A stretch of 64,000 nucleotides of DNA from Bilabrum cf. latius (Eukaryota). The notes beneath the pieces were generated by a model. The model was given only the letters and a program-made list of their open reading frames with translations. It searched no databases and had not been told where the DNA came from. Each line of letters starts with the position of its first letter. The stretch's first letter is position 1. The stretch covers positions 124,001-188,000 of the forward strand of contig OZ237753.1 in NCBI GenBank assembly GCA_965178125.1, given 5' to 3'. The position numbers were made by a program, and so were the translations under genes. Shown piece after piece: positions 1 to 64,000 of the stretch.

Positions 1-1470
1 TGCGGCATGCTCCCCGAGCTGGATGCGGCGTTTGTGGTCACTCCGGACTGGCTCTTCGCTGGGATGGGGGACACGGAGGGAGCTGCCCTTGCTGCTGTGG
101 GGGAGGCCAGGGGCCGGGACACTGCGGAAGCACCGGGCCTTGCTGCTGGAGGGGAGGGGCACGCCACGGCTGGCGTCACGGACCCGGGCCGCCGCGGAGA
201 ATCGCAGGCCGGTGCGGACAGAGCGCGTACAGCGAGCCTAGGCTCTGCGTACAGCGGTGGCAGCATTGGGGGAACAGCGGGTGAACCGAGCCACCTGAGC
301 ACGGATGGTGGCGAGTCAGCAGGTCCTGGTGCTGGTGCCATAGTGGGTACTCAACGGACAGATTTGTTCTCTGACCAGGAGCTGTGCGACCGCCTGCAGG
401 TGATGAAGGGCAGCGACAGGCGGAGAGTGACCGGAGTGACCATTGGGAGGCGGGCTGCGGCGGAGGGCGGCAGGGGCAGGGGCAGGGGGGCGGGAGGGGG
501 AGACTGCGATGCTGATGCAGGGTACGATGACGACGAAGAGGGGGAATAGGACGACGAGGACGGCAGGATAGCAGCCCGCGGAGGAGACAGCGACGCTGAG
601 GAGGACGCGTTCAGCGAGTCGGGGCAGAGCGGGAGGGGTCGGGAGGGCAGCGGCAGTAGCGGCAGCGGGGGGGCGAAAGCGTCTTCTGCCGACGACTCCG
701 CGGGTGATGGTCAGCTGGAGTTTGAAGCGGCCGGGCTGACTGTGCCCCTGCGGTTCCTGCGGGACACCGCGGGGCCAGGGAACAACAGGTGGGCTGCAGC
801 GGGGGAGAGTGATGGTGCTGGTGGTCGGTCGGGTGTGTCCGGCGGCGGTGGTGCAGCGCACGATGGTGCGGGGGAGGCTCCTCCCGGCGCCGCGCCTTTG
901 GTTGCGGGCGGTGGCGAGTCGCTAGAGGTGCAGGATGCGGTGTCGAGGCAGGCGGACGACGTGGCCGCGTTTGGGGGCCCGCTGGGCATCGAGTACGAGT
1001 ACACTGACTTTCAGTGCAAGGTGGGGATCCACAGGATGCACGAGTTCGGCTGGGACAAGGAGGGGTACGCTCTCGTGCAGAGGTTTCTGCCCGGGCTGGC
1101 CCCCGTGCTTGATTCCGAGTTCTCGTCGGTGTTCGCTCTGACCTACCGAACGTTCGGCGAGAAGGAGGGGGTCGACACGCAGCCGTTCCGGTCCGGGCTG
1201 TGGCACTACGTGATGCGCCTGTTCGGGGTTTGCAACGATGATTTCCCGTACGAGATGGTCAACAAGATCGTGCCTAGGGAGATCAAGGGGTTCGCCAAGA
1301 AGGTCAGCTGCATCCCTTGGCTGATTCGGGAGGCGGATTTCCGGGGCTTCAGCTAGAAGCTGACTTCGGCCGAGAGAATACACGTGATCATGCTGGCAGC
1401 GGAGGCCCGCAAGCTGGCGTCGACTCTGTCGGCGCTGCGTGCCGTGCACAGGCACTTCCGGTCTAGATGA
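1..1470 (+). CDS. SESN: Sestrin (PA26 family), 5'-truncated by window edge; 2 in-frame TAG (547, 1354) read as Gln
   Basis: Frame 1 is open from base 1 to TGA at 1468-1470 except for two TAGs. It begins CGMLPELD (cf. sestrin CGILPEGD). The C-terminal domain FGWDKEGYALVQRF..ALTYRT..VDTQPFRSGLWHY..AERIHVIMLAAEARKLASTLSALRAV matches sestrin, and its last helix lies after the TAG at 1354. Confidence 0.88.
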
Positions 1471-2380
1471 AAGAAGACGAGAGCGCAGTGCAGTGCACTG
1501 GGGCGGCAACGACTGCCAGCCTGAGCGGCTCGGCTGATGGCTTTGGTTGTTTCGAGCTGAATAGTTTTGGTGCTTGAGCGCAGCAGGTCCATCATGTCAG
1601 AATGCGGGGTTGTTTACACGCGCAGATTTGATTCTGAGGGTACAGGTTTTCAGGTGCAAAGCCTGCAGCGGCCGCCGGACGGCAATACAGTGCAGTGCAT
1701 CTATAGGTGCATTGCACTAAAGAGAGACATGCCGACGTCCATGTGTGACCCAAATCAGCCGTACTGCCTTAGCATGGCGTCAAGCCACAACCTGTTGTCG
1801 CCAAGTGGCGATCAAAATGATACATGGGCATGTGCCCCAACTGCAGAGACGTACAGCGTGGGAAAGGACAAGGTGGAGCGGACAACTGTTGCAAATTTGC
1901 GACGTGGGGGAATGGCGTGAGCAATTACTCGGAAGAATTTCAACGAAAATGTGCTTAGTGTAGCGAGCTGTGATACTTCATGAACTGTGTTGATAAATTG
2001 GCTATGGCTGCGCTAGCATGTGGCGATACTGCCGAGAGGTGCGCGTGCCCGACGCGTCGATGAACTCCCTCGAGTCATTTGACTGCTTGCCGCTTGACTA
2101 GAAACAGACAACCCCACCTCGATCTTGCGCGTTATAATACGTAGCGCTGCTGTGGTGATCAGGGGAGTATCGTTACAGCTGACACAAAAAGACATGCTGC
2201 ACGGGTGGATGCAGATGCGCTTGAGTTCATGACCGAGACTGTGCTACTTTCGTCCGCGATTCAGCAGCCATAAGCCTCGCATTGCATTCAATATTGAATG
2301 AACGACCGTTATCCGCTCTCACGATGAAGTTTCTCACTTAGTGGCCTAGAAACTCGAGTTGCGCGTTTTCGTCCCCGCAG

Positions 2381-5300
2381 TCGTCGGACTGTGAATGACA
2401 TTTTTCGTGCCACGGGCGTCGACAGTCCAAAAGCGGCCACGGACGATGAAAGTGATCAAGATGAGTCAGTAGTTGGGGCCGATCCAAGTGAGTAATCCCG
2501 TGTGGATGGATGTATCTCGTCGGAACAGTCGTCCTGGCTTGCCATGCATCGATGCCGCATTTGCTAGTTTGCGCATGCTATCGTGCATTTCTCGGTTTTC
2601 TCACCGCGATAGTTGTTTGAATAGAAGCGATAATATCACTGTGTCTTCTGTTGCTTGATATTAAAGCTTTCTCAAGCTGCTAGATGCCTGTAAGCATGCT
2701 ACGTGGCTCTTGCGGAGACAACGAGCTCACCCACTGCTCTGGTCCATGCTCCCTGTCTGTACTGACTTTCTCGCAGATCGGACCCTGTTTGGTATGTGGG
2801 ATGGAGTAGCTGCTCGCTGCTGCGTTCAGATCTTCGGCGTGATCCTGTTTCTGCGCCTAAGTGAGGGTAATCGGCGACCAGCGCTTGCCCGAGTTGCGTC
2901 TCGTTTCCATGCCGGCTTCGGTTTTCGACCGTTCTGAAAACGCTGTGGCGGCTATACCTCCCGCTTGACTTGATCAATGCACCCAAAACCTTGAAGTGGT
3001 GCTGAATGTCGCGCTGGTGGTCTGTTGGGGAAGCTACGAGCCAGTTCAAGACACTCGGCTGGCCCCAGCAGTGCGACATGGCTTCCTGCCGCGGCCTGAT
3101 TACCCCTGCCGGCCGCAGCTTGGGGCACTCCCCCGCCTCGCACCGCTTTTTCGATACCCTCTGCACCTTATTCGGTCGTGGGGACGGCCCCGCGTCGCGC
3201 TCTCGGTACACACGCTCCTCCTGGCCGCCACTTCCACCGCTCTCCGGCCCTCTCCCACCCCTTCCGTGCCCTCTCTGTCACCCTTTCGTTGCCCCCTCCC
3301 GCCGCAGGCTTCATCGTCGCGTACGCCGGCATCTGGCTGGCGGTGCTCATCGTGGTGATATCGAGTCTGGTAACCATGCTCACCACCCTGTCGATCTCTG
3401 CCATCACCACCAATGGCAAAGTGGCAGGGGGCGGGGCGTATTTCCTTCTCTCGAGGTCGCTGGGCGCGGAGTGGGGCGGGGCCATCGGGATCCTCTTTGC
3501 TCTTGCCAATGCAGTCGCGATCGCGCTGTACCTGATCGGATTCGCGGAATCCCTCGTGTTCCAGCTGGGCGGCACCTGGATCTCCAGCAGCTGGGACCTA
3601 AGGATCATCGCCTTCATCAGCCTGGCCGCCATCATCGCCATCTGCTTTGTCGGGATTGAGTACGTGGTCAAGTTCCAGCTGGGGCTGCTCATCACCATCG
3701 TGCTGGCCATCGCTTCCTTCATGGGGGGCTGCTTCATGTCAAGGGAGAAGAACAACACCACGCCGTCGTTTGCCGGGTTTCAGGCGGACGGCTCGCTGCG
3801 CAACACCATGCCCGATTTCGACCTCGAGGAGGAGACACCCGCGTCCAGGGAGGCGATCTTGGCCGCTGAGGGCAGCGTCAACTTTGCCACGTGCATTGGA
3901 ATCTTCTTTCCCGCGGTGACCGGCATCATGGGTGAGAGAATTCCTATTTTTTACGCAAGACCTGCGGTTGCCTGCAGCTGCTCAGGAGGCTACTCGTTGC
4001 CCATCCCACCGCTGCTGTTCCTTATCCCTTCCGCAGCTGGCGCCAACATATCCGGTGACCTTGCTGACCCCGCCTATGCCATTCCTGTGGGCACGTCCAT
4101 CTCCGTGGTGGTGACCGCAATCATCTACATCATCCTGTGCATCATGATGGGAGCGGTGGGCCTGCGCACAGTGGAGGTGGAGGACGGCTTCGACGGCATG
4201 TTCCACAACAACCTCTTCATGGCGTAGGCGGCAGGCGAGCCGTGGCTTGTGTACATCGGTATCTACGCCGCCACGCTCTCCTCTGCCCTGGCCTCCCTCG
4301 TGGGCGCCCCTCGCGTGCTCCAGGCGGTGGCCCGGGACGACCTCTTCTCGTGGCTGGCTCCCTTCAAGGTGGGCGTGGGCGTCAACGACGAGCCCATCCC
4401 GGCGTACATCATCACCATCATCGTCGCAATCGCCTGCATCCTCATCGGCGACCTGAACGCAGTGGCACCCCTGATCTCCGGCTTCTTCCTCGCTTCGTAC
4501 GCCCTGGTCAACTACGCGACGTATTCCATGGAGGTGTCAAAGTCTCCCGGGTGGAGGCCCAGCTTCCGGTACTACAGCAAGTGGACCGCCCTGCTGGGCG
4601 CCCTCGCCTGCGTGGGCATGATGTTCTTCCTGGACTGGATCTTCGCCCTCATCTCGTGGGTCTGCATCGGGGCACTGTACTACTGGGTGGCCAAGACCAC
4701 GGGCCCCTCCATCAACTGGGGCAGCGCCGCAGAGGGCGCGACCTACCTCGACGCCCTACGGCTCGTGTCTGCCCTGCAGAAGAAACCCGTCCACACCAAG
4801 AACTTCCGGCCGCAACTCATGGTGCTCGTGGGAGAGAGGGACGACTGGGCCCACCGCGCGGGGCTGGTGCACTTTGCCAGGCACTGCGCCTCCAAGAGCA
4901 AGGGACTCAACGTGTTTGCTTCCGTGCAGATCGCAGACTTCGGGGCCTACATGTCGCAGCACGCCTCCCCGGAGAGCTGGTCCGACAGGAACAGACCCCG
5001 GAAGCTCCTCAACTCTTGGCTGGCGAGGCTGCGCGCCCCCGGCTTTGTCAACAACCTGGTGAGCCCCACCATGCGAATGGGGGTGCAGTCGCTCATGCAG
5101 CTGGGCGGGCTCGGGCAGCTGCGACCCAACTGCCTCGTGATGGGCTTCAAGCACGGGTGGGCCGTGGACGACGACACGGACGTGGGCGAGTACGTGGCCG
5201 TGATCGGGGACGCGTTCGACTGCGACATGGGCGTGTGCCTGGTGGCTGGCAAAGACGCCTACGAGCGGCTCTCACTGGTGGAGGGCTTCAAGGGCAATGG

Positions 5301-6738
5301 CGAGTTGTCTGAGGGCCACAGGCGGCGCCTGGCCTAGCGCAAGGTCATGGAGGCTGCCAACAGGGCCATGGGGGCCGGGTCGGGCGGAACGGGGGCCAGC
5401 GCTGCTCGCATCGGCGCTGGGGAGGACGATGACTCCGCCGCGCTGGACGACGTGGAGCTGGGCGTGGACGGGCAGGTCGAGGAGCCGACCGTGGACAGCG
5501 ACGATGGGACAATGGAGGGGGGGGAGGAGGGCAAGGCCGCCGAGGCTGGCGTCAATGGGGGTGCCTCGGCCGCATCAGCAGGCGGTGAGGTTGAAATGGC
5601 CGGCATCGGCTCCAAGGCCAGCGGGCAGTCCGGCGAGAACCTCAAGAGCTCCGCGTCTTCCGCCACACTGACCTCGGCGCGGAGCGAGGTGGACCTCATG
5701 GCGGCCTTTGGCGGCGACGAGGACGACCTGCCCTTCGTGGGTGACGACGGGGTCACCGACCAGACCCGGGAGGGATGCTGCGGGGGCGTGCTGCAGCGCA
5801 TGGGCGAGGAGGTGCGGTTCGATGTGATCTGGCTCGAGGACGACGGCGGTCTCTCAGTGCTGCTGCCGCTGCTGCTAACCAGGTGCCGCCGCTGGAGGGG
5901 CGCCAAGCTGCGGATCATCGTGGTGGGCCGGGACCAGATGCAGCTGGTGCGCAAGCGCGAGAGCGTGGAGAAGATGATGGACCTGTTCCGCGTGCCTTGC
6001 GAGGTGGACGCCTGGCACAACGACCCGGACGTCCAGCTCAAGGAGGAGACCATCCGCAGGCACCAGATGCTCGAGGTCGAGATGTCGCACAGCTCGCTCC
6101 CACAGACCTCGAGGGACTACCTCAGGGTCGGCGAGATGATCCAGGAGAAGTGCTCGGATGCCGGCCTCGTCTTCATCACGCTCCCCGTGCCCAGGGTGAG
6201 CCAGAGCCCGAGGCAGTACATGGCCTACCTGCAGGCCCTTGCCCGGGTCAGCAAGCCCAAGCTGCACGCGGTGGACACGCATGAGCTGGTGCCGGCTTCC
6301 TCGGCCACCGGCGGGGAGGGCCGGGACATCTTCGACGTGCTTCAGAAGCGGATGGACGCAGAGGGTGGGCTCGACGTGGAGGACGCCGCGGAGGCAGCGC
6401 TGGCCATGGGCGGGGTGACCGCTGGCCAGGTGGCCGGTGCAGGCGCAGAGTCTCCCGCAGGCGACAACTCTGCAGCTGAGCTGGGTCCCGCGCAGGTATC
6501 GGGCGCCGGGAGCACCGGCGGGGACTCGAGCACTATGAGAACGGCCTAGATCGCCGCTGCGGACGCAAACGCCGGGGGCACAGGCGGCGGCGGCGCCAGG
6601 AAGGTCAAGCAGCTGGCTGCGGACCTGGGCGTGGCCGTGCCGGTGGACGTGGATGAGGTGTTCACCACAAAGTGCTCGGGCCCCCCCGTAGTGTTCCTCC
6701 GCGGCAACCAGAAGTCGGTGCTCACGTTCATGTCGTGA
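2381..6738 (+). CDS. SLC12 cation-chloride cotransporter (NKCC/NCC-like), multi-exon, 5' end unresolved; TAG=Gln at 4225, 5335, 6547
   Basis: Motifs: FGMWDGVAARCCVQIFGVILFLRLS, GGGAYFLLSRSLGAEWGGAIG, FFPAVTGIMAGANISGDL, SPGWRPSFRYYS, KNFRPQ and the family C-terminus PPVVFLRGNQKSVLTFMS-TGA, which is reached only through TAGs. Inferred introns: ~2488-2776, 2861-3307 and 3932-4036 (GTGAG..GCAG). The first exon(s) upstream of 2381 were not identified. Confidence 0.9.
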
Positions 6739-7598
6739 TTCTATGGTAGAATTCGTGGCGATGCGACGGACTGGTGCAGCCGGCTGGCAAGAACGGGGGC
6801 AGTCTGGCTGGTCTGGCTGGGTGTCACGCGGCAGTCTGGCTGGGTGTCGCACGGCAGGGTGCCAGGGTGAGGGTGAGCGCCTACCCGCTTGTGAAGCCTC
6901 GCAAGGCCTGGGCTGTGCCCGTGACTGCACTGATTTCTTGTAGTGGTTTATTCGACAAGTTTTGGCCCTTCTTTTTAGTTAAGCAGTACCCCCATACTTG
7001 CGCTTGTGTCTTCCTCACGCGATTGCGATTCGCGATCCATCAGCTCATGGCCCTACAGCCTCTGCCGGTCCGCCCCTCCGTCCGAACTGGGGTCTTGCTC
7101 AACGGCGCTACCCTTGTCACTGTTCGAGACAGCTACATGCACTCGGGCCGGCCGGCCTGCGCAGTGAACCCGACGGATTGTTCGTGCGCTCGGACGCGGG
7201 CGGCTGGTCCACTGTGGCGACGCAGTCAGCGCTGACTGAGTGTCCTCTACAGGATTGGCGCTTTAGCCAACCTCCTACTCTTGTTTCGATTCGCCAGTGC
7301 TACCAGTGTGGCCCCCGTCCACAATTGACGGGCACCAGTACCATGACACACTACAGCAAAGGGGCCCGGGGGATCCCTTTATTCGTGGGCAGGCGAAAGA
7401 TGGGACTAAACCAGCCACCAGCCTTTGTGCAGGTCTTTGCGCCCCTGACACTGGGATCAGGGCCCGATGCCTTGTGAAATGCCGCGTACTGACCCGTCTC
7501 AATGCCGAAGAGAGAGAGCTGTATCGCTGTGGACGAGAGCTTTGTTGACGCTCCCCATGGCAGCGAGTGAGTGAGCCTGGCACACTGGCATGTCGAAA

Positions 7599-8513
7599 TC
7601 AGACTCCGAATCCTTCTGGCCCATCAGGCCTTCGAGCGTGGGTAGGCTAACTATGTCTCCCCTCTTCATGGCTTGGTGCGTCACCGTCCTATCCATGATT
7701 AGGAGCAGCAGCAGCAGCAACACTACTAGAACCACCCTGGATTCTGCTCCGCCTCCTGGCCCTCCTCTGCTCCTCCCTCTCGGACTGTTCCCTGACCGCG
7801 CCCACGTCCTGTTTCATGGCCTCCAGCTTCCGCAGCATCTGCACCGCCGTGGTCTCCGTGTCGATTGCCTTCACGGCGGCGACGATCTCCTCGTCGTCGG
7901 GGACATCGTCGCCCGCAGTGCCCTGCTCGAGCTGGGCTGCGGAGACGCCGCCACCGCCGACACCCAAGCTTCCTCGCTTCGCCGACTACGAGAATTCGCT
8001 TAGCTATGGTCTGCTAGATCCAGCAAGGAGGTCCTGCTACATGGCATCCAACAAACGCCGCTCCACCGCGGCGATATTGGAGCCGCGCACCTCGCCGCGG
8101 TAGTGGCCGCCTTGCGCAAACACAAACGTTGGCATTGTTGTGATGCCGGCCATTCGAAAGACTGCCTCAGTCCCTTCATCCTGTACGTCAACCCGAGCAA
8201 AGTTGATCGCAGAGCCTAGCATTGACGCCATTCGTTCGAAGGCAGGCTCCACGAATCTGCACTTCGGGCTAGCATCTGGATCGGTGAACAGGGCTACCGT
8301 CGTCTTTTGCTGTGAAAATAAAGTTCGTAGCTACTTAACTGCATCATCACCCCATATTTCGTGTATACTCGGGGGCTTCGCATTATCAACACCTCCGGTT
8401 GCAGCTGTTGAAAAACTTTGTACGGCTCGCGCTTGGAAACAAGCGCTGGCCCTCGTGCCACGCAGAAGATGATTCACAGGTGTAGCAGAGGATACCAACC
8501 ATCTTCTCAGCAT
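7599..8513 (-). CDS. Thioredoxin-fold protein (~304 aa), probable mitochondrial presequence, atypical SPKC active site; 6 in-frame TAG
   Basis: ORF pieces 8331-8606, 8037-8252 and 7689-7967 share one frame and are joined only by TAGs, ending at TGA 7599. Trx-like VALFTDPDASPKCRFVEPAFERMA..FARVDV..GITTMPTFVF. The N-terminus MLRRWLVSS.. is Arg/Ser-rich. An alternative in-frame ATG exists at 8606. Confidence 0.75.
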
Positions 8514-8616
8514 AGCTTTATGGATTCCGTCGCCAGAAATACTGGTGGTGAGAGCCTTGGTGACGAGTGGTACGCGGTCGTACGCATTTTTGCATTTGTG
8601 TGTCATTCAAGGCTGC

Positions 8617-10962
8617 ATGGCCCAAGGCTAGGAAGTAACAGTGCACTTTATCAACAACTTTGATGCGACGGTACGCTTGAGACTGCAAGATGCGACGGCT
8701 GACCCGGATTCCTGGGACCAGCTGCATAGCGCGGTGGCACGGTTGCCTCCAGCCATCCAAATAGTTCATCAGACGTACGATTCCGGCCATCCTTATTATC
8801 TTGCTCGGTATTCTATCCCTGGTGTCGCGTAGAGCGTCGCTAGACTGTTTCGACAGGACAAGACCGTATTGGCCAAGCACCTTGCCTCGGCTCACACATA
8901 CTACAACGCAAATTTGAACCTCTCCGGCTGCGTAAAACTTGCAAACACCGTCATTGGTGCGTGCAAATGGTGCTTAAAATTCGAACCGGGAACGAGTGCA
9001 TGCCATAGCCGGGTGAAAGCTGAGCAAGAGCTGGGCGATGCCGAGCGGTTCAAACTCAAGAGCAGCTGCTTCAGCAGCGCTTCCGGCGGGCCAATAGTCA
9101 GAATGCCAACCCTTACGAGCGACCCCCGTGCCCTGGGCACGTTGCAAGCCTGGCAACAGACCGAAAACTCCCAGGACCCTCCACCCTGTGGTCGATCGAG
9201 AGTTCCAGTCTCGTCAACGAGTGCCCGCGTCTCCAGTTCAACTTCGGCATACGATAGTGGTGGCTCCAGCGGCCAACCCCATCACGTACCATCGGAAACG
9301 CCGTCAGCGGAATCGCGACATACTCATGACTCCGTTGAAGCCATGAGCGCTCTCGCTGAAGGCCTGGGTCTGGGAGAAACAGGAGGCGAGCTCGAAGAAG
9401 GCTAGAGCAGGAACAAGGCATGGGCGGAGAATAAGTGTGACAGCGATAGCGGTAGCGATCCTGAAACTAACACTGTTATCAAAAGAGACAGGCTGGGCAG
9501 GCCCCAGGTGGGGTGGACGTTTGGAAGAGGCTGGGACGACGGCGAGCACATGCACGGCGAAGCCATCGCTCTGGGGGCCGGACCCCGCGCAGGGGACATG
9601 CCCCGGGGGACAGGTGGGGATAGCATGCCGCCCGGTCGAGTCACTAGAACAGGCGCCCCAAGGCCAAGGCCTGGGCAGAAGCGAAGCAGGCCAGGACCAA
9701 GTGCCGGGTCCGGGCCTGCTGCACAGAGGCCTCGGCCTGGGCCTGGGCCTGGGCCTCGGCCAGGCAGTGTCGGAGCCGCGAGCACAAAAAGTAGTCGAAT
9801 CGATACCTCCAAGAAGCAGCAGACCCTGTAGGTGCATCGCACTGCCGCATCGAGACGAGTAACACGGCCTGGGGCACCGAGCGGGCCCCTAGTGCCGAGC
9901 GGCGATCTGCAGTGCGATGCACCCGGTACACCTGGCCAAAGATCGTCAGTAGGCAGCTCATGCGCAGGAGGAGCCCCCGTCCTGTCGGGGCTCAGGTGGG
10001 GCCTCGAGACGGCGGGCACACTCCCTGTGCTAAGGGCCCCCGTCCCTGGACCCCAGCTGGGGGGCGGCAGTGCCCTGGGGGGTGGCCCCGTCATGGGGTA
10101 GGGGTCATCTGGGAAGGTGCGTTGTGACGGGCTGCTGTCAAGGCTGGATCAAAGCAGGTAGTTGCTGTCGGCGCATTCTTCTTCCTCGTCCTCGTCCTCG
10201 TCCTCGTCGTCTGCTTCCGCATCGTCCTCTGGTACTGCCGGTGTTGGTGCTGGTGCAGGCGATGCGCCGGCAGCTGTCCCCGTGGGTTACGTTCGGCTGA
10301 TGCTGCACTCGTGCGGCGGTCTGCAGGTGGTGGAGCCAGTCTTTCGAGAGGAACTGTTGGATGGAGCCTCTTGGGGCGGACCCGCCCGAAACAACGGACC
10401 TGCCCCAAGCAACGAGCGGGCCGGCAAAGCCAGTAGCTGCGAGGCGACTGGTACCAGTGCGTAGTAGAGCCATCGGGTGCTCAAAGAGATTCAGAAAGGC
10501 ATCCGCAAGGCCGCGTGGCGCTGTTTTTAGAGGCTAGAGCTGCGGGTGCGGTACCGGGTGAAGATGGCACGACTGCCCGAGCGTACAAGTGGGGCACCCA
10601 ATGTGCACGACGTTGCCGGTACCGGTCGTCGTGCAGCCAGTGCCAGTGGTGCTACCAGTCCCAAGCAGACCAGCAGGAAAGACCCGCAGGCAAGCGGCGG
10701 CGGGGAGGATGGAGGTGGCGATCGGATCAAGGAGCGGATCAAGGAGCGGATCACAGCTGAGTACACAGTGGTGGGTGCCCGTGTGGCACCCCGCGGGGTA
10801 ATCCTTGCGGGCACGCAGGCCAGGGAACGTTCGGTGGAAGAACAGCGGGCTGCGGAGGGAGAAGCAGTGGACAAATAGACTAGTTGCGGCACTTTCGTTT
10901 CGACTGGTGACAGTGCAGCAGGGCAAATGCTTGGGCCGTCTACCATGCTGCGGTTCGATTGA
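8617..10962 (+). CDS. Hypothetical protein (~781 aa), largely low-complexity; 10 in-frame TAG including tandem TAG TAG
   Basis: Six ORF-track fragments (starts 8641, 8869, 9508, 9832, 10162, 10546) are all in frame 1. ATG 8617 to TGA 10960-10962 contains no TAA/TGA. Confidence 0.7.
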
Positions 10963-11442
10963 AATGCATCATGGTGCGGCTGCAAAAACCGGTGCTGCCC
11001 TGTGATAGTTTCTCCTCTGCGACGTTGATCTTGCAACCACGCCTACGACCATGATGTCAATCGTAGATTTGGGTGCAGTTGGTGATACTGTTTCCGAGTT
11101 TTGCTGAGTGTATGCGGTTGGATCTAAATTCGAGTGATTGCCAGCTTGCTTCGTAGAATTGTTTGAATCATGTTCAAACTTAAACAGGATCTTTGTATTG
11201 CCTCTGTAGGGTGATCGTGCACAGATGACGAAAGGCGACAGGTCGCTCGCCGCCTCAGGTTAGTTAGCGGCGAGCGGCGAGCGATGTGCTCGGCGGACAT
11301 GCGCTGGCTGCTGCTGCTGCGTGGGGCGGCTGGGTCTGCCAACTTGCTCTTTAGCCAGAAACCAAATCTGATATCCATTCTACAATTGCAGCATTTAGTC
11401 TCATGGCATTAGTATCATAAAAATCAAAGTAATAACCTAACA

Positions 11443-11716
11443 TCATGTCAGCTCTGATCGGGACAAACTCATCCAACTGTCATGCCACCTCCGGAGCCTA
11501 GTGTTGTGCATGCAGTGCAGTGACTTCGTTTTGCACAAACGAGTCACTGCAATCGTTGCATGACTACCTAAGTTACTCCAGCGCGGCTTTGCTGTATTCA
11601 GGATTGGAGTGTCCCGCGAAGAACGACATGAATCGAGCCACCACACCGCCCCTTAATCCGTTGGAAAAACAGATCAGTACCGATTTCACGGAATCTGTGA
11701 GGCGCTGCCAGCCGTT
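11443..11716. repeat. 3' flank of the tandem duplication, homologous to ~28080-28342
   Basis: Shares blocks such as tcatgccacctc, catgcagtgcagtgac, gagtcactgcaatcgttgcatg and gaacgacatgaatcgag with 28080-28342. Confidence 0.8.
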
Positions 11717-14700
11717 TCAATTACCGGCCTATTCATTATCACGTGCAGCCGACCCCGCCTTGCTCATGGACCCCTTCTTCAGGAGTGGGTTGCGGCCGCT
11801 GTTGCGCCGGCCTAGGGAGCGGCTCGACGCTGCGGCCCTTCCGAACTCCTTCTTCTTGCCCCCGCGAGCCATGCCCAGGCCCATGGGGTTCATGCCCATC
11901 GGACTCGACTCGCCTAGCTGACGAGATCTGGCAGACCCCACACGCGGGGACGAGGCGCCCACGAGAGGAAACACGCCGCTGGCTGCCGCCCGCACATTCT
12001 CCTTGGTCATCCTGCCGTACTCCTTGGACATCTCCTCGTACGACAGCACGAACTCCTTGAACTGGCCCCTGAGGCGCACCCACGAGTGCCGGTCCAGGCT
12101 CTCCAGTTCCATCATGCCGCGCATGTTCTGCAGGAGAGCAGAGTCGCCGTCCGCGCCGCTGTCCTTGCCAGCCTTGCTGACGTCCATGAGCGGGTTGGCG
12201 CTGTACTCGGCGTTGGACATGTCCACGTCGATCTTGCGGGCGGCCTTGCCCTCCTTGACCTTCTTGATGCTGGTCTGCTGCAGCCGACGGGCGCGGTCCT
12301 TGGCCGTCACCAGCATGTACAGCTCCAGCCCGAAGACCGTGAAGTAGTACGTGATGGATGACATGATGATGAGCATGAGGATGATGGTGATGGCGTCCCG
12401 CTGGTCCTGGTAGCCCTCCTGGTCGAAGCGGCCCGACTCGAGCATGATACCGCCCAGCGTCACGAGGATGGCGCAGAACAGCAGCACCGTCTCCACGGTG
12501 TTCCAGTTCATCACGTTGCTGCCCATCACGCCCATCACGTCCTTGGGATCCACGGCGGCTGCGTTGATGCGCGTGCTGCTGAGGCTGTTCTGGGACCTCT
12601 GGTTGGCCTTGTCCTGCCTCTTGTCCTGCGTGCGGATCGTGTCCCACAGCGAGTAGTACAGCTCAGGGGACCGAGCGCACATGATGAAGGCGGCAGAGCC
12701 CGTGGACTGCAGGCAGCCCGCGCACCCGTTCTATTGGGCACGCGCCATGGACCCGGTGCTGGCCATGCCGGTGGTGTCCAGCAGCTCATCGCGGCGGTTG
12801 GCCGAGTTCTGCGCAGCGGCCTTGTCGATGGCATCCGAGGAGCTGCGGTCCGCCTGGGCCTTGCGGAGACCCTCGTCCACGGACTTGCCGGCCCAGTCGA
12901 TGAGCGTGTCCTGATACTCGGCTGGGGGCATGTACGGGTTGTACTTGACCTGCAGCGTGTAGCACAGGAAGATGACCAGCAGCGTGGCGGCCATCTGGAA
13001 GGACGCGTTGGTGTTGAACATGAGCGAGCAGAAGGCGATGAGGGCCTTGCGCGCGATGATGGTCATGACCCACCAGTAGTACTCGGGCTTGAAGTAGTAG
13101 TACAGACGCTGGAACTTGACACGGAATGCTGCGGCCTGCTTGATGGCCTCGGGATCGGATGACACGAACGTGTATCCGTGTCCCTGGGCCCTCCTGAGCT
13201 GGTCCAGCATGATGGTCTCCTTATAGGTCACCAGCATAAAGGCAACCCACGCGGGGAAGCCGAACGTGTACACGATCAGCGCGATCACGGCGAAGGGCAT
13301 GAGCTGCAGCTGCACGCCGCCCTTCTGTCCGCATGGCTCGAACACGGCCTGCAGGTACTTCTGTCCGTCTGGCGGTGTGGTGGGCACGCAGTTGAACACG
13401 TCCAGGATGGTCTTGGTCTCGTGCAGGTACAGGAAGTACAGCAGCACGATCAGGCCAGCCACCAGAGGAGCGTACCGCTGCCCCTTGGGGTCCTTCTGCA
13501 TGTTGGTGAAGAGCGCGTACAGCCAGAAGGCCGCGAAGGCCACCATGCCCATGGCAATGACGGCCAGAGGCAGCAACACAATGAAGTACCACTTGGTCTG
13601 GAAGGCCAGCTCGGGCACAGTGCACTCGGGGGCCGTGATCTCGAGGTTCAAGTTGAAGGCGGACAGGATGTGGAACAGGTCCTTGAGCATGGGGGGCCAG
13701 CTCACGCGGGCGTTGGCGAAGATGGCCAGCACCTGGAAGTAGTCCACGCCGATGGCGATCAGCGCGATGTTGATCTTGCTGCGGTTCAGCCACAGGCCCA
13801 CGCATCCGGCCGTCATGGCCATCAGCACAAACGCCACGATGAGGATCCACGGGTTGTCGGGGCACTTGACGCACTCCCCCGCGCGCCTGTAGAAGCCCGT
13901 GTCGCAGCTGGCGCACCTGTACATGGGCGCCTTGGAGGCGTACCCTCGGGCGCAGAAGTTGTCGCCCACGCACGCCCACTGCGGCTCGCATGCCACGATG
14001 CACACGTCCCTGGGCCCGCCCTCGTGGATCGCGGGCTCGTTCTCGTCCAGCGGGTGCCTGGGCGCCACCACCTGCCGGCCTGGCGGGCAGACCTGCAGCA
14101 TGTTGAAGTTGGCGGAGTCGGACGAGTTGAGGTTGTAGAAGTTCTCCAAAGGCCTCGGCATGGTGTGCGTGTTGTTGAACTGGTCGTAGCCGTCGCACAC
14201 GCCTCCCTCGGGGCAGGGCAGGCACATCTCTCCCTCCAGACCGAAGTAGTCTCGGTCGCACACCACCTGCACCAGCGGCGGCCTGGTGATGTCTGCGAAG
14301 CGGCGCTGGCCAGCCACCTGCACGGTGATGTTCTTGGGCCCCACTGTGTCTGCGTCCAGGTGGCACTCCAACACGGCCCGCTGGGTGGTGTCCCCGGTGA
14401 ACTCGTCCAGCACCTCGGCCACGGAGCGCTGGGCTCCCTCGGGCAGAGCGCCCGGCATGAAGCACTCCCTTGCTCCGATGTGGATGCGGGACAGGCGCTC
14501 TGCCTCGCTCCAGCCCTCGGTGGATCCCGTGGGTCCGAAGTTCCTGCCCTTGATGGTGATGGGGTGCCTGCCCTCCAGCTCGCGCACCTCCACGGTCTGC
14601 GGAGTCACGGACGTGATGAACGGCCTCGAGTAGTTGACGAGCAGCACGTTGCTACGGATCTCTAGCACGTCCCCGTCAGTCACGCGAGCAGATGGGTTCT

Positions 14701-17700
14701 GCTCGAAGTAAGACACGAACACATCCCGGTTGGTACCCAAGCCCTCGGGGGTCACGAACACGATCTCGTCGTCCTGGTGACGCACGATGGTGGGCTGGCC
14801 CGGGCTCCACAGACTCCTGGACTCGCAGCCCTCGGCGCCCGTCACGGTCAGCTCCGACTGCGCCACGGCCGAGTCGGGGCCCAGCTGGGAGGTACCATCC
14901 AGGCCTCGCGCCACGGAGAGGCAGGCACGGTAGAACTGCACTGCCATGCCGGCCGTGGGCAGCACGCCCTGCGGCAGGCTGCTAGTGCCCATGTCCAGCT
15001 CGCCGTCGCCCTCGGGGGTGTGCAGGGGCAGTGGCACGCTTCCCGCCACGAAGGTCTGTGCCGCTGACTGCAGCACGTTGGGGTTGGTGATGGGCCCGCG
15101 GCCGAAGTTCCTGCCCTTGAGCACGAGCTGCGCCCCTCCCGCCGTGGGGATGTCAAACACGCTGTTGGGTAGCGCCTCGATCGAGTCAATCTCCGGGTCG
15201 TTGTACTGGAACGCCACACCCTCGATGCCGGCCTGCACACCCCTGAGCTTGGGTCCTTGCATGGCGCCCTCGGGCTGCTGTCCGCGCACGCGCAGGGTGA
15301 TGTCGCGCATGCCCACACCCGGAGGCATCAGCAGCCGCACCCTGTCGTGTGTCCAGCTCAGCACGTGCCCGTGCCATACTTCGCCCTCGCCGTACACAGT
15401 CTCCGAGTGATCGCACACCAGGTTCCGCAGGCGAGTCCCCAGCGGCGCCGCGCTCTCCTCGGCGTCCCTGTTGGGCCATGCCACAAAGGCGCAGGAGGTG
15501 TCGTTATTTCTGGCTCCAAAGTTCTCGCCATCCAGCTCGACCTCGTAGAAGCCCACCGCAGGTCCGCGGCGCACCGTCACCTGCGTGGTGCCGTCCTCGG
15601 CCTGCACCACCTCCTGGCTGGCAGTGGCGGCGTACACAGTGGCGCCTGTGATGGAGGGCTTCATGTACGCGAAGGCGTCCTGCAGCGGCTCCGACCGCAC
15701 GCCTGCCACGCTGACCACTGCATCTAGACGAGCACCGGTGCCCTCAGCCAGAGTGCACTCCATCTCGTCGTAGGCGGGGCGGTTGGCGGGCGCGGGGATG
15801 CGCACGGGGTCGGAGCAGTTGAGCATGCCGGGCGCGCTCGTGTCGGTGATCTCCTGCTCGGCGGCTCGTTCCTGGGAGAGAGAGCTGTCGCGGCCGATGT
15901 GCACGGCCAGCTGAGCCACCACTCCAGTGTCCGCCTGCAGCGGACTGGGCTCGCCGAAGTTGGTGCCGCGCACTAGCACGCGCACACCGCCGCGGGTGGG
16001 TCCCCTGGGCAGTCCGTTGAGGGTCACGCTCTGGATGGCGGGGGGCGTGTGGGAGTGCACCATGGGCTGTGAGTCCTGCCCGCCCACCGTCACGCGGAAG
16101 GCAAACGGCATGCCTCCCAGGGCCGGGTCCGTGCCGTCGCCCTCGCCCTGGGGCACACGCAGCTCCAGCATGGTGTGCGAGCGGCTGCGGCGGGCGGGGT
16201 CCTGGGTCGTGTGCCTGCATGCAGATGTCTCGTCCTGGTACTGCTCGCCCATCTCGAACATGTTGCCGAAGCCGAGACGCACCTGGGGGCACAGCCCGAA
16301 GTTCTCACCCACGATGCGCATGATGGCCCCTCGAGTAGGTGTGTATACCACGCCGTCCGCTGGAGTGAACACCTCGTCGGGCTGTCCGGATGGATTGGCC
16401 GACGTATCGTGCCAGACCTGCACCTCTGTGATGGACGGAGGCGCGTACGAGATAAACTGCGGACCAGACACGATCCCATCGCTGCCGGCCGAGAAGCGCT
16501 GCACCACCACAGGCACCTGCGAGCCGTCGTTCACGAACTCGCCGCGGGGTCCAGCCGGCATCACGCAGGCGATGTCCCACTGCATGCCTCCATTGTCCGC
16601 GTCAATGAGCGAGTTGTAGCTCGGATTGGCATCCACCTGGGCCTGCAGGATCACAGTGGGGAAGTCCGCGTCGGACACGGTCTGTGACGGGTCGGAGGGT
16701 AGCACCAGCGGGCACGGCTGCCCGCCCACGTCCACCTGAATGCTCTGTGCCTGCCCGATGCGGGCCACCTTGAGCTCGAGGATCTGCCCTCCCGCCGTGT
16801 TGAAGGCGTCGGCTCCCTGCAGACCTGCCACCTGGGGAGACACGTCGTAGTACTGGGCGGCAGGAGACGTCTGGCTCTTCTCCATGGCACCGTCGTATGA
16901 GAAGGAGCCCAGATGAACCTTCGCGAACCCAGAGTCCACGTCGGTCATAACCTCGATCACGGTGTCGGTCCAGTCCACCACCTGCACGCGGCCCGTATCT
17001 GCCGAGAAGTCCGACGGGTCGTTCGAGGGCGCGATGAGCACCTTGCGCTCCACCTGGTCGTTGAGCTCCTGCGCCGAGGCACCGAAGTTGCGGCCGTACA
17101 CGCGCAGCAGCTTGATGCCCTCCTGTCCGGGGAACAGATTGGCTCGCTGGTTGGCGTACGGTCCCGTGGTGCCGATGGGATCCAGCGAGAGGAAGTCGAT
17201 CGAGGGGTTCTGGTAGGTGAACACCTTGGGGTCGGTCACCACCACAGACGCATTGATGGGTCCCTCGGTCACCATGGTCGTGTAGGCCGACATGTCCACG
17301 GCGCTGCGGAGTGCCAGCTGGGGGAAGCCCGCGGGCGAGTTGACCAGCACCACCGCTCTGTCCTTGCCCACTCCAGAGGGCAGCGCGAACTTGACCGTCT
17401 GCACTGCGTCGCGGTCGTATCCGGCTGGGTACGTGGCATTGCCAGAGGCAGGCTCGAAGCGACCAGTGCCAGACATGGGCTCCGTGGTTGCAATACCAGC
17501 AGTCATCGTGCCGTCAGCAGCGTGGCCAAAGTTGACGGTCAGCGTGGATCGGCTGTCCGCGAATCCGAAGTGCTTGCCTGTCACCTTGACCATCTGGGGG
17601 CTCTCCTCGTCCTGCTGCGCGTGCCCGAAGGCAGGCGAGATTGACATGACTTCGGGTGCGGCATACGACACGGTGGATTGGGACTCTGGTGACTCCTGGT

Positions 17701-20700
17701 CGCCCACAACTACCACGAACCGCATATCGGCACCCACACCTGGGGGCACCCGTACCCTGATCCTCTGGTGGTCCGTCATGATGCGGTACTCGGACTCGGG
17801 CAGCACGTACTGGTGGGCCCCGTTGCCGAAGCGCACCTCCTGCAGCAGCTGCTCGTCTCCCGACGGCCCGAAGTTGCGGCCCACGAGCTCCACGTAGTCT
17901 CCACCCTCGGGGCTCAGCTGCCGGTCCTGGGGCATGGCGGGCATGGGGTCCACCGAGATCGGCTCGCCACTCACCGTGGCAGGGAACAGCCCAGCCCCGT
18001 TGAAGCGCTCGATCGAATCGATCACAGGCAGGGCATACGCAGTCACCGGGTCTCTGGAAGTCAGCCCAGCCACCACCATGGTCCACTTGAGGTCGGCACC
18101 GCCACCCACAGCCAGCTCGCACCGGATCCGCTTGTGGTCCACCACCATGCTGCAGCTGCTGCCATCCACGGCGAACGTCCTGATCTCGGGATCGATGGCA
18201 TTGCCGCTCTCGTCGAAGCGGGCCATGACCAGCCTGTACGAGATGGCCACGTGGTCGTCCATCACGGGGCCGAAGTTGTCGCCGTAGATCTCGATGAGGT
18301 CCCCGCCCTCCGTGCGACCTTGCTTCACCGCATCGATGTTCTCGGCATCTGCCACATCGTCAAAGCCTGCAATGGTGGGGGCAGAGTAGCTCGAATTAGC
18401 CTCGAAGATGGCCTCGGTCATCTGCCCGCCCACGCGCAGAGCCCAAGAGTAGCCCGCACCGCGGCCCGGGATGAGCCGGCAGTTGACGCGGCTGACACCG
18501 TGCCTGGCCGGGTCACGCACCACCTCGCATGCCCCCGTGGCCTCGTCCTGGTCCATCTCGTACAGGCCGCTACCTGCCGGGAAGTCGCTCTCCAGCCCGA
18601 ACTGCACCAACTCGATGGCGTTCATGGCCACAGGTCCGAAGTGCTCGCCGTCGATCTCTACCAGATCGCCCCCAGAGGTGGAGGCCTCCTTGGCACCAGG
18701 CCCGAACACACGGGTGATCACCGGTGGCAGGTAGCTCAGCTGCTCCGAGGAGGGGCTGCTCTCGAGGTCGAATGCGGTGGACACCTGCCCGGGCATCACC
18801 ACCTTGAGGCGGTGGTTCCGGCCCACACCTGCCCCCGTGGTGCACGTCAGCCTCGTGTGCTCCGATCCGACGTCCTTGGTGCACGTCACATCGCTCACGT
18901 ACTCGTGATCTCCGATGGCAGCCACCAGCCCAGGGATGGTGCTGGGCCTGGTGCCATACGACACGCGGGGCACAAGCGCCCTGGAGCTGATGTCGGTCAT
19001 GGGCCCGAAGTTGCGACCCTCCACCACAATGGTCTCGCCGCCCGCAGCGTTCATCGAGTCCAAGCCGTGCATGGATCCGGCTGGCACGCTCACACTCGTC
19101 ACCTCAGGAGCGGCGTACTCGATCTGGTCCGCAGCAGCCACCTCTGACACAGTCCCGCCCACGCGCACGTACAGGCTCAGTCCCTGCCCGTACCCCTCGC
19201 CCGTTCTGATTCTCAACTCATCGTAGCCTACGCCGTAGACTTGCACGGTCGCCACGAATGGCAGATCATCGAACACAATCTCTTCATCTCCATCAGCCGA
19301 TGGCAGGTCGGACTAGAAGCCGTACCTGACCTGCACCAGATTCAGGTCCATCCCTTCGAAGCCCAAGTTGGCGCCAGTCAGGATGATCGTCTCACCGCCT
19401 GCCGTGTTCATGGGCCGCGTGTTGACGAGGTCGTTGGGGCCGGCGATGGAGGCCACCGACGGAGCTGCATACCCAGAGAGCACAGGCTCCAGGAAGCGAA
19501 CCTTCTCTCCTCGCATGATCACGTGCCATCGGAAGTTTGAGCCCACGCCTGGAGGCACCTAGCACGTCATGTAGTCGAGGTCGTTGCTATTTTCGTCCGT
19601 GTCTCCTGACTTTTTCACTTTGCAGTTGGTTGCATTGTAGGACAAGTATGGCGCCGATGTCTGGCTGTACCACACGCTCAAGTCAGTCGTGTCCACGAGG
19701 TTCAGCCCAATCAGCCTCACACCCTGCACGAAACCCCCGGATGTGCCCCTAGTCAGCATCTGCCGGAATGAGTAGTCCTCTTCCTCCCGCACCTGGTCGT
19801 TGCACTGCCCGTCGCACACCTGCACGGCGGTCAGCAGCGGATTCGAAGCCAGGTCCCGAGCGGTGAGGTCTGACGCGATGATGACCATCTGCTTGCCCAC
19901 GGTGGGAGTCGACACGCGCCCATCATCGGCCGCCAGCTCGACTTCGTACACGCCCCTCACTAGCCTGCCCTCGTACTCGATGGGGTACATGGGGTCGTCT
20001 TCCTGGGGGGCCGTGTGGTAGGTCAGGTCCACCTTGAACTCGAGCTGCTTGGTGCCGGTGGGGTCATTGGTGTCAGGCGTGTCCCGGAGATCAAAGACGA
20101 TTTCGTTCGCCGGCAGTGCTTCGCGAGTCTCAGATGTGTCGGTGAGGAAGTTTCCATCCACGAAACCAGGCAGCCGAGTGACTGACACGATGCTGTAGTC
20201 GACCTGGTCGTTATCTTCATCAAGTGACCGCATGACAACTACTCTTGACCCCGCCATGGCAGCCCCCTCGCCCACCACATAGACAGTCGGCGGTACCTCC
20301 GGGGGGTCGTTGACGTCGTTCAGAGTCACATTGATCTACTTGCCATCATCCAGCCCCTCTGGATCCGCCACGGTCACGAACAGCAGGTGCTCGTGCTTCT
20401 CCTCGTAGTTGAGACCCTCTTTGGCCACCGACAGCTGGCCCGATGATTCGCCGATCGTGAAGAAGCCGTCGTCGTTGCCAGCCAGGATAGACCAGGTGAA
20501 ATCAGTGTCATCGTCTGGGTCGGTAGCAGTGAATGGCCCGGGCAGCACGTTGGTGCCCACTGCAGAGTTCTCGTCCACGGTGACCATCACGGGATCCATC
20601 TGATCCATGACGGGCGGGTCGTTGCGGTCCAGCACGTTGATGGTCACGTCAACCTCACTGGCAGCGAAGTCCTTGCCGTCCGTCTTGCCCACCACAGTGA

Positions 20701-23515
20701 CCACGTACTGGGTCTTGACATTGTAGTCCAGGATGGCATTGGCCACCTTGATCTGGCCGTCGCACAGCCCGATCGTGAACACCGGTAGAAAGTTATCGCT
20801 TTCATCTTTGGTCTGCCCGTCGTTGTTCCCTTCCGGCTTGATGGACCACAGGATGGCCTGGTTATCACTCAGCGTGGTGCCCTGGATGGGGCTGCCCACC
20901 AACGTGCCGGGCATCACGCGCTCTTCCACCTGTAGCTCGCCATCCAGGTCAGGGATGGACGGGGGCGCAACCCTGCATTTCTGTAGGCCAGTGAACTTTC
21001 CGTCGTATCCGCATGAGCTTCGGGGTGCTGTCCCGGGTATGGGCAAGTACCCCTCCCTGCACGGGAACTCGCAGGACTCGCCAGTCACAATTCCATCGCA
21101 TTGCGTGCTGTCCTTGCAGTCAGTCCACACCTTGAAATCATCGATCTCCACACCGCCACCCTGGGCTGCAATGCCTTGCATGCCGTACGAATCCATGAAT
21201 GATGTTCCTGGCTCAGTAAATGTGGACACGAGCTCGTCACCGCAGTAGACCTTGATGCTAGTGGTGTCGTGCAAGGCTCGGATGAGCTGCAGCTCCTCGG
21301 AGTTACTGGTCGGGATTGAGCAGTCGCCCGTAAACTCTACCTCAGTCTCCTTATCGATCCATTGTCGCAGTGTAGAGTCGTACTCCCGCTTGAAATACGT
21401 CACGTGGTGTTTGTTAGATCCGCCTGTGAGACTAATGGCATAGCCATGACCAATGCTTGTTCTCCAGCGAAGTAGAATCTGTGCCCTTGACCCATCCGGG
21501 ATGATGAACTTGGCCTCAACGTTTAGTGTCCGTCCAGACGTGTGCCGGTACGTCTAAGTACTACCTTGCGCAATGAGATAGTCAAAATTAGCCACTGTGT
21601 TGTAAGCTCCTCCAGTCAGCGGGCATGCATTGGCTGGCCGACCCTTATGCACCAACCGGTCGTTTTCGATCTTCCAGGTCCTGTTGGCAACACTTACAGC
21701 AACGTCTGCAGTAGGGTACGGCAGCAGCATGGGATACCAGGCCGGCCCAACCGCGCTTTTGAGCCCGTCCAAGTCCTGTCCGAAGCCCATGTAATTGTGT
21801 ACCCGCCTGCAAGATCCGGTGTTCTCGGGCATTCCCAGATTTGGGCATGATTTTCCGCACCGACCGAGGCCATCGCTCCAGGACCCTCCTCCAGAGGATG
21901 TGGTGTCATACCATCCTGATGAAGTAGGCCAGTAAGATTGTACTACTCTGTGACCACTATAACAGTACAACCAGCACGTCCTTCTAAGTGCTGCCGGCAT
22001 GGGAAGGGTGTAATCTCGGGTCGTAGGGTTGTACGTTCCGCAATATCCAGAACCCAATCCATCAATAGAATACCAGTAAGCATTGGGATCGTACTCAGGT
22101 ATCCAAGCGGTTGGAATGAGTTGAATAGCCGCCGGGGTCTGAACTGGCTGGTACTTCTGCTGCAAGTACGAACTGATGCTCTTTAGAGTAGACACGTTCA
22201 TTGGGTTGTCAGCTGGCGAGACGTACACGAGGTACTCGAGCATGTACTGCCTGCCGTTCTAGAAGATGTCACTCTGCGCAGGTTGAAGACAGATACAAGA
22301 CTGAATTTCACACAAGCTAGCTGGTGTAAGACCGTAGAGTCAGGAAATCAAGGGCGATGGAAGGAATGCTCACGCGGTAGGGCATCCCATTTACTGCGTT
22401 ACCCTCTACTTCGCCGTAGTCACGCCCAATCCGCAAACGAACATCTGCAGGAGTTATGAATACATCGATTTTGAACAACTGTGGGAAGCAGGTCCTGAAC
22501 ATAATGCTTGGGAAGTCTTCCGGACACCTCACCTGTTGAGTTGATCGCTCCAGTGTAGTCGCTGAGGGACTGATCTGCTGAAGCGACACCTTGAAACGCT
22601 GCTTCGTTTCTAGTGCCCGAGGCTGGGGTCTCGCTGATATCATCATCGAGGCCAACATGGAACTACTGCTCTGAGCCAACGTGTTTCGTCCAGCCAACCA
22701 TCACCTTTACTGGTTCGTCTCTCCAGCCGCTGTACGCATTGAAATAAAAATTGTACGGAAGGCGCTCGTACTTGAGCGATGCTTGTGCCTCCTAACCTGA
22801 CTGCTGTCCTACCCCGCCTCTACCCATGAATCCTAGCGTAGGGAAGCTTCTCGCATCATAAGATCCCCTGTAGGAGGTCTAGTCCGTATTGCTATCCCAT
22901 CCAAGATTCCACCCATTCGCGACCGGCTCGCCGTAGTCCCTTCTAAGCCGACCTGCGAAACAAATAGACATATCTAGCAAACATGCATGTATGTTGGATC
23001 CACTGGTCGCATCAAGGCGCGCAGTCCCTCAACGTTCGCGTGATCAGGCGTTCGAGACCAGTGCTGTCATATTTCTCACCCATGCTGATTGCCTCGAAGG
23101 GATAGGCCTGCCCAGGGTACGTGTACGGCTTTCCAACGGCAAAAATGTACTTATTGTAGCTGCTGCTAGCGTCCATCTTCTGGATTTCAGCGGCTTCACC
23201 GTCTCCTGGGATGTACTCCATGATATCAGCAGACATGTCTCCCGCGCTCCAGCACCCGACGTGCTCAGATCTCCCGTACGGCGCCATTCTCGTGGTGTAG
23301 GTGGCTGAGTACGCGGCTGTTACCGCTTGCCATGCACCTTGCGTCAGCTTTGCTTTGTCGCTGTTTGATTGGGTCAGAATTGTACCCTGCTCGACGCCTG
23401 AAAAATCAAGGTGGATCAGAAGCTCCACCCCGGTCCCCAAGTCGTCTTTCAGCGGGTCTGCCACGGCAGCCAAACTCCAACCGATGGCTACAGCCAAATA
23501 CAGCGGTATCGGCAT
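11717..23515 (-). CDS. Giant surface receptor copy 1 (~3827 aa): signal peptide, variable N-terminal region, sushi-like module, ~3 cadherin repeats, many IPT/TIG repeats, Cys-rich region, nine-pass TM domain (nonagonal-cadherin-like)
   Basis: Introns at 22953-23079, 22445-22532 and 22274-22373; the spliced length is divisible by 3. There are 10 in-frame TAGs and a true TGA at 11717. Cadherin motifs VLDRNDPP, VDENSAVGT, ATDPD, LNDVNDPP; repeated P-x-I..GG..I.G.NFG IPT motifs; nine hydrophobic segments by eye. An alternative upstream ATG at 23554 is in frame via a TAG. Confidence 0.85.
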
Positions 23516-24924
23516 GAACAGCGACTCCTACAAGGTAGTGAAGGACTTAGGCATCGATGTACTCGACAGAGAATTGAACCACACCCGTGCTCGAACTATA
23601 CTCTGTCTGCTGCACGAGTCTTTTGCTGTCGACACTCAAAGAACAAAGTAGCTCAGTTGATATATAACTTACAAGCTTTGTAAACCTCACGGCAACTAGT
23701 TCAAATTGCAGCTTGAGGGAAGTTGGAACAATGAGCGCTGTACTCTGTATCCGCACCTCGGTTTGGGTGAAATTTGGGTGCGCGTGCGCGTGTCCATCTC
23801 ATTTACAAGTTGTGCACGCTACTAGGTAGCATTAGATTTTGTTGTGTGGGATTATCTCAATACGTTATTTTCGGACGGGCAGCCATAAATCTGCACCTAC
23901 AGTTGTATTCTGGCCATCCAAGCAAAGCATGTCGAGTGGCAGCATTCTCTACGGGGGCTGATCTGGCCGAAAGCGGTGGCTCTCGAGGTGCGACTGGAAA
24001 CTTTGAGCGCTCCTCACCGACGGATAGGGTGGTCCGTCGTAAACCATGAGATCGAACCCTTCAAGTATGTATCTACATCCATGGCCGTGCGTTGGCACAA
24101 GTGCGAAGGGAGGGACGCCGATGTCGCGCGAAAATCCACTGGCGATCGCACGCCCGGAAACCAGGGCGCTGGCAGCAACCGAACCCAATCGGACCGAAGT
24201 CCCATCGATGTCATGATACAAATGGAACTCATTGAAGGACCTATTGGTTCGGATCTACTGAAGCGCCAAGTGGGCTGAGGATGGATGCCCGATGCAGGCC
24301 GAAGGACCCACACGGACACGCACGATAGCTGACACGGCGGTAAAGCACTACCAGTGTGAGCGCCAAACCTGTCATAAATAAGAGATAAAATAAAACAGCT
24401 TGGGCCGAAATGGCCTGTGCCGCGCTGTCCCGCCTTCCTCCCGAAGGAAGGAGACGAGGGAATGCTCCCTGTCGGTTGCAACCTCGCGTCGCGAACCTCG
24501 CGTCCCGCATCAACGGGACCCTCAACAACGAACCCCATTCGGCGTTAGCATTAGGAAAACACACGAAATCAAATTTTTCTGACTTGGACTGGATAGGCAG
24601 TTGCATCGGTATCCGGTCGAAATACCAATGCAATGGGTGACGATGCGCAGACAGTCATCACGACCATCCTGAAGACCGGCTGGTCCAACACTCTGCAGTA
24701 TAGGCTTGGTTGGGCCGCCGGGATGAACAACACGTTGATCGTACACCGCGAGCGGGCGCGGCTGCAGACCCCCGAATGCTTGCCATGGGACAGAAAGCAC
24801 ACGATCTTGCGACCACTATGGTGTTCGCCAGGGTCCGGCTAGTAGTACTGATTGAGACTGTCTCATCCAGACGGGGTTATCGCAGGCAGCTGCAGCCCAT
24901 GTCATCGGCACTGGTAGCACAACA

Positions 24925-24933
24925 TTGACAGCG

Positions 24934-24983
<50 letters not shown>

Positions 24984-25670
24984 TCCTTCTCGCGAGCTCC
25001 TGCTCCAGGGCGGCTCGCTACTGCCATGCTTTGATTCCCTTGCACCACGGAGCCGCTGGGCTACCCTGGGGATGGCGGCCTGCGGCATCAGCCAGCGCGG
25101 AGGGAAGCAACCTGTCGATGCTCCGATCGAATGAGGCACCAAGAGCAGCGGCTCGGCCGCCCCACCACGCCTCCATTCCGGACGAACCGTCGCCCTCTGC
25201 TGCCTGCGGGACCAACCGGCGCGCGGCGCCGGGTCCAGACGTGGCCTTCGGGGCTGGTGCTGCCTGTACGGGATCCTGTTCACACCCGAGCAGGCGAGGG
25301 CCTGGGTGGTCGCGAGCCTGGTTGCATTCGTGGTGGACATCGTGCTGCAGGAGCCGCTGGTGCAGCTGGGCAAGGTGCTGGTGCTGTTCGTGTATCGGCT
25401 GGGGACGGACTCTGCCAGGGCCATCGTGGTGGCGTCCGTGGCTGCTCGGGCAGACATCGAAGGCGTGAAAGAGATGCAGCCACCACTGGCAGGCGGATCG
25501 AGCACAGGAGCATTGAATGGCATCGAGACAGATGAGGGTGGCGATAGCAGCAGCAGCAGCAGCAGCAAGATCGATCGGGGCGAGGAGCCTGCGAGGGCTG
25601 CGGTGGATCTCGAGGATGCCGGCGACGATGATATCGTGATGTGGCCGGCGTGGTGCTGTTTATTTGAGCT
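24925..25670 (+). pseudogene. Degenerate fragment resembling a polycystin/PKD1-type transmembrane segment
   Basis: YGILFTPEQARAWVVASLVAFVVDIVLQEPLVQLGK resembles PKD1-family TM helices. There is an in-frame TGA at 25132, no clear start, and the fragment runs into repeat R. Confidence 0.3.
24934..24982 (+). repeat. (GCAGGA)n hexanucleotide microsatellite, ~8 units
   Basis: Directly visible. Confidence 0.95.
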
Positions 25671-26000
25671 TGATACCAGAGTGTACGCGCAACCTAGTCT
25701 CGTTAACAATCAGACATGGCAAGACCTGACAAAGCTGTGCCCGTGCGCGACCCTTGACCGGACCGACCGGGGCTGGGAAGAGCACGTGCACTACTCCGCC
25801 GAGGAGGAGGCGGTTGGGAGGGTGGGCAAAAATTACCCAATCTCCGCCCCTCTCCTGAACACAGAGAGGGTATGCGCGTCATCGCAAGCAATCCGTCGGC
25901 TTGGTCGCACCTTCCCGGTTTTGCGACCGCCATCAGAACCCAACGAGACATTCACGCGCTCCCACTCTGGCATCAACACCGAACCCCATCCGGCGTTAGG
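25671..26000 (+). repeat. Dispersed repeat R, copy 1 (~330 bp)
   Basis: Highly similar to 46871-47197 (gagtgtacgcgcaacctagtct..cagacatggcaagacctgacaaagctgtgc..aaccccatMcggcgt). Confidence 0.9.
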
Positions 26001-26299
26001 ATCACATCCACCACGATGGGGTCGAGTGGGGTTTGAGTATCTCGCCTGATGCCTGCTTGCGTCGATGGTCGGGACGTAGTCCACCAGTGGAACAGGGCGC
26101 CCTTCTTTACGATCATCATTGCGATGGATAGTACGTTGCAAGACTGTGGGGCCTAGCACGTTGGACAGTAGGCCATGTGCAGTGCGAGCAAGCCGGTGTG
26201 GATGAATCTGGGCGCGGTGGAGCCCTCCCCTGCGGCATCATCGTCGTTGGTGTCAGCTGATACCTGGCCGCGTGATTGGAGTAGCATGGCCGTTCAAAC

Positions 26300-27704
26300 G
26301 GTCCCTGAAACGCCAAACCTAGCCGCCGCCGATCCCTCCTTCATTCGTGATGTAGGGGTGAAAGTCGAAGCAAACGGGAGGGGGGCCACCTGGGGCATAC
26401 AGCAACCTACCAGCATGCCCGCACAGTTGTTGCCATGCGTGGCAGTGTGCGCCGGTCGCGTTGCAGAGGCTTGAAAACTTGAAGTGGGGGACGAGACTCG
26501 TGGAACGCAGGGCCGTCGTTGGGGGACTCAAGGCACAGGAGGAGAAAGCGTTGGACAGCGGATTGGATGAGGGGTGTAAATCTTCTATATCCTGAGTCAA
26601 TACACGCATTCCAATCAAGGCGCTTGGGTTCCTGCTCATCCTCGTGCTGTGCGGCGGTGTAGATGGCGGAATCCTCATTGTCTCGGTTGCGTTTCGAGCC
26701 GGCTTGCTGCTCGTGGTGCCCTTGGGGTGCACCCCTTGTCCGTCTCCACGCCCACGTCCACGTCTGCTATCGCCGCCACGTCTGCCCCTCTTTGTCTTCT
26801 GCCGCGGCCATGGCCGCCTGGTTGGTTTGGAACAGGTCTGGCCACATCCCTACGCGCATGACGAGGACAGCTTCGAAGGCGACGACGGCACGGTTCGTCT
26901 TGTTGCCGAAGTCGATGGCTCGCCTCGCTCTCTCCTCCCAAGCATCCAATAGCTGATTGAGATTGAGCATGAACAACCATGTGATGAGTGCATTGTCCAT
27001 TGGGATGCCGCTGCCGCCTGCCTTGCCCATGGTGCGCATGTCATCCTGGATGAGGGCCTTGTCGAAGGCGTAGTCACCATACGCTCGTGCTAAGGGGGCG
27101 TCGAGTTGCTGGAGCTTGTGCTAGGACAAGTGCCTCACTGTGTCCACCAGCGCGCAACAGCTTTGATGAAAGCGCTGCAGGTGCTTGTAGTATACTTTGT
27201 GGTACCCGGCTGGAGGAGTAGGGGTGCGTACGCCCTTATTGAGCGCCACGACCGGTAGCACATCCGTGTTTATGCCAGAGACTATCGATGGGGCGGTTGC
27301 GCTCCGCCGGACTGCAACGTATGTGAGCAGTAGAATCCAGAGATGGCAGCGTGCAGGGCCTGTGTGCCCATCCGTAGCTTAAATGCCCAGCGCGGTGCCA
27401 CAGCTCCGTACTGGAACCCCGGGTTGCCTGGGAGGCTCAAGGGTGTCGAGGACGTCAATGACGTTGAAATTGCCGATGGATCCGGGGGGGTTCAAAATCT
27501 CTCGGAACTTCATGAAGCATAACACGGGCAGGGTCAGCTGTTCGTCCGCAAACGTTCAGCTGATACTGGCGTGATCCTGTGATCGACCGGCGAGGTGTCA
27601 TTCCGGTTCGAGTCTACACTGGGGAAAGAGAGAGATCAGACTCTGCGCTACACAGGATTAGCAAAGAAATACAGAAGCAGCCTTAGGCAGTAGCGTACTT
27701 CTCT
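26300..27704 (-). mobile_element. Possible degenerate retroelement relic: repeat S followed by a broken gag-like frame
   Basis: Repeat S (27523-27704, minus) recurs at 51326-51634 and 52993-53120. The downstream minus-strand frame ..ALIQDDMRTMGKAGGSGIPMDNALITWLFMLNLNQLLDAWEE.. followed by RGRGRG is loosely gag-like, and the frames are disrupted. Confidence 0.3.
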
Positions 27705-28342
27705 GGCACGGCCGGAGTGGCTGAAGCGAATCAAGATGCGGCGATAGCAAGAGGGCACAATCACCGATGCACAGCTTCGTGCTGCAATGGCCGCGACAGC
27801 TACAGAGGATGGAAGATTAGCTCGCGATCGAGTCGATCAGGGTCTTGGCGGTTTCATGGAAAGTGAGAGACTACAGGCAGGCGTCGGAGACTATCTTGCC
27901 GCTGTATTTCCGATACTCCCGCTCCCGCTTATGCTGCGACATCCCCTCGGCAGATCCACGGCATGAAAACAGTTTCGGCCCGAGGAATCTGAGAGGAGAG
28001 CCTACGGTTGCTGACTCCCAAAATACAAAGAAACTGTCACTTGAAAACATGCATATCACAAAATCACCTCTGCGTAGAACCATGACCATCCAACAGTCAT
28101 GCCACCTCTGGAGCCAAGTGTTGCGCATGCAGTGCAGTGACCGTTACTTATGGACGAGTCACTGCAATCGTTGCATGGACACACAGGGTACTCCAGTGCG
28201 GCTTTGCTGCATTCAGGATGCGAGTGTCCCGCGGAGAACGACATGAATCGAGTCACCACACCACCTTTAATCCGTTCAAAAAACGGATCACTGGCAGTAC
28301 TAGTCTGGATTTCACAGGCTCTGCGAGGCGCTGCCAACCGTT

Positions 28343-31300
28343 TCACTTACCGGCTTGTTCATCATCGCGTGCAGCCGACAGCCCCTTGCTCATGGACCCC
28401 TTCCTCAGGAGCGGGTTGCGGCCGCTGTTTCGCTGGCCCAGGGAGTGGCTCGACGCTGCGGCCCTTCCGAACTCCTTCTTCTTGCCCCCACGAGCCATGC
28501 CCAGGCCCATGGGGTTCATGCCCATCGGACTCGACCCGCCAAGCTGACGAGATCTGGTAGCACCCACGCGCGGGGACGAGGCGCCCACGAAAGGAGACAC
28601 GCCGCTGGCCGCCGCCCGCACATTCTCCTTGGTCAGCCTGCCGTACTCCTTGGACATCTCCTCGTACGACAGCACGAACTCCTTGAACTGGCCCCTGAGG
28701 CGCACCCAGGAATGCCGGTCCAGGTTCTCCAGTTCCATCATGCCGCGCATGTTCTGCAGGAGCGCAGAGTCGCCGTCCGCGCCGCCGTCCTTGCCGGCCT
28801 TGCTGAGGTCCATGAGCGGGTTGGCGCTGTACTCGGCGTTGGACATGTCCACGTCGATCTTGCGGGCGGCCTTGCCCTCCTTGACCTTCTTGATGCTGGC
28901 CTGCTGCAGTCGACGGGCGCGGTCCTTGGCCGTCACCAGCATGTACAGCTCCAGCCCGAAGACCGTGAAGTAGTACGTGATGGACGACATGATGATGAGC
29001 ATGAGGATGATGGTGATGGCGTCCCGCTGGTCCTGGTAGCCCTCCTGGTCGAAGCGCCCTGACTCGAGCATGATGCCGCCCAGCGTCACGAGGATGGCGC
29101 AGAACAGCAGCACCGTCTCCACGGTGTTCCAGTTCATCACGTTGCTGCCCATCACGCCCATCACGTCCTTGGGATCCACGGCGGCTGCGTTGATGCGCGT
29201 GCTGCTGAGGCTGTTCTGGGACCTCTGGTTGGCGTTGTCCTGCCTCTTGTCCTGCGTGCGGATCGTGTCCCACAGCGAGTAGTACAGCTCAGGGGACCGA
29301 GCGCACATGATGAAGGCGGCAGAGCCCGTGGACTGCAGGCAGCCCGCGCACCCGTTCTGTTGGGCGCGCGCCATGGACCCGGTGCTGGCCATGCCGGTGG
29401 TGTCCAGCAGCTCATCGCGGCGGTTGGCCGAGTTCTGCGCGGCGGCCTTGTCGATGGCATCCGAGGAGCTGCGGTCCGCCTGGGCCTTGCGGAGACCCTC
29501 GTCCACGGACTTGCCGGCCCAGTCGATGAGCGTGTCCTGGTACTCGGCTGGGGGCATGTACGGGTTGTACTTGACCTGCAGCGTGTAGCACAGGAAGATG
29601 ACCAGCAGCGTGGCGGCCATCTGGAAGGACGCGTTGGTGTTGAACATGAGCGAGCAGAAGGCGATGAGGGCCTTGCGCGCGATGATGGTCATGACCCACC
29701 AGTAGTACTCGGGCTTGAAGTAGTAGTACAGACGCTGGAACTTGACACGGAATGCTGCGGCCTGCTTGATGGCCTCGGGATCGGATGACACGAACGTGTA
29801 TCCGTGTCCCTGGGCCCTCCTGAGCTGGTCCAGCATGATGGTCTCCTTGTTGACCACCAGCATAAAGGCCACCCACGCGGGGAAGCCGAACGTGTACACG
29901 ATCAGCGCGATCACGGCGAAGGGCATGAGCTGCAGTTGCACGCCGCCCTTCTGTCCGCAAGGCTCGAACACGGCCTGCAGGTACTTTTGTCCGTCTGGCG
30001 GTGTGGTGGGTACGCAGTTGAACACGTCCAGGATGGTCTTGGTCTCGTGCAGGTACAGGAAGTACAGCAGCACGATCAGGCCAGCCACCAGAGGAGCGTA
30101 CCGCTGCCCCTTGGGGTCCTTCTGCATGTTGGTGAAGAGCGCGTACAGCCAGAAAGCCGCGAAGGCCACCATGCCCATGGCGATGACGGCCAGAGGCAGC
30201 AGCACAATGAAGTACCACTTGGTCTAGAAGGCCAGCTCGGGCACAGTGCACTCGGGGGCCGTGATCTCGAGGTTGAGGTTGAAGGCGGACAGGATGTGGA
30301 ACAGGTCCTTGAGCATGGGGGGCCAGCTCACGCGGGCGTTGGCGAAGATGGCCAGCACCTGGAAGTAGTCCACACCAATGGCGATCAGCGCGATGTTGAT
30401 CTTGCTGCGGTTCAGCCACAGGCCCACGCATCCGGCCGTCATGGCCATCAGCACAAACGCCACGATGAGGATCCACGGGTTGTCGGGGCACTTGACGCAC
30501 TCCCCCGCGCGCCTGTAGAAGCCCGTGTCGCAGCTGGCGCACCTGTACATGGGCGCCTTGGAGGCATACCCTCGGGCGCAGAAGTTGTCGCCCACGCATG
30601 CCCACTGCGGCTCGCATGCCACGATGCACACGTCCCTGGGCCCGCCCTCGTGGATCGTGGGCTGATCCTCGTCCAGCGGGTGCCTGGGCGCCACCACCTG
30701 CCGGCCTGGCGGGCAGACCTGCAGCATGTTGAAGTTGGCGGAGTCGGACGAGTTGAGGTTGTAGAAGTTCTCCAAAGGCCTCGGCATGGTGTGCGTGTTG
30801 TTGAACTGGTCGTAGCCGTCGCACACGCCTCCCTCGGGGCAGGGCAGGCACATCTCGCCCTCCAGACCGAAGTAGTCCCGGTCGCACACCACCTGCACCA
30901 GCGGCGGCCTGGTGATGTCTGCGAAGCGGCGCTGGCCAGCCACCTGCACGGTGATGTTCTTGGGCCCCACTGTGTCTGCGTCCAGGTGGCACTCCAGTAC
31001 GGCCCGCTGGGTGGTGTCCCCGGTGAACTCGTCCAGCACCTCGGCCACGGAGCGCTGGGCTCCCTCGGGCAGAGCGCCCGGCATGAAGCACTCCCTTGCT
31101 CCGATGTGGATGCGGGACAGGCGCTCTGCCTCGCTCCAGCCCTCGGTGGATCCCGTGGGTCCGAAGTTCCTACCCTTGATGGTGATGGGGTGCCTGCCCT
31201 CCAGCTCGCGCACCTCCACGGTCTGCGGAGTCACGGACGTGATGAACGGCCTCGAGTAGTTGACCAACAGCACGTTGCTACGGATCTCCAGCACGTCCCC

Positions 31301-34300
31301 GTCAGTCACACGAGCAGACGGGTTCTGCTCAAAGTAAGACACAAACACATCCCGGTTGGTGCCCAGGCCCTCGGGGGTCACGAACACGATCTCGTCATCC
31401 TGGTGCCGCACGATGGTGGGCTGGCCCGGGCTCCACAGACTCCTGGACTCGCAGCCCTCGGCGCCCGTCACGGTCAGTTCCGACTGCGCCACGGCCGAGT
31501 CGGGGCCCAGCTGGGAGGTGCCATCCAGGCCTCGCGCCACGGAGAGGCAGGCACGGTAGAACTGCACCGCCATGCCGGCCGTGGGCAGCACGCCCTGCGG
31601 CAGGCTGCTGGTGCCCATGTCCAGCTCGCCGTCGCCCTCGGGGGTGTGCAGGGGCAAAGGCACGCTTCCCGCCACGAAGGTCTGTGCCGCTGACTGCAGC
31701 ACGTTGGGGTTGGTGATGGGCCCGCGGCCGAAGTTCCTGCCCTTGAGCACGAGCTGCGCTCCTCCCGCCGTGGGGATGTCAAACACGCTGTTGGGCAGCG
31801 CCTCGATCGAGTCGATCTCCGGGTCGTTGTACTGGAACGCCACACCCTCGATGCCTGCCTGCACACCCCTGAGCTTGGGCCCTTGCATGGCGCCCTCGGG
31901 CTGCTGTCCACGCACACGCAGGGTGATGTCGCGCATGCCCACGCCTGGAGGCATCAACAGCCGCACACTGTCATGGGTCCAGCTCAGCACGTGCCCGTGC
32001 CATACCTCGCCCTCGCCGTACACAGTCTCCGAGTGGTCGCACACCAGGTTCCGCAGGCGAGTCCCCAGCGGCGCCGCGCTCTCCTCAGCGTCCCTGTTAG
32101 GCCACGTCACAAAGGCGCAGGAGGTGTCGTTATCTCTGGTTCCAAAGTTCTCGCCATCCAGCTCGACCTCGTAGAAGCCCGCCGCAGGTCCACGGCGCAC
32201 CGTCACCTGCGTGGTGCCGTCCTCGGCCTGCACCACCTCCTGACTGGCAGTGGCGGCGAACACAGTGGCGCCGGAGATGGAGGGCTTCATGTACGCGAAG
32301 GCGTCCTGCAGCGGCTCCGACCGCACGCCTGCCACGCTGACCACTGCATCCAGACGAGCACCGGTGCCCTCAGCCAGAGTGCACTCCATCTCGTCGTAGG
32401 CGGGGCGGTTGGCGGGCGCGGGGATGCGCACGGGGTCGGAGCAGTTGAGCATGCCTGGCGCGCTCGTGTCGGTGATCTCCTGCTCGGCGGCACGTTCCTG
32501 GGAGAGAGGGCTGTCACGGCCGATGTGCACGGCCAGCTGAGCCACCACCCCAGTGTCCACCTGCAGCGGACTGGGCCCGCCGAAGTTGGTGCCGCGCACC
32601 AGCACGCGCACACCGCCGCGGGTGGGTCCCCTGGGCAGTCCGTTGAGGGTCACGCTCTGGATGGCGGGAGGCGTGTGGGAGTGCACCATGGGCTGCGAGT
32701 CCTGCCCGCCCACCGTCACGCGGAAGGCAAACGGCATGCCTCCCAGGGCAGGGTCCGTGCCATCGCCCTCGCCCTGGGGCACACGCAGCTCCAGCATGGT
32801 GTGCGAGCGGCTGCGGCGGGCGGGGTCCTGGGTCGTGTGTCTGCACGCGGATGTCTCATCCTGGTACTGCTCGCCCATCTCGAACATGTTGCCGAAGCCG
32901 AGGCGCACCTGGGGGCACAGCCCGAAGTTCTCACCCACGATGCGCATGATGGCCCCTCGAGTAGGTGTGTAAACCACGCCGTCCGCTGGAGTGAACACCT
33001 CGTCGGGCTGTCCTGATGGGTTGGCCGACGTGTCGTGCCAGACCTGTACCTCTGTGATGGACGGAGGCGCGTACGAGATGTACTGCGGACCAGACACGAT
33101 GCCATCGCTGCCGGCCGAGAAGCGCTGCACCACCACAGGCACCTGCGAGCCGTCGTTCACGAACTCGCCGCGGGGTCCAGCCGGCATCACGCAGGCGATG
33201 TCCCACTGCATGCCTCCATTGTCCGCGTCAATGAGCGAGTTGTAGCTCGGATTGGCATCCACCTGGGCCTGCAGGATCACAGTGGGGAAGTCGGCATCGG
33301 ACACGGTCTGCGACGGGTCGGAGGGTAGCACCAGTGGGCACGGCTGTCCGCCCACGTCCACCTGGATGCTCTGTGCCTGCCCGATGCGGGCCACCTTGAG
33401 CTCGAGGATCTCCCCTCCCGCCGTGTTGAAGGCGTCGGCTCCCTGCAGACCTGCCACCTGAGGAGACACGTCGTAGTACTGGGCGGCAGGAGACGTCTGG
33501 CTCTTCTCCATGGCACCGTCGTATGAGAAGGAACCAACGTGAACCTTCGCGAACCCAGAGTCCACATCGGTCATGACCTCGATTACGGTGTCGGTCCAGT
33601 CCACCACCTGCACGCGGCCCGTATCTGCCGAGAAGTCCGCTGGCTCGTCCGAGGGCGCGATGAGCACCTTGCGCTCCACCTGGTCGTTGAGCTGCTGCGC
33701 CGAGGCACCAAAGTTGCGGCCGTACACGCGCAGCAGCTTGATGCCTTCCTGTCCGGGGAACAGCTCGGCCTGCTGGTTGGCGTACGGCCCCGTGGTGCCG
33801 ATGGGATCCAGCGAGAGGAAGTCGATCGAGGGGTTCTGGTAGGTGAACACCTTGGGGTCGGTCACCACCACAGACGCATTGATGGGTCCCTCGGTCACCA
33901 TGGTCGTGTAGGCCGACATGTCCACGGCGCTGCGGAGTGCCAGCTGGGGGAAGCCCGCGGGTGAGTTGACCAGCACCACCGCCCTGTCCTTGCCCACTCC
34001 AGAGGGCAGCGCGAACTTGACCGTTTGCACTGCGTCGCGGTCGTATCCGGCTGGGTACGTGGCATTGCCAGCCGCGGGCTCGAAGCGACCAGTACCAGAC
34101 ATGGGCTCCGTGGTTGCGATACCTGCAGTCATCGTGCCGTCAGCAGCGTGACCAAAGTTGACGGTCAGCGTGGATCGGCTGTCCGCGAATCCGAAGTGCT
34201 TGCCTGTCACCTTGACCATCTGGGGGCTCTCTTCGTCTTGCTGCGCGTGCCCAAAGGCAGGCGAGATTGACATGACCTCGGGCGCGGCATACGACACGGT

Positions 34301-37300
34301 GGACTGGGACTCGGGCGACTCTTGATCGGCCACAACAACCACGAACCGCATATCGGCCCCCACACCTGGGGGCACCCGTACCCTGATCCTCTGGTGGTCC
34401 GTCATGATGCGGTACTCGGCCTCGGGTAGCACGTACTGGTGGGCCCCGTTGCCGAAGCGCACCTCCTGCAGCAGCTGATCATCTCCCGACGGCCCGAAGT
34501 TGCGGCCCACGAGCTCCACGTAGTCTCCACCCTCGGGGCTCAGCTGGCTGTCCTGAGGCATGGCGGGCATGGAGTCCACCGAGATCGGCTCGCCACTCAC
34601 CGTGGCAGGGAACAGCCCAGCCCCGTTGAAGCGCTCGATCGAGTCGATCACGGGCAGGGCATACGCAGTCACCGGGTCTCTGGAAGTCAGCCCAGCCACC
34701 ACCATGGTCCACTTGAGGTCGGCACCGCCACCCACGGCCAGCTCGCACCGGATCCGCTTGTGATCCACCACCATGCTGCAGCTGCTGCCATCCACGGCGA
34801 ATGTCCTGATCTCGGGGTCGATGGCATTGCCGCTCTCGTCGAAGCGGGCCATGACCAGTCTGTACGAGATGGCCACGTGGTCGTCCATCACGGGGCCGAA
34901 GTTGTCGCCGTAGATCTCGATGAGGTCCCCACCCTCCGTGCGACCTTGCTTCACCGCATCGATGTTCTCGGCATCCGCCACGTCGTCAAAGCCTGCAATG
35001 GTGGGGGCAGAGTAGCTCGAGTTAGCCTCAAAGATAGCCTCGGTCATCTGCCCGCCCACGCGCAGGGCCCAAGAGTAGCCCGCACCGCGGCCCGGGATGA
35101 GTCGGCAGTTGACGCGGCTGACACCGTGCCTGGCCGGGTCACGTACCACCTCGCATGCCCCCGTGGCCTCGTCCTGGTCCATCTCGTACAGGCCGCTGCC
35201 CGCCGGAAAGTCGCTCTCCAGCCCGAACTGCACCAACTCGATGGCGTTCATGGCCACAGGTCCGAAGTGCTCGCCGTCGATCTCCACAAGATCGCCTCCA
35301 GAGGTGGAGGCCTCCTTGGCACCTGGCCCGAACACACGGGTGATCACCGGTGGCAGGTAGCTCAGCTGCCCCGAGGAGGGACTGCTCTCCAGGTCGAATG
35401 TGGTGGACACCTGCCCGGGCATCACCACCTTGAGGCGGTGGTTCCGGCCCACACCAGCCCCGGTGGTGCACGTCAGCCTCGTGTGCTCCGATCCGACGTC
35501 CTTGGTGCACGTCACATCGCTCACGTACTCGTGATCACCAATGACAGTCACCAGCCCGGGGATGGTGCTGGGCCTGGTGCCATACGACACGCGGGGCACA
35601 AGCGCTCTGGAGCTGATGTCGGTCATGGGCCCGAAGTTGCGACCCTCCACCACGATGGTCTCGCCGCCCGCAGCGTCCATCGAGTCCAAGCCGCGAATGG
35701 ATCCCGCTGGCACGCTCACACTCGTCACCTCAGGAGCGGCGTACTCGATCTGGTCCGCAGCAGCCACCTCTGACACAGTCCCGCCCACGCGCACGTACAG
35801 GCTCAGTCCCTGACCGTACCCCTCGCCCGTTCTAACTCTCAGCTCATCATAGCCTACGCCATAGACTTGCACGGTCGCCACGAATGGCAGGTCATCGAAC
35901 ACAATCTCTTCATCTGCATCAGTCGATGGCAGGTCGGACTAGAAGCCGTACCTGACCTGCACCAGATTCAGGTCCATCCCTTCGAAGCCCAAGTTGGTGC
36001 CAGTCAGGATGATCGTCTCACCGCCTGCCGTGCTCATGGGCCGCGTGTTGACGAGATCGTTCGGACCGGCGATGGAGGTCACGACAGGTGCTCCATACCC
36101 AGAGAGTACAGGCTCCAGGAAGCGAACCTTCTCTCCCCGCATGATCACGTGCCATCGGAAGTTTGAGCCCACGCCTGGAGGCACCTAGCACGTCATGTAG
36201 TCGAGGTCGTTGCCATCGTCGTCCATATCGCCCGACTTTTTCACTTTGCAGTCGGTTGCATTGTAGGACAAGTATGGCGCCGATGTCTGGCTGTACCACA
36301 CGCTCAAGTCAGTAGTGTCCACGAGGTTCAGCCCAATCAGCCTCACACCCTGCACGAAGCCCCCGGATGTACCCCTAGTCAGCATCTGCCGGAATGAGTA
36401 CTCCTCTTCCTCCCGCACCTGGTCGTTGCACTGGCCGTCGCACACCTGTACAGCAGTCAGCAGCGGAGTCGAAGCCAGGTCGCGAGCGGTGAGGGCGGAT
36501 GCGATGATGACCATCTACTTGCCCACGGTGGGAGTCGACACGCGCCCATCATCCGCCGCCAGCTCGACCTCGTACACGCCCCTCACTAGCCTGCCCTCGT
36601 ACTCGATGGGGTACATGGGGTCGTCTTCCTGGGGGGCTGTGTGGTAGGTCAGGTCTACCTTGAACTCAAGTTGCTTGGTGCCGGTGGGGTCATTGGTGTC
36701 AGGCGTGTCCCGGAGATCGAAGACGATCTCGTTCGGTGGCAGTGCTTCGCGAGTCTCAGATGTGTCGGTGAGGAAGTTTCCATCCACGAAGTCAGGTAAG
36801 CGAGTGACCGACACGACGCTATAGTCGACCTAGTCGTTGTCCTCGTCTTCCTGTTCCAGTACGGCGATGGGAAAACCGGCAAGGGCGTCAGATTCACCGA
36901 TCACATGAACCGTATCCGGGACGACGGGTGGATCGTTAACGTTGTTGAGAGTCACATTGATTGTCCTGCCATCATCCAGCCCCTCTGGATCCGCCACGGT
37001 CACGAACAGCAGGTGCTCCTGCTTCTCCTCGTAGTTGAGGCCCTCTTTGGCCACCGACAGCTGGCCCGATGATTCGCCGATCGTGAAGAAGCCGTCGTCG
37101 TTGCCAGCCAGGATAGACCAGGTGAAATCAGTGTCATCGTCTGGGTCGGTAGCAGTGAATGGCCCCGGCAGCACGTTGGTGCCCACTGCAGAGTTCTCGT
37201 CCACGGTGACCATCACGGGATCCATCTGGTCCATGACGGGCGGGTCGTTGCGGTCCATCACCTTGATGACCACGTCAACCTCGCTAGTAGCGATGTCCTT

Positions 37301-40300
37301 GCCGTCAGTCTTGCCCACCACAGTGATCACGTACTGAGTCTTGACATTGTAGTCCAGGATGCCATTCGCCACCTTGATCTGGCCATCACACAATCCAATT
37401 TTGAACACTGGCAAGAAGCTTCCGCTTCCGTCCTTGGTCTGCCCATCGTTGTTCCCTTCCGGCTTGATGTACCATAGAATCACTTGGTCCTGGCCTAGTG
37501 GTGTTCCCTGGATGGGGCTGCCCACCATTGTGCCGGGAATGACGCGCTCCTCCACCTCCAGCGCATCGTCAAGGTCAGGGATGGTCGGGGGCAACGGATC
37601 GCACTTGATAGCCTCGCCAGAAAAGCCGCCATCCGAGTCGCAGGGTCTCCACTCTTCCGAATCCGCAGCTGTACGGTAGCCAGTTGCGCACTTGAACTCA
37701 CAGAACTCACCAGTCACGATTCCATCGCACTGCGTGCCGTCCTTGCAGTCGGTGTGCACCGTGAAATCGTCGATCTCCACGCCGTCGCCCTGCGCCGCAA
37801 TGCCCTGCATGCCGAAGGTGAGCAATATTGTGCGGGATGGATCGCTAAACGTGGAAACAAGCTCGTCACCGCAGTACACCTTGATGTTGGTGCGGTCCTG
37901 CACGGCTCTGATGAGTTGGGGCTCCTCCGTGTCGTCCGTTGGGATGCTGCAGTCCTTTGTAAATTCGACCTCGTTCTCCGTGTACATATACCTGCGCTCC
38001 GTGGCATCGTACCCATACTTCCAGTAGGTCATGTGGTGCCTGTCCTCGCCGCCCTCGAGGCTGACAGCGTACCCGCTCGTGAGGGAAGTGGTCTTGCGGA
38101 GCAGCAGCTGCGCCCTCGTCCCCTCAGGTACGATGAACTTGGCCTCGACATTGAGCTTGCGGCCGGACGTGTGCCGGTACGTCTGCGCGCTGCCCATGGC
38201 AACGAGGTAGTCGAAGTCAGCAATGGGCTTAGCGATTGTGGACGACCCAGAGGGGCAATCCTCACCACCACTACTACTACTATTCAGTACTTTGTGAACG
38301 AGGCGCCCATTCTCGAGCTTCCAAACGTCTTTCACCTCGGGTGAGGACAGAGGTTGTACTGGTACAGGCTGAAGCATTGGAAACCACGAGGGACCCTCGT
38401 TACTCTCCAAATCATTTAAGTCGTCCCCGAAGCCCATGTAGTTGTGCACGCGCCTGCAGGATCCGGTATTCTCTGGCATGCCCAGTCTGGGGCAGTTCCG
38501 TCCGCACCGCCCCAGCCCGCTACCCCAGGTGCCAGTAGCTACGTTACCATATGTGTACCAATACTCGCGTGAGTAGCTGAATTGGAATCCTTGGATGATT
38601 TCTTTGTTTCCGTTGCAGTACATCAAACAGGCAGAGTTTTGGGTTAGTGGCAGCGTGTAGGTCCAGCTGGGGCTCCGGTCGCCGCATCCGGATCGGCTCA
38701 ATCGGTTCTGGTAGTCGGGCAGCCAGCTAGTTGGGACCAGCTGGCTCACGGCTCGTAACACCGGACGCTTGTACTTGTCCTTAAGATGAGCACTGATCCG
38801 CTGCATGGTGGTGGTGTTCATGGGCTTGTCGGCAGGGGACGTGTACACGAGGTACTCGAGCATGTAACTGAGGCTGCTCTTCGGCCTGATCTCGCTCTGC
38901 GGAGGAGGATTCATGTAATTTTAGAAGGAGGAACCAGTCTTATCGTCAAAGCCACTCACATGCAATCCATTTATCAAAGCATGAGGCAAACTAGCAATGT
39001 CCGTGGCAAGCTCACCCAGTACGGCATCCCGTTGACGGTGCGCCCTTGCACCTCCCCATAGTCCCTGCCAATGCGGAGGCGGCTGGCTGCGAGAGCAAGG
39101 AATCAAGGAGACAAGGGCAGCACGCATGGGCTGCACAGGCTAGCATATTTGCAACGATGGCTCAAATATTGCTCACCAGTAGAGTAGACGGCTCCGGTGA
39201 AGTTTCTCAGGCTCGAATACGATGCCGACACGCCTTGGAACGTCTGTTGGTTCCTAGTGCCCGAGGCAGGGCTCTCGGTGATGTCGTCGTTCAGGCCCAC
39301 GTGGAACTGGTGCTCTGTTCCGACCTTCTTGGTCCAGCCGGCCATCACCATTGGCAGCTCGTCACGCCAACCGCTGTACGAGTAGAAAGCGAAGTTGTAC
39401 GGCAGCTCCTGCTTCTTGAGCGACGCCTGCGCCTGCGAATTGGCTGAGCCAGCGGTTCCGGACCGGCCCATGAATCCCAGCACGGGGCGATTGTAGGCTA
39501 GTGTAAAATATCGGTAGTAGTACTGGGTCGTGGTGCCGTCCCAGCCGAGGTTCCAGCCGTTGCGGACGCGCTGGCCATAGCTCCTGACGATGCGGCCTGC
39601 GACACAGAACGTGCGAATCATGATACGCGGAGAGCATATGTTGATGCCATATCGACCTTTACAATCAAGCGTAAACATAACACTGCAGCTTTCGCGGTTT
39701 ATTATGACATACACGAGTGCAACAGGCGGTTGGTATTAAGGAGACAGAGTCTGATTCGTTGTTGACGTCAAATGAGATGATAAGCGTCTGTGCGATGAGG
39801 ATGGCCTCTGTTCTCGTGGCTGCATGCCAACGAGCACGCCTCGGTACTCTCCGTTCCAGCCGAGGTTCAGCGGACCCTGCGATGGTGGCGACATGCCCTG
39901 CTGCACCAGGATGGCCGCTCGTTCCCGCGACAGCACGATCCCGAACGCGATCCAGTGATGTTCACGGACGCATCGCTGCATGGATGGGGTGGCTACTTGG
40001 TCTGGCCCTCAGGTGCCACGTAGGCCATCTACGGCACGTGGCCGGATTCTACCTGCCTACTGTCCAACGACATCTCGGCTCTCGAACTCGGATGCATTGA
40101 GATCCTGTGTGATCATTGGAAGAACGAACTGCGGGGACATGTGTTGCTTGTGCGGTGTGACAACTCCGCCTCTGTGCATTGTTTGCGTCGTGGGTTTTGT
40201 CGTAGTGTCCGCATGGCTCGCATCCTCGCTGACCTGTTCACCACCCTCTGCTCCCACGACGTGTAGGTTTGGAGCCGGCACATACCAGGGTTAGAGAACA

Positions 40301-42628
40301 CCTGGGCCGACCGCTTGTCCAGGGAAGGTCACCCGACAAACTTGCCGCCGCACTGGGAATCGGTGAGGGAGCTCCCGACGCCTACGAGGACTTGGTCGAA
40401 CTTGCGGCCATCAAGGCCGCCTCGAGCATCGAGGCGAATGGCACCACGGCACTTCGGCACTGGGCAGCGTACGGCCGCAGATACGGCCTCGACCTGGCGC
40501 CACCGGCCTTTGGCTCCATCGGTCCGGCACGCAACGAGGCCTTCGAAGTGGAACTCGGCAGATTCATCACGTACGTGGCGGCGGCCGAGCCGGGCATCAG
40601 CGGCGCCTCCGCAAGCCAGTACGCAGCGCAAGTGGCGTCCTTGTACAAACGACTAGGAGGAGTCGCAGTGAAAGGACTCGGTGACTTTGGCCATGCAGTG
40701 GCCAGGCACTACACGGCAGCCAAGCCAACCCTTGCGAGTCTGCACCGCACGCCCATCCCGTTGTCGGCAGTGCGGCGCTTCTTTGAGTTCCAGCCATCCA
40801 CCCCCGGCGAAAGTGCGGCCCAGTTGGCGGGTGCACTGGCCTTTGGGGGGACCATGCGCCTGGGCGAGGCCACCGGAGAGGCACGGGCTGCCTCTGACCC
40901 GCATCGCCTCAGGCATGTATCCTGGGCAATCGAGGACAATCAGGTGATCAGCTGCTCCCTGCACCTGCGGTTCACCAAGGCGGGTGGACCAGCCACGGTG
41001 GCTATTGCAGCCCGATCCCCTGTGTAGGTGGACAAAGGCGGGGTACAGGGCAGCACATGCTGCCCTGTTTACCTTCTCGTCCGGCACGTCGTGACAAGGT
41101 TGACCTCGGCGGGAATCCCGGTCACCTCGCCCCACCACCTGCACAACGCCTGCCAGAACAGTCAGGTGTTGTTGTTCCCGGAGATCGCATCGCCAGGTCG
41201 CCGTAAGACGCGGCACATCGTCGCAGCCGATGTCGTACGCCTGGTGCGGAGCTGTGCAAGCCACCACGATGATGCGAGTGGGTGGCATGGGCACAGTTTC
41301 CGCATCACCAGCACCACCACAATGGTGCGACTGGGCATCGAGCACGGCATTGTGCAGCGTCTTGGACGGTGGGCTTCCACCAAGAGCATGAACACCTACA
41401 TCCGGCAGGAGGCCGACGGGCTGCCAGCGATCGATATTGGTTGGACGCACCTTGAGCTGCAGCGAGCACCACAGGCGGCGCTGCTCGAGGCGGTGGCACA
41501 AGCTCGGGCGTCCGACTAATCCCAACTAACTTGGAGACACTTTGCTTTGCTTCAACGAGACCACCCTCTGCAACCTCCCGTAAGGAAGATATGGTAAGAC
41601 ATGGAGAATTCGTTGTGTGTCTCCGCTGGTGGACAAATCCATCGGTGGATTCAGGCACATGGCGACGGCTCTGTGTTCGATGCCATGTCTGGTTGTATTT
41701 GGGTGGTTGAGTCTGTAAAAGAAGCTTTCATGGAAGTCACGATGTCATGGTATTAAGGAGACAGAGTCTGATTCGTTGTTGACGTCAAATGAGATGATAA
41801 GCGTCTGTGCGATGAGGATGGCTCTGCGAAGAAGGAGAACGCCGCAACACCTTGTCCGTAGGTGGGAAGAGGAATTGTAGCGTTAGACATCGTAATCTGA
41901 TTAACGGAAGAGGCAGGCCACGAAGAGTGGAGGTTGGCATTTCTCCAGTCAATCGCCTCCATTCGGGGTGGAAGAGCTCAGGACTGACAGATCGTCTTGA
42001 ATTCTTTTCCCACCCGCCCGGGCCCGGAGAATTCGTTGTGTGTCTCCGCTGGTGGACAAATCCATCGGTGGATTCAGGCACATGGCGACGGCTCTGTGTT
42101 CGATGCCATGTCTGGTTGTATTTGGGTGGTTGAGTCTGTAAAAGAAGCTTTCATGGAAGTCACGATGTCAATGTTTTTCTCACCCATACTGATGACCTCC
42201 CAAGGATTCCCCTTGTTCGGGTACGTGTAAGGCTTTCCGACTGCAAACACGTACCTGTTGTGGTTGCTGCTGATATCAATCTTCTTCATATCAGCCGCCT
42301 CAGTTTCCGCCGGGACGTACTCCATGATGACGGAGCTGGTCATGTAGGCGGCTGAGAAGCACCCCACTCGACTCGTGTACACCCACGGCGACATCTGCGT
42401 GTTGAACGTTGAGCTGTAAGCCGCACGCAAGCCTTGCCAAGACCCAGCTTGTAATTTTGCCTTATCAGAGTTCTTCTGCGTAAGTACTCGGCCGTTTGAA
42501 TTCTTTGAAAAGTCCAAGTGGACCAGCAACTCAACACCGTCGCCAAGTCCGTCCTTCAGGGCATCTTGCTCAGCAATGGCGTTCAAAGCTAACGTCGCTG
42601 CTGCTGTAGCGAAGACGAGCGCCTTCAT
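28343..42628 (-). CDS. Giant surface receptor copy 2 (~3829 aa), tandem paralog of 11717-23515; intron 1 hosts a retrotransposon
   Basis: Introns at homologous positions: 39597-42183 (2587 nt), 39087-39176 and 38897-39015; the spliced length is divisible by 3. In-frame TAGs at 36830, 36515, 36185, 35939 and 30224; TGA at 28343; signal peptide MKALVFATAAATLALNAIA. Confidence 0.85.
39805..40671 (+). pseudogene. C-terminal remnant of the RT/RNase H ORF (DIRS1-type RNase HI domain intact; gag and RT deleted)
   Basis: With TAG=Q: ..LRWWRHAL..MFTDASLHGWGGYL..DISALELGCI..VRCDNSASV..HIPGLENTWADRLSR. This carries all four acidic RNase H residues. TAGs at 40021 and 40264 lie inside the domain. Confidence 0.88.
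40269..41519 (+). CDS. Tyrosine recombinase of the Ngaro-like element; TAG at 41025 read through; ends TAA
   Basis: Catalytic set: GGTMRLGE (R), FTKAGG (K), GHSFRI (HxxR), LGRW, MNTYIR (Y). It overlaps the end of the RNase H ORF in another frame. No early in-frame ATG, so the start is uncertain. Confidence 0.88.
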
Positions 42629-43042
42629 GTAAAGCCCGTCTGTGTTGGTGAGAGTCTAATTTATATTCAAGCTTCCGTGGTAGCGAAATCTACCAAGGTT
42701 TTTGCAAATGCGCTGCCTGCCACAATCGGTCTAACAGCAGCTAGCTCTACTCTAATCAATCAAAAGCCATCCACATGACGAGCCAATTCAGATAAAATGT
42801 ATCTTACTGCGTAAACAAGCTACGACAGCTCAAAATCGAGCTGTAAAGTAGCGACTTGTGCACTACTATGAGTGAACTAGAGCGTGGGTGAAATTTGCGG
42901 CCTGACTCGCAGGACCGATATGATTTGTGTCTGTGTGCACGCTACCATAAATCTGCACCGACATTTGGATCTCGAGCGTCACTGAAGACAAGACAAGCAT
43001 ACGTAATTATTCGCGTTGGAGTATTAAGTGTATCCGAGTTTG

Positions 43043-46000
43043 ATGGACATGGTCGGATCGGCATCCCGCCTTGATAGTATTGCTGAGCCAGGGCCCCATG
43101 CAATGGCTGCAATATTTTCACCCAGGCCAATGGAAATCATTAGGGTCACTCGTAGAGGCTGCACTATCTTCGTACTGCAATCTACGCAGCAGATTCGACG
43201 CAGAAGTCCCAATGATCTGCGCAAGCTAGTAGCATTCGAAGCAGATACTCGAGCAGCTACAGAAGCGGTCGGATTTGGCAAGCGCCATGAAGCGACAGTG
43301 GCAGCACTGCAAGTTATTGGCAACTTGCAAGCTAGAAGAATTTTTTCAAAAAATTGTAACCTAGCATACATTGGCATGTAGATAGATTTGGAGGCATTCG
43401 AATGCTTTATGCAGCATACGCACCGCGTCCGAATGAATATTCAACCAGCGGATGGACCTGTGTACATGTCCCCAACGTCGGCGGCGAAGGCTTTCACAAA
43501 CTTACGAAATTTATCGATCGGGGAAGGTTATGCCGATAAGGAACAGACTTGGCAGCACACCAATGATATTCCTGGCTTTTGTACTTTGACATCAGGATTG
43601 AAGCGACAGGAAGCAGTGGTGATCCGCAAGTCGTTGTGGGCACCAACGAGGCAGAGGGGAACAATAGGGGACATCGGCATGGGTGACTATAGCGCGGTGC
43701 CAACGAGCGAACACAACGGGAGGAAGGGGGCTCCAGGTGCAAGGCACAGGGGTGACGCGAGTGGTAGCGGGCTACATACCCAGCAGCGCGCAGAAGAGGC
43801 TAGCATGCGTGTGGATGGATAGGACGCATGGCTGGTCGGCCAGGACCTGTACGTGCAAGCGGAGAGGAGAGGGTCAAGGCCGCGATGCAGGGAGCAGCGC
43901 ATAAGGACCTTAGGGTGGGCAACGGGAACGGGAAGCCATGCAGTGACGAGGCCAGTGAACGTGCGTTGGGAAAGTGGTGGGTACATCCATAGTTTCAGAG
44001 GTGTACCGCATTCAGGTGGGCTGGTGAAGAACCAGTCGTTCGGGGTGAAGCCCAGGAGGTCCTCGGGACCGTGGGCAGGAGCAATCCTTTTTCAGTACGC
44101 CGGGACACATACCCGCACAAAGAAGCTGGACAACATCCTAGACCATCTGTGCACAGAAACATAGACTAGCACTGGCTGCAGACCATCGTCATTCAGAATG
44201 CAGTCACCATGGCATTTGGCCGTGCTGTTGCACGAGCTGGCCATGAGAGGGCCACTCTCTCTCGCGAAGTAGAATGCAGGATAGCACCCGGACTGGGGCA
44301 ACACAGGGCCACTCTCTCTCGCGAAGTAGAATGCAGGATAGCACCCGGACTGGGGCAACGCAGGGCTCAGGCAGCTGACAGCCGTACCGCACACATATAC
44401 GCCTTTGATGCAAGAACCACGCGAGCAACCAAAGCATCTAGATCTGTGTGTTGAATCTGTTCGCAGCTGCTTGCTTACGATGTCGACTGGGGGGTCACGC
44501 AGAGCCGAATGGTGGGCACAGTCCCTGCCGCATGATGGCCCTGGGTGTGAGTCGGCAGTAGCCAAAGCAAGGGACTTGGCAGAATAGATGCGAATCAACG
44601 CGGACTATGACGGCATCTTTCGATTGCTTTGGTTCTTGAGGGTGGAGTCTGGTATTCGTAGTGTATGCGAACTACCTGAGCCCACCGCGACTCTCGTGGC
44701 CGATCTTCGAGCTCTCGTCAAAGATCGCATTATTTCCAGCGCGAGCGAGGTGGATAGGATCGTCGAGAGCCTTGGGTCTGGCGGTGAGCTGAGTGCAGAG
44801 ATCGCGGCCTTCGTGGTGTGGCAGTCGAGCGTAAGAAGTGAAGAAGCCCGGTCCGTTCTGGTGCATGCAGGTGCTCTGCCTGGTTTAATAGCGTTGTTGA
44901 GGTCTGACCGGTGGAAGGAAGCTGAGACTTCAGCAGGAGCACTATGGAATATCGCTGCTGGTTCAGATGAGCTCAAACAGGCCGTGGTCGATGCAGGTGC
45001 GCTGGTCGGGCTCGTGTAGCTGATGGGTTCAAGCAGAACACAGGCGGTTGAGAAGGTAGCCGGATCAATGTGGAATATCAGCGCTGGTTCAGATGTTTTG
45101 AAGCAAGCTGTGGTGGATGCAGGTGCTCTTGACAAATTGATTGAACTGTTGGGATCTGGGCAGAGCAGCCAGACAGCGAAAGCAGCAGGGACCCTGTGGA
45201 ATGTTGCGCTAGGGAATGACAGTCTAAAGAAAGCTGTGGTAGATGCAGGCGCATTGCCTAAGCTTGTGTCTCTGTTAGGGTCTGACGGTGGTAGTGTTGC
45301 GGAGCAGTCGGCTGGGGCAATCATGAGCATTGCAGCAGGCCCAGATGATTTGAAGCAAGCTGTGGTGGATGCAGGCGCGTTGGTCGGACTTGTAGAGCTG
45401 CTGGGATCTGACAAGGGTGAGGAGGCAGAGTGTGCAACCAGAGCGCTTGGAAGCATAGCGTTTGGACCAGATGATTTGAAGCAAGCTGTGGTGGATGCAG
45501 GCGCGTTGGTCGGACTTGTAGAGCTGCTGGGATCTGACAAGGGTGAGGAGGCAGAGTGTGCAACCAGAGCGCTTGGAAGCATAGCGTTTGGACCAGATGA
45601 TTTGAAGCAAGCTGTGGTGGATGCAGGCGCGTTGGTCGGACTTGTAGAGCTGCTGGGATCTGACAAGGGTGAGGAGGCGGAGACAGCTGCTGGCGCGCTG
45701 TGGAACATCGCTGCTGGATCGAATGACCTCAAACACGCCGTGGTGGATTCCGGCGCACTGTCCTGGCTGGTGGAGCTGCTCAGTTTGGATAGTAGCGACG
45801 AGGCAGAGTGTGCTACAGGAGTGCTTATGAATCTTGTCACTGGGGAGAATTGCATCAAACAAGCAGTCGTAGATGCTGGTGCGCTGGATGGACTCGTCGC
45901 GCTGCTGAAGTTTCAAGGGAACGAGAACGCGGCTGCTGCACTCATGGATATATCGAGTGGATCAGATAACCTCTATCAGGCGGTTCTAGACGCAAGAGGG

Positions 46001-46300
46001 ATAGAAGAGCTAGGAATCTTGCTTGGATCCGTTCCCAACGCGAATCTAGCCGCAGCGCAGCTGGCAGGTCCCAGCGGTGGGGTGTGTCCAGTGTGTCTGG
46101 AGGAGGGCCTGAAGGATGCTGAGGAGGAGCATGAGCCCATAGTGCTGCCATGCGGGCACGTGTTTCACAAGAAATGCATTGGGGACTGGTCCAGGGAATT
46201 GCTGGAGCAGGGGTGTGAGGAAAACTGCCCCATATGCAGGACTTCGTTCGCGTACTCGGTAGAAATTGAAGCAGCTGTATGCGTCGAAGGTGACAAGTAA
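43043..46300 (+). CDS. Armadillo-repeat protein with C-terminal RING-H2 (putative E3 ligase) and a long unknown N-terminal extension (~1085 aa); 9 in-frame TAG; ends TAA
   Basis: About nine 42-aa ARM repeats (LKQAVVDAGAL..LVELLGS..AAGALWNIA) and RING-H2 CPVC..LPCGHVFHKKCIGDW..CPIC. ORF pieces starting at 43028, 43388, 43853, 44405, 44588 and 45023 share one frame and are separated only by TAGs. The true start is uncertain (ATG 43043, 44408 or 44480). Confidence 0.78.
44248..44359 (+). repeat. 57-bp perfect tandem duplication (frame-preserving)
   Basis: agggccactctctctcgcgaagtagaatgcaggatagcacccggactggggcaac occurs twice. Confidence 0.95.
45341..45678 (+). repeat. 126-bp tandem repeat (~2.7 essentially identical copies) encoding ARM repeats
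   Basis: Units start at about 45341, 45467 and 45593. Confidence 0.92.
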
Positions 46301-46453
46301 CAATATTTTGGCCCTGATAAACACCTTTTATGTTGGACGAAGCACTATCGTGAACCAAAGCGTGTGATGGGCTTTTGCGGCTTCGTATTTATGGATTGAC
46401 GTGTCGCCTCATCCACTTGATTGCATTCTTTCTCCTGATTTGCAGCTACTAAT

Positions 46454-47197
46454 TGATGCTCGTGATGATAGCGCAAACTAGTCTCCCAATCAATCAGACA
46501 TGGCAAGTCCTTGACAAAGCTGTGCAGGCTGGCGCTGCTCTGGGCCTGTTCATCCAGGTCCGAGCTGAGCCACTGCACCACTCCGCCGAGGAGGAGGGGG
46601 AACTGGGAGGGTGGGAAAACGAGTTAACCCAAACTCCGTCCCTCTCCTGAACACAGACAGAGCTGCAACACATAAATCCGGAGAGAGAGAGAGAAAATAG
46701 AGTTTTCGCACGCAATTCAATACCATCCGGTGCGCGTCGATCACGGTTGCGACCGACCCTATACCGGAACCAACTGGGAGACATGGCTACCTGCGCTCCC
46801 ATCGTCGCATCAAACCCGAACCCCATCCGGCGTTAGGTATATAACATAACATCAATCCAATAAACATATTTGATGCCAGAGTGTACGCGCAACCTAGTCT
46901 TGTAAAGAATCAGACATGGCAAGACCTGACAAAGCTGTGCCTGTGCGCGACCCTTGACCGGACTGACTGGGGCTGGGAAGAGCACGAGCACTACTCCGCC
47001 GAGGAGAAGGGGGTCGGGAGGGTGGGCAAAAATTACCCAATCTCCGCCCCTCTCCTGAACACAGAGAGGGTATGCGCGTCATCGCAAGCAATCCGTTGGC
47101 TTGGTCGCACCTTCCCGGTTGCGACCGCCAGCGGAACCCAACGAGACGTTCGTGCGCTCCCACTCTGGCATCAACACCGAACCCCATACGGCGTCAA
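46454..47197 (+). repeat. Two tandem copies of dispersed repeat R (diverged 46454-46837; conserved 46871-47197)
   Basis: Both contain aatcagacatggcaag, actccgccgaggag, ctctcctgaacacaga and the terminal ccgaaccccatMcggcgtYa. Confidence 0.85.
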
Positions 47198-47525
47198 GAT
47201 CACGAATCGCCAGTACAGTTTAACGCGCACATGGTCCTCATACTTTTTGGCAGTTCTAGGACACGGCCACATCTCACGTGATGCCAATAATCGACCGATC
47301 CATAGACGTGTGCAGAGCACGCCTCCGCAACGAGCTCCTCAGGATAACGGTGCACCGCAGTGGCCACAAATCATCTCAAAATGGCCAAGCAACTCGATAG
47401 AAATGCCCTGGGCATCAGATTCTACACACGGCACCCTAGGCCCCTGCCCCTGCCGGGTGTTGCACTCGGCCTAACGTATTTGGAGGCGCGCACTGACTGA
47501 TTGCCAGCCCAACCCATGGCACTCA

Positions 47526-50485
47526 TCACTCTGATGGCAAAACTCCAGCAGATTTGCTGTCAATTCTGGCCCGCTTGCCGTCTGGTATACCGTCCATCGT
47601 TGTAGGCGAAGAGTCGATCCGGTTTGGTACCTTGCTTAGTGCAGATTCACCGAAGCTTGTCGAACCAGGACCTGCCGTGCCAGCAGTATGGTCGTGTCCA
47701 CATCTACTCTCGTCTAACATACGAGCATGATCATCGCGCTGCAACCCAGCATCGAAAGCGCCGCGGCCGCGTTTAAACCCTACAGCGGGGCCAACGACTC
47801 GTCGGATCGCCTCACCGGTAGTCTTCCTTGGGCCTGCATCGTCGACATCGTGCGGATCCCCCAAGCCTTCAGAAAGCGTCATGGATCCACTGCTTGCACT
47901 TGGACTGATAACGCCATCTGTCTTGACCTCTGCAAACGGATGCTTGCTCAGAGTGGCTGCAGAGCTGTTTGTAGAGGACTCGGCTACTCCCCATCCGCCT
48001 GCTGCCGCCAAGAAATTCCTGGCTCTCGATCTTGCTGTACCGTTGCTGCCGTCGCTCCTTGTCTAGTATGCCTGCTAGGCAATCCATAGTGGCACGGTCT
48101 TTGGAAGTGCATGCGACTTGGACATCGTTTGGCCGGCAGCAGCGAGAGACAGTATTCCCGCCGATTGCGCAGTGGACGTGGAATGGGTACCCGAGGCAGA
48201 AGCCGACGCTAAGGCTGCGCTAGATCCAGTCATTGCTGCCTCTGAGCAACGCTCTGCTCGCCAATGACCCTAGCTGGAGCTGGGGCTGGGGCTGGAGCTG
48301 GAGCTGGAGCTGGAGCTCGGTGACACTGTTGGCACTGCACCTGTCGGGCTCGGTGATTTGCGCAAGAACACCGCAATGCTTGCACGAGACCTCGGATTGC
48401 AACCAGAAAAATCCAGTGGCCTATGCAACTCTGATGACAGGTTTTGTAGTCCATGCATACCCAGTCTCTACATGCCCAGCAGGCTCTACTGCCGGAGCTC
48501 CAGCTGCTGCTTGATGTTTGCCTGCCTGGCGTGCTCAACCATCAACTGCTGCTAGTAGCTGTCCAAGTCGACAGTCAGCATGCGCAGGTGTACACCAAAA
48601 TACGAAACAGGCTCATTGTTTAAATGGAGCTGGAACCCGGATCCCTACAATAGGTCCTGCATGGTCCGTTCTGCAGCCCGAGTGGCAGCGGCCGTCAAGC
48701 CTCTAAGCAATGCAGTCGACTCCACTGTGACTGGCCTCTGCACTCCACCGGGACCCAAAGCCATAATGTTGTCTACCTATGCCCCCGTCCGGGGAACGCT
48801 ACACATAATGGTTGCAGGGATGAAGGCGGTCTACCGGAAGAAGGGTACACGAAGCTGTACGTGGAGCAAGCAGCCGTTCGAGGTTCCGCTTGCCACTGCA
48901 TTTGTCGAAGCGACAGGCTGCATCTTGGCGTGGTCGATCGATTTTGTTATCCTTCCGAGCCACTGCACGTGCGCACTCCTCCATAGGGTCATGCTTTCGT
49001 CGATTGAGCGAGGGGCAGCTGGCTTGCTGTGTGCCTGCTGAGAGGCCGTGGTGATGCCACCCCCCGAGTTGCTGGTCGCAGCGCAGGCAGCTCGTGCAAG
49101 AGCAGACATTGGGTGTTCAGTTGGCGTGGACCAAAGCATGCTGGCCTGCTGGCCACTCGTTTCATCCATGCCACCTTGCTGATGAGCGGGAGGTGGAGCT
49201 AGCCCGTTCCTCGCTGGTGCGATGCCGCTTGTCCTAGCTTGGCTGCTGGCACGGGCCATGCCGCTCGTAAGCATTATTTGACCTGCTACATGCGTGCTAG
49301 TCCCAATCGTAGGGCTGCTTGGGGTGTGTAGCTCAAGGGTGCCAGAGGTCGGCGCCAGGACCCCCCGTGCAACGATCGCCCCGGCTGCGCCGTGCGCGGG
49401 GTAGGTAGCAGCAGCCCGCTGCCCAAGCATGGTTGCAAGAGGAAAGGAGCTCAATCCTCCGCGAGTTTCTTGTTGTACGGCGCCTGATCTGTAGCTCGCA
49501 TACTCGGAACTGTTGCCCGCCTGAGCCAATCGGGATGACGTCGATGGAACAAGTGGTGCGCGCAGTCCATAGCAATCGCCTTGAGCACGAAGTAGACTGG
49601 CAGACCTCATGGGGTCTGCAAAGCCGGAGATAGTGCTATTGCTGTCACGAGAGACATGGATGGAAGCATGGCTCATGTTACTGCCTGCTGCTGCCCCTGG
49701 CAGTGCAAGTTGAAAATTTCCACCCACCGGCATGGCACTAGCAGGCTTCGGGAGCTGCTGCGTCGGATTGCCAAGCGTCTGTCCCTACCGCTGCAGCATC
49801 CCTGTCGGCTCTTGTACAGGTTTGTGCTCTGCCGGGATGGCAGGGAATGGGGCGGGGTCTACGGCGCGCAGGAGCTCCAGGCAGGTGCGAACGAGGGTGC
49901 TGTGTTCCGAGATGGAGCGCCGTTTAGCTCGCATGAGCTGCTGATGGCCGAGTGCACGAATCTCTTGCGCCTTGCTTCCTGGCTCGAATTGCATCTTGAA
50001 AACTTTTTCTATCTCCATTCGAAGTGCCACGCCAATCTGGTGATCTCCTGCGGTGCAAAGCCAGGGAGGGGGTGGTGGGACGGCTGGCGTGGGTGAAATC
50101 CGACCAAGCCTACAAAGCCTACCGTTGAATAACGCTGTGCACTTTGGCTGAATACAATGCAGACGCGCTTACTGTTTCTATTGGATTCACCGCTGGAGCC
50201 GCTGCTGGCAGTCGCTCCAGTGTCTATGTGCAAGCGAACGAAGGATCTGTATGTCAACACGTTGGCCCTCAAGGTTGGTGCCTTTCGACCATTCTTTGCC
50301 TAGCTGACGCCATTCACGCACGACGTCGGAATGAAGTCCTCAGATGGGATGTTGTTTGATTTCCTGTTACCCAACCATGCGCAGACGATCTGCATGAACG
50401 ACAGTGGTGCATGCACGCGCTGCACCGGGGCCGCTTGCTGTACCGCTGGTGGCGGAGGGTCGGCAGCGTTACGTTTTGCTGCCAT
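47526..50485 (-). CDS. Hypothetical protein (~944 aa), Ser/Ala/Gln-rich; one intron (50048-50172); ~11 in-frame TAG
   Basis: Exon 1 (MAAKRNAADPPPP..) joins through a GTAAG..CGCAG intron to a frame that is open to TGA TGA at 47526 except for TAGs. Several TAGs sit in Gln runs (TAG CAG CAG; CAG TAG). Confidence 0.68.
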
Positions 50486-51325
50486 AGCAGACTTTTGCCC
50501 ACAGTCACGAGACGATAATAGGAACTGGCCTTGCAATGTAATGCGTAGCTGCACAGCGTTTGTTGGTAGATTCGAATAAGAGTTACAGTTGCCGTCACGG
50601 GGAATGATTCGCCTGACATTCGCCCTTTACAGATATGCAGGGCGTTAGAGCGAATACAAGGCGCCTACAGGCTCATCACGCAGTCTCACATCAAGCAGTG
50701 GATTGATCGAGGAATCACCAAGAGCGAAATGGGTCGAAAGTGTAGGGTTTTGTGCAGTGGGTGGATTTCCAAAAGTTCACCCCAATTACAAGACCGGAAG
50801 CACCCCGGCGGGTCAACCGAATTTCTTCACCCGCGACGGCTCTCTGCCAGTGCCGCTTGTGGCTTTACATCTGCTTAGTGCCACAATGACGTCAGAACTA
50901 CAGTATTGCTGCTCTCTGGGAGTGTACAATGCACACAAGAGTATTCGTGTAGAATAAAATGATATAAAAGAGGTATGCCTTGGCAAATGTGTTCGGCGAC
51001 TAAGGGCCTTGTGACTTGGCCATGGTTGTACCGGCTGTACCTATTCAAAAACTGGCGAGCGCTACCCCTTAGCGCCCGAATAGCACTTGTTTTGATTGCC
51101 GCTGAAGTCTAATTGCGACCTCCCAAGTTCCTCATCCGCATGTGGTCGGATGATCCGATCCCCTGATCCGAGACACTCGTCGCCCACACGCCCACACCTC
51201 CACCTGCCCGGCCTGTGCCTCCCCCTTCCAATCCACCGTATCAACCGGATAACCCCACCAATCACCTCCTCCTCCACAAGTCCCTCGCCGCATCTTGGTT
51301 CGCTCCAGCCACTAGGGCCATGCCA

Positions 51326-51634
51326 TAGAAGAAAGATACTGGCTGAGGCTGCTTNNNNNNNNNNNNNNNNNNNNNNNNNNNNNNNNNNNNNNNNNNNNNN
51401 NNNNNNNNNNNNNNNNNNNNNNNNNNNNNNNNNNNNNNNNNNNNNNNNNNNNNNNNNNNNNNNNNNNNNNNNNNNNNNNNNNNNNNNNNNNNNNNNNNNN
51501 NNNNNNNNNNNNNNNNNNNNNNNNNNNNNNNNNNNNNNNNNNNNNNNNNNNNNNAATGACACCTCGCCGGTCGATTACAAGATCACGCCAGTATCAGCTG
51601 AACGTTCGCGAACGAACAGCTGACCCCGCCCGTG
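51326..51634 (+). repeat. Dispersed repeat S, copy spanning the gap (further copy at 52993-53120)
   Basis: aatgacacctcgccggtcgat.aca.gatcacgccagtatcagctgaacgtt matches the reverse complement of 27523-27602. Confidence 0.8.
51355..51554. other. Assembly gap (200 N)
   Basis: Run of N; both flanks match repeat S. Confidence 1.
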
Positions 51635-51865
51635 AACTGTCACCCCTCTCTACTCCGCCTTCACCCCCCCTTCGCCCGCCCCTAGCCGCCGTTCCTGCTC
51701 GTCATCACTACTGGCCTCATCATCCGCGCTCTCTCTCCTCCGAGTCGCTACGACGCATCTATTCCTGCACCTCGAGCGCAACCCCCCACCCCCGCTAGGG
51801 TACCGCGCCAGACGCGCGACCGCACTCTCAGAGATCTTGTTGATCTCACCAACAAGTACATTTGC

Positions 51866-52441
51866 TGATGCTAGAGTGTACGCGCAACCTTGTTTCGTAA
51901 TTTGCTATCAAGGAGACAGAGTCTAATTCGTTGTTGACGTCAAATGATATGATAAGCGTCAGTCCGATGAGGATGGCTCTACGAAGAAGGGGAACTCGGC
52001 AACACCTTGTCCTTTGAGTCTGGGTGGGAAGAGGAGTCGTTGCGTTAGATATTGAAGCCTTATTAGCGGGAGAAGGCAGGCCACCGAGAGTGGAGGTTGG
52101 CATTTGTCCAGTCAATCGCCTCCATTCGGACATGGCAAGACGAGGCTAGACCCTGACAGCGGCGTCGCGGGGGCCATTATCCGGCCATGCCCGAGCTGTT
52201 CACTTTGAGAGAACGGAGCAGCAACTACAAAGAAATTATCAAATCTTCCGCCCCTCCTCTGAATACAGAGAGGGCATGCGCGTCATTGCAAATCCCGTCG
52301 GCTTGGTCGCACCTTCCGGTTGCGACCACCAGCGGAACCCGACGAGACGTGCCCGCGCTCCCACTCTGACACCAACACCATACGGCGTTGGGAATAATAC
52401 ACAGGAAAGTAAACGTTTATGTAGAACCCCATACGGCGTTA
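51866..52441 (+). repeat. Diverged repeat R interrupted by a solo, diverged Ngaro A-repeat (51903-52129)
   Basis: The R 5' part (tgatgctagagtgtacgcgcaacc..cgtaa) is followed by an A-like block (aaggagacagagtct.attcgttgttgacgtcaaatga..caatcgcctccattcgg). R then resumes at gacatggcaagac. Confidence 0.8.
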
Positions 52442-53123
52442 TGATTAGCAAAAATGATCGGGTGATAACGCTCAATCTGAATTAGCCGGAGTCGTACAGC
52501 GGCCGCTCTGCGTCAGTGCAGGCTCAGCTGTCATCATGCGGGTAATTGCGGGGAGGATGGCCCCTTCGCTCGTGCAGGCTATGGGTATCACCAGTTGGAT
52601 GACAGTAAAGCTAAACCAACTGGAAAAAGTCGGCCGCACCTTGTGCCTGGGCTTGGTGGTGGATCTCGCAGTGGAGTACTCTGGAGACACTGCCCAGCCC
52701 CTGCATCCTGTAGATCTAATGCTTGCTCGGACTTCAGTAACAAATGTGTAGACCCACCGGTTAATGATGCTGAGAAAGAGAGAGACGGGGCACAGGACCT
52801 GGGGTAGACTTTCGCCGCGGAGTCACCTGGTCTACCGGGTCGCTTCTCGCGACCCCTGCCGGCACGGCCGGTGTGCCCCGTCGTCTCAGGGAAACGGCTC
52901 CCTGCCAATGGGTCAATCAATTCACACAAATCATTACATCCCCAGGCAGCCCCCTTGGCTGCCTCCCCCTTGCACAGCCGCGGGTGGGTGGGAGAGAAGA
53001 TAGCTACTGGCTACAGCTGCCTCTGTGTGTCTTTGCTAATCCTGGCAAGTACAGAGTCTGATCTCTCATATCTCAGTGTAGGCTCGAACCGCAATGACAC
53101 CTCGCTGGTCGATCACAGGACCC

Positions 53124-54163
53124 TCAAGTGGCGGCCCCAACCGCCCAGGGGACTGCTGCGGCCTCCACCTTGGCGAGCAGCTCGTCAAAGTCAGTCCGGA
53201 ATTGGGCCCTTTCAATCGCTTTTGCATCTGGCTTCTAGTCTGCTCGTGCACGCTCGCAACCGTGTACCTGCAACACGAGCGACCAGTGAAGGGAGGCATG
53301 GGAGGAATGGGTGGTGCATTGTTTTGAGATACATCATTGGAATCACGGATTGCATGGACACGATAGCAGCAAACTCGAGCATAATGCTGTACGGAATGAT
53401 TCGAGGTCCTACAATCGCAGCCTGGTGTCCTCTGGTCCTCTGTCCGAATGGGCAGCTGCAGCTACGCCGTGCAGTCGAGTGAACTCACCGCGCGAGCAAT
53501 CCGCATCCACGAGGCCGCCTTGGTGAACGGGTCATCTGCAGAAGGAGCATCTTCGAGCTTCCACTGCATGACCGTTCCGATGCTCCGCGAGGCCTCCAGT
53601 CTCAGCTCCTTGGTGGGTGCGGCTGTGGCGGAGGGCATGGGAGACGCAAGGGTGCCGTTGCTGCTGCTCGTCTTGCAGAACCGAGCGTTGTGCTCGGCGT
53701 CCGAATCGTCATCGCTGAATGCAGCGTCTAGGTCATCTTCGTCCATGCCAGCAGCATCTCCTTCTCGACCGCTAGCTGAGGATGCTGGTACAGAAGCTGC
53801 TGTTGTGTCTAGCGCCGCCTCCTCCATACTATCGTCTAAGTTTCTCTGATGTGCAGGCAGTTGAGAAAGAGCAACCTAAGTGGGTTTACCGCCTTTGCCT
53901 TGAATGCTAGCGACGCGCGGCACGCAGTACAGCACGGCAGTCCCGTGTGGGCGATCGAATTTGAAGCCCCGCAACTCTCGACCGCGGAAGAATGCCATGT
54001 GCTCGCCAGGCAATTTGCCAGGCAATTTGCTGACATCCTATGCATCAAAGTACGTATTTACTTTTGCTGGTCCATCAAAGTTAATTCTGCACGGCAGTAC
54101 ATGGGCCACTCCACCCTCTCCGCCGTCGTCCAAAGCTGCTGTTGGAATAACCAAACTCGTCAT
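53124..54163 (-). CDS. RNASEH2C: Ribonuclease H2 subunit C (~272 aa); intron 53268-53488; 3 in-frame TAG
   Basis: With TAG=Q: AHVLPCRINFDGPAKVNTYF..AFFRGRELRG..WKLEDAPSADDPFTKAASWMRIARA|VH. The splice restores the family-typical terminal A-V/I-H. Confidence 0.82.
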
Positions 54164-54341
54164 GCTAACCAACTGCGGTCCTAGCTTAGGTAAGGATACA
54201 AAATTTACAGAATGCTAGTCTGAATGCCAAAGTAAGCTACCAATTTTGAATTCAAGGGCAATAATGGCGACGGCTCCGTCGCAGCATTGTTGCGTGCCAT
54301 TTATCATAGATATTGTGTCCGTTGTTAGCACATAGGCTGTC

Positions 54342-54890
54342 ATGGAATTGCTTGACGATGAAACTGTCTCTTCGCTGCGGGAGGTATATACATAGTTTTC
54401 TGGTTCCTCAGGCTCACTCGGTCCCGATGAGCTCGGGCTAGTGCTTCGGGCTATTGGTGTGGCCAAGCTTACGAGAGCAGAGATTGACGAGATGCTATCA
54501 CAGTTAGATGCATCCGGAAAGGGTCAACTGGACTTTCCAGCGTTCGTGCATTTGATGTGCTCGTAGCTGGAGGATAGACCCGCCGAATTTGAGCTCAGTG
54601 AAGCCTTCACCGAACTAGATTGCGATGGTGACGGCTGCATCAGTGTGTAGGACCTAGTTCAAGCAGCAGCAGTCGCCGGAATAGAAGGCATAGACGTAGA
54701 TGCAGCTGCAAATATATTAGGCGAAGCGAAGATGCCCCCCAGGCCTGAAAACACCCGTGGTGCTGGCAGAAAGAGCGTTGCAAGGAGCGTGCGATCGGTG
54801 CGAAGTGTTGCAAGTTTGGCGGCTGGCGATGCCAGACTGGCCACGACTGTCGGAAAAGGGGAGCTTCGTGAAGTTCTTAAGGGTGTGTGA
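54342..54890 (+). CDS. Calmodulin-like EF-hand protein (182 aa); 3 in-frame TAG; absent from the ORF track
   Basis: MELLDDETVSSLREVYT(Q)F..DELGLVLRAIG..EIDEMLSQLDASGKGQLDFPAFVHLM..ELSEAFTELDCDGDGCISV(Q)DL..-TGA. Confidence 0.85.
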
Positions 54891-55624
54891 CGGCAATGGG
54901 TGGTACTTTCCAGGCAGATCTGATGCGTGCTCGCAGCGCACGCGTTACAGCTGACAGGTCACGGGGCTGCGCTGTGCAGGAAAGCTGCAAGAGAGCAAGC
55001 CCAACAAGTCCATTTAAACGGCTTGCAGTCTACAAGAGCTCAGTAGCAGGAGCACAATTGCACTGTGTTGTTTCTGGCTGTGGCAAAGATGCAGCGAGTG
55101 GGCTCTGTGGATAGATTGATCAGATCAGGGATCGAGCGAGCAAGTACGGCTCGATGGATGCTCTGCTGCTGGAGTGTCTTCGGGCGTGAAGCACGCTGAT
55201 CTGTGGATGCCCCTGACCGGTGCATCTATGCAAGCTGCTCTGTGGCTGGTGCTGACGCAGGGCCTGCCTGCCGTGGGGTACAGCGTGCGACTGAACTGCT
55301 GGAGTAATTCTACATCATTTTGTAGCTTTTGCTCCAGATGCGGTGGTACCTTTCGGTGCTGTGAAGGGCGAATTGGAGTGGTGGTCGATGGCAGTAGGAG
55401 ATGGGGGTTAGGGGGGGGCTCCGAGAGCGCGCCTCGAGGAAGGGGCGGGGTTGGAAGAAACGAGGGGATGTGGAGCGTTCCCGGTCTGGAACCAAGGGCT
55501 CGCGCTTGTATTTGTGTGAAGCTTGTCTTGACTGGTTTCCATAAATTCAATTATGGTTGTGATCAATTGCAGGGCTTGCGAATGATGCCAATGTATGGAA
55601 CGCACGAAGAGCCTCCGCATCCGG

Positions 55625-58600
55625 TTACTCCTCACCATCTAAAATAGGATCGTCCTCGTCCAGGAAGGCAGGCCTCCCACCCTCTCCATAGTCCTCCGCC
55701 AGACCCCCCACGGGCAGGCCCAAGTCAGTCTCCACCTCTTCCAGCCACCGACTCAGGTCAGCAGTTGACAGCTCAGCCGCCCGGATGGACTGCTCCGTGG
55801 GCCGGAAGTTGTCTTGCACCAGACGGTCCAGCCGCTTCTGCAGGGTGGCCATGCTAAGCGGCCGCCTGCCGCGCCGCGACTACCCGCAAGTTTGACCGCC
55901 CTACAGGTGGTCAGAGCCGCTATCCCCCGTGACGCCCCGGAACGGCGTCAGCGCGCTCCTCACCATGTGCTCCCGCCCCTAGCCGTGTCCCGGGCCGCCC
56001 AGCCCCATCGAATTGCCGGGTACACCGGTGGACTGGCCCGCGCTGGCGTCCTGCCTCGCCTATGACCCGCCGCGCATCATGGCTAATCGAGCCGATCCAC
56101 CGGTGGATCCAAGGCCCCCCGCTCCCGCGCGCCGAGATCCCGCCAGCGCCGACCGCCCGGTACGCAGTGCCGAGCGCGGCGTGACAAACGGAGAGGGGCC
56201 GGCGCCGTTCCGGCCTCGTCCCTTCCGCAGCAAGGTGGACAAAGGCGTCCTAGGCGGGGCTGCGGAACGCGCGACGCCTGGAGTGGCTGCGCCGTGTCTC
56301 TGCGGCGTGAACGGATCCGCCGCATGTTGCGCGGCGCCACCTCCACTGCCACCTGCTTGTGCCCCCAGCATCTTGGTTGCCTCCGAGTCCCCGAAGAGCT
56401 TGCTCACACCCTTCTGAAGCTCCTGCGAGTGCCGCCGGCGCAGGGGCGTGGACGGCAGCCGGCTGCCGCCCATACCCTCGCTCGTTCCCTGGGCGTCGCC
56501 GGAGCCGCCCCATCCGGCCGGATCTGCAGCCTCCCGCGCATATGCCCCTGCCGCCGTCGCAGAGGCGTCGTCCCACCCGATGCCCCCTCCTCCCAGACCT
56601 CCTGCTGTGCCTCCGTCTCCACCATCGTCGCCGCCCTAGGGCTGGCCATTGGCGTGTCTGGCGAAGCTGTCGGCGCTGTTGCCCCCGGCCCCGCCCCACA
56701 CGCCGTCGTCGCCGGTGGCGGCACTCAACCCAGCCCCCTTGCCAAAATCGGCCCCCGCGTCTGCCGCGGGCTGCGGCGCAGGTTCCGCCGCCGCAGCTCG
56801 CGCGGCGCCCCCCTTTCCCTGATCCGCCTCGAGCGGGATCCCGGTCACTCCCTGGCCGCGTGCCTCGCAAGCGCTGCCCGTGGCACCGCCTGCATCGCCA
56901 TCTTCGGACACGGTCGACATCCCCTCGAGCATGCTAACCAGCGCGTGCCTTCGCCTGCGGCAGGCCTGCACCAGGTCCTGTGCCTCGCCCACTTTCTTCT
57001 CCAGCTCCGGTATTTCCACGTCGAGCAGCTGCTAGGCCCTCCGATCGTCCTCGGCCTCTGAGGCTGACAGCCTTCCCTGCAGCAGCCTCCTGGCCTCCTC
57101 AATGTGCCTCGCCCTGGCGCTGATGCGGGCCATGCCGGCCTCAAGCTCCTCGATCTGTTCCCCAAGATCCGATCCCCAGTCACCCCGCACCCGGAGCTCA
57201 ACGTCGTCCGCCATCCCACGCGCCGCGTGCACCAGCGGACCCAGCTGCCTCAGCAGGAACAGCCTGCGAGCCCTCAGCTCAGCTAGGCCGGCGGCCAGCC
57301 CCTGGGCGTAGCTGACCCGCTGCTCCGCCCCCCGCAGCAGCACCTCCGCTTTCTCGGGGTACTTGTCGACCTCTTCCACAGCCGAGTCCGGCTGCACCCC
57401 CTTGGCCTCCAGCTCTGCGGAGCCGTCTCCGCCGAGAGTGCGCTGCGCCTCCGGCGCGAACCGCTGGAAGATCTCCAGCGGTGTCTCGCTGGGTGGCAGG
57501 CCCGTGAGGTCGAGGAGGGCCTGCACCTGCTGTTCCCTGGTCTTGGGGTCCTCCGTCTTGCGGTGGTCGTAGCCCCCCGCGATGGCGGAAGCGATCATCC
57601 AAGCATCCGTCTCCGCCTCTGTGAGCCCAGTGCCACCCCCTGCCGCCAGCGCCAGCCGCGGGGGCATCTTGCTGAGCCGCGCCATGGCCTGCCTCCTCCG
57701 TGTTAACCTGCTAAACCGCTTGTTGCTGCGGGCCGCGGGCGGCAGATTCGCCGCCGTGTGTTCCCCGGCCCCTTTCCCCCTGTCCTCCTCGTCCTCCTCC
57801 ATCCTCCTTGCGGCGTCCTGCTCCGCCGCCTCGTCGTCCTCCGCGAGCTCCCTGTCCTCCTTGGTCAGCCCGCCCACGGAGAGGCCCGCGTCCTCCGCGT
57901 CCTCGCCGTAGTCGCCCCCGGCCAGCGCCCCGAGGCCCAGTACCGAACGGAGGTCGATCTCGTCCCCTAGATCCACGGCCTCGGCCCCGGCCTCGGACAG
58001 GGCGTCGCCACCTGCAGAGAGCAGCCCGAGGGCCTTGCCCATTGCCTCATCCGATCGGAGCTGCAGGTCCATGCCCGACCCATGGTGCCTCACGGTCAGC
58101 AAGTCGTCGATCGAGGCGGCCCGTCCCGTCCCTCTGGGAGCAGCGGCACCAGAGGCCGCGGCCTTCCCCGCCGCCTCCGCCCTTCGTTTCAGCTCCGAGT
58201 CGTTCTGGGAGCCTTGTTCCCTGGATCGGACGGCTCGCAGCAAGGAGCGCATGGTGGCTTCGCTCTCGACCGCCACGGGTAGCTGGGGGCTGCCCAAAGC
58301 AGCGCCGAGGGGAGACCCTGAGGATCTACCGGTGGACGGCGCCGCGCACGCGCTGCGCCAGCGGAACCTACCGAGGCCGTCTTCCACCGATGAGCCCTCT
58401 CTATGCCAGAGGGCGGCCTCTGGGTCGTCCTCGGCGGCGGGTGCTTGCGGAACCGGCGCCGCGAGGACCCGCACGGTGCGGCTTGCCACTCCTGCACCTG
58501 GCGTTCCTGCTGATCCCGCAGCGGGAATCGCACCCGCGATGCACTGGTGCGGCGAGGGCGCCACCGCCACCGCCAGGCACTGCATCTTGGCGCTGGCCCC

Positions 58601-60823
58601 AACGAGCGCTCCCGTGATTTTTGAGGTTGCAACCGCCAGCGAGGCCCCCACCTCGGCCGCCTCGAGGAGCGCTCGACGAACTGCCTGCGTGAACCCCAGA
58701 TCCGCGATGAACATTCCTCGAGCGCACGAGACCAGCAGCATGTCGCGGCTGTGCGGGGCAGCTTGCAGCCCGGCGCTGGGCCAGGAGGGGCCAGCGGAAC
58801 CTGGTTGCGCGGCGCCGCCGAAATCATCCCTGTCGTGCCAGGCCTCCGCGACCTCCGCCGGTGCAGGCGCCGACGTGATGCGGAACCAGGCGCCGCCGCG
58901 GTAGGACCACGCGTCGATCTCGCGCGAGGTGGCCCCCGACTCATCGCCCCGGCGCGCACGCTCCGTGGCAGCCGCTGCGGCCCTCGCGTTTGCGACCAGG
59001 GTGGCCTCCCCGATGCCACCGTAGGACGTGCCCGTCATCACGACCGCGCCCTGTCTTGCGGAACCGGAACCGTCGGATTGCGCGGCGCCAAAGCGGCGGA
59101 GCAGCTCCTCGGACCTCTTCATCTCCTGCTGCACGTCGATGCGGCCTATGGTGCCTGCTCCTGCTCCTGCTCCTGCTCCTGCCGCCCCGGTTGGCTGGCC
59201 TGCGTCCAGGCCGTAGAGGTCTTCCTGCGCGTCGGATGATCCGATCCCTCCCCCTGATCCGATCATGTCCACTTCTTCCGCCCGCATGGCTGCTTCTGGC
59301 AGGGCCGCGTACGTCAGTAGCGGAACCAGCGGCGCCGCGCCGCAGTACGCGCGGAGCTCGCCTCGCCTGGTTGCAACCACCAGGGCGGGAAGGGGGCAGG
59401 CCTCGGAGCCGACCGCAAGCACAGACGACAGCTCGTCCCCCACCAGGGGGTGCGAATAGTCCCCAGCACCCCCGGGGATTTCCCCTGCGAACGGCAGGGG
59501 GCCCTGTAGCGCCGGCACCAGCGCGGCGACGTCCGACCAGTTCCCAGACGAGGTTCCGCGGCGCGGCGCCGCGATCGCGGCAGCGTGGGTCGAGAGGCGC
59601 ACTGGCTGGTACTCACGCAGCCGCAGGGTGGTTCCCGCGCCGCCACCACCACCACCGCTGCCCACGGCGGCCTGTGCCCCCGCCGCCTCGCCGACCCCGT
59701 CGCCTGCCTCGCTCGATTTCGATTCCGAGGCCCCCACACCCCCTTTGCCCGTGTCGCCATCGCCCGCCACGCCGCTCTACCCCCCGGCTGCCGGGTTGCT
59801 TCCGCCCTCTTCTCCAGCGCCGAGCCCATCACCATCACCACTCGCCACATCGTATCCATCACTCGACACGACGCCCGGCAGCTCCTCCTCCACGAGCTCA
59901 AAGAAGCTGTCCATCCAGTCGAGCGCATCTTTTATGCCCTGCTCGCTTCCCAGGGGCACGTCGTCCCCCTCTTCCAGTCGGCGAACGTTCGTTTTGAGCT
60001 CGGAGCGAAGGCCCCTCCACTCCGCGTCCGTGATGGTGGCACCCGGCGGCAGCAGCGGGCAAGCGGTCATGACGGTGCCGTCGGCGCACGCGAAGAACAC
60101 CGCCATCTGTTCCCAGCCCCTCTCGGCCCCAAAGCAGAAGTCAACCAACTTCCCCGCACCGCCCTGCGCGAACTTGCTCCTGTCGAACCGATACTCGCCT
60201 ATGGGAGCGAGCACATCGTCGTCGCTTGCATTGCTCTCTTCCGCTTCGTCGTCGTCGGCATCCAAGGGCGCGAAGAAGAGCAGGCTTTCTACCGTGAGGA
60301 CAGTTAGAACTGTTGGGTCTAGGGGGTGCCACCGCACTCGCAAGATCCTGCAGTGCTCCCCGAACCGAGAGGCTGGCGATCCCAAGTGACGCAACGTTGC
60401 CGGAATTGAAGAGCCCCGAGGGCCGTCGAGTGCTTCCAGAGCACCGGGCTTTATCTATACTACAGAGACAAAATGGGGGCCGCTCACGGCGATGGCCCTT
60501 CCGTCTGGTTGGAACTCGAGGGAGGCAGCGTTCAACCATCGCTGGTCGAGCCCAGGTTCTGTCGCGATCACGTGCGTCCACTGCGGTTCGACTTGCTTCG
60601 TAGCCTGGTTATGATCGTATGATTGCTCAATGAAACGGCTACCATTGCTATCAACAGACACCTTCGGCGAATCAGAAGCACACGAGGTTGAACTGGCTCG
60701 TGCTACAAGCGGCATCGGAACATCGTGACCGCACTGGGGTAGAAGCACCTCTGCTCCACTCTATGGACATCTGCACAGCAGTTCCAGCCGAGGCCCAAGT
60801 GATGGGCGTACGATACCCTCCAT
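55625..60823 (-). CDS. NUP88: Nup88/Nup82-like nucleoporin (~1732 aa) with long low-complexity inserts; ~9 in-frame TAG; ends TAA
   Basis: Six ORF fragments lie in one frame. The N-terminal propeller motifs (LEFQPDGRAIAVSG, RVRWHPLDPTVLTVLT, LVDFCFG..GWEQMAVFFACADGTVMTACPLLP) and a C-terminal coiled-coil region resemble Nup88/Nup82. Confidence 0.62.
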
Positions 60824-60926
60824 GACAAGAGATGAGAGAGACGTCCATCCGGCCCACAAGCCGCGAGTTGGTTCCGGTTTCGATGTGGCTGGTGAGGTCG
60901 AGCAAAGATAGAATCTTTGCTGGACG

Positions 60927-62093
60927 ATGCGCTCTACGTTGCAGCTGGTAGCCGCGCTGTGTGTGCTGATCCGGACAAACGCATGGCTATCGACTGATGG
61001 GAATCAGGTCATCAACGCAACAACAACGTCGCCAGTGCACCTGAATAGCATCAACTGGTACGGCCTTGAGTCGACAGACTTCTGCGCTGGTGGTTTGCAG
61101 ATGCGCAATGCATCGTACATTGCGCAGACGATTGCCGACTTGAAATTCAACTCAGTCCGTGTGCCCATGTCTACTGAGCTGATCCTAACGAACCCGAAGA
61201 TTCCAGGGTTTGTGACGACCGGCGAGCCCCGGCTAGCAGGCAAGCACGGGTTAGACTGCTTGGACCTCGTGGTTGATGAAATCACGTCTAAAGGCGTCAT
61301 GGTGGTGCTCGACTTGCACATGCTGGACGGTGGCTGGTGCTGCTCGGGCGACGACGAGAACGGTCTTTGGTACAACACGCGGTGGTCTGAAACAGACTGG
61401 CTGAATTCCCTGTCGCAAGTCACTGCAAGATTTGCTAGCAACGAGATGGTCATCGGGGTAGACATCAAGAACGAGCTGCGGGAAGCCACCCTGAACGGCA
61501 AGACCATCACCCCGCAGTGGGGAAATGGCGACCCCAAGACCGACTGGGCCATGGCTGCGGAACGCGGCGGCGCCGCGGTGCTTGCCGCCAACCCCAACGC
61601 ACTCGTCATCGTGGAGGGCCTATCCTACGCCGGCGACCTCACTGGAGTGGCCAAGCACCCCATCCACCTCCCGAGCGACCACAGGCTGGTCTACGAGAGC
61701 CACGACTACCAGTTCAGCAGTACTTGGAACGACACCTACGACGGCTATGCAGCCCACCTGGACGAGCGGTGGGGCTACATATCCGAGCCGGGTCACGCCT
61801 ACACTGCCCCCCTGTGGATGGGCGAGACGGGCACGTGCAACGCCCAGGACGACGGGTGCATCGCGCCCAACGCGCAAGGGGTGGGCAAGGGCCTGTGGTG
61901 GCAGTTCCTGATGAGGTACATCGGGGAGAGGAAGGACCGGATCAGCTGGGGCTACTGGGCCATCGACGGCACTTAGTCCACTGGGCACGGCCGCACGTGG
62001 AACAAGACGGAGGGGTACGGCATCCTGACGAGGGAATGGGACCAGGTGGCGCTACCCGGGCTGTACAAGGACCTAGTGCAGATCATGTCCTGA
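60927..62093 (+). CDS. Secreted glycoside hydrolase family 5 (cellulase-like, 388 aa); TAG at 61974 read as Gln
   Basis: Signal peptide; NWYGLE, FNSVRVP, KNELR (acid/base Glu), HDY, WMGETG (nucleophile). The C-terminal YWAIDGT(Q)STGHGR..EGYGIL..W motif continues past the TAG to TGA at 62091. Confidence 0.9.
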
Positions 62094-62699
62094 GTTCGGG
62101 TGCAGGGTGTTAGTGCAAGGTTTCATGCTTTGGCGCGCGGGGGCTCGTGGTCTGTAGACAAGGCGGTTTCCACACGGTGATCCAGATTATTTGTAGTTTT
62201 AGCCAATTGGTTATATCGTAAGCAAAAAAATGTCACCCCTTCCTTCACCTGGCACAGGCTGCGGCGGCTGCCCTGCGCCCCGCCTCAGAATAAGAGTACT
62301 GGCCTAGGTCTTGGCACCCGCCCCACTCCTAGATCTACGCCTTGCCCACCATGCCTATCCGAATTCCGGATCGCATCGACCCCCTGTCGTCATCGCCAAG
62401 AGCCACCGCCGTAGGCAGCAGGCGCGAAATCCTATCAAACCCAGCAGCACCCCTATCGTCTCACAGGTAGGCAGGCACTGATCCCAGGTCTTGGGCTGCC
62501 CTGCGATGGACCCTCGCGGGGTCCTGCACTGTCCTCCCTACCACTGGACCCTGTGACGCTTCCACTGGTCTCAGGCTCGGCAGTGGCCGCTGTGCCTAGA
62601 CAGGATCTGTCGTCTCGGACCTTGCCTCGGCCACCTTTGTCTGGCCGGCATCCGCAGCATCCGCGTCCACGTGCGAGCAGATGAAAGCACTGATGGTGG

Positions 62700-62781
62700 A
62701 CATATCTCCATCGCTGCCTGACGGGGCCATGTCTCCATCGCTGCCTGACGGGGCCATGTCTCCATCGCTGCCTGACGGGGC
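62700..62781. repeat. 27-bp minisatellite, 3 copies
   Basis: catRtctccatcgctgcctgacggggc occurs three times. Confidence 0.92.
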
Positions 62782-62798
62782 CCTCTTCTATGCGACCT

Positions 62799-64000
62799 TC
62801 ATGTTCCCAGTCTGATCCCCGCCTCCGTCACATGCCCAAACAGCAACTTGCCCAGTCCCAATCTGCACAGCACACACTTCCACCTCTCCGTCGGATCCAG
62901 CCTCCCCAGCAGCGACCCCATGGCAGGTATGGCACCTGCCTACCTCAGGACTACCACTAGCTCACTCTGGCCCGGAAACTCGTCCTGCTGCAGCCCGCGC
63001 GCCAAACCCAGCAGCAAGGCATCCGACTCCATCAGCACAGAAGTAACCTTCCCACCAGTTCGGAACAAGTGCTTCAGCGAGTAAAGAACCGCAAAGGCTG
63101 CGACCCCGTCGTTTCCAAGCAGAATTCGAGCCGTCTCATCTGCAAAGCCCTCCGCCGAAACCATAAGCTGCTTTACCTCTTCCGTGCCTTCCGCCATTGC
63201 GCGCAATGCGCGTCCCACAAACCCGAGGGTTTCGGGTGTCCCGACACCGAATGCCCTGGCCAGCCCCCTGACCAGCCCCTCCGTTGAGACCACGGATTTG
63301 GTGGCAGCCGCGAATGCCGCGTTGCTTATCAACATCACGCACACAGTCTTTGCGGCCGCAAATAGCGACTCCCCGTCCTTTTCCTAAAGCACCCGTGACA
63401 GACCGTCAAGTATTCCGGCTTCCAACAGCGCCGTCACCTCGTCCTCATCAGCATATATACACAGGTTGGCGGTGCTCCTTGCTGCAGACTCCAGCGCCTC
63501 GCCATCTTCCTCCCGAAGGACTCTCGCCAGGCCCTCCACCAAGCCTTTTGCAGATAAGAGGACCCTGCGTACCCCTGCGTCACAAGCAGTCATGGCGAAC
63601 ACCGCCCCGCAACCCCCCTCAAGCTCAGATCCACTGCCATCTTGGAGCACACGCGCGAGACCCCTAGGGATATCCGATGCAGCCAATACTGTCCCGTGTC
63701 CCGTGTCACTGTGGCAGATGTTCTATATCGTTCTGGTGACAAACTCTAGCGCCCGACCCTCCGAAATCATCACCCCTCTCTCCAGTCCCTTCAGTGCTTC
63801 CTTGTTCCTGACCATCCGTTCCCTGCCCTCGGGACTGCGCCCTGACATAGCATAGGCTGCAGCAGCTGCATCCTTAAACAGCTCGCCATCTGCCTCCCGC
63901 AACACGTGGGCCATACCATCGATCATCGCCGGGTCGCTCGCCGCCGCTCGGCAATCTCCACCATGCAGGCACATCTGGTACATTAGATCCAGTGAGACCT
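62799..64000 (-). CDS. Armadillo/HEAT-like repeat protein, 5' part outside the window; 3 in-frame TAG
   Basis: ORFs 63723-63983, 63384-63686 and 62940-63344 share one frame and are joined by TAGs. Recurrent GL..GLARVL.E.DGE helical repeats. The first TGA is at 62799; the 3' end is uncertain. Confidence 0.65.

What the first reader, a model, noticed from the sequence alone, without database searches (positions are those of the whole stretch)
1..64000. Non-standard nuclear genetic code: UAG encodes glutamine
Seen: every recognisable gene in the window contains in-frame TAGs (about 75-80 by manual count). Conserved domains continue after them, e.g. the last sestrin helix, the SLC12 RGNQKSVLTF end, the GH5 C-terminus, EF-hands, RNASEH2C and the YR catalytic residues. 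No in-frame TAA/TGA was found in these genes. TAGs sit in Gln runs and opposite Gln codons in paralogs. Known: UAG=Gln with UAA as stop equals NCBI table 15 and has been reported for few eukaryotes (e.g. the fornicate Iotanema, some ciliates). Inference: the gene content looks stramenopile/bicosoecid-like, a group where I know of no such code, so this may be an independent, undescribed reassignment.
Basis: partly seen in the sequence, partly recalled or inferred. Interest (0 to 1): 0.97.

Follow-up and report, generated by a model that had tools for sequence, protein, structure and literature searches.

The report
UAG read as glutamine, stramenopile nucleus
In this stretch of a protist's nuclear genome the usual stop codon TAG sits inside nearly every gene and is evidently read as an amino acid, most likely glutamine, a rare kind of genetic-code change that has not been reported for this branch of life.

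Summary
Fifteen ORFs carry 79 in-frame TAGs and no internal TAA or TGA; 12 end in TGA, 3 in TAA, none in TAG. In 8,269 codons called coding from GC3 periodicity alone, in-frame TAG is as common as out-of-frame TAG, while TGA and TAA are almost absent. Spliced contigs from three other public runs keep the TAGs unchanged, so editing, introns and assembly error are excluded at 14 of the 21 sites in bases 1-11700. The SLC12 C-terminal motif, present in 97 of 120 homologues, lies beyond all three of its TAGs.

Glutamine rests mainly on two 3,500-residue paralogues. TAG faces CAG or CAA in 6 of 8 differing columns. CAG/TAG exchanges occur at the synonymous rate (5/131), not the non-synonymous rate (4/779, P=0.0045). 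Cross-species columns only say "polar".

One gene tree places the organism beside Cafeteria. Seven literature searches found no nuclear code change reported in stramenopiles. tRNA-Gln(CUA) and eRF1 could not be examined because no genome is held. This is a new lineage for a known code variant (NCBI table 15).

The parts
1..1470 (+). sestrin (PA26) gene, 5'-partial; in-frame TAG at 547 and 1354; stop TGA at 1468
   Evidence: Pfam PF04636 E 4e-43 over residues 331-485. Aligned to human sestrin-2 to within 2 residues of its end, with TAG 452 opposite Arg. TAG 1354 unchanged in X5 contig 669-1581.
1773..6738 (+). SLC12 cation-chloride cotransporter gene; exons up to 1916, 2381-2487, 2777-2860, 3308-3930, 4036-6738; in-frame TAG at 4225, 5335, 6547; stop TGA at 6736
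   Evidence: Pfam AA_permease and SLC12; PDB NKCC1 E 2e-130. Four GT..AG joints in X5/X6(/X7) contigs, none in X1. The spliced frame is open. The C-terminal RGNxxxVLT motif lies after all TAGs and is present in 97 of 120 homologues.
7599..8606 (-). thioredoxin-like gene; TAG codons starting (minus strand) at 8333, 8039, 8006, 7988, 7691, 7649; stop TGA
   Evidence: Pfam PF00085. X5 contig 6969-8612 has 0 other letters. Database fragment P0148 (99% identical) ends just before TAG 306. A relative's fragments P0155 and P0149 break at TAG 190.
8545..10962 (+). 805-codon ORF of no known family; 10 in-frame TAG (8629, 8830, 9403, 9829, 10099, 10159, 10462, 10465, 10528, 10876); stop TGA
   Evidence: Weak GC3 periodicity. 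Four of its TAGs lie in X5 contigs without change.
11717..22315 (-). giant TIG/IPT-cadherin membrane protein, paralogue A (3532 aa); TAG at 22261, 21556, 20338, 19561, 19315, 12733, 11731; stop TGA
   Evidence: Pfam TIG and Cadherin; codon-wise comparison with paralogue B.
28343..38914 (-). giant TIG/IPT-cadherin membrane protein, paralogue B (3523 aa); TAG at 36832, 36517, 36187, 35941, 30226; stop TGA
   Evidence: Pfam. 95.1% DNA identity to A over 9.5 kb. TAG faces CAG/CAA in the other copy at 6 columns.
39799..41519 (+). DIRS-like mobile element remnant: RNase-H-like ORF and tyrosine-recombinase ORF; TAG at 40021, 40264, 40654, 41025; ORF ends TGA and TAA
   Evidence: Pfam Phage_integrase at residues 314-393, downstream of the TAG at residue 265; coordinates. 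The 'DIRS-like' label is my reading of the RNase-H-like motif together with the recombinase, not a tool result.
43028..46300 (+). armadillo-repeat RING-finger gene (the 5' half of the ORF may not be coding); 9 TAG (43379, 43820, 44162, 44270, 44282, 44327, 44339, 44585, 45017); stop TAA at 46298
   Evidence: Pfam Arm and zf-RING_2. The coding GC pattern collapses after the TAA.
47526..50030 (-). 834-codon ORF of no known family; 10 in-frame TAG; stop TGA
53066..54466 (-). RNase H2 subunit C gene; TAG at 54217, 54040, 53878, 53464; stop TGA
   Evidence: Pfam PF08615 over residues 121-327, spanning TAG 143 and 197.
54342..54890 (+). calmodulin-like EF-hand gene; TAG at 54393, 54564, 54648; stop TGA
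   Evidence: Pfam EF-hand families. PDB calmodulin E 1e-24, with the alignment running through all three TAGs.
55625..60859 (-). 1744-codon ORF of no known family; 9 in-frame TAG; stop TAA at 55625-55627
   Evidence: GC3 periodicity. The coding pattern drops after the TAA.
60822..62093 (+). GH5 cellulase gene; TAG at 60909 and 61974; stop TGA
   Evidence: Pfam PF00150 E 5e-34; PDB CelE2 and endocellulase E1.
62799..63998 (-). armadillo-like repeat gene, 5'-partial at the window end; TAG at 63725, 63386, 62942; stop TGA
   Evidence: At the repeat position of TAG 205 the sister repeats have Q, R, Q (read).

Best explanation
The window is nuclear DNA of a GC-rich, intron-bearing heterotrophic stramenopile related to, but outside, the sampled Cafeteria group. 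Its cytosolic ribosomes read UAG as an ordinary sense codon, most likely glutamine. UGA (mostly) and UAA still terminate translation, which is the NCBI table 15 pattern.

Shown here: UAG lies in frame in essentially all genes, stays UAG in spliced transcripts, and translation must pass it to reach conserved C-termini.

Inferred from the paralogue comparison: the amino acid is Gln.

Inferred from what is known of other UAG-only codes (Panek et al. 2017, PMC5304391, passages read): the mechanism is a tRNA-Gln with anticodon CUA, one base away from tRNA-Gln(CUG), which pairs with UAG but not UAA, together with an eRF1 that no longer recognises UAG efficiently. TAG then spreads mainly by C-to-T transitions in CAG codons, chiefly in weakly biased genes.
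For: (1) ORFs open only when TAG is sense.

(2) In coding windows defined by composition alone, in-frame TAG is 18-20 against 43 in two out-of-frame frames, so it is not avoided. TGA is 2-3 against 291 and TAA 0-1 against 19.

(3) GC3 stays high after internal TAGs but collapses after the two terminal TAAs.

(4) Contigs of runs X5, X6 and X7 skip four GT..AG introns of SLC12 that run X1 retains. They carry the TAGs at 4225, 5335 and 6547 with 0 other letters. 14 of the 21 TAG sites in 1-11700 lie in listed X5 pieces, and the only difference reported anywhere is 10808 C>T.

(5) The SLC12 terminal motif lies beyond all its TAGs (97 of 120 homologues have it). The last sestrin helix lies beyond TAG 452.

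(6) Gene ends: 12 TGA, 3 TAA, 0 TAG of 15 ORFs.

(7) Glutamine. Of 10 paralogue columns with TAG, 2 are TAG/TAG, 5 TAG/CAG, 1 TAG/CAA, 1 CCG and 1 ACA. First-position C/T exchange is 5/131 for CAG/TAG, 7/149 for synonymous Leu (P=0.78) and 4/779 for non-synonymous pairs (odds ratio 7.7, P=0.0045). GAG has 0 TAG partners in 192 columns and AAG 0 in 96. The TAG share of Gln-type codons rises together with CAA in low-GC3 genes.

(8) Independent assemblies. A 99%-identical database fragment stops exactly before TAG 306. A 74%-identical relative's two fragments, which probably lie on one 3365-nt contig (the longest contig listed for both), break exactly at TAG 190.
Against: No tRNA gene is in the window and no genome is held, so neither tRNA-Gln(CUA) nor eRF1 was seen.

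There are no peptide data.

Cross-species columns at TAG sites are variable and do not single out Gln. A rough BLOSUM62 sum over 14 columns ranks K 5.7, A 2.4, Q 1.8, R 1.6, S -0.6, E -0.8. Individual columns: sestrin TAG faces Arg in human; EF-hand TAGs face L, K, A in calmodulin; the relative has E, S, A, T at four Trx TAG sites.

The Gln inference rests on 8 differing columns of one paralogue pair. TAG sites may be biased towards weakly constrained positions, which would inflate non-synonymous exchange there.

UAA as a stop rests on 3 ORF ends and on absence in about 15,000 codons of a GC-rich genome.

The RNA nature of X5-X7 is the tool's guess (for X5 it says 'probably DNA'). I infer RNA from the spliced joints.
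Confidence: 0.8

Rival explanations
1. UAG is a sense codon but stands for another polar residue (Lys or Glu most plausibly), not glutamine.
For: The rough BLOSUM sum over 14 cross-species or repeat columns ranks Lys first. The relative has Glu at Trx TAG 201. Sister ARM repeats have mostly Glu at the position of ARM-RING TAG 664. UAG=Glu and UAA=Lys are known in a ciliate (PMC10553269, abstract in the listing).
Against: Between the paralogues, TAG never faces GAG, GAA, AAG or AAA; it faces CAG or CAA in 6 of 8 differing columns. The CAG/TAG exchange rate equals the synonymous rate and is 7.7 times the non-synonymous one (P=0.0045).
Confidence: 0.09
2. UAG is ambiguous: sense inside genes but also a terminator near transcript ends, as in Condylostoma-type codes.
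For: This cannot be excluded from 15 ORF ends. TIG_A has a TAG only 4 codons before its TGA, where termination and read-through cannot be told apart.
Against: 0 of 15 ORFs end in TAG, and 12 TGA plus 3 TAA suffice. TAG 1124 of SLC12, 62 codons from the end, must be read to reach the conserved terminal motif.
Confidence: 0.05
3. Both UAG and UAA are glutamine (table 6 type), and UAA is merely rare because the genome is GC-rich; UGA is the only stop.
For: TAA is the rarest of the three triplets (387 against 881 TAG and 1766 TGA on both strands). Only 3 ORF ends use it.
Against: If TAA:CAA followed TAG:CAG (70:479), about 14 in-frame TAA would be expected for the 94 CAA, and none is seen (my arithmetic). 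There is 0 TAA in the periodicity-defined coding windows, against 19 out of frame. The coding GC pattern ends at the TAA of ARM-RING and of the 1744-codon ORF, with further stops 26-33 codons on. Reading TAA as sense lengthens no major ORF by more than about 70 codons.
Confidence: 0.04
4. The TAGs are not translated: pseudogenes, assembly or sequencing errors, RNA editing to CAG, or unrecognised introns.
For: None found. This is the default suspicion for in-frame stops.
Against: Only TAG interrupts the frames, never TGA or TAA. Four runs with the unspliced form and three with spliced contigs agree letter for letter at the TAGs. The introns that are removed do not contain the TAGs. Purifying selection is evident between the paralogues: 356 synonymous against 312 non-synonymous codon differences, and in many 250-codon blocks of the conserved part synonymous outnumber non-synonymous by 4 to 12 times.
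Confidence: 0.01

Closest known systems
Iotanema spirale (Fornicata) nuclear code: UAG=Gln, UAA kept as stop (Panek et al. 2017, PMC5304391; passages read)
   Same: Only UAG is reassigned, to glutamine. UAA is retained as a terminator. The predicted mechanism is a tRNA-Gln(CUA) derived from tRNA-Gln(CUG).
   Different: Unrelated supergroup (Metamonada against a stramenopile). Iotanema was known from transcripts only; here genomic DNA with introns and spliced contigs are both available. Here UGA, not UAA, is the main stop (12 against 3 ORF ends).
Ciliates with UAG-only=Gln: Hartmannula sinica, Trochilia petrani, Protocruzia tuzeti (McGowan et al. 2024, PMC11687900; passages read); NCBI table 15
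   Same: Same codon table. In those species in-frame UAG also sits largely at Gln positions.
   Different: Ciliate macronuclear, AT-rich gene-sized genomes that terminate mostly at UAA (93.5-100% of aligned ends in that paper). The present genome is about 60% GC and uses mostly UGA.
UAR=Gln codes (table 6): many ciliates, Hexamita, ulvophycean algae, Streblomastix, Amoeboaphelidium (listed in PMC11687900)
   Same: Stop-to-glutamine reassignment via near-cognate tRNA-Gln.
   Different: In those codes UAA is reassigned too. Here UAA is absent in frame and ends genes.
UAG-only reassignments to other residues: rhizarian exLh (Leu), Scotinosphaera (Ser), some phyllopharyngean ciliates (Leu) (PMC11687900 and PMC5304391 passages)
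   Same: UAG and UAA are uncoupled.
   Different: A different amino acid. Leu is disfavoured here by the cross-species columns (score -15) and by the absence of TTG or CTG partners of TAG.
Cafeteria roenbergensis / C. burkhardae, the nearest named relative by SLC12 (42% identity over 82% of the query)
   Same: GC-rich (my recollection, not from a call) heterotrophic stramenopile. Its SLC12 orthologues group with the query (support 1.0).
   Different: Its SLC12 proteins are full length (1131 and 1245 aa) in database records. That would be expected of standard-code gene calling (the code used is my assumption, not shown by a call), and it suggests that the change is not shared by that clade.

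Membership tests
NCBI table 15-type nuclear code (UAG=Gln; UAA and UGA stops) | UAG occurs in frame inside conserved protein-coding genes and is present as UAG in mature mRNA | tested here: met
   79 in-frame TAG in 15 ORFs. TAG is not depleted in frame in composition-defined coding windows. TAG is unchanged in spliced contigs. Conserved C-termini lie beyond TAGs.
NCBI table 15-type nuclear code (UAG=Gln; UAA and UGA stops) | UAG is decoded as glutamine | tested here: met
   Indirect. TAG faces CAG or CAA in 6 of 8 differing paralogue columns. CAG/TAG exchange is 5/131, like synonymous Leu 7/149 and unlike non-synonymous 4/779, P=0.0045. There are no GAG or AAG partners. Cross-species columns are inconclusive (K, A, Q, R, S, E all compatible). 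No peptide evidence.
NCBI table 15-type nuclear code (UAG=Gln; UAA and UGA stops) | UAA remains a stop codon | tested here: met
   3 of 15 ORFs end in TAA. 0 in-frame TAA in coding windows. The coding signature ends at TAA. Based on one 64-kb window only.
NCBI table 15-type nuclear code (UAG=Gln; UAA and UGA stops) | UGA remains a stop codon | tested here: met
   12 of 15 ORF ends are TGA. In-frame TGA is 2 (one true stop, one segment edge) against 291 out of frame.
NCBI table 15-type nuclear code (UAG=Gln; UAA and UGA stops) | UAG is not used as a terminator | tested here: met
   0 of 15 ORF ends in this window. The rest of the genome was not seen.
NCBI table 15-type nuclear code (UAG=Gln; UAA and UGA stops) | A cognate tRNA-Gln with anticodon CUA | not testable with these tools
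   ARAGORN found 0 tRNA genes and Rfam gave 0 matches in the window. No genome is held.
NCBI table 15-type nuclear code (UAG=Gln; UAA and UGA stops) | eRF1 N-domain changed so that UAG is no longer recognised (GTS, NIKS, YxCxxxF region) | not testable with these tools
   eRF1 is not in the window and no genome is held. The motif list is taken from PMC5304391.
Table 6-type code (UAA and UAG both Gln) | UAA also occurs in frame as a sense codon | tested here: not met
   0 in-frame TAA, against about 14 expected from the TAG:CAG and CAA counts (my arithmetic).
Ambiguous stop/sense codes (Condylostoma or Parduczia type) | The same codon is both sense and the regular terminator | tested here: not met
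   No ORF in the window ends in TAG. The sample is small (15 ends).
Bicosoecida / Cafeteria-related stramenopiles (organism placement) | Groups with bicosoecids in molecular phylogeny | tested here: inconclusive
   One gene only. In the SLC12 FastTree (42 sequences, 862 columns) the query is sister to a clade of two Cafeteria proteins and three unnamed ones, with support 1.0. No rRNA or second marker is in the window, and the sestrin search found nothing.

The most novel reading that the evidence does not exclude
This is the first nuclear genetic-code change in stramenopiles. It would be an independent, undescribed UAG-only to glutamine reassignment in a Cafeteria-related flagellate lineage. 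That lineage includes at least one further species (the 74%-identical relative whose gene fragments break at the same TAG). It is GC-rich with UGA as the main stop, so it runs against the usual picture of stop reassignment in AT-rich, UAA-terminating genomes. Genome and transcript data already exist in public runs filed under several organism labels, so the tRNA and eRF1 changes that uncouple UAG from UAA can be examined directly.
Probability: 0.55. Interest if true: 0.8.

Novelty: new member of a known kind. Interest (0 to 1): 0.7.

Why it matters
UAG and UAA almost always change meaning together. According to the 2024 paper read here (PMC11687900), only a handful of eukaryotes have UAG alone reassigned. 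A new, phylogenetically distant case in a GC-rich genome with introns would be a further independent test of how eRF1 can lose UAG but keep UAA, and of whether a single anticodon mutation in tRNA-Gln is enough.

There is also a practical side. Standard-code gene callers cut this organism's proteins at every TAG: database fragments P0148, P0155 and P0149 end or start at TAG sites. Its proteome in public databases is therefore fragmented. The same sequence also turns up in runs filed under other organism labels.

Tried and rejected
Tools that were unavailable or empty:
- Whole genome: none is held.
- tRNA and Rfam scans of the window: nothing.
- The look-up of sequencing runs: no RNA holder listed. 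Parts of 1-11700 without cover in X5-X7 are not interpreted.
- Third word-index search (sestrin C-terminal region): no hit.
- Related loci: metagenome contigs with P0149 and with SLC12 residues 287-741 found no relative. Genome contigs with the TIG C-terminal region found none. So no DNA of relatives could be compared codon by codon.
- Supplementary files of papers were not consulted.

Cross-species columns at TAG sites are all variable positions and were not used to decide the residue:
- SLC12
- sestrin
- GH5 (alignment ends before the TAG)
- TIG/cadherin repeats
- Trx
- EF-hand

The Gln-run argument was dropped: 8 of 70 TAGs have a Gln neighbour, against about 6 expected by my estimate.

Self-BLAST found no further paralogue pair usable for codon comparison.

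Rejected readings: pseudogenes or errors, editing, and intron-borne TAGs (see rivals).
Full report
**What the window is.** It is 64 kb at about 60% GC with one 200-N gap at 51355-51554. It holds eukaryotic nuclear-type genes:
- sestrin
- an SLC12 cotransporter with spliceosomal introns
- a thioredoxin-like protein
- two giant tandem TIG/cadherin membrane proteins
- an ARM-RING protein
- RNase H2 subunit C
- a calmodulin-like protein
- a GH5 cellulase
- a tyrosine-recombinase element
- several long ORFs of no known family

No whole genome is held. There is no tRNA or Rfam match in the window.

**Is TAG really in frame, beyond chance?**
- Under the standard code the longest ORFs are 2193, 1904 and 914 codons. 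With TAG read through they become 3540, 3525 and 1792.
- Reading TAA through changes nothing. Reading TGA through opens only spurious GC-rich frames.
- Twelve long ORFs hold 70 in-frame TAGs and three more hold 9.
- These ORFs were delimited by TAA and TGA, so I made a control that ignores stops. Windows of 300 nt were called coding, with strand and frame, from GC3 periodicity alone.
- In the resulting 8,269 codons there are 20 in-frame TAG, 3 TGA and 1 TAA. The two out-of-frame registers of the same DNA hold 43 TAG, 291 TGA and 19 TAA.
- One 324-nt segment was put on the wrong strand. Without it the in-frame counts are TAG 18, TGA 2 (the sestrin stop and a segment edge) and TAA 0.
- So TAG is not avoided in coding frames at all, while TGA is depleted about 50-fold or more.
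- The coding GC pattern continues after internal TAGs (for example GC3 0.83 to 0.90 and 0.92 to 0.87 in SLC12). It collapses after the TAA that ends the ARM-RING gene (0.64/0.42/0.65 to 0.41/0.49/0.49) and the 1744-codon ORF.

**Are the TAGs in mRNA?**
- The stretch 1-10000 is held by 14 public runs of 9 studies, and none is on record as RNA.
- I laid four of them on 1-11700. Run X1 covers the stretch unspliced.
- Contigs of X5 and X6 skip 1917-2380, 2488-2776, 2861-3307 and 3931-4035, all with GT..AG ends. X7 shows the last joint.
- Joining the exons gives one open SLC12 frame with the typical N-terminal transmembrane start. I therefore take these contigs to be RNA-derived, although the tool only guesses their kind (for X5 it says 'probably DNA').
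- X5 record 11 (3308-3930 plus 4036-6969) has 0 other letters and contains the TAGs at 4225, 5335 and 6547.
- Listed X5 pieces cover 14 of the 21 TAG sites in this stretch. The only difference reported in any run is 10808 C>T in X6.
- Editing to CAG, intron-borne TAGs and assembly error are thus excluded at the covered sites.

**Must the TAGs be translated?**
- The SLC12 protein ends ...FLRGNQKSVLTFMS. A motif RG[NG]x(2-4)[VI]L[TS] stands in the last 40 residues of 97 of 120 homologues. In the window it lies beyond all three TAGs.
- Sestrin aligns to human sestrin-2 up to residue 478 of 480, across TAG 452.
- Pfam stretches of RNase H2C, SLC12, the cadherin, Arm and EF-hand domains span TAGs. 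The recombinase domain lies downstream of one.

**Which amino acid?**
- Cross-species columns are unhelpful, because the TAGs sit at variable positions:

| TAG site | Residues opposite it |
|---|---|
| SLC12 350 | K8 L5 R4 N2 D2 E2 I V in 25 homologues |
| sestrin 452 | Arg in human |
| EF-hand (three sites) | L, K, A in calmodulin |
| Trx (six sites) | mixed |
| TIG/cadherin | repeat matches, uninformative |

- A rough BLOSUM62 sum over 14 columns ranks K, A, Q, R, S, E close together. It clearly disfavours L, Y, W and other hydrophobic residues.
- The informative evidence is the pair of 3,500-residue paralogues, which are 95% identical in DNA over 9.5 kb.
- Of their 10 TAG columns, 2 are TAG in both. 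In the other 8 the partner is CAG five times, CAA once, CCG once and ACA once.
- Among all 676 differing codon columns, 356 are synonymous and 312 non-synonymous.
- Restricting to first-position C/T exchanges, CAG/TAG differ in 5 of 131 columns. That is like synonymous CTR/TTR leucine (7 of 149, P=0.78) and unlike all non-synonymous C/T pairs (4 of 779; odds ratio 7.7, P=0.0045).
- TAG is the second commonest partner of CAG, after CAA. GAG (192 columns) and AAG (96 columns) never face TAG.
- TAG therefore behaves as a synonym of CAG.
- The TAG share of Gln-type codons is 3-4% in the high-GC3 giants and 19-33% in low-GC3 genes, in step with CAA. This fits a minor synonymous codon.

**Stops.** Of 15 ORFs, 12 end in TGA, 3 in TAA and none in TAG. 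If TAA were used relative to CAA as TAG is to CAG, about 14 in-frame TAA would be expected (my arithmetic), and none is seen. This is the table 15 pattern. The passages of PMC11687900 describe table 15 as UAG=Gln with UAA and UGA stops.

**Who is it?**
- The SLC12 search gives five hits at E 1e-170 to 1e-177, far ahead of the rest (1e-119 and weaker).
- The named ones are Cafeteria roenbergensis / burkhardae, at 42% identity over 82% of the query.
- In a FastTree of 42 sequences and 862 columns the query is sister to that clade with support 1.0. Ochrophyte sequences stand elsewhere in the tree.
- This is one gene only. No second marker could be obtained.
- The Cafeteria proteins are full length in the database. 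That fits standard-code gene calling, though which code was used is my assumption. The change therefore seems not to be shared by that clade.

**Other assemblies and a relative.**
- A full HMMER search with the Trx-like protein found P0148. It is 99% identical and spans residues 214-305, ending just before TAG 306. It comes from a 30.6-kb contig of another source.
- It also found P0155 (74% identical, ending at residue 189, just before TAG 190) and P0149 (starting at residue 193). Both list a 3365-nt longest contig, so they probably lie on the same contig.
- So standard-code gene callers cut this organism's genes at TAG. A related species appears to have an in-frame standard stop at the same place, though its codon could not be read.

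**Literature.**
- Seven full-text searches found no nuclear code change in a stramenopile.
- The passages read list UAG-only=Gln for Iotanema spirale, Protocruzia tuzeti and two phyllopharyngean ciliates. They list UAG=Leu for a rhizarian and UAG=Ser for Scotinosphaera (PMC11687900; PMC5304391).
- Three other hits were checked by passages (PMC12152300, PMC12560768, PMC12063673). They concern mitochondria, ciliates or Heterolobosea.
- Papers outside this library, and supplements, were not seen.

**Mechanism.** By analogy with the cases above (PMC5304391 passages), I infer a tRNA-Gln(CUA) one mutation away from tRNA-Gln(CUG). It reads UAG but not UAA. It would work together with an eRF1 that has lost UAG recognition. 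Neither could be checked here.

**Verdict.** The finding is real and ordinary explanations are excluded. UAG is sense (about 0.97), most likely Gln (about 0.85), with UAA and UGA as stops (about 0.9). The code variant itself is known. Its occurrence in a stramenopile appears new.

Noticed in passing
window 11470-20966 and 28087-37592: A 9.5-kb segmental duplication at 95.1% identity holds two giant (about 3,525-aa) TIG/IPT-cadherin proteins with a multi-pass membrane C-terminal part. The N-terminal ~500 residues have diverged strongly (124 + 89 non-synonymous differences in the first 520 codons). The rest is nearly identical, which suggests gene conversion or different selection on the tip.
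   Followed up: partly
window 39799-41519: An RNase-H-like ORF followed by a tyrosine-recombinase ORF. I read this as a DIRS-like retroelement remnant. It carries in-frame TAGs, so the element either uses the host's code or is decaying.
   Followed up: partly
window 60822-62093: The GH5 cellulase has an N-terminal hydrophobic segment. Its best solved relatives are bacterial or archaeal endoglucanases (CelE2, Acidothermus E1, a Pyrococcus-type enzyme). This is possibly a horizontally acquired gene.
   Followed up: no
window 10141-10530: All four laid runs show very high summed contig depth here (158-448, against about 5-60 elsewhere), with many loose ends. This is probably a GC-rich low-complexity repeat shared with many other loci.
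   Followed up: no
window 6969: The RNA-type contigs of the convergent SLC12 (+) and thioredoxin-like (-) genes both end at base 6969 (X5 records 11 and 12). The two transcripts appear to abut or overlap at their 3' ends.
   Followed up: no
window 45338-45682 and 44270-44340: Recent internal tandem duplications in the ARM-RING ORF. Armadillo units are 99% identical over 219 bp at a 126-bp offset. A duplicated 19-residue unit carries two TAGs in each copy.
   Followed up: no
The organism may travel as a co-cultured or contaminating flagellate. No attempt was made to identify the samples.
   Followed up: no
window 25135-26046 (+), 39106-39735 (-): Two ORFs with coding-like GC3 (0.71 and 0.70), no Pfam match and no TAG. 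They were not characterised.
   Followed up: no

What the first reader, a model, noticed from the sequence alone, without database searches (positions are those of the whole stretch)
11717..42628. Internal Rosetta stone: TAG swaps with CAG/CAA between tandem paralogs in both directions
Copy 1 has TAG where copy 2 has Gln at 11729 (NE*AGN vs DEQAGK, CAA), 12731 (AQ*NG vs AQQNG), 21554 (GST*TYRH vs GSAQTYRH), 22663 (EQ*FHVG vs EHQFHVG) and 22879 (NTD* vs TTTQ). Copy 2 has TAG where copy 1 has CAG at 30224 (AF*TKW), 36515 (GK*MVI) and 36830 (DND*VDY). Two further TAGs are shared by both copies (19313/35939, 19559/36185). TAG therefore behaves as a synonymous Gln codon, identifiable without any database.
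Basis: seen in the sequence. Interest (0 to 1): 0.82.

Follow-up and report, generated by a model that had tools for sequence, protein, structure and literature searches.

The report
Protist genome reads TAG as glutamine
This stretch comes from a single-celled eukaryote related to the marine flagellate Cafeteria in which the stop codon TAG is used as an ordinary glutamine codon, a rare kind of genetic-code change that I could not find reported for this branch of life.

Summary
Observation confirmed, interpretation supported. All 12 TAG coordinates are real. With introns removed, the two tandem genes are 3827- and 3829-codon frames carrying 10 and 5 in-frame TAGs and ending in TGA.

- **Not pseudogenes.** dN/dS is 0.07-0.28 in every segment. 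No in-frame TAA or TGA occurs, against 34 and 311 off-frame.
- **Synonymous rate.** CAG<->TAG differs at 7/132, like synonymous CTG<->TTG (7/150) and unlike non-synonymous first-position C<->T (5/806, p=4e-4).
- **In the RNA.** Intron-less contigs from another study carry five TAGs unchanged.
- **Genome-wide.** Every other gene in the window also carries TAG. Homology runs through TAG only.
- **Relatives.** Two environmental relatives do the same.

This is the known UAG-to-Gln variant, probably table 15. The lineage is a Cafeteria-related stramenopile, for which seven literature searches found no report. No tRNA(CUA) or eRF1 could be examined, and TAA's status is only weakly settled.

The parts
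11717..23515 (-). Paralog copy 1: 3827-codon CDS with a signal-peptide-like N-terminus, cadherin and IPT/TIG repeats and a C-terminal membrane region. Exons are 23080-23515, 22533-22952, 22374-22444 and 11717-22273. It holds 10 in-frame TAG and ends in TGA.
   Evidence: The frame is open under TAG=Q. Pfam finds TIG and Cadherin. The three introns appear as GT..AG joints in contigs of runs X6 and X7. The ATG at 23515 followed by MPIPLYLAVAIGWSLAAVA is my reading, not experimentally supported.
28343..42628 (-). Paralog copy 2: 3829-codon CDS. Exons are 42184-42628, 39177-39596, 39016-39086 and 28343-38896. It holds 5 in-frame TAG and ends in TGA.
   Evidence: The introns are inferred by homology to copy 1 and by GT..AG ends that keep the frame. 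They are not confirmed by reads.
22879..22881 (-). TAG in copy 1, opposite CAG (39523) in copy 2
   Evidence: It is present in the intron-less contigs of X6/X7 and in the DNA contigs of X1/X2 with 0 other letters.
22792..22794 (-). TAG in copy 1, opposite TCG (Ser) in copy 2.
   Evidence: It lies within the stretch covered with 0 other letters.
22663..22665 (-). TAG in copy 1, opposite CAG (39307) in copy 2
22259..22261 (-). TAG in copy 1, opposite AAG (Lys) in copy 2. It lies in exon 4, 13 nt from the acceptor.
21554..21556 (-). TAG in copy 1, opposite CAG (38183) in copy 2
20336..20338 (-). TAG in copy 1, opposite ACA (Thr) in copy 2. The relatives L001 and L002 have CAG here.
19559..19561 (-). 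TAG in copy 1, shared with copy 2 (36185)
   Evidence: The ORF fragment P0223 (87% identical) ends exactly before this column.
19313..19315 (-). TAG in copy 1, shared with copy 2 (35939)
12731..12733 (-). TAG in copy 1, opposite CAG (29357) in copy 2
11729..11731 (-). TAG in copy 1, four codons before the TGA stop, opposite CAA (28355) in copy 2
36830..36832 (-). TAG in copy 2, opposite CAG (20204) in copy 1
36515..36517 (-). TAG in copy 2, opposite CAG (19889) in copy 1. L001, L002, P0223 and P0252 all have Gln here.
36185..36187 (-). TAG in copy 2, shared with copy 1 (19559)
35939..35941 (-). TAG in copy 2, shared with copy 1 (19313)
30224..30226 (-). TAG in copy 2, opposite CAG (13598) in copy 1
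11717..11719 (-). TGA terminator of copy 1
   Evidence: GC3 drops from 0.76 to 0.57 after it.
28343..28345 (-). TGA terminator of copy 2
3100..6738 (+). SLC12 cation-chloride cotransporter gene (main exons). In-frame TAG lies at 4225, 5335 and 6547. It ends in TGA at the conserved C-terminus.
   Evidence: Pfam AA_permease and SLC12. Homology to NKCC1 and to Cafeteria SLC12 runs through TAG 4225 and 5335 and through no other stop.
1..1470 (+). Sestrin-like gene (3' part). In-frame TAG lies at 547 and 1354. It ends in TGA.
   Evidence: Pfam PA26. The alignment to human sestrin-2 continues past TAG 1354 to the C-terminus.
43028..46300 (+). Armadillo-repeat and RING finger gene frame. It holds nine in-frame TAG, including 45017 inside the Arm repeats. 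It ends in TAA.
53066..54523 (-). RNase H2 subunit C-like frame with four TAG in frame
60729..62093 (+). GH5 cellulase-like gene with TAG at 60909 and 61974. It ends in TGA.
55625..61003 (-). 1792-codon frame with no Pfam match and nine TAG. It ends in TAA.

Best explanation
The window is nuclear DNA of a GC-rich (about 60%) eukaryote. Its closest named relative in the searches is the bicosoecid stramenopile Cafeteria. In this organism UAG is no longer a terminator and is translated as glutamine. UGA is the main terminator, and UAA probably also terminates, which would make this NCBI table 15.

The two tandem giant cadherin/IPT-TIG membrane-protein genes show the change internally. Since their duplication, and through later gene conversion of the 3' 9.5 kb, CAG and TAG have drifted into each other by C<->T transitions at the synonymous rate, in both copies.

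- **Shown here:** TAG is inside translated, selected, transcribed frames in every gene of the window, and its meaning is Gln.
- **Inferred from other organisms with UAG/UAR-to-Gln codes:** a tRNA-Gln with anticodon CUA reads UAG, and eRF1 has lost UAG recognition. Neither gene is in the window, and no whole genome was available.
For: 1. **Open frames.** Under TAG=Q the two spliced CDSs are 3827 and 3829 codons, with 10 and 5 TAG, one terminal TGA each and no frameshift.
2. **Which stops are excluded.** In-frame TAA and TGA both number 0 of 7,656 codons, against 34 and 311 in the two off-frames. In-frame TAG numbers 15, against 52 off-frame (about 26 expected at that density). So TAG is tolerated in frame while the other two are excluded.
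3. **Purifying selection.** dN/dS between the copies is 0.28 overall and 0.07-0.28 in seven successive segments, so selection holds downstream of every TAG.
4. **Pairing.** 8 of 11 discordant TAG columns pair with CAG or CAA. In the 95%-identical 3' part it is 5 of 6, and none pairs with GAG.
5. **Rates.** CAG<->TAG is 7/132, synonymous CTG<->TTG is 7/150 and non-synonymous first-position C<->T is 5/806. Fisher p is 4e-4 against the non-synonymous class and 1.0 against the synonymous one.
6. **Likelihood.** Over 20 amino acids, using the paralogs' own substitution frequencies, Gln has a posterior of about 1. The next best is His at 8e-12, then Glu at 3e-14.
7. **Independent sequence.** Contigs of X2 (another study) match 21110-23200 with 0 other letters. 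Contigs of X6 and X7 (a third study) lack the three GT..AG introns and also show 0 other letters there. So TAG 21554, 22259, 22663, 22792 and 22879 are present in what is most simply spliced RNA.
8. **Other genes.** Every other recognisable gene of the window carries in-frame TAG.
9. **Homology through stops.** tblastn matches run through TAG 4225 and 5335 in SLC12 (12 matches from 7 queries). They run through 9 TAG sites in the paralogs (195 matches from 34 queries). They never run through TAA or TGA.
10. **Terminators.** SLC12 ends in TGA exactly where its relatives end, and sestrin ends about where human sestrin-2 does.
11. **Relatives.** Two metagenome contigs, 56-63% identical in protein, hold 10 and 3 in-frame TAG in 1131 and 1455 codons without TAA or TGA. 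Their dN/dS is 0.19.
Against: - No tRNA gene lies in the window or in L001/L002 and no genome is held. The decoding machinery is therefore unseen.
- Distant homologues do not show Gln at most TAG positions. These are variable sites: K/N/R/D at SLC12 4225, and T or S at the two shared TAGs. The amino-acid identity rests mainly on the paralog pair, plus Gln in relatives at 2 columns.
- Three of 11 discordant columns pair TAG with Ser, Lys or Thr.
- In the environmental relatives TAG aligns with Glu about as often as with Gln.
- That TAG never terminates a gene is based on only 10 gene ends, and most of those are defined by frames read with TAG=Q. Only SLC12 and sestrin have homology-anchored ends.
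- The labelling of X6 and X7 as RNA is the tool's guess; for X6 it says 'probably DNA'. My reading as RNA rests on the three precise intron-less joints.
Confidence: 0.9

Rival explanations
1. Both tandem copies are decaying pseudogenes, or null alleles, and the TAGs are ordinary C->T nonsense mutations of CAG.
For: TAG differs from CAG by one transition, so nonsense mutation predicts the same TAG/CAG pairing. An earlier scan note judged a single TAG/CAG difference in a Naegleria gene pair to be just that (e1-682837).
Against: - dN/dS is 0.07-0.28 in all segments.
- Neither copy has a frameshift, TGA or TAA in 3,827 and 3,829 codons, against 311 TGA off-frame.
- Two TAGs are retained in both copies.
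- The TAG-bearing exons appear in intron-less contigs.
- All unrelated genes of the window, and two environmental relatives, also carry in-frame TAG.
Confidence: 0.01
2. TAG is a sense codon with a different or ambiguous meaning. It could encode Glu or another residue. It could also be dual-use, meaning Gln inside genes and stop near mRNA ends, as in Condylostoma, karyorelict ciliates or Blastocrithidia.
For: - In the relatives L001 and L002, TAG aligns with Glu at 3-4 columns and with Gln at 3.
- Termination at TAG cannot be excluded from 10 gene ends.
- In-frame TAG is somewhat rarer than its off-frame density predicts (15 against about 26).
Against: - Within the window's own paralogs, TAG never pairs with GAG (0 of 11) and pairs with CAG/CAA in 8 of 11.
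- The likelihood for Glu is 3e-14 relative to Gln.
- The exchange rate equals the synonymous rate.
- TAG 11729 lies four codons before the conserved TGA stop, and copy 2 has CAA there with the same three following codons in frame.
Confidence: 0.05
3. UAG is still a terminator. It is read through at high frequency by a near-cognate tRNA-Gln (leaky termination or programmed readthrough) without a dedicated suppressor tRNA or an altered release factor.
For: Near-cognate tRNA-Gln readthrough of UAG/UAA in standard-code organisms is described in print (abstract of PMC13192750, seen in the listing). No tRNA(CUA) could be shown here.
Against: A gene with 10 in-frame UAGs would yield almost no full-length product unless readthrough at each one were close to complete, and that is reassignment in practice. 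TAG occurs in every gene examined, at up to 5.7% of Gln codons. TAG evolves as a neutral synonym of CAG.
Confidence: 0.03
4. The TAGs are assembly or consensus errors, or are corrected at the RNA level by U-to-C editing that restores CAG.
For: None was found.
Against: - Contigs of X1 cover 14259-20477 and 20531-23200 with 0 other letters.
- X2 (another study) covers 21110-23200 with 0 other letters.
- The intron-less contigs of X6 and X7 (a third study) cover the exons of 21110-23200 with 0 other letters, so five TAGs are unedited there.
- None of the 40 listed differences falls on a TAG. A further 63 differences were not shown.
Confidence: 0.01

Closest known systems
UAG-only reassignment to glutamine (NCBI translation table 15). 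It is reported in the fornicate Iotanema spirale (PMC5304391, abstract and passages read). It is also reported in the ciliates Hartmannula sinica, Trochilia petrani and Protocruzia tuzeti (PMC11687900, passages read).
   Same: UAG is a Gln sense codon used at a low share of Gln codons: 3-6% here and about 8% in Iotanema according to PMC5304391. UGA terminates genes. UAA is not seen in frame.
   Different: The lineage is a Cafeteria-related stramenopile rather than a metamonad or ciliate. The genes are GC-rich (GC3 about 0.8). The UAA status is only weakly supported here. The tRNA and eRF1 have not been seen.
UAA+UAG reassignment to glutamine (NCBI table 6). It occurs in many ciliates, in Dasycladales and Cladophorales green algae (PMC2984419, abstract seen), and in hexamitid diplomonads, Streblomastix and Amoeboaphelidium (as listed in PMC11687900).
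   Same: UAG means Gln and UGA is the stop.
   Different: No in-frame TAA occurs in 10,242 homology-continuous codons of the two copies plus L001 and L002. About 3.2 would be expected if TAA shared the CAA/CAG bias (P=0.04). Two frames in the window end in TAA with a drop in GC3 after it.
Uncultivated giant viruses that read TAG as glutamine while TAA and TGA stay stops. These are earlier notes of this scan (e1-5306704, e1-5483507 and others). Alternative codes in giant-virus bins are also described in PMC13524828 (passages read).
   Same: The same code variant. Cafeteria, the nearest named relative here, is a giant-virus host (abstract of 10.1101/751586, seen in the listing).
   Different: Those are viruses with unknown hosts. 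Nothing here links them to this organism. The link is a lead and was not tested.
Stramenopile giant cadherin/IPT-TIG membrane proteins, annotated as 'Cadherin domain-containing protein' in Cafeteria roenbergensis, with relatives in Phytophthora and Triparma.
   Same: The domain make-up is shared: cadherin and many TIG repeats, plus a conserved C-terminal region 38-50% identical to the Cafeteria proteins.
   Different: The Cafeteria proteins were predicted as uninterrupted proteins of 2,793-5,218 residues by their sources. The two copies here are interrupted by TAG under the standard code.

Membership tests
NCBI table 15-type nuclear code (UAG = Gln; UAA and UGA = stop) | In-frame UAG inside conserved, selected protein-coding genes genome-wide | tested here: met
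   The two paralogs carry 15 TAG and have dN/dS of 0.07-0.28. SLC12, sestrin, GH5, RNase H2C and the Arm genes also carry TAG. Homology runs through TAG. Only this 64-kb window was examined, not the whole genome.
NCBI table 15-type nuclear code (UAG = Gln; UAA and UGA = stop) | UAG corresponds to glutamine | tested here: met
   8 of 11 discordant paralog columns pair with CAG or CAA. The exchange rate equals the synonymous rate. The posterior for Gln is about 1. Relatives have Gln at 20336 and 36515. Distant homologues are uninformative.
NCBI table 15-type nuclear code (UAG = Gln; UAA and UGA = stop) | UGA is kept as a terminator | tested here: met
   No in-frame TGA occurs in 7,656 codons, against 311 off-frame. 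SLC12 ends in TGA at the position where its relatives end. Both paralogs end in TGA at the same column.
NCBI table 15-type nuclear code (UAG = Gln; UAA and UGA = stop) | UAA is kept as a terminator and is not a sense codon | tested here: inconclusive
   No in-frame TAA was seen where about 3.2 would be expected if it were a Gln codon (P=0.04). Two frames end in TAA, and GC3 falls after it. No homology-anchored C-terminus ends in TAA.
NCBI table 15-type nuclear code (UAG = Gln; UAA and UGA = stop) | UAG is not used as a terminator | tested here: inconclusive
   None of 10 gene ends is TAG. However, 8 of these ends were defined with TAG read as Gln. Only SLC12 and sestrin are anchored by homology.
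NCBI table 15-type nuclear code (UAG = Gln; UAA and UGA = stop) | A tRNA-Gln with anticodon CUA and an eRF1 that no longer recognises UAG | not testable with these tools
   No tRNA lies in the window or in L001/L002. No whole genome is held.
NCBI table 6 (UAA and UAG = Gln) | In-frame UAA as well as UAG in coding sequence | tested here: not met
   No TAA occurs in frame in the two copies, L001 or L002. No homology match crosses a TAA. Power is low because the expectation is only about 3.2.
Pseudogene pair or nonsense alleles | Relaxed selection (dN/dS near 1), mixed stop types and frameshifts | tested here: not met
   dN/dS is 0.07-0.28. Only TAG occurs in frame, and there is no frameshift.
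Stramenopiles, Cafeteria-like (lineage assignment) | Closest named homologues are from Cafeteria and other stramenopiles | tested here: met
   The SLC12 protein is 53% identical to Cafeteria roenbergensis / C. burkhardae. The cadherin/TIG family's named hits are Cafeteria, Phytophthora, Triparma and Tetraparma. This rests on two gene families only. No rRNA or phylogenomic placement was possible.

The most novel reading that the evidence does not exclude
This would be the first nuclear genetic-code change documented in stramenopiles. It would be a UAG-to-Gln reassignment that arose after the split from Cafeteria, in a GC-rich heterotrophic flagellate lineage, and that is shared with uncultured environmental relatives. 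In some of those relatives the meaning of UAG (Gln or Glu) may still differ. If so, such flagellates are also candidate hosts for the giant viruses from oceans and soils that read TAG as glutamine and whose hosts are unknown.
Probability: 0.4. Interest if true: 0.78.

Novelty: new member of a known kind. Interest (0 to 1): 0.66.

Why it matters
**Rarity.** Nuclear genetic-code changes are rare in eukaryotes, and each new lineage is an independent replicate for asking how a stop codon is captured. According to PMC11687900 and PMC5304391, UAG and UAA nearly always change together. UAG-only changes to Gln were known from Iotanema and a few ciliates.

**What this case adds.** It would be a case in a stramenopile with GC-rich genes (GC3 about 0.8). 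It has a standard-code relative with a sequenced genome (Cafeteria) for comparison. Transcript-like data already appear to exist in public runs. That would make tRNA and eRF1 evolution directly comparable.

**Practical consequence.** Gene callers using the standard code cut this organism's and its relatives' genes at every TAG. The database fragments P0223 and P0252 end exactly at TAG columns. Its proteome, and environmental gene catalogues of its clade, are therefore mis-annotated.

**A possible cellular counterpart for recoded viruses.** The same code was noted earlier in this scan in giant viruses of unknown host. This link is a lead and was not tested.

Tried and rejected
- **Whole genome.** A search of the window's own genome for tRNA and eRF1 was not possible, because no genome is held.
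- **RNA genes.** ARAGORN and Rfam found nothing in the window, and ARAGORN found nothing in L001/L002.
- **Cross-species residue at TAG sites.**
  - PDB alignments for sestrin and SLC12 show only that homology continues past TAG. The aligned residues are R and S.
  - Five to seven SLC12 relatives give K/N/R/D at site 4225.
  - 78 family members give mixed residues at three C-terminal sites.
  - 34 queries give mixed residues at 9 sites.
  - These homologues are too distant to be diagnostic.
- **Sestrin search.** The third homology search returned nothing. 542 candidates shared words and none scored.
- **GC3 scan.** A GC3-periodicity scan meant to define coding regions independently of stops also flagged antisense frames. 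I dropped it as unclean and use none of its counts.
- **Sequencing runs.** No listed holder is on record as RNA. X6 and X7 are only guessed to be RNA by the tool.
  - Two further joints, 11993>12242 and 13778>13914, have non-canonical ends and short sides of 22-30 nt. I treated them as collapses between the two copies, not as introns.
  - Holes in contig cover over 16583-20100 in X6 and X7 were not interpreted.
- **Earlier scan notes.** There were none for this genome or sequence.
- **Literature.** Seven searches found no report of a stramenopile nuclear code change. The library lacks most subscription-journal papers and supplements were closed, so absence from print is not proven.
- **Not used.** I did not run structure prediction, complex prediction or the protein atlas, because they do not bear on the question.

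Full report
**What is in the window.** The window is eukaryotic nuclear DNA of about 60% G+C.
- It holds no tRNA or Rfam-recognised RNA, and no whole genome is held for it.
- Under the standard code the - strand between 11.7 and 42.6 kb is a string of medium ORFs.
- With TAG read as a residue, two frames of 3540 and 3525 codons appear, 16,626 bp apart in tandem.
- Pfam finds cadherin and IPT/TIG domains in both.
- They belong to a family of giant membrane proteins. Its named members come from Cafeteria roenbergensis, Phytophthora, Triparma and Tetraparma.
- A neighbouring SLC12 transporter is 53% identical to the Cafeteria protein, its best named hit.
- I therefore take the organism to be a Cafeteria-related stramenopile. 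This rests on two gene families only.

**Checking the observation.** All 12 coordinates of the finding are TAG on the - strand in the stated contexts.
- *Introns of copy 1.* Contigs of runs X6 and X7 skip 22274-22373, 22445-22532 and 22953-23079, each with GT..AG ends on the - strand. Joining the exons keeps the frame. The frame then leads up to an ATG at 23515 followed by a signal-peptide-like stretch.
- *Introns of copy 2.* Copy 2 has homologous GT..AG introns. Its first exon lies at 42184-42628, beyond a 2,587-nt first intron.
- *Gene models.* The models are 3827 and 3829 codons, with 10 and 5 in-frame TAGs and a single terminal TGA each.
The three are 22792/TCG, 22259/AAG and 20336/ACA.
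- *Chance.* Eight of 11 discordant columns pair with Gln codons, against a 4.4% Gln-codon share. That gives P = 2e-9.

**Is TAG translated, or are these broken genes?** TAG/CAG pairing alone cannot tell, because C->T nonsense mutation predicts the same pairing. Four independent results decide it.
- *Selection.* dN/dS between the copies is 0.28 overall and 0.07-0.28 in seven successive segments. Selection therefore acts downstream of every TAG.
- *Stop types.* The frames hold 0 TAA and 0 TGA in 7,656 codons, while the off-frames hold 34 and 311. TAG is tolerated in frame, with 15 in frame against 52 off-frame.
- *Independent contigs.* The intron-less X6/X7 contigs match the exons of 21110-23200 with 0 other letters. 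Five TAGs are therefore present in what is most simply spliced RNA. X2, from another study, and X1 agree at the DNA level.
- *Other genes.* Every other recognisable gene in the window carries in-frame TAG. Protein homology runs through TAG in sestrin, in SLC12 and at 9 sites of the paralogs. It never runs through TAA or TGA, across 12 matches from 7 queries and 195 matches from 34 queries.

**Which amino acid?**
CAG<->TAG differs at 7 of 132 sites. Synonymous CTG<->TTG differs at 7 of 150 (p=1.0). Non-synonymous first-position C<->T changes differ at 5 of 806 (p=4e-4).
- *The conserved 3' part.* This part has 2,940 codon pairs and 93 amino-acid differences. Here 5 of 6 discordant TAGs face CAG or CAA and none faces GAG. 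Q<->E replacement through CAG<->GAG is 3 of 258.
- *Likelihood.* Using the paralogs' own substitution frequencies, Gln has a posterior of about 1, with His next at 8e-12 and Glu at 3e-14.
- *Relatives as outgroups.* At 20336 (TAG against Thr) both L001 and L002 have CAG. At 36515 all four other sequences have Gln.
- *Distant homologues.* They are uninformative, because TAG sits at variable positions.

**Terminators.**
- *TGA.* It ends both paralogs at the same column, and it ends SLC12 and sestrin at or near the homology-defined ends.
- *TAA.* It is never in frame in the two copies, L001 or L002. About 3.2 would be expected if it were a Gln codon with the CAA/CAG bias (P=0.04). It closes two frames, and GC3 falls after it. 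TAA is therefore probably still a stop, which makes this table 15 rather than table 6, but this is not settled.
- *TAG.* Whether it ever terminates a gene cannot be judged from 10 gene ends.

**Beyond the window.** An exhaustive protein search returned two short fragments.
- *P0223.* It is 87% identical to the paralogs and 210 aa long. It ends exactly before the shared TAG column 19559/36185.
- *P0252.* It ends where its DNA (L001, 99% identical) has TAG.
- *L001 and L002.* These two metagenome contigs are 56-63% identical to the window's proteins. They carry 10 and 3 in-frame TAGs and no TAA or TGA in 1131 and 1455 codons, with dN/dS of 0.19 between them. TAG as a sense codon is therefore shared by a wider environmental clade.
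- *Standard-code relatives.* Cafeteria-level relatives, at about 50% identity, are predicted as uninterrupted proteins under the standard code.
- *Meaning in the relatives.* There TAG aligns with Gln at 3 columns and with Glu at 3-4. Its meaning in them is open.

**Mechanism.**
- *Shown.* TAG is a translated, neutral synonym of CAG.
- *Inferred.* By analogy with other UAG/UAR-to-Gln organisms, a tRNA-Gln(CUA) does the decoding and eRF1 does not recognise UAG. Neither could be looked for.
- *Divergence gradient.* dS between the copies falls from 2.7 at the 5' end to 0.07-0.13 in the 3' 9.5 kb. I read this as gene conversion of the 3' part, which is an inference.

**Comparison with what is known.**
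- UAG-only to Gln is described for Iotanema spirale (PMC5304391, abstract and passages). It is also described for Hartmannula, Trochilia and Protocruzia (PMC11687900, passages).
- UAR to Gln is described for many ciliates, ulvophyte algae, hexamitids, Streblomastix and Amoeboaphelidium (same passages; PMC2984419 abstract).
- 'Stramenopil' has no occurrence in either PMC5304391 or PMC11687900.
- Seven full-text searches found no stramenopile nuclear code change. The library is incomplete and supplements were closed, so prior publication cannot be excluded. The public runs date from 2025 and come from three studies.
- Earlier notes of this scan describe giant viruses that read TAG as Gln and have unknown hosts. 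PMC13524828 states that all confirmed giant-virus isolates come from standard-code hosts. A link to this lineage is only a lead.

**Verdict.** The code variant itself is a known kind. The lineage appears to be new for it. The decoding machinery, the status of TAA and the exact placement of the organism remain to be shown.

Noticed in passing
window 39597-42183 (intron 1 of copy 2); ORF 40233-41519 (+): Intron 1 is 127 nt in copy 1 and 2,587 nt in copy 2. The extra DNA holds a 428-codon frame on the opposite strand with a Phage_integrase (tyrosine recombinase) Pfam match (E=2e-6). It also holds direct repeats at 41603-41754 and 42026-42177, and repeats shared with 51903-52129. It looks like a tyrosine-recombinase mobile element inserted in the intron.
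   Followed up: partly
window 11470-23515 against 28087-42628: Divergence between the tandem copies is strongly graded. dS is about 2.7 and 1.5 in the first 900 codons and 0.07-0.23 in the remaining 2,940. The DNA identity is 95.1% over the 3' 9.5 kb. This suggests an old duplication whose 3' part is kept alike by gene conversion.
   Followed up: partly
L001 1-3397 and L002 1-4365 (metagenome contigs): Environmental relatives of the paralogs carry 10 and 3 in-frame TAGs. Against the other sequences these align with Gln at 3 columns and with Glu at 3-4. One example is the conserved MYP(F/I)-E-YEG site. The meaning of TAG in these relatives, Gln or Glu, is therefore open.
   Followed up: partly
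proteins P0223 and P0252 (database ORF fragments): Standard-code gene calls in public metagenome catalogues cut this protein family at TAG. P0223 ends exactly before the TAG column shared by both window copies. P0252 spans exactly from one TAG to the next in L001.
   Followed up: partly
window 44948-45952 (+): There are seven tandem 126-nt units (61-94% alike) that encode armadillo repeats of an Arm+RING gene. One repeat has TAG (45017) where the sister repeats have Glu, Ser or Ala.
   Followed up: no
window 25670-26005, 46758-47203 and 52320-52404: A dispersed repeat family (72-95% identical copies) lies in intergenic DNA on both sides of the paralog pair. Its nature is unknown.
   Followed up: no
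window 51355-51554: A run of 200 N marks an assembly gap.
   Followed up: no
window 7599-8606 (-): A thioredoxin-domain frame with six in-frame TAG. It is another example of TAG inside a recognisable domain protein.
   Followed up: no
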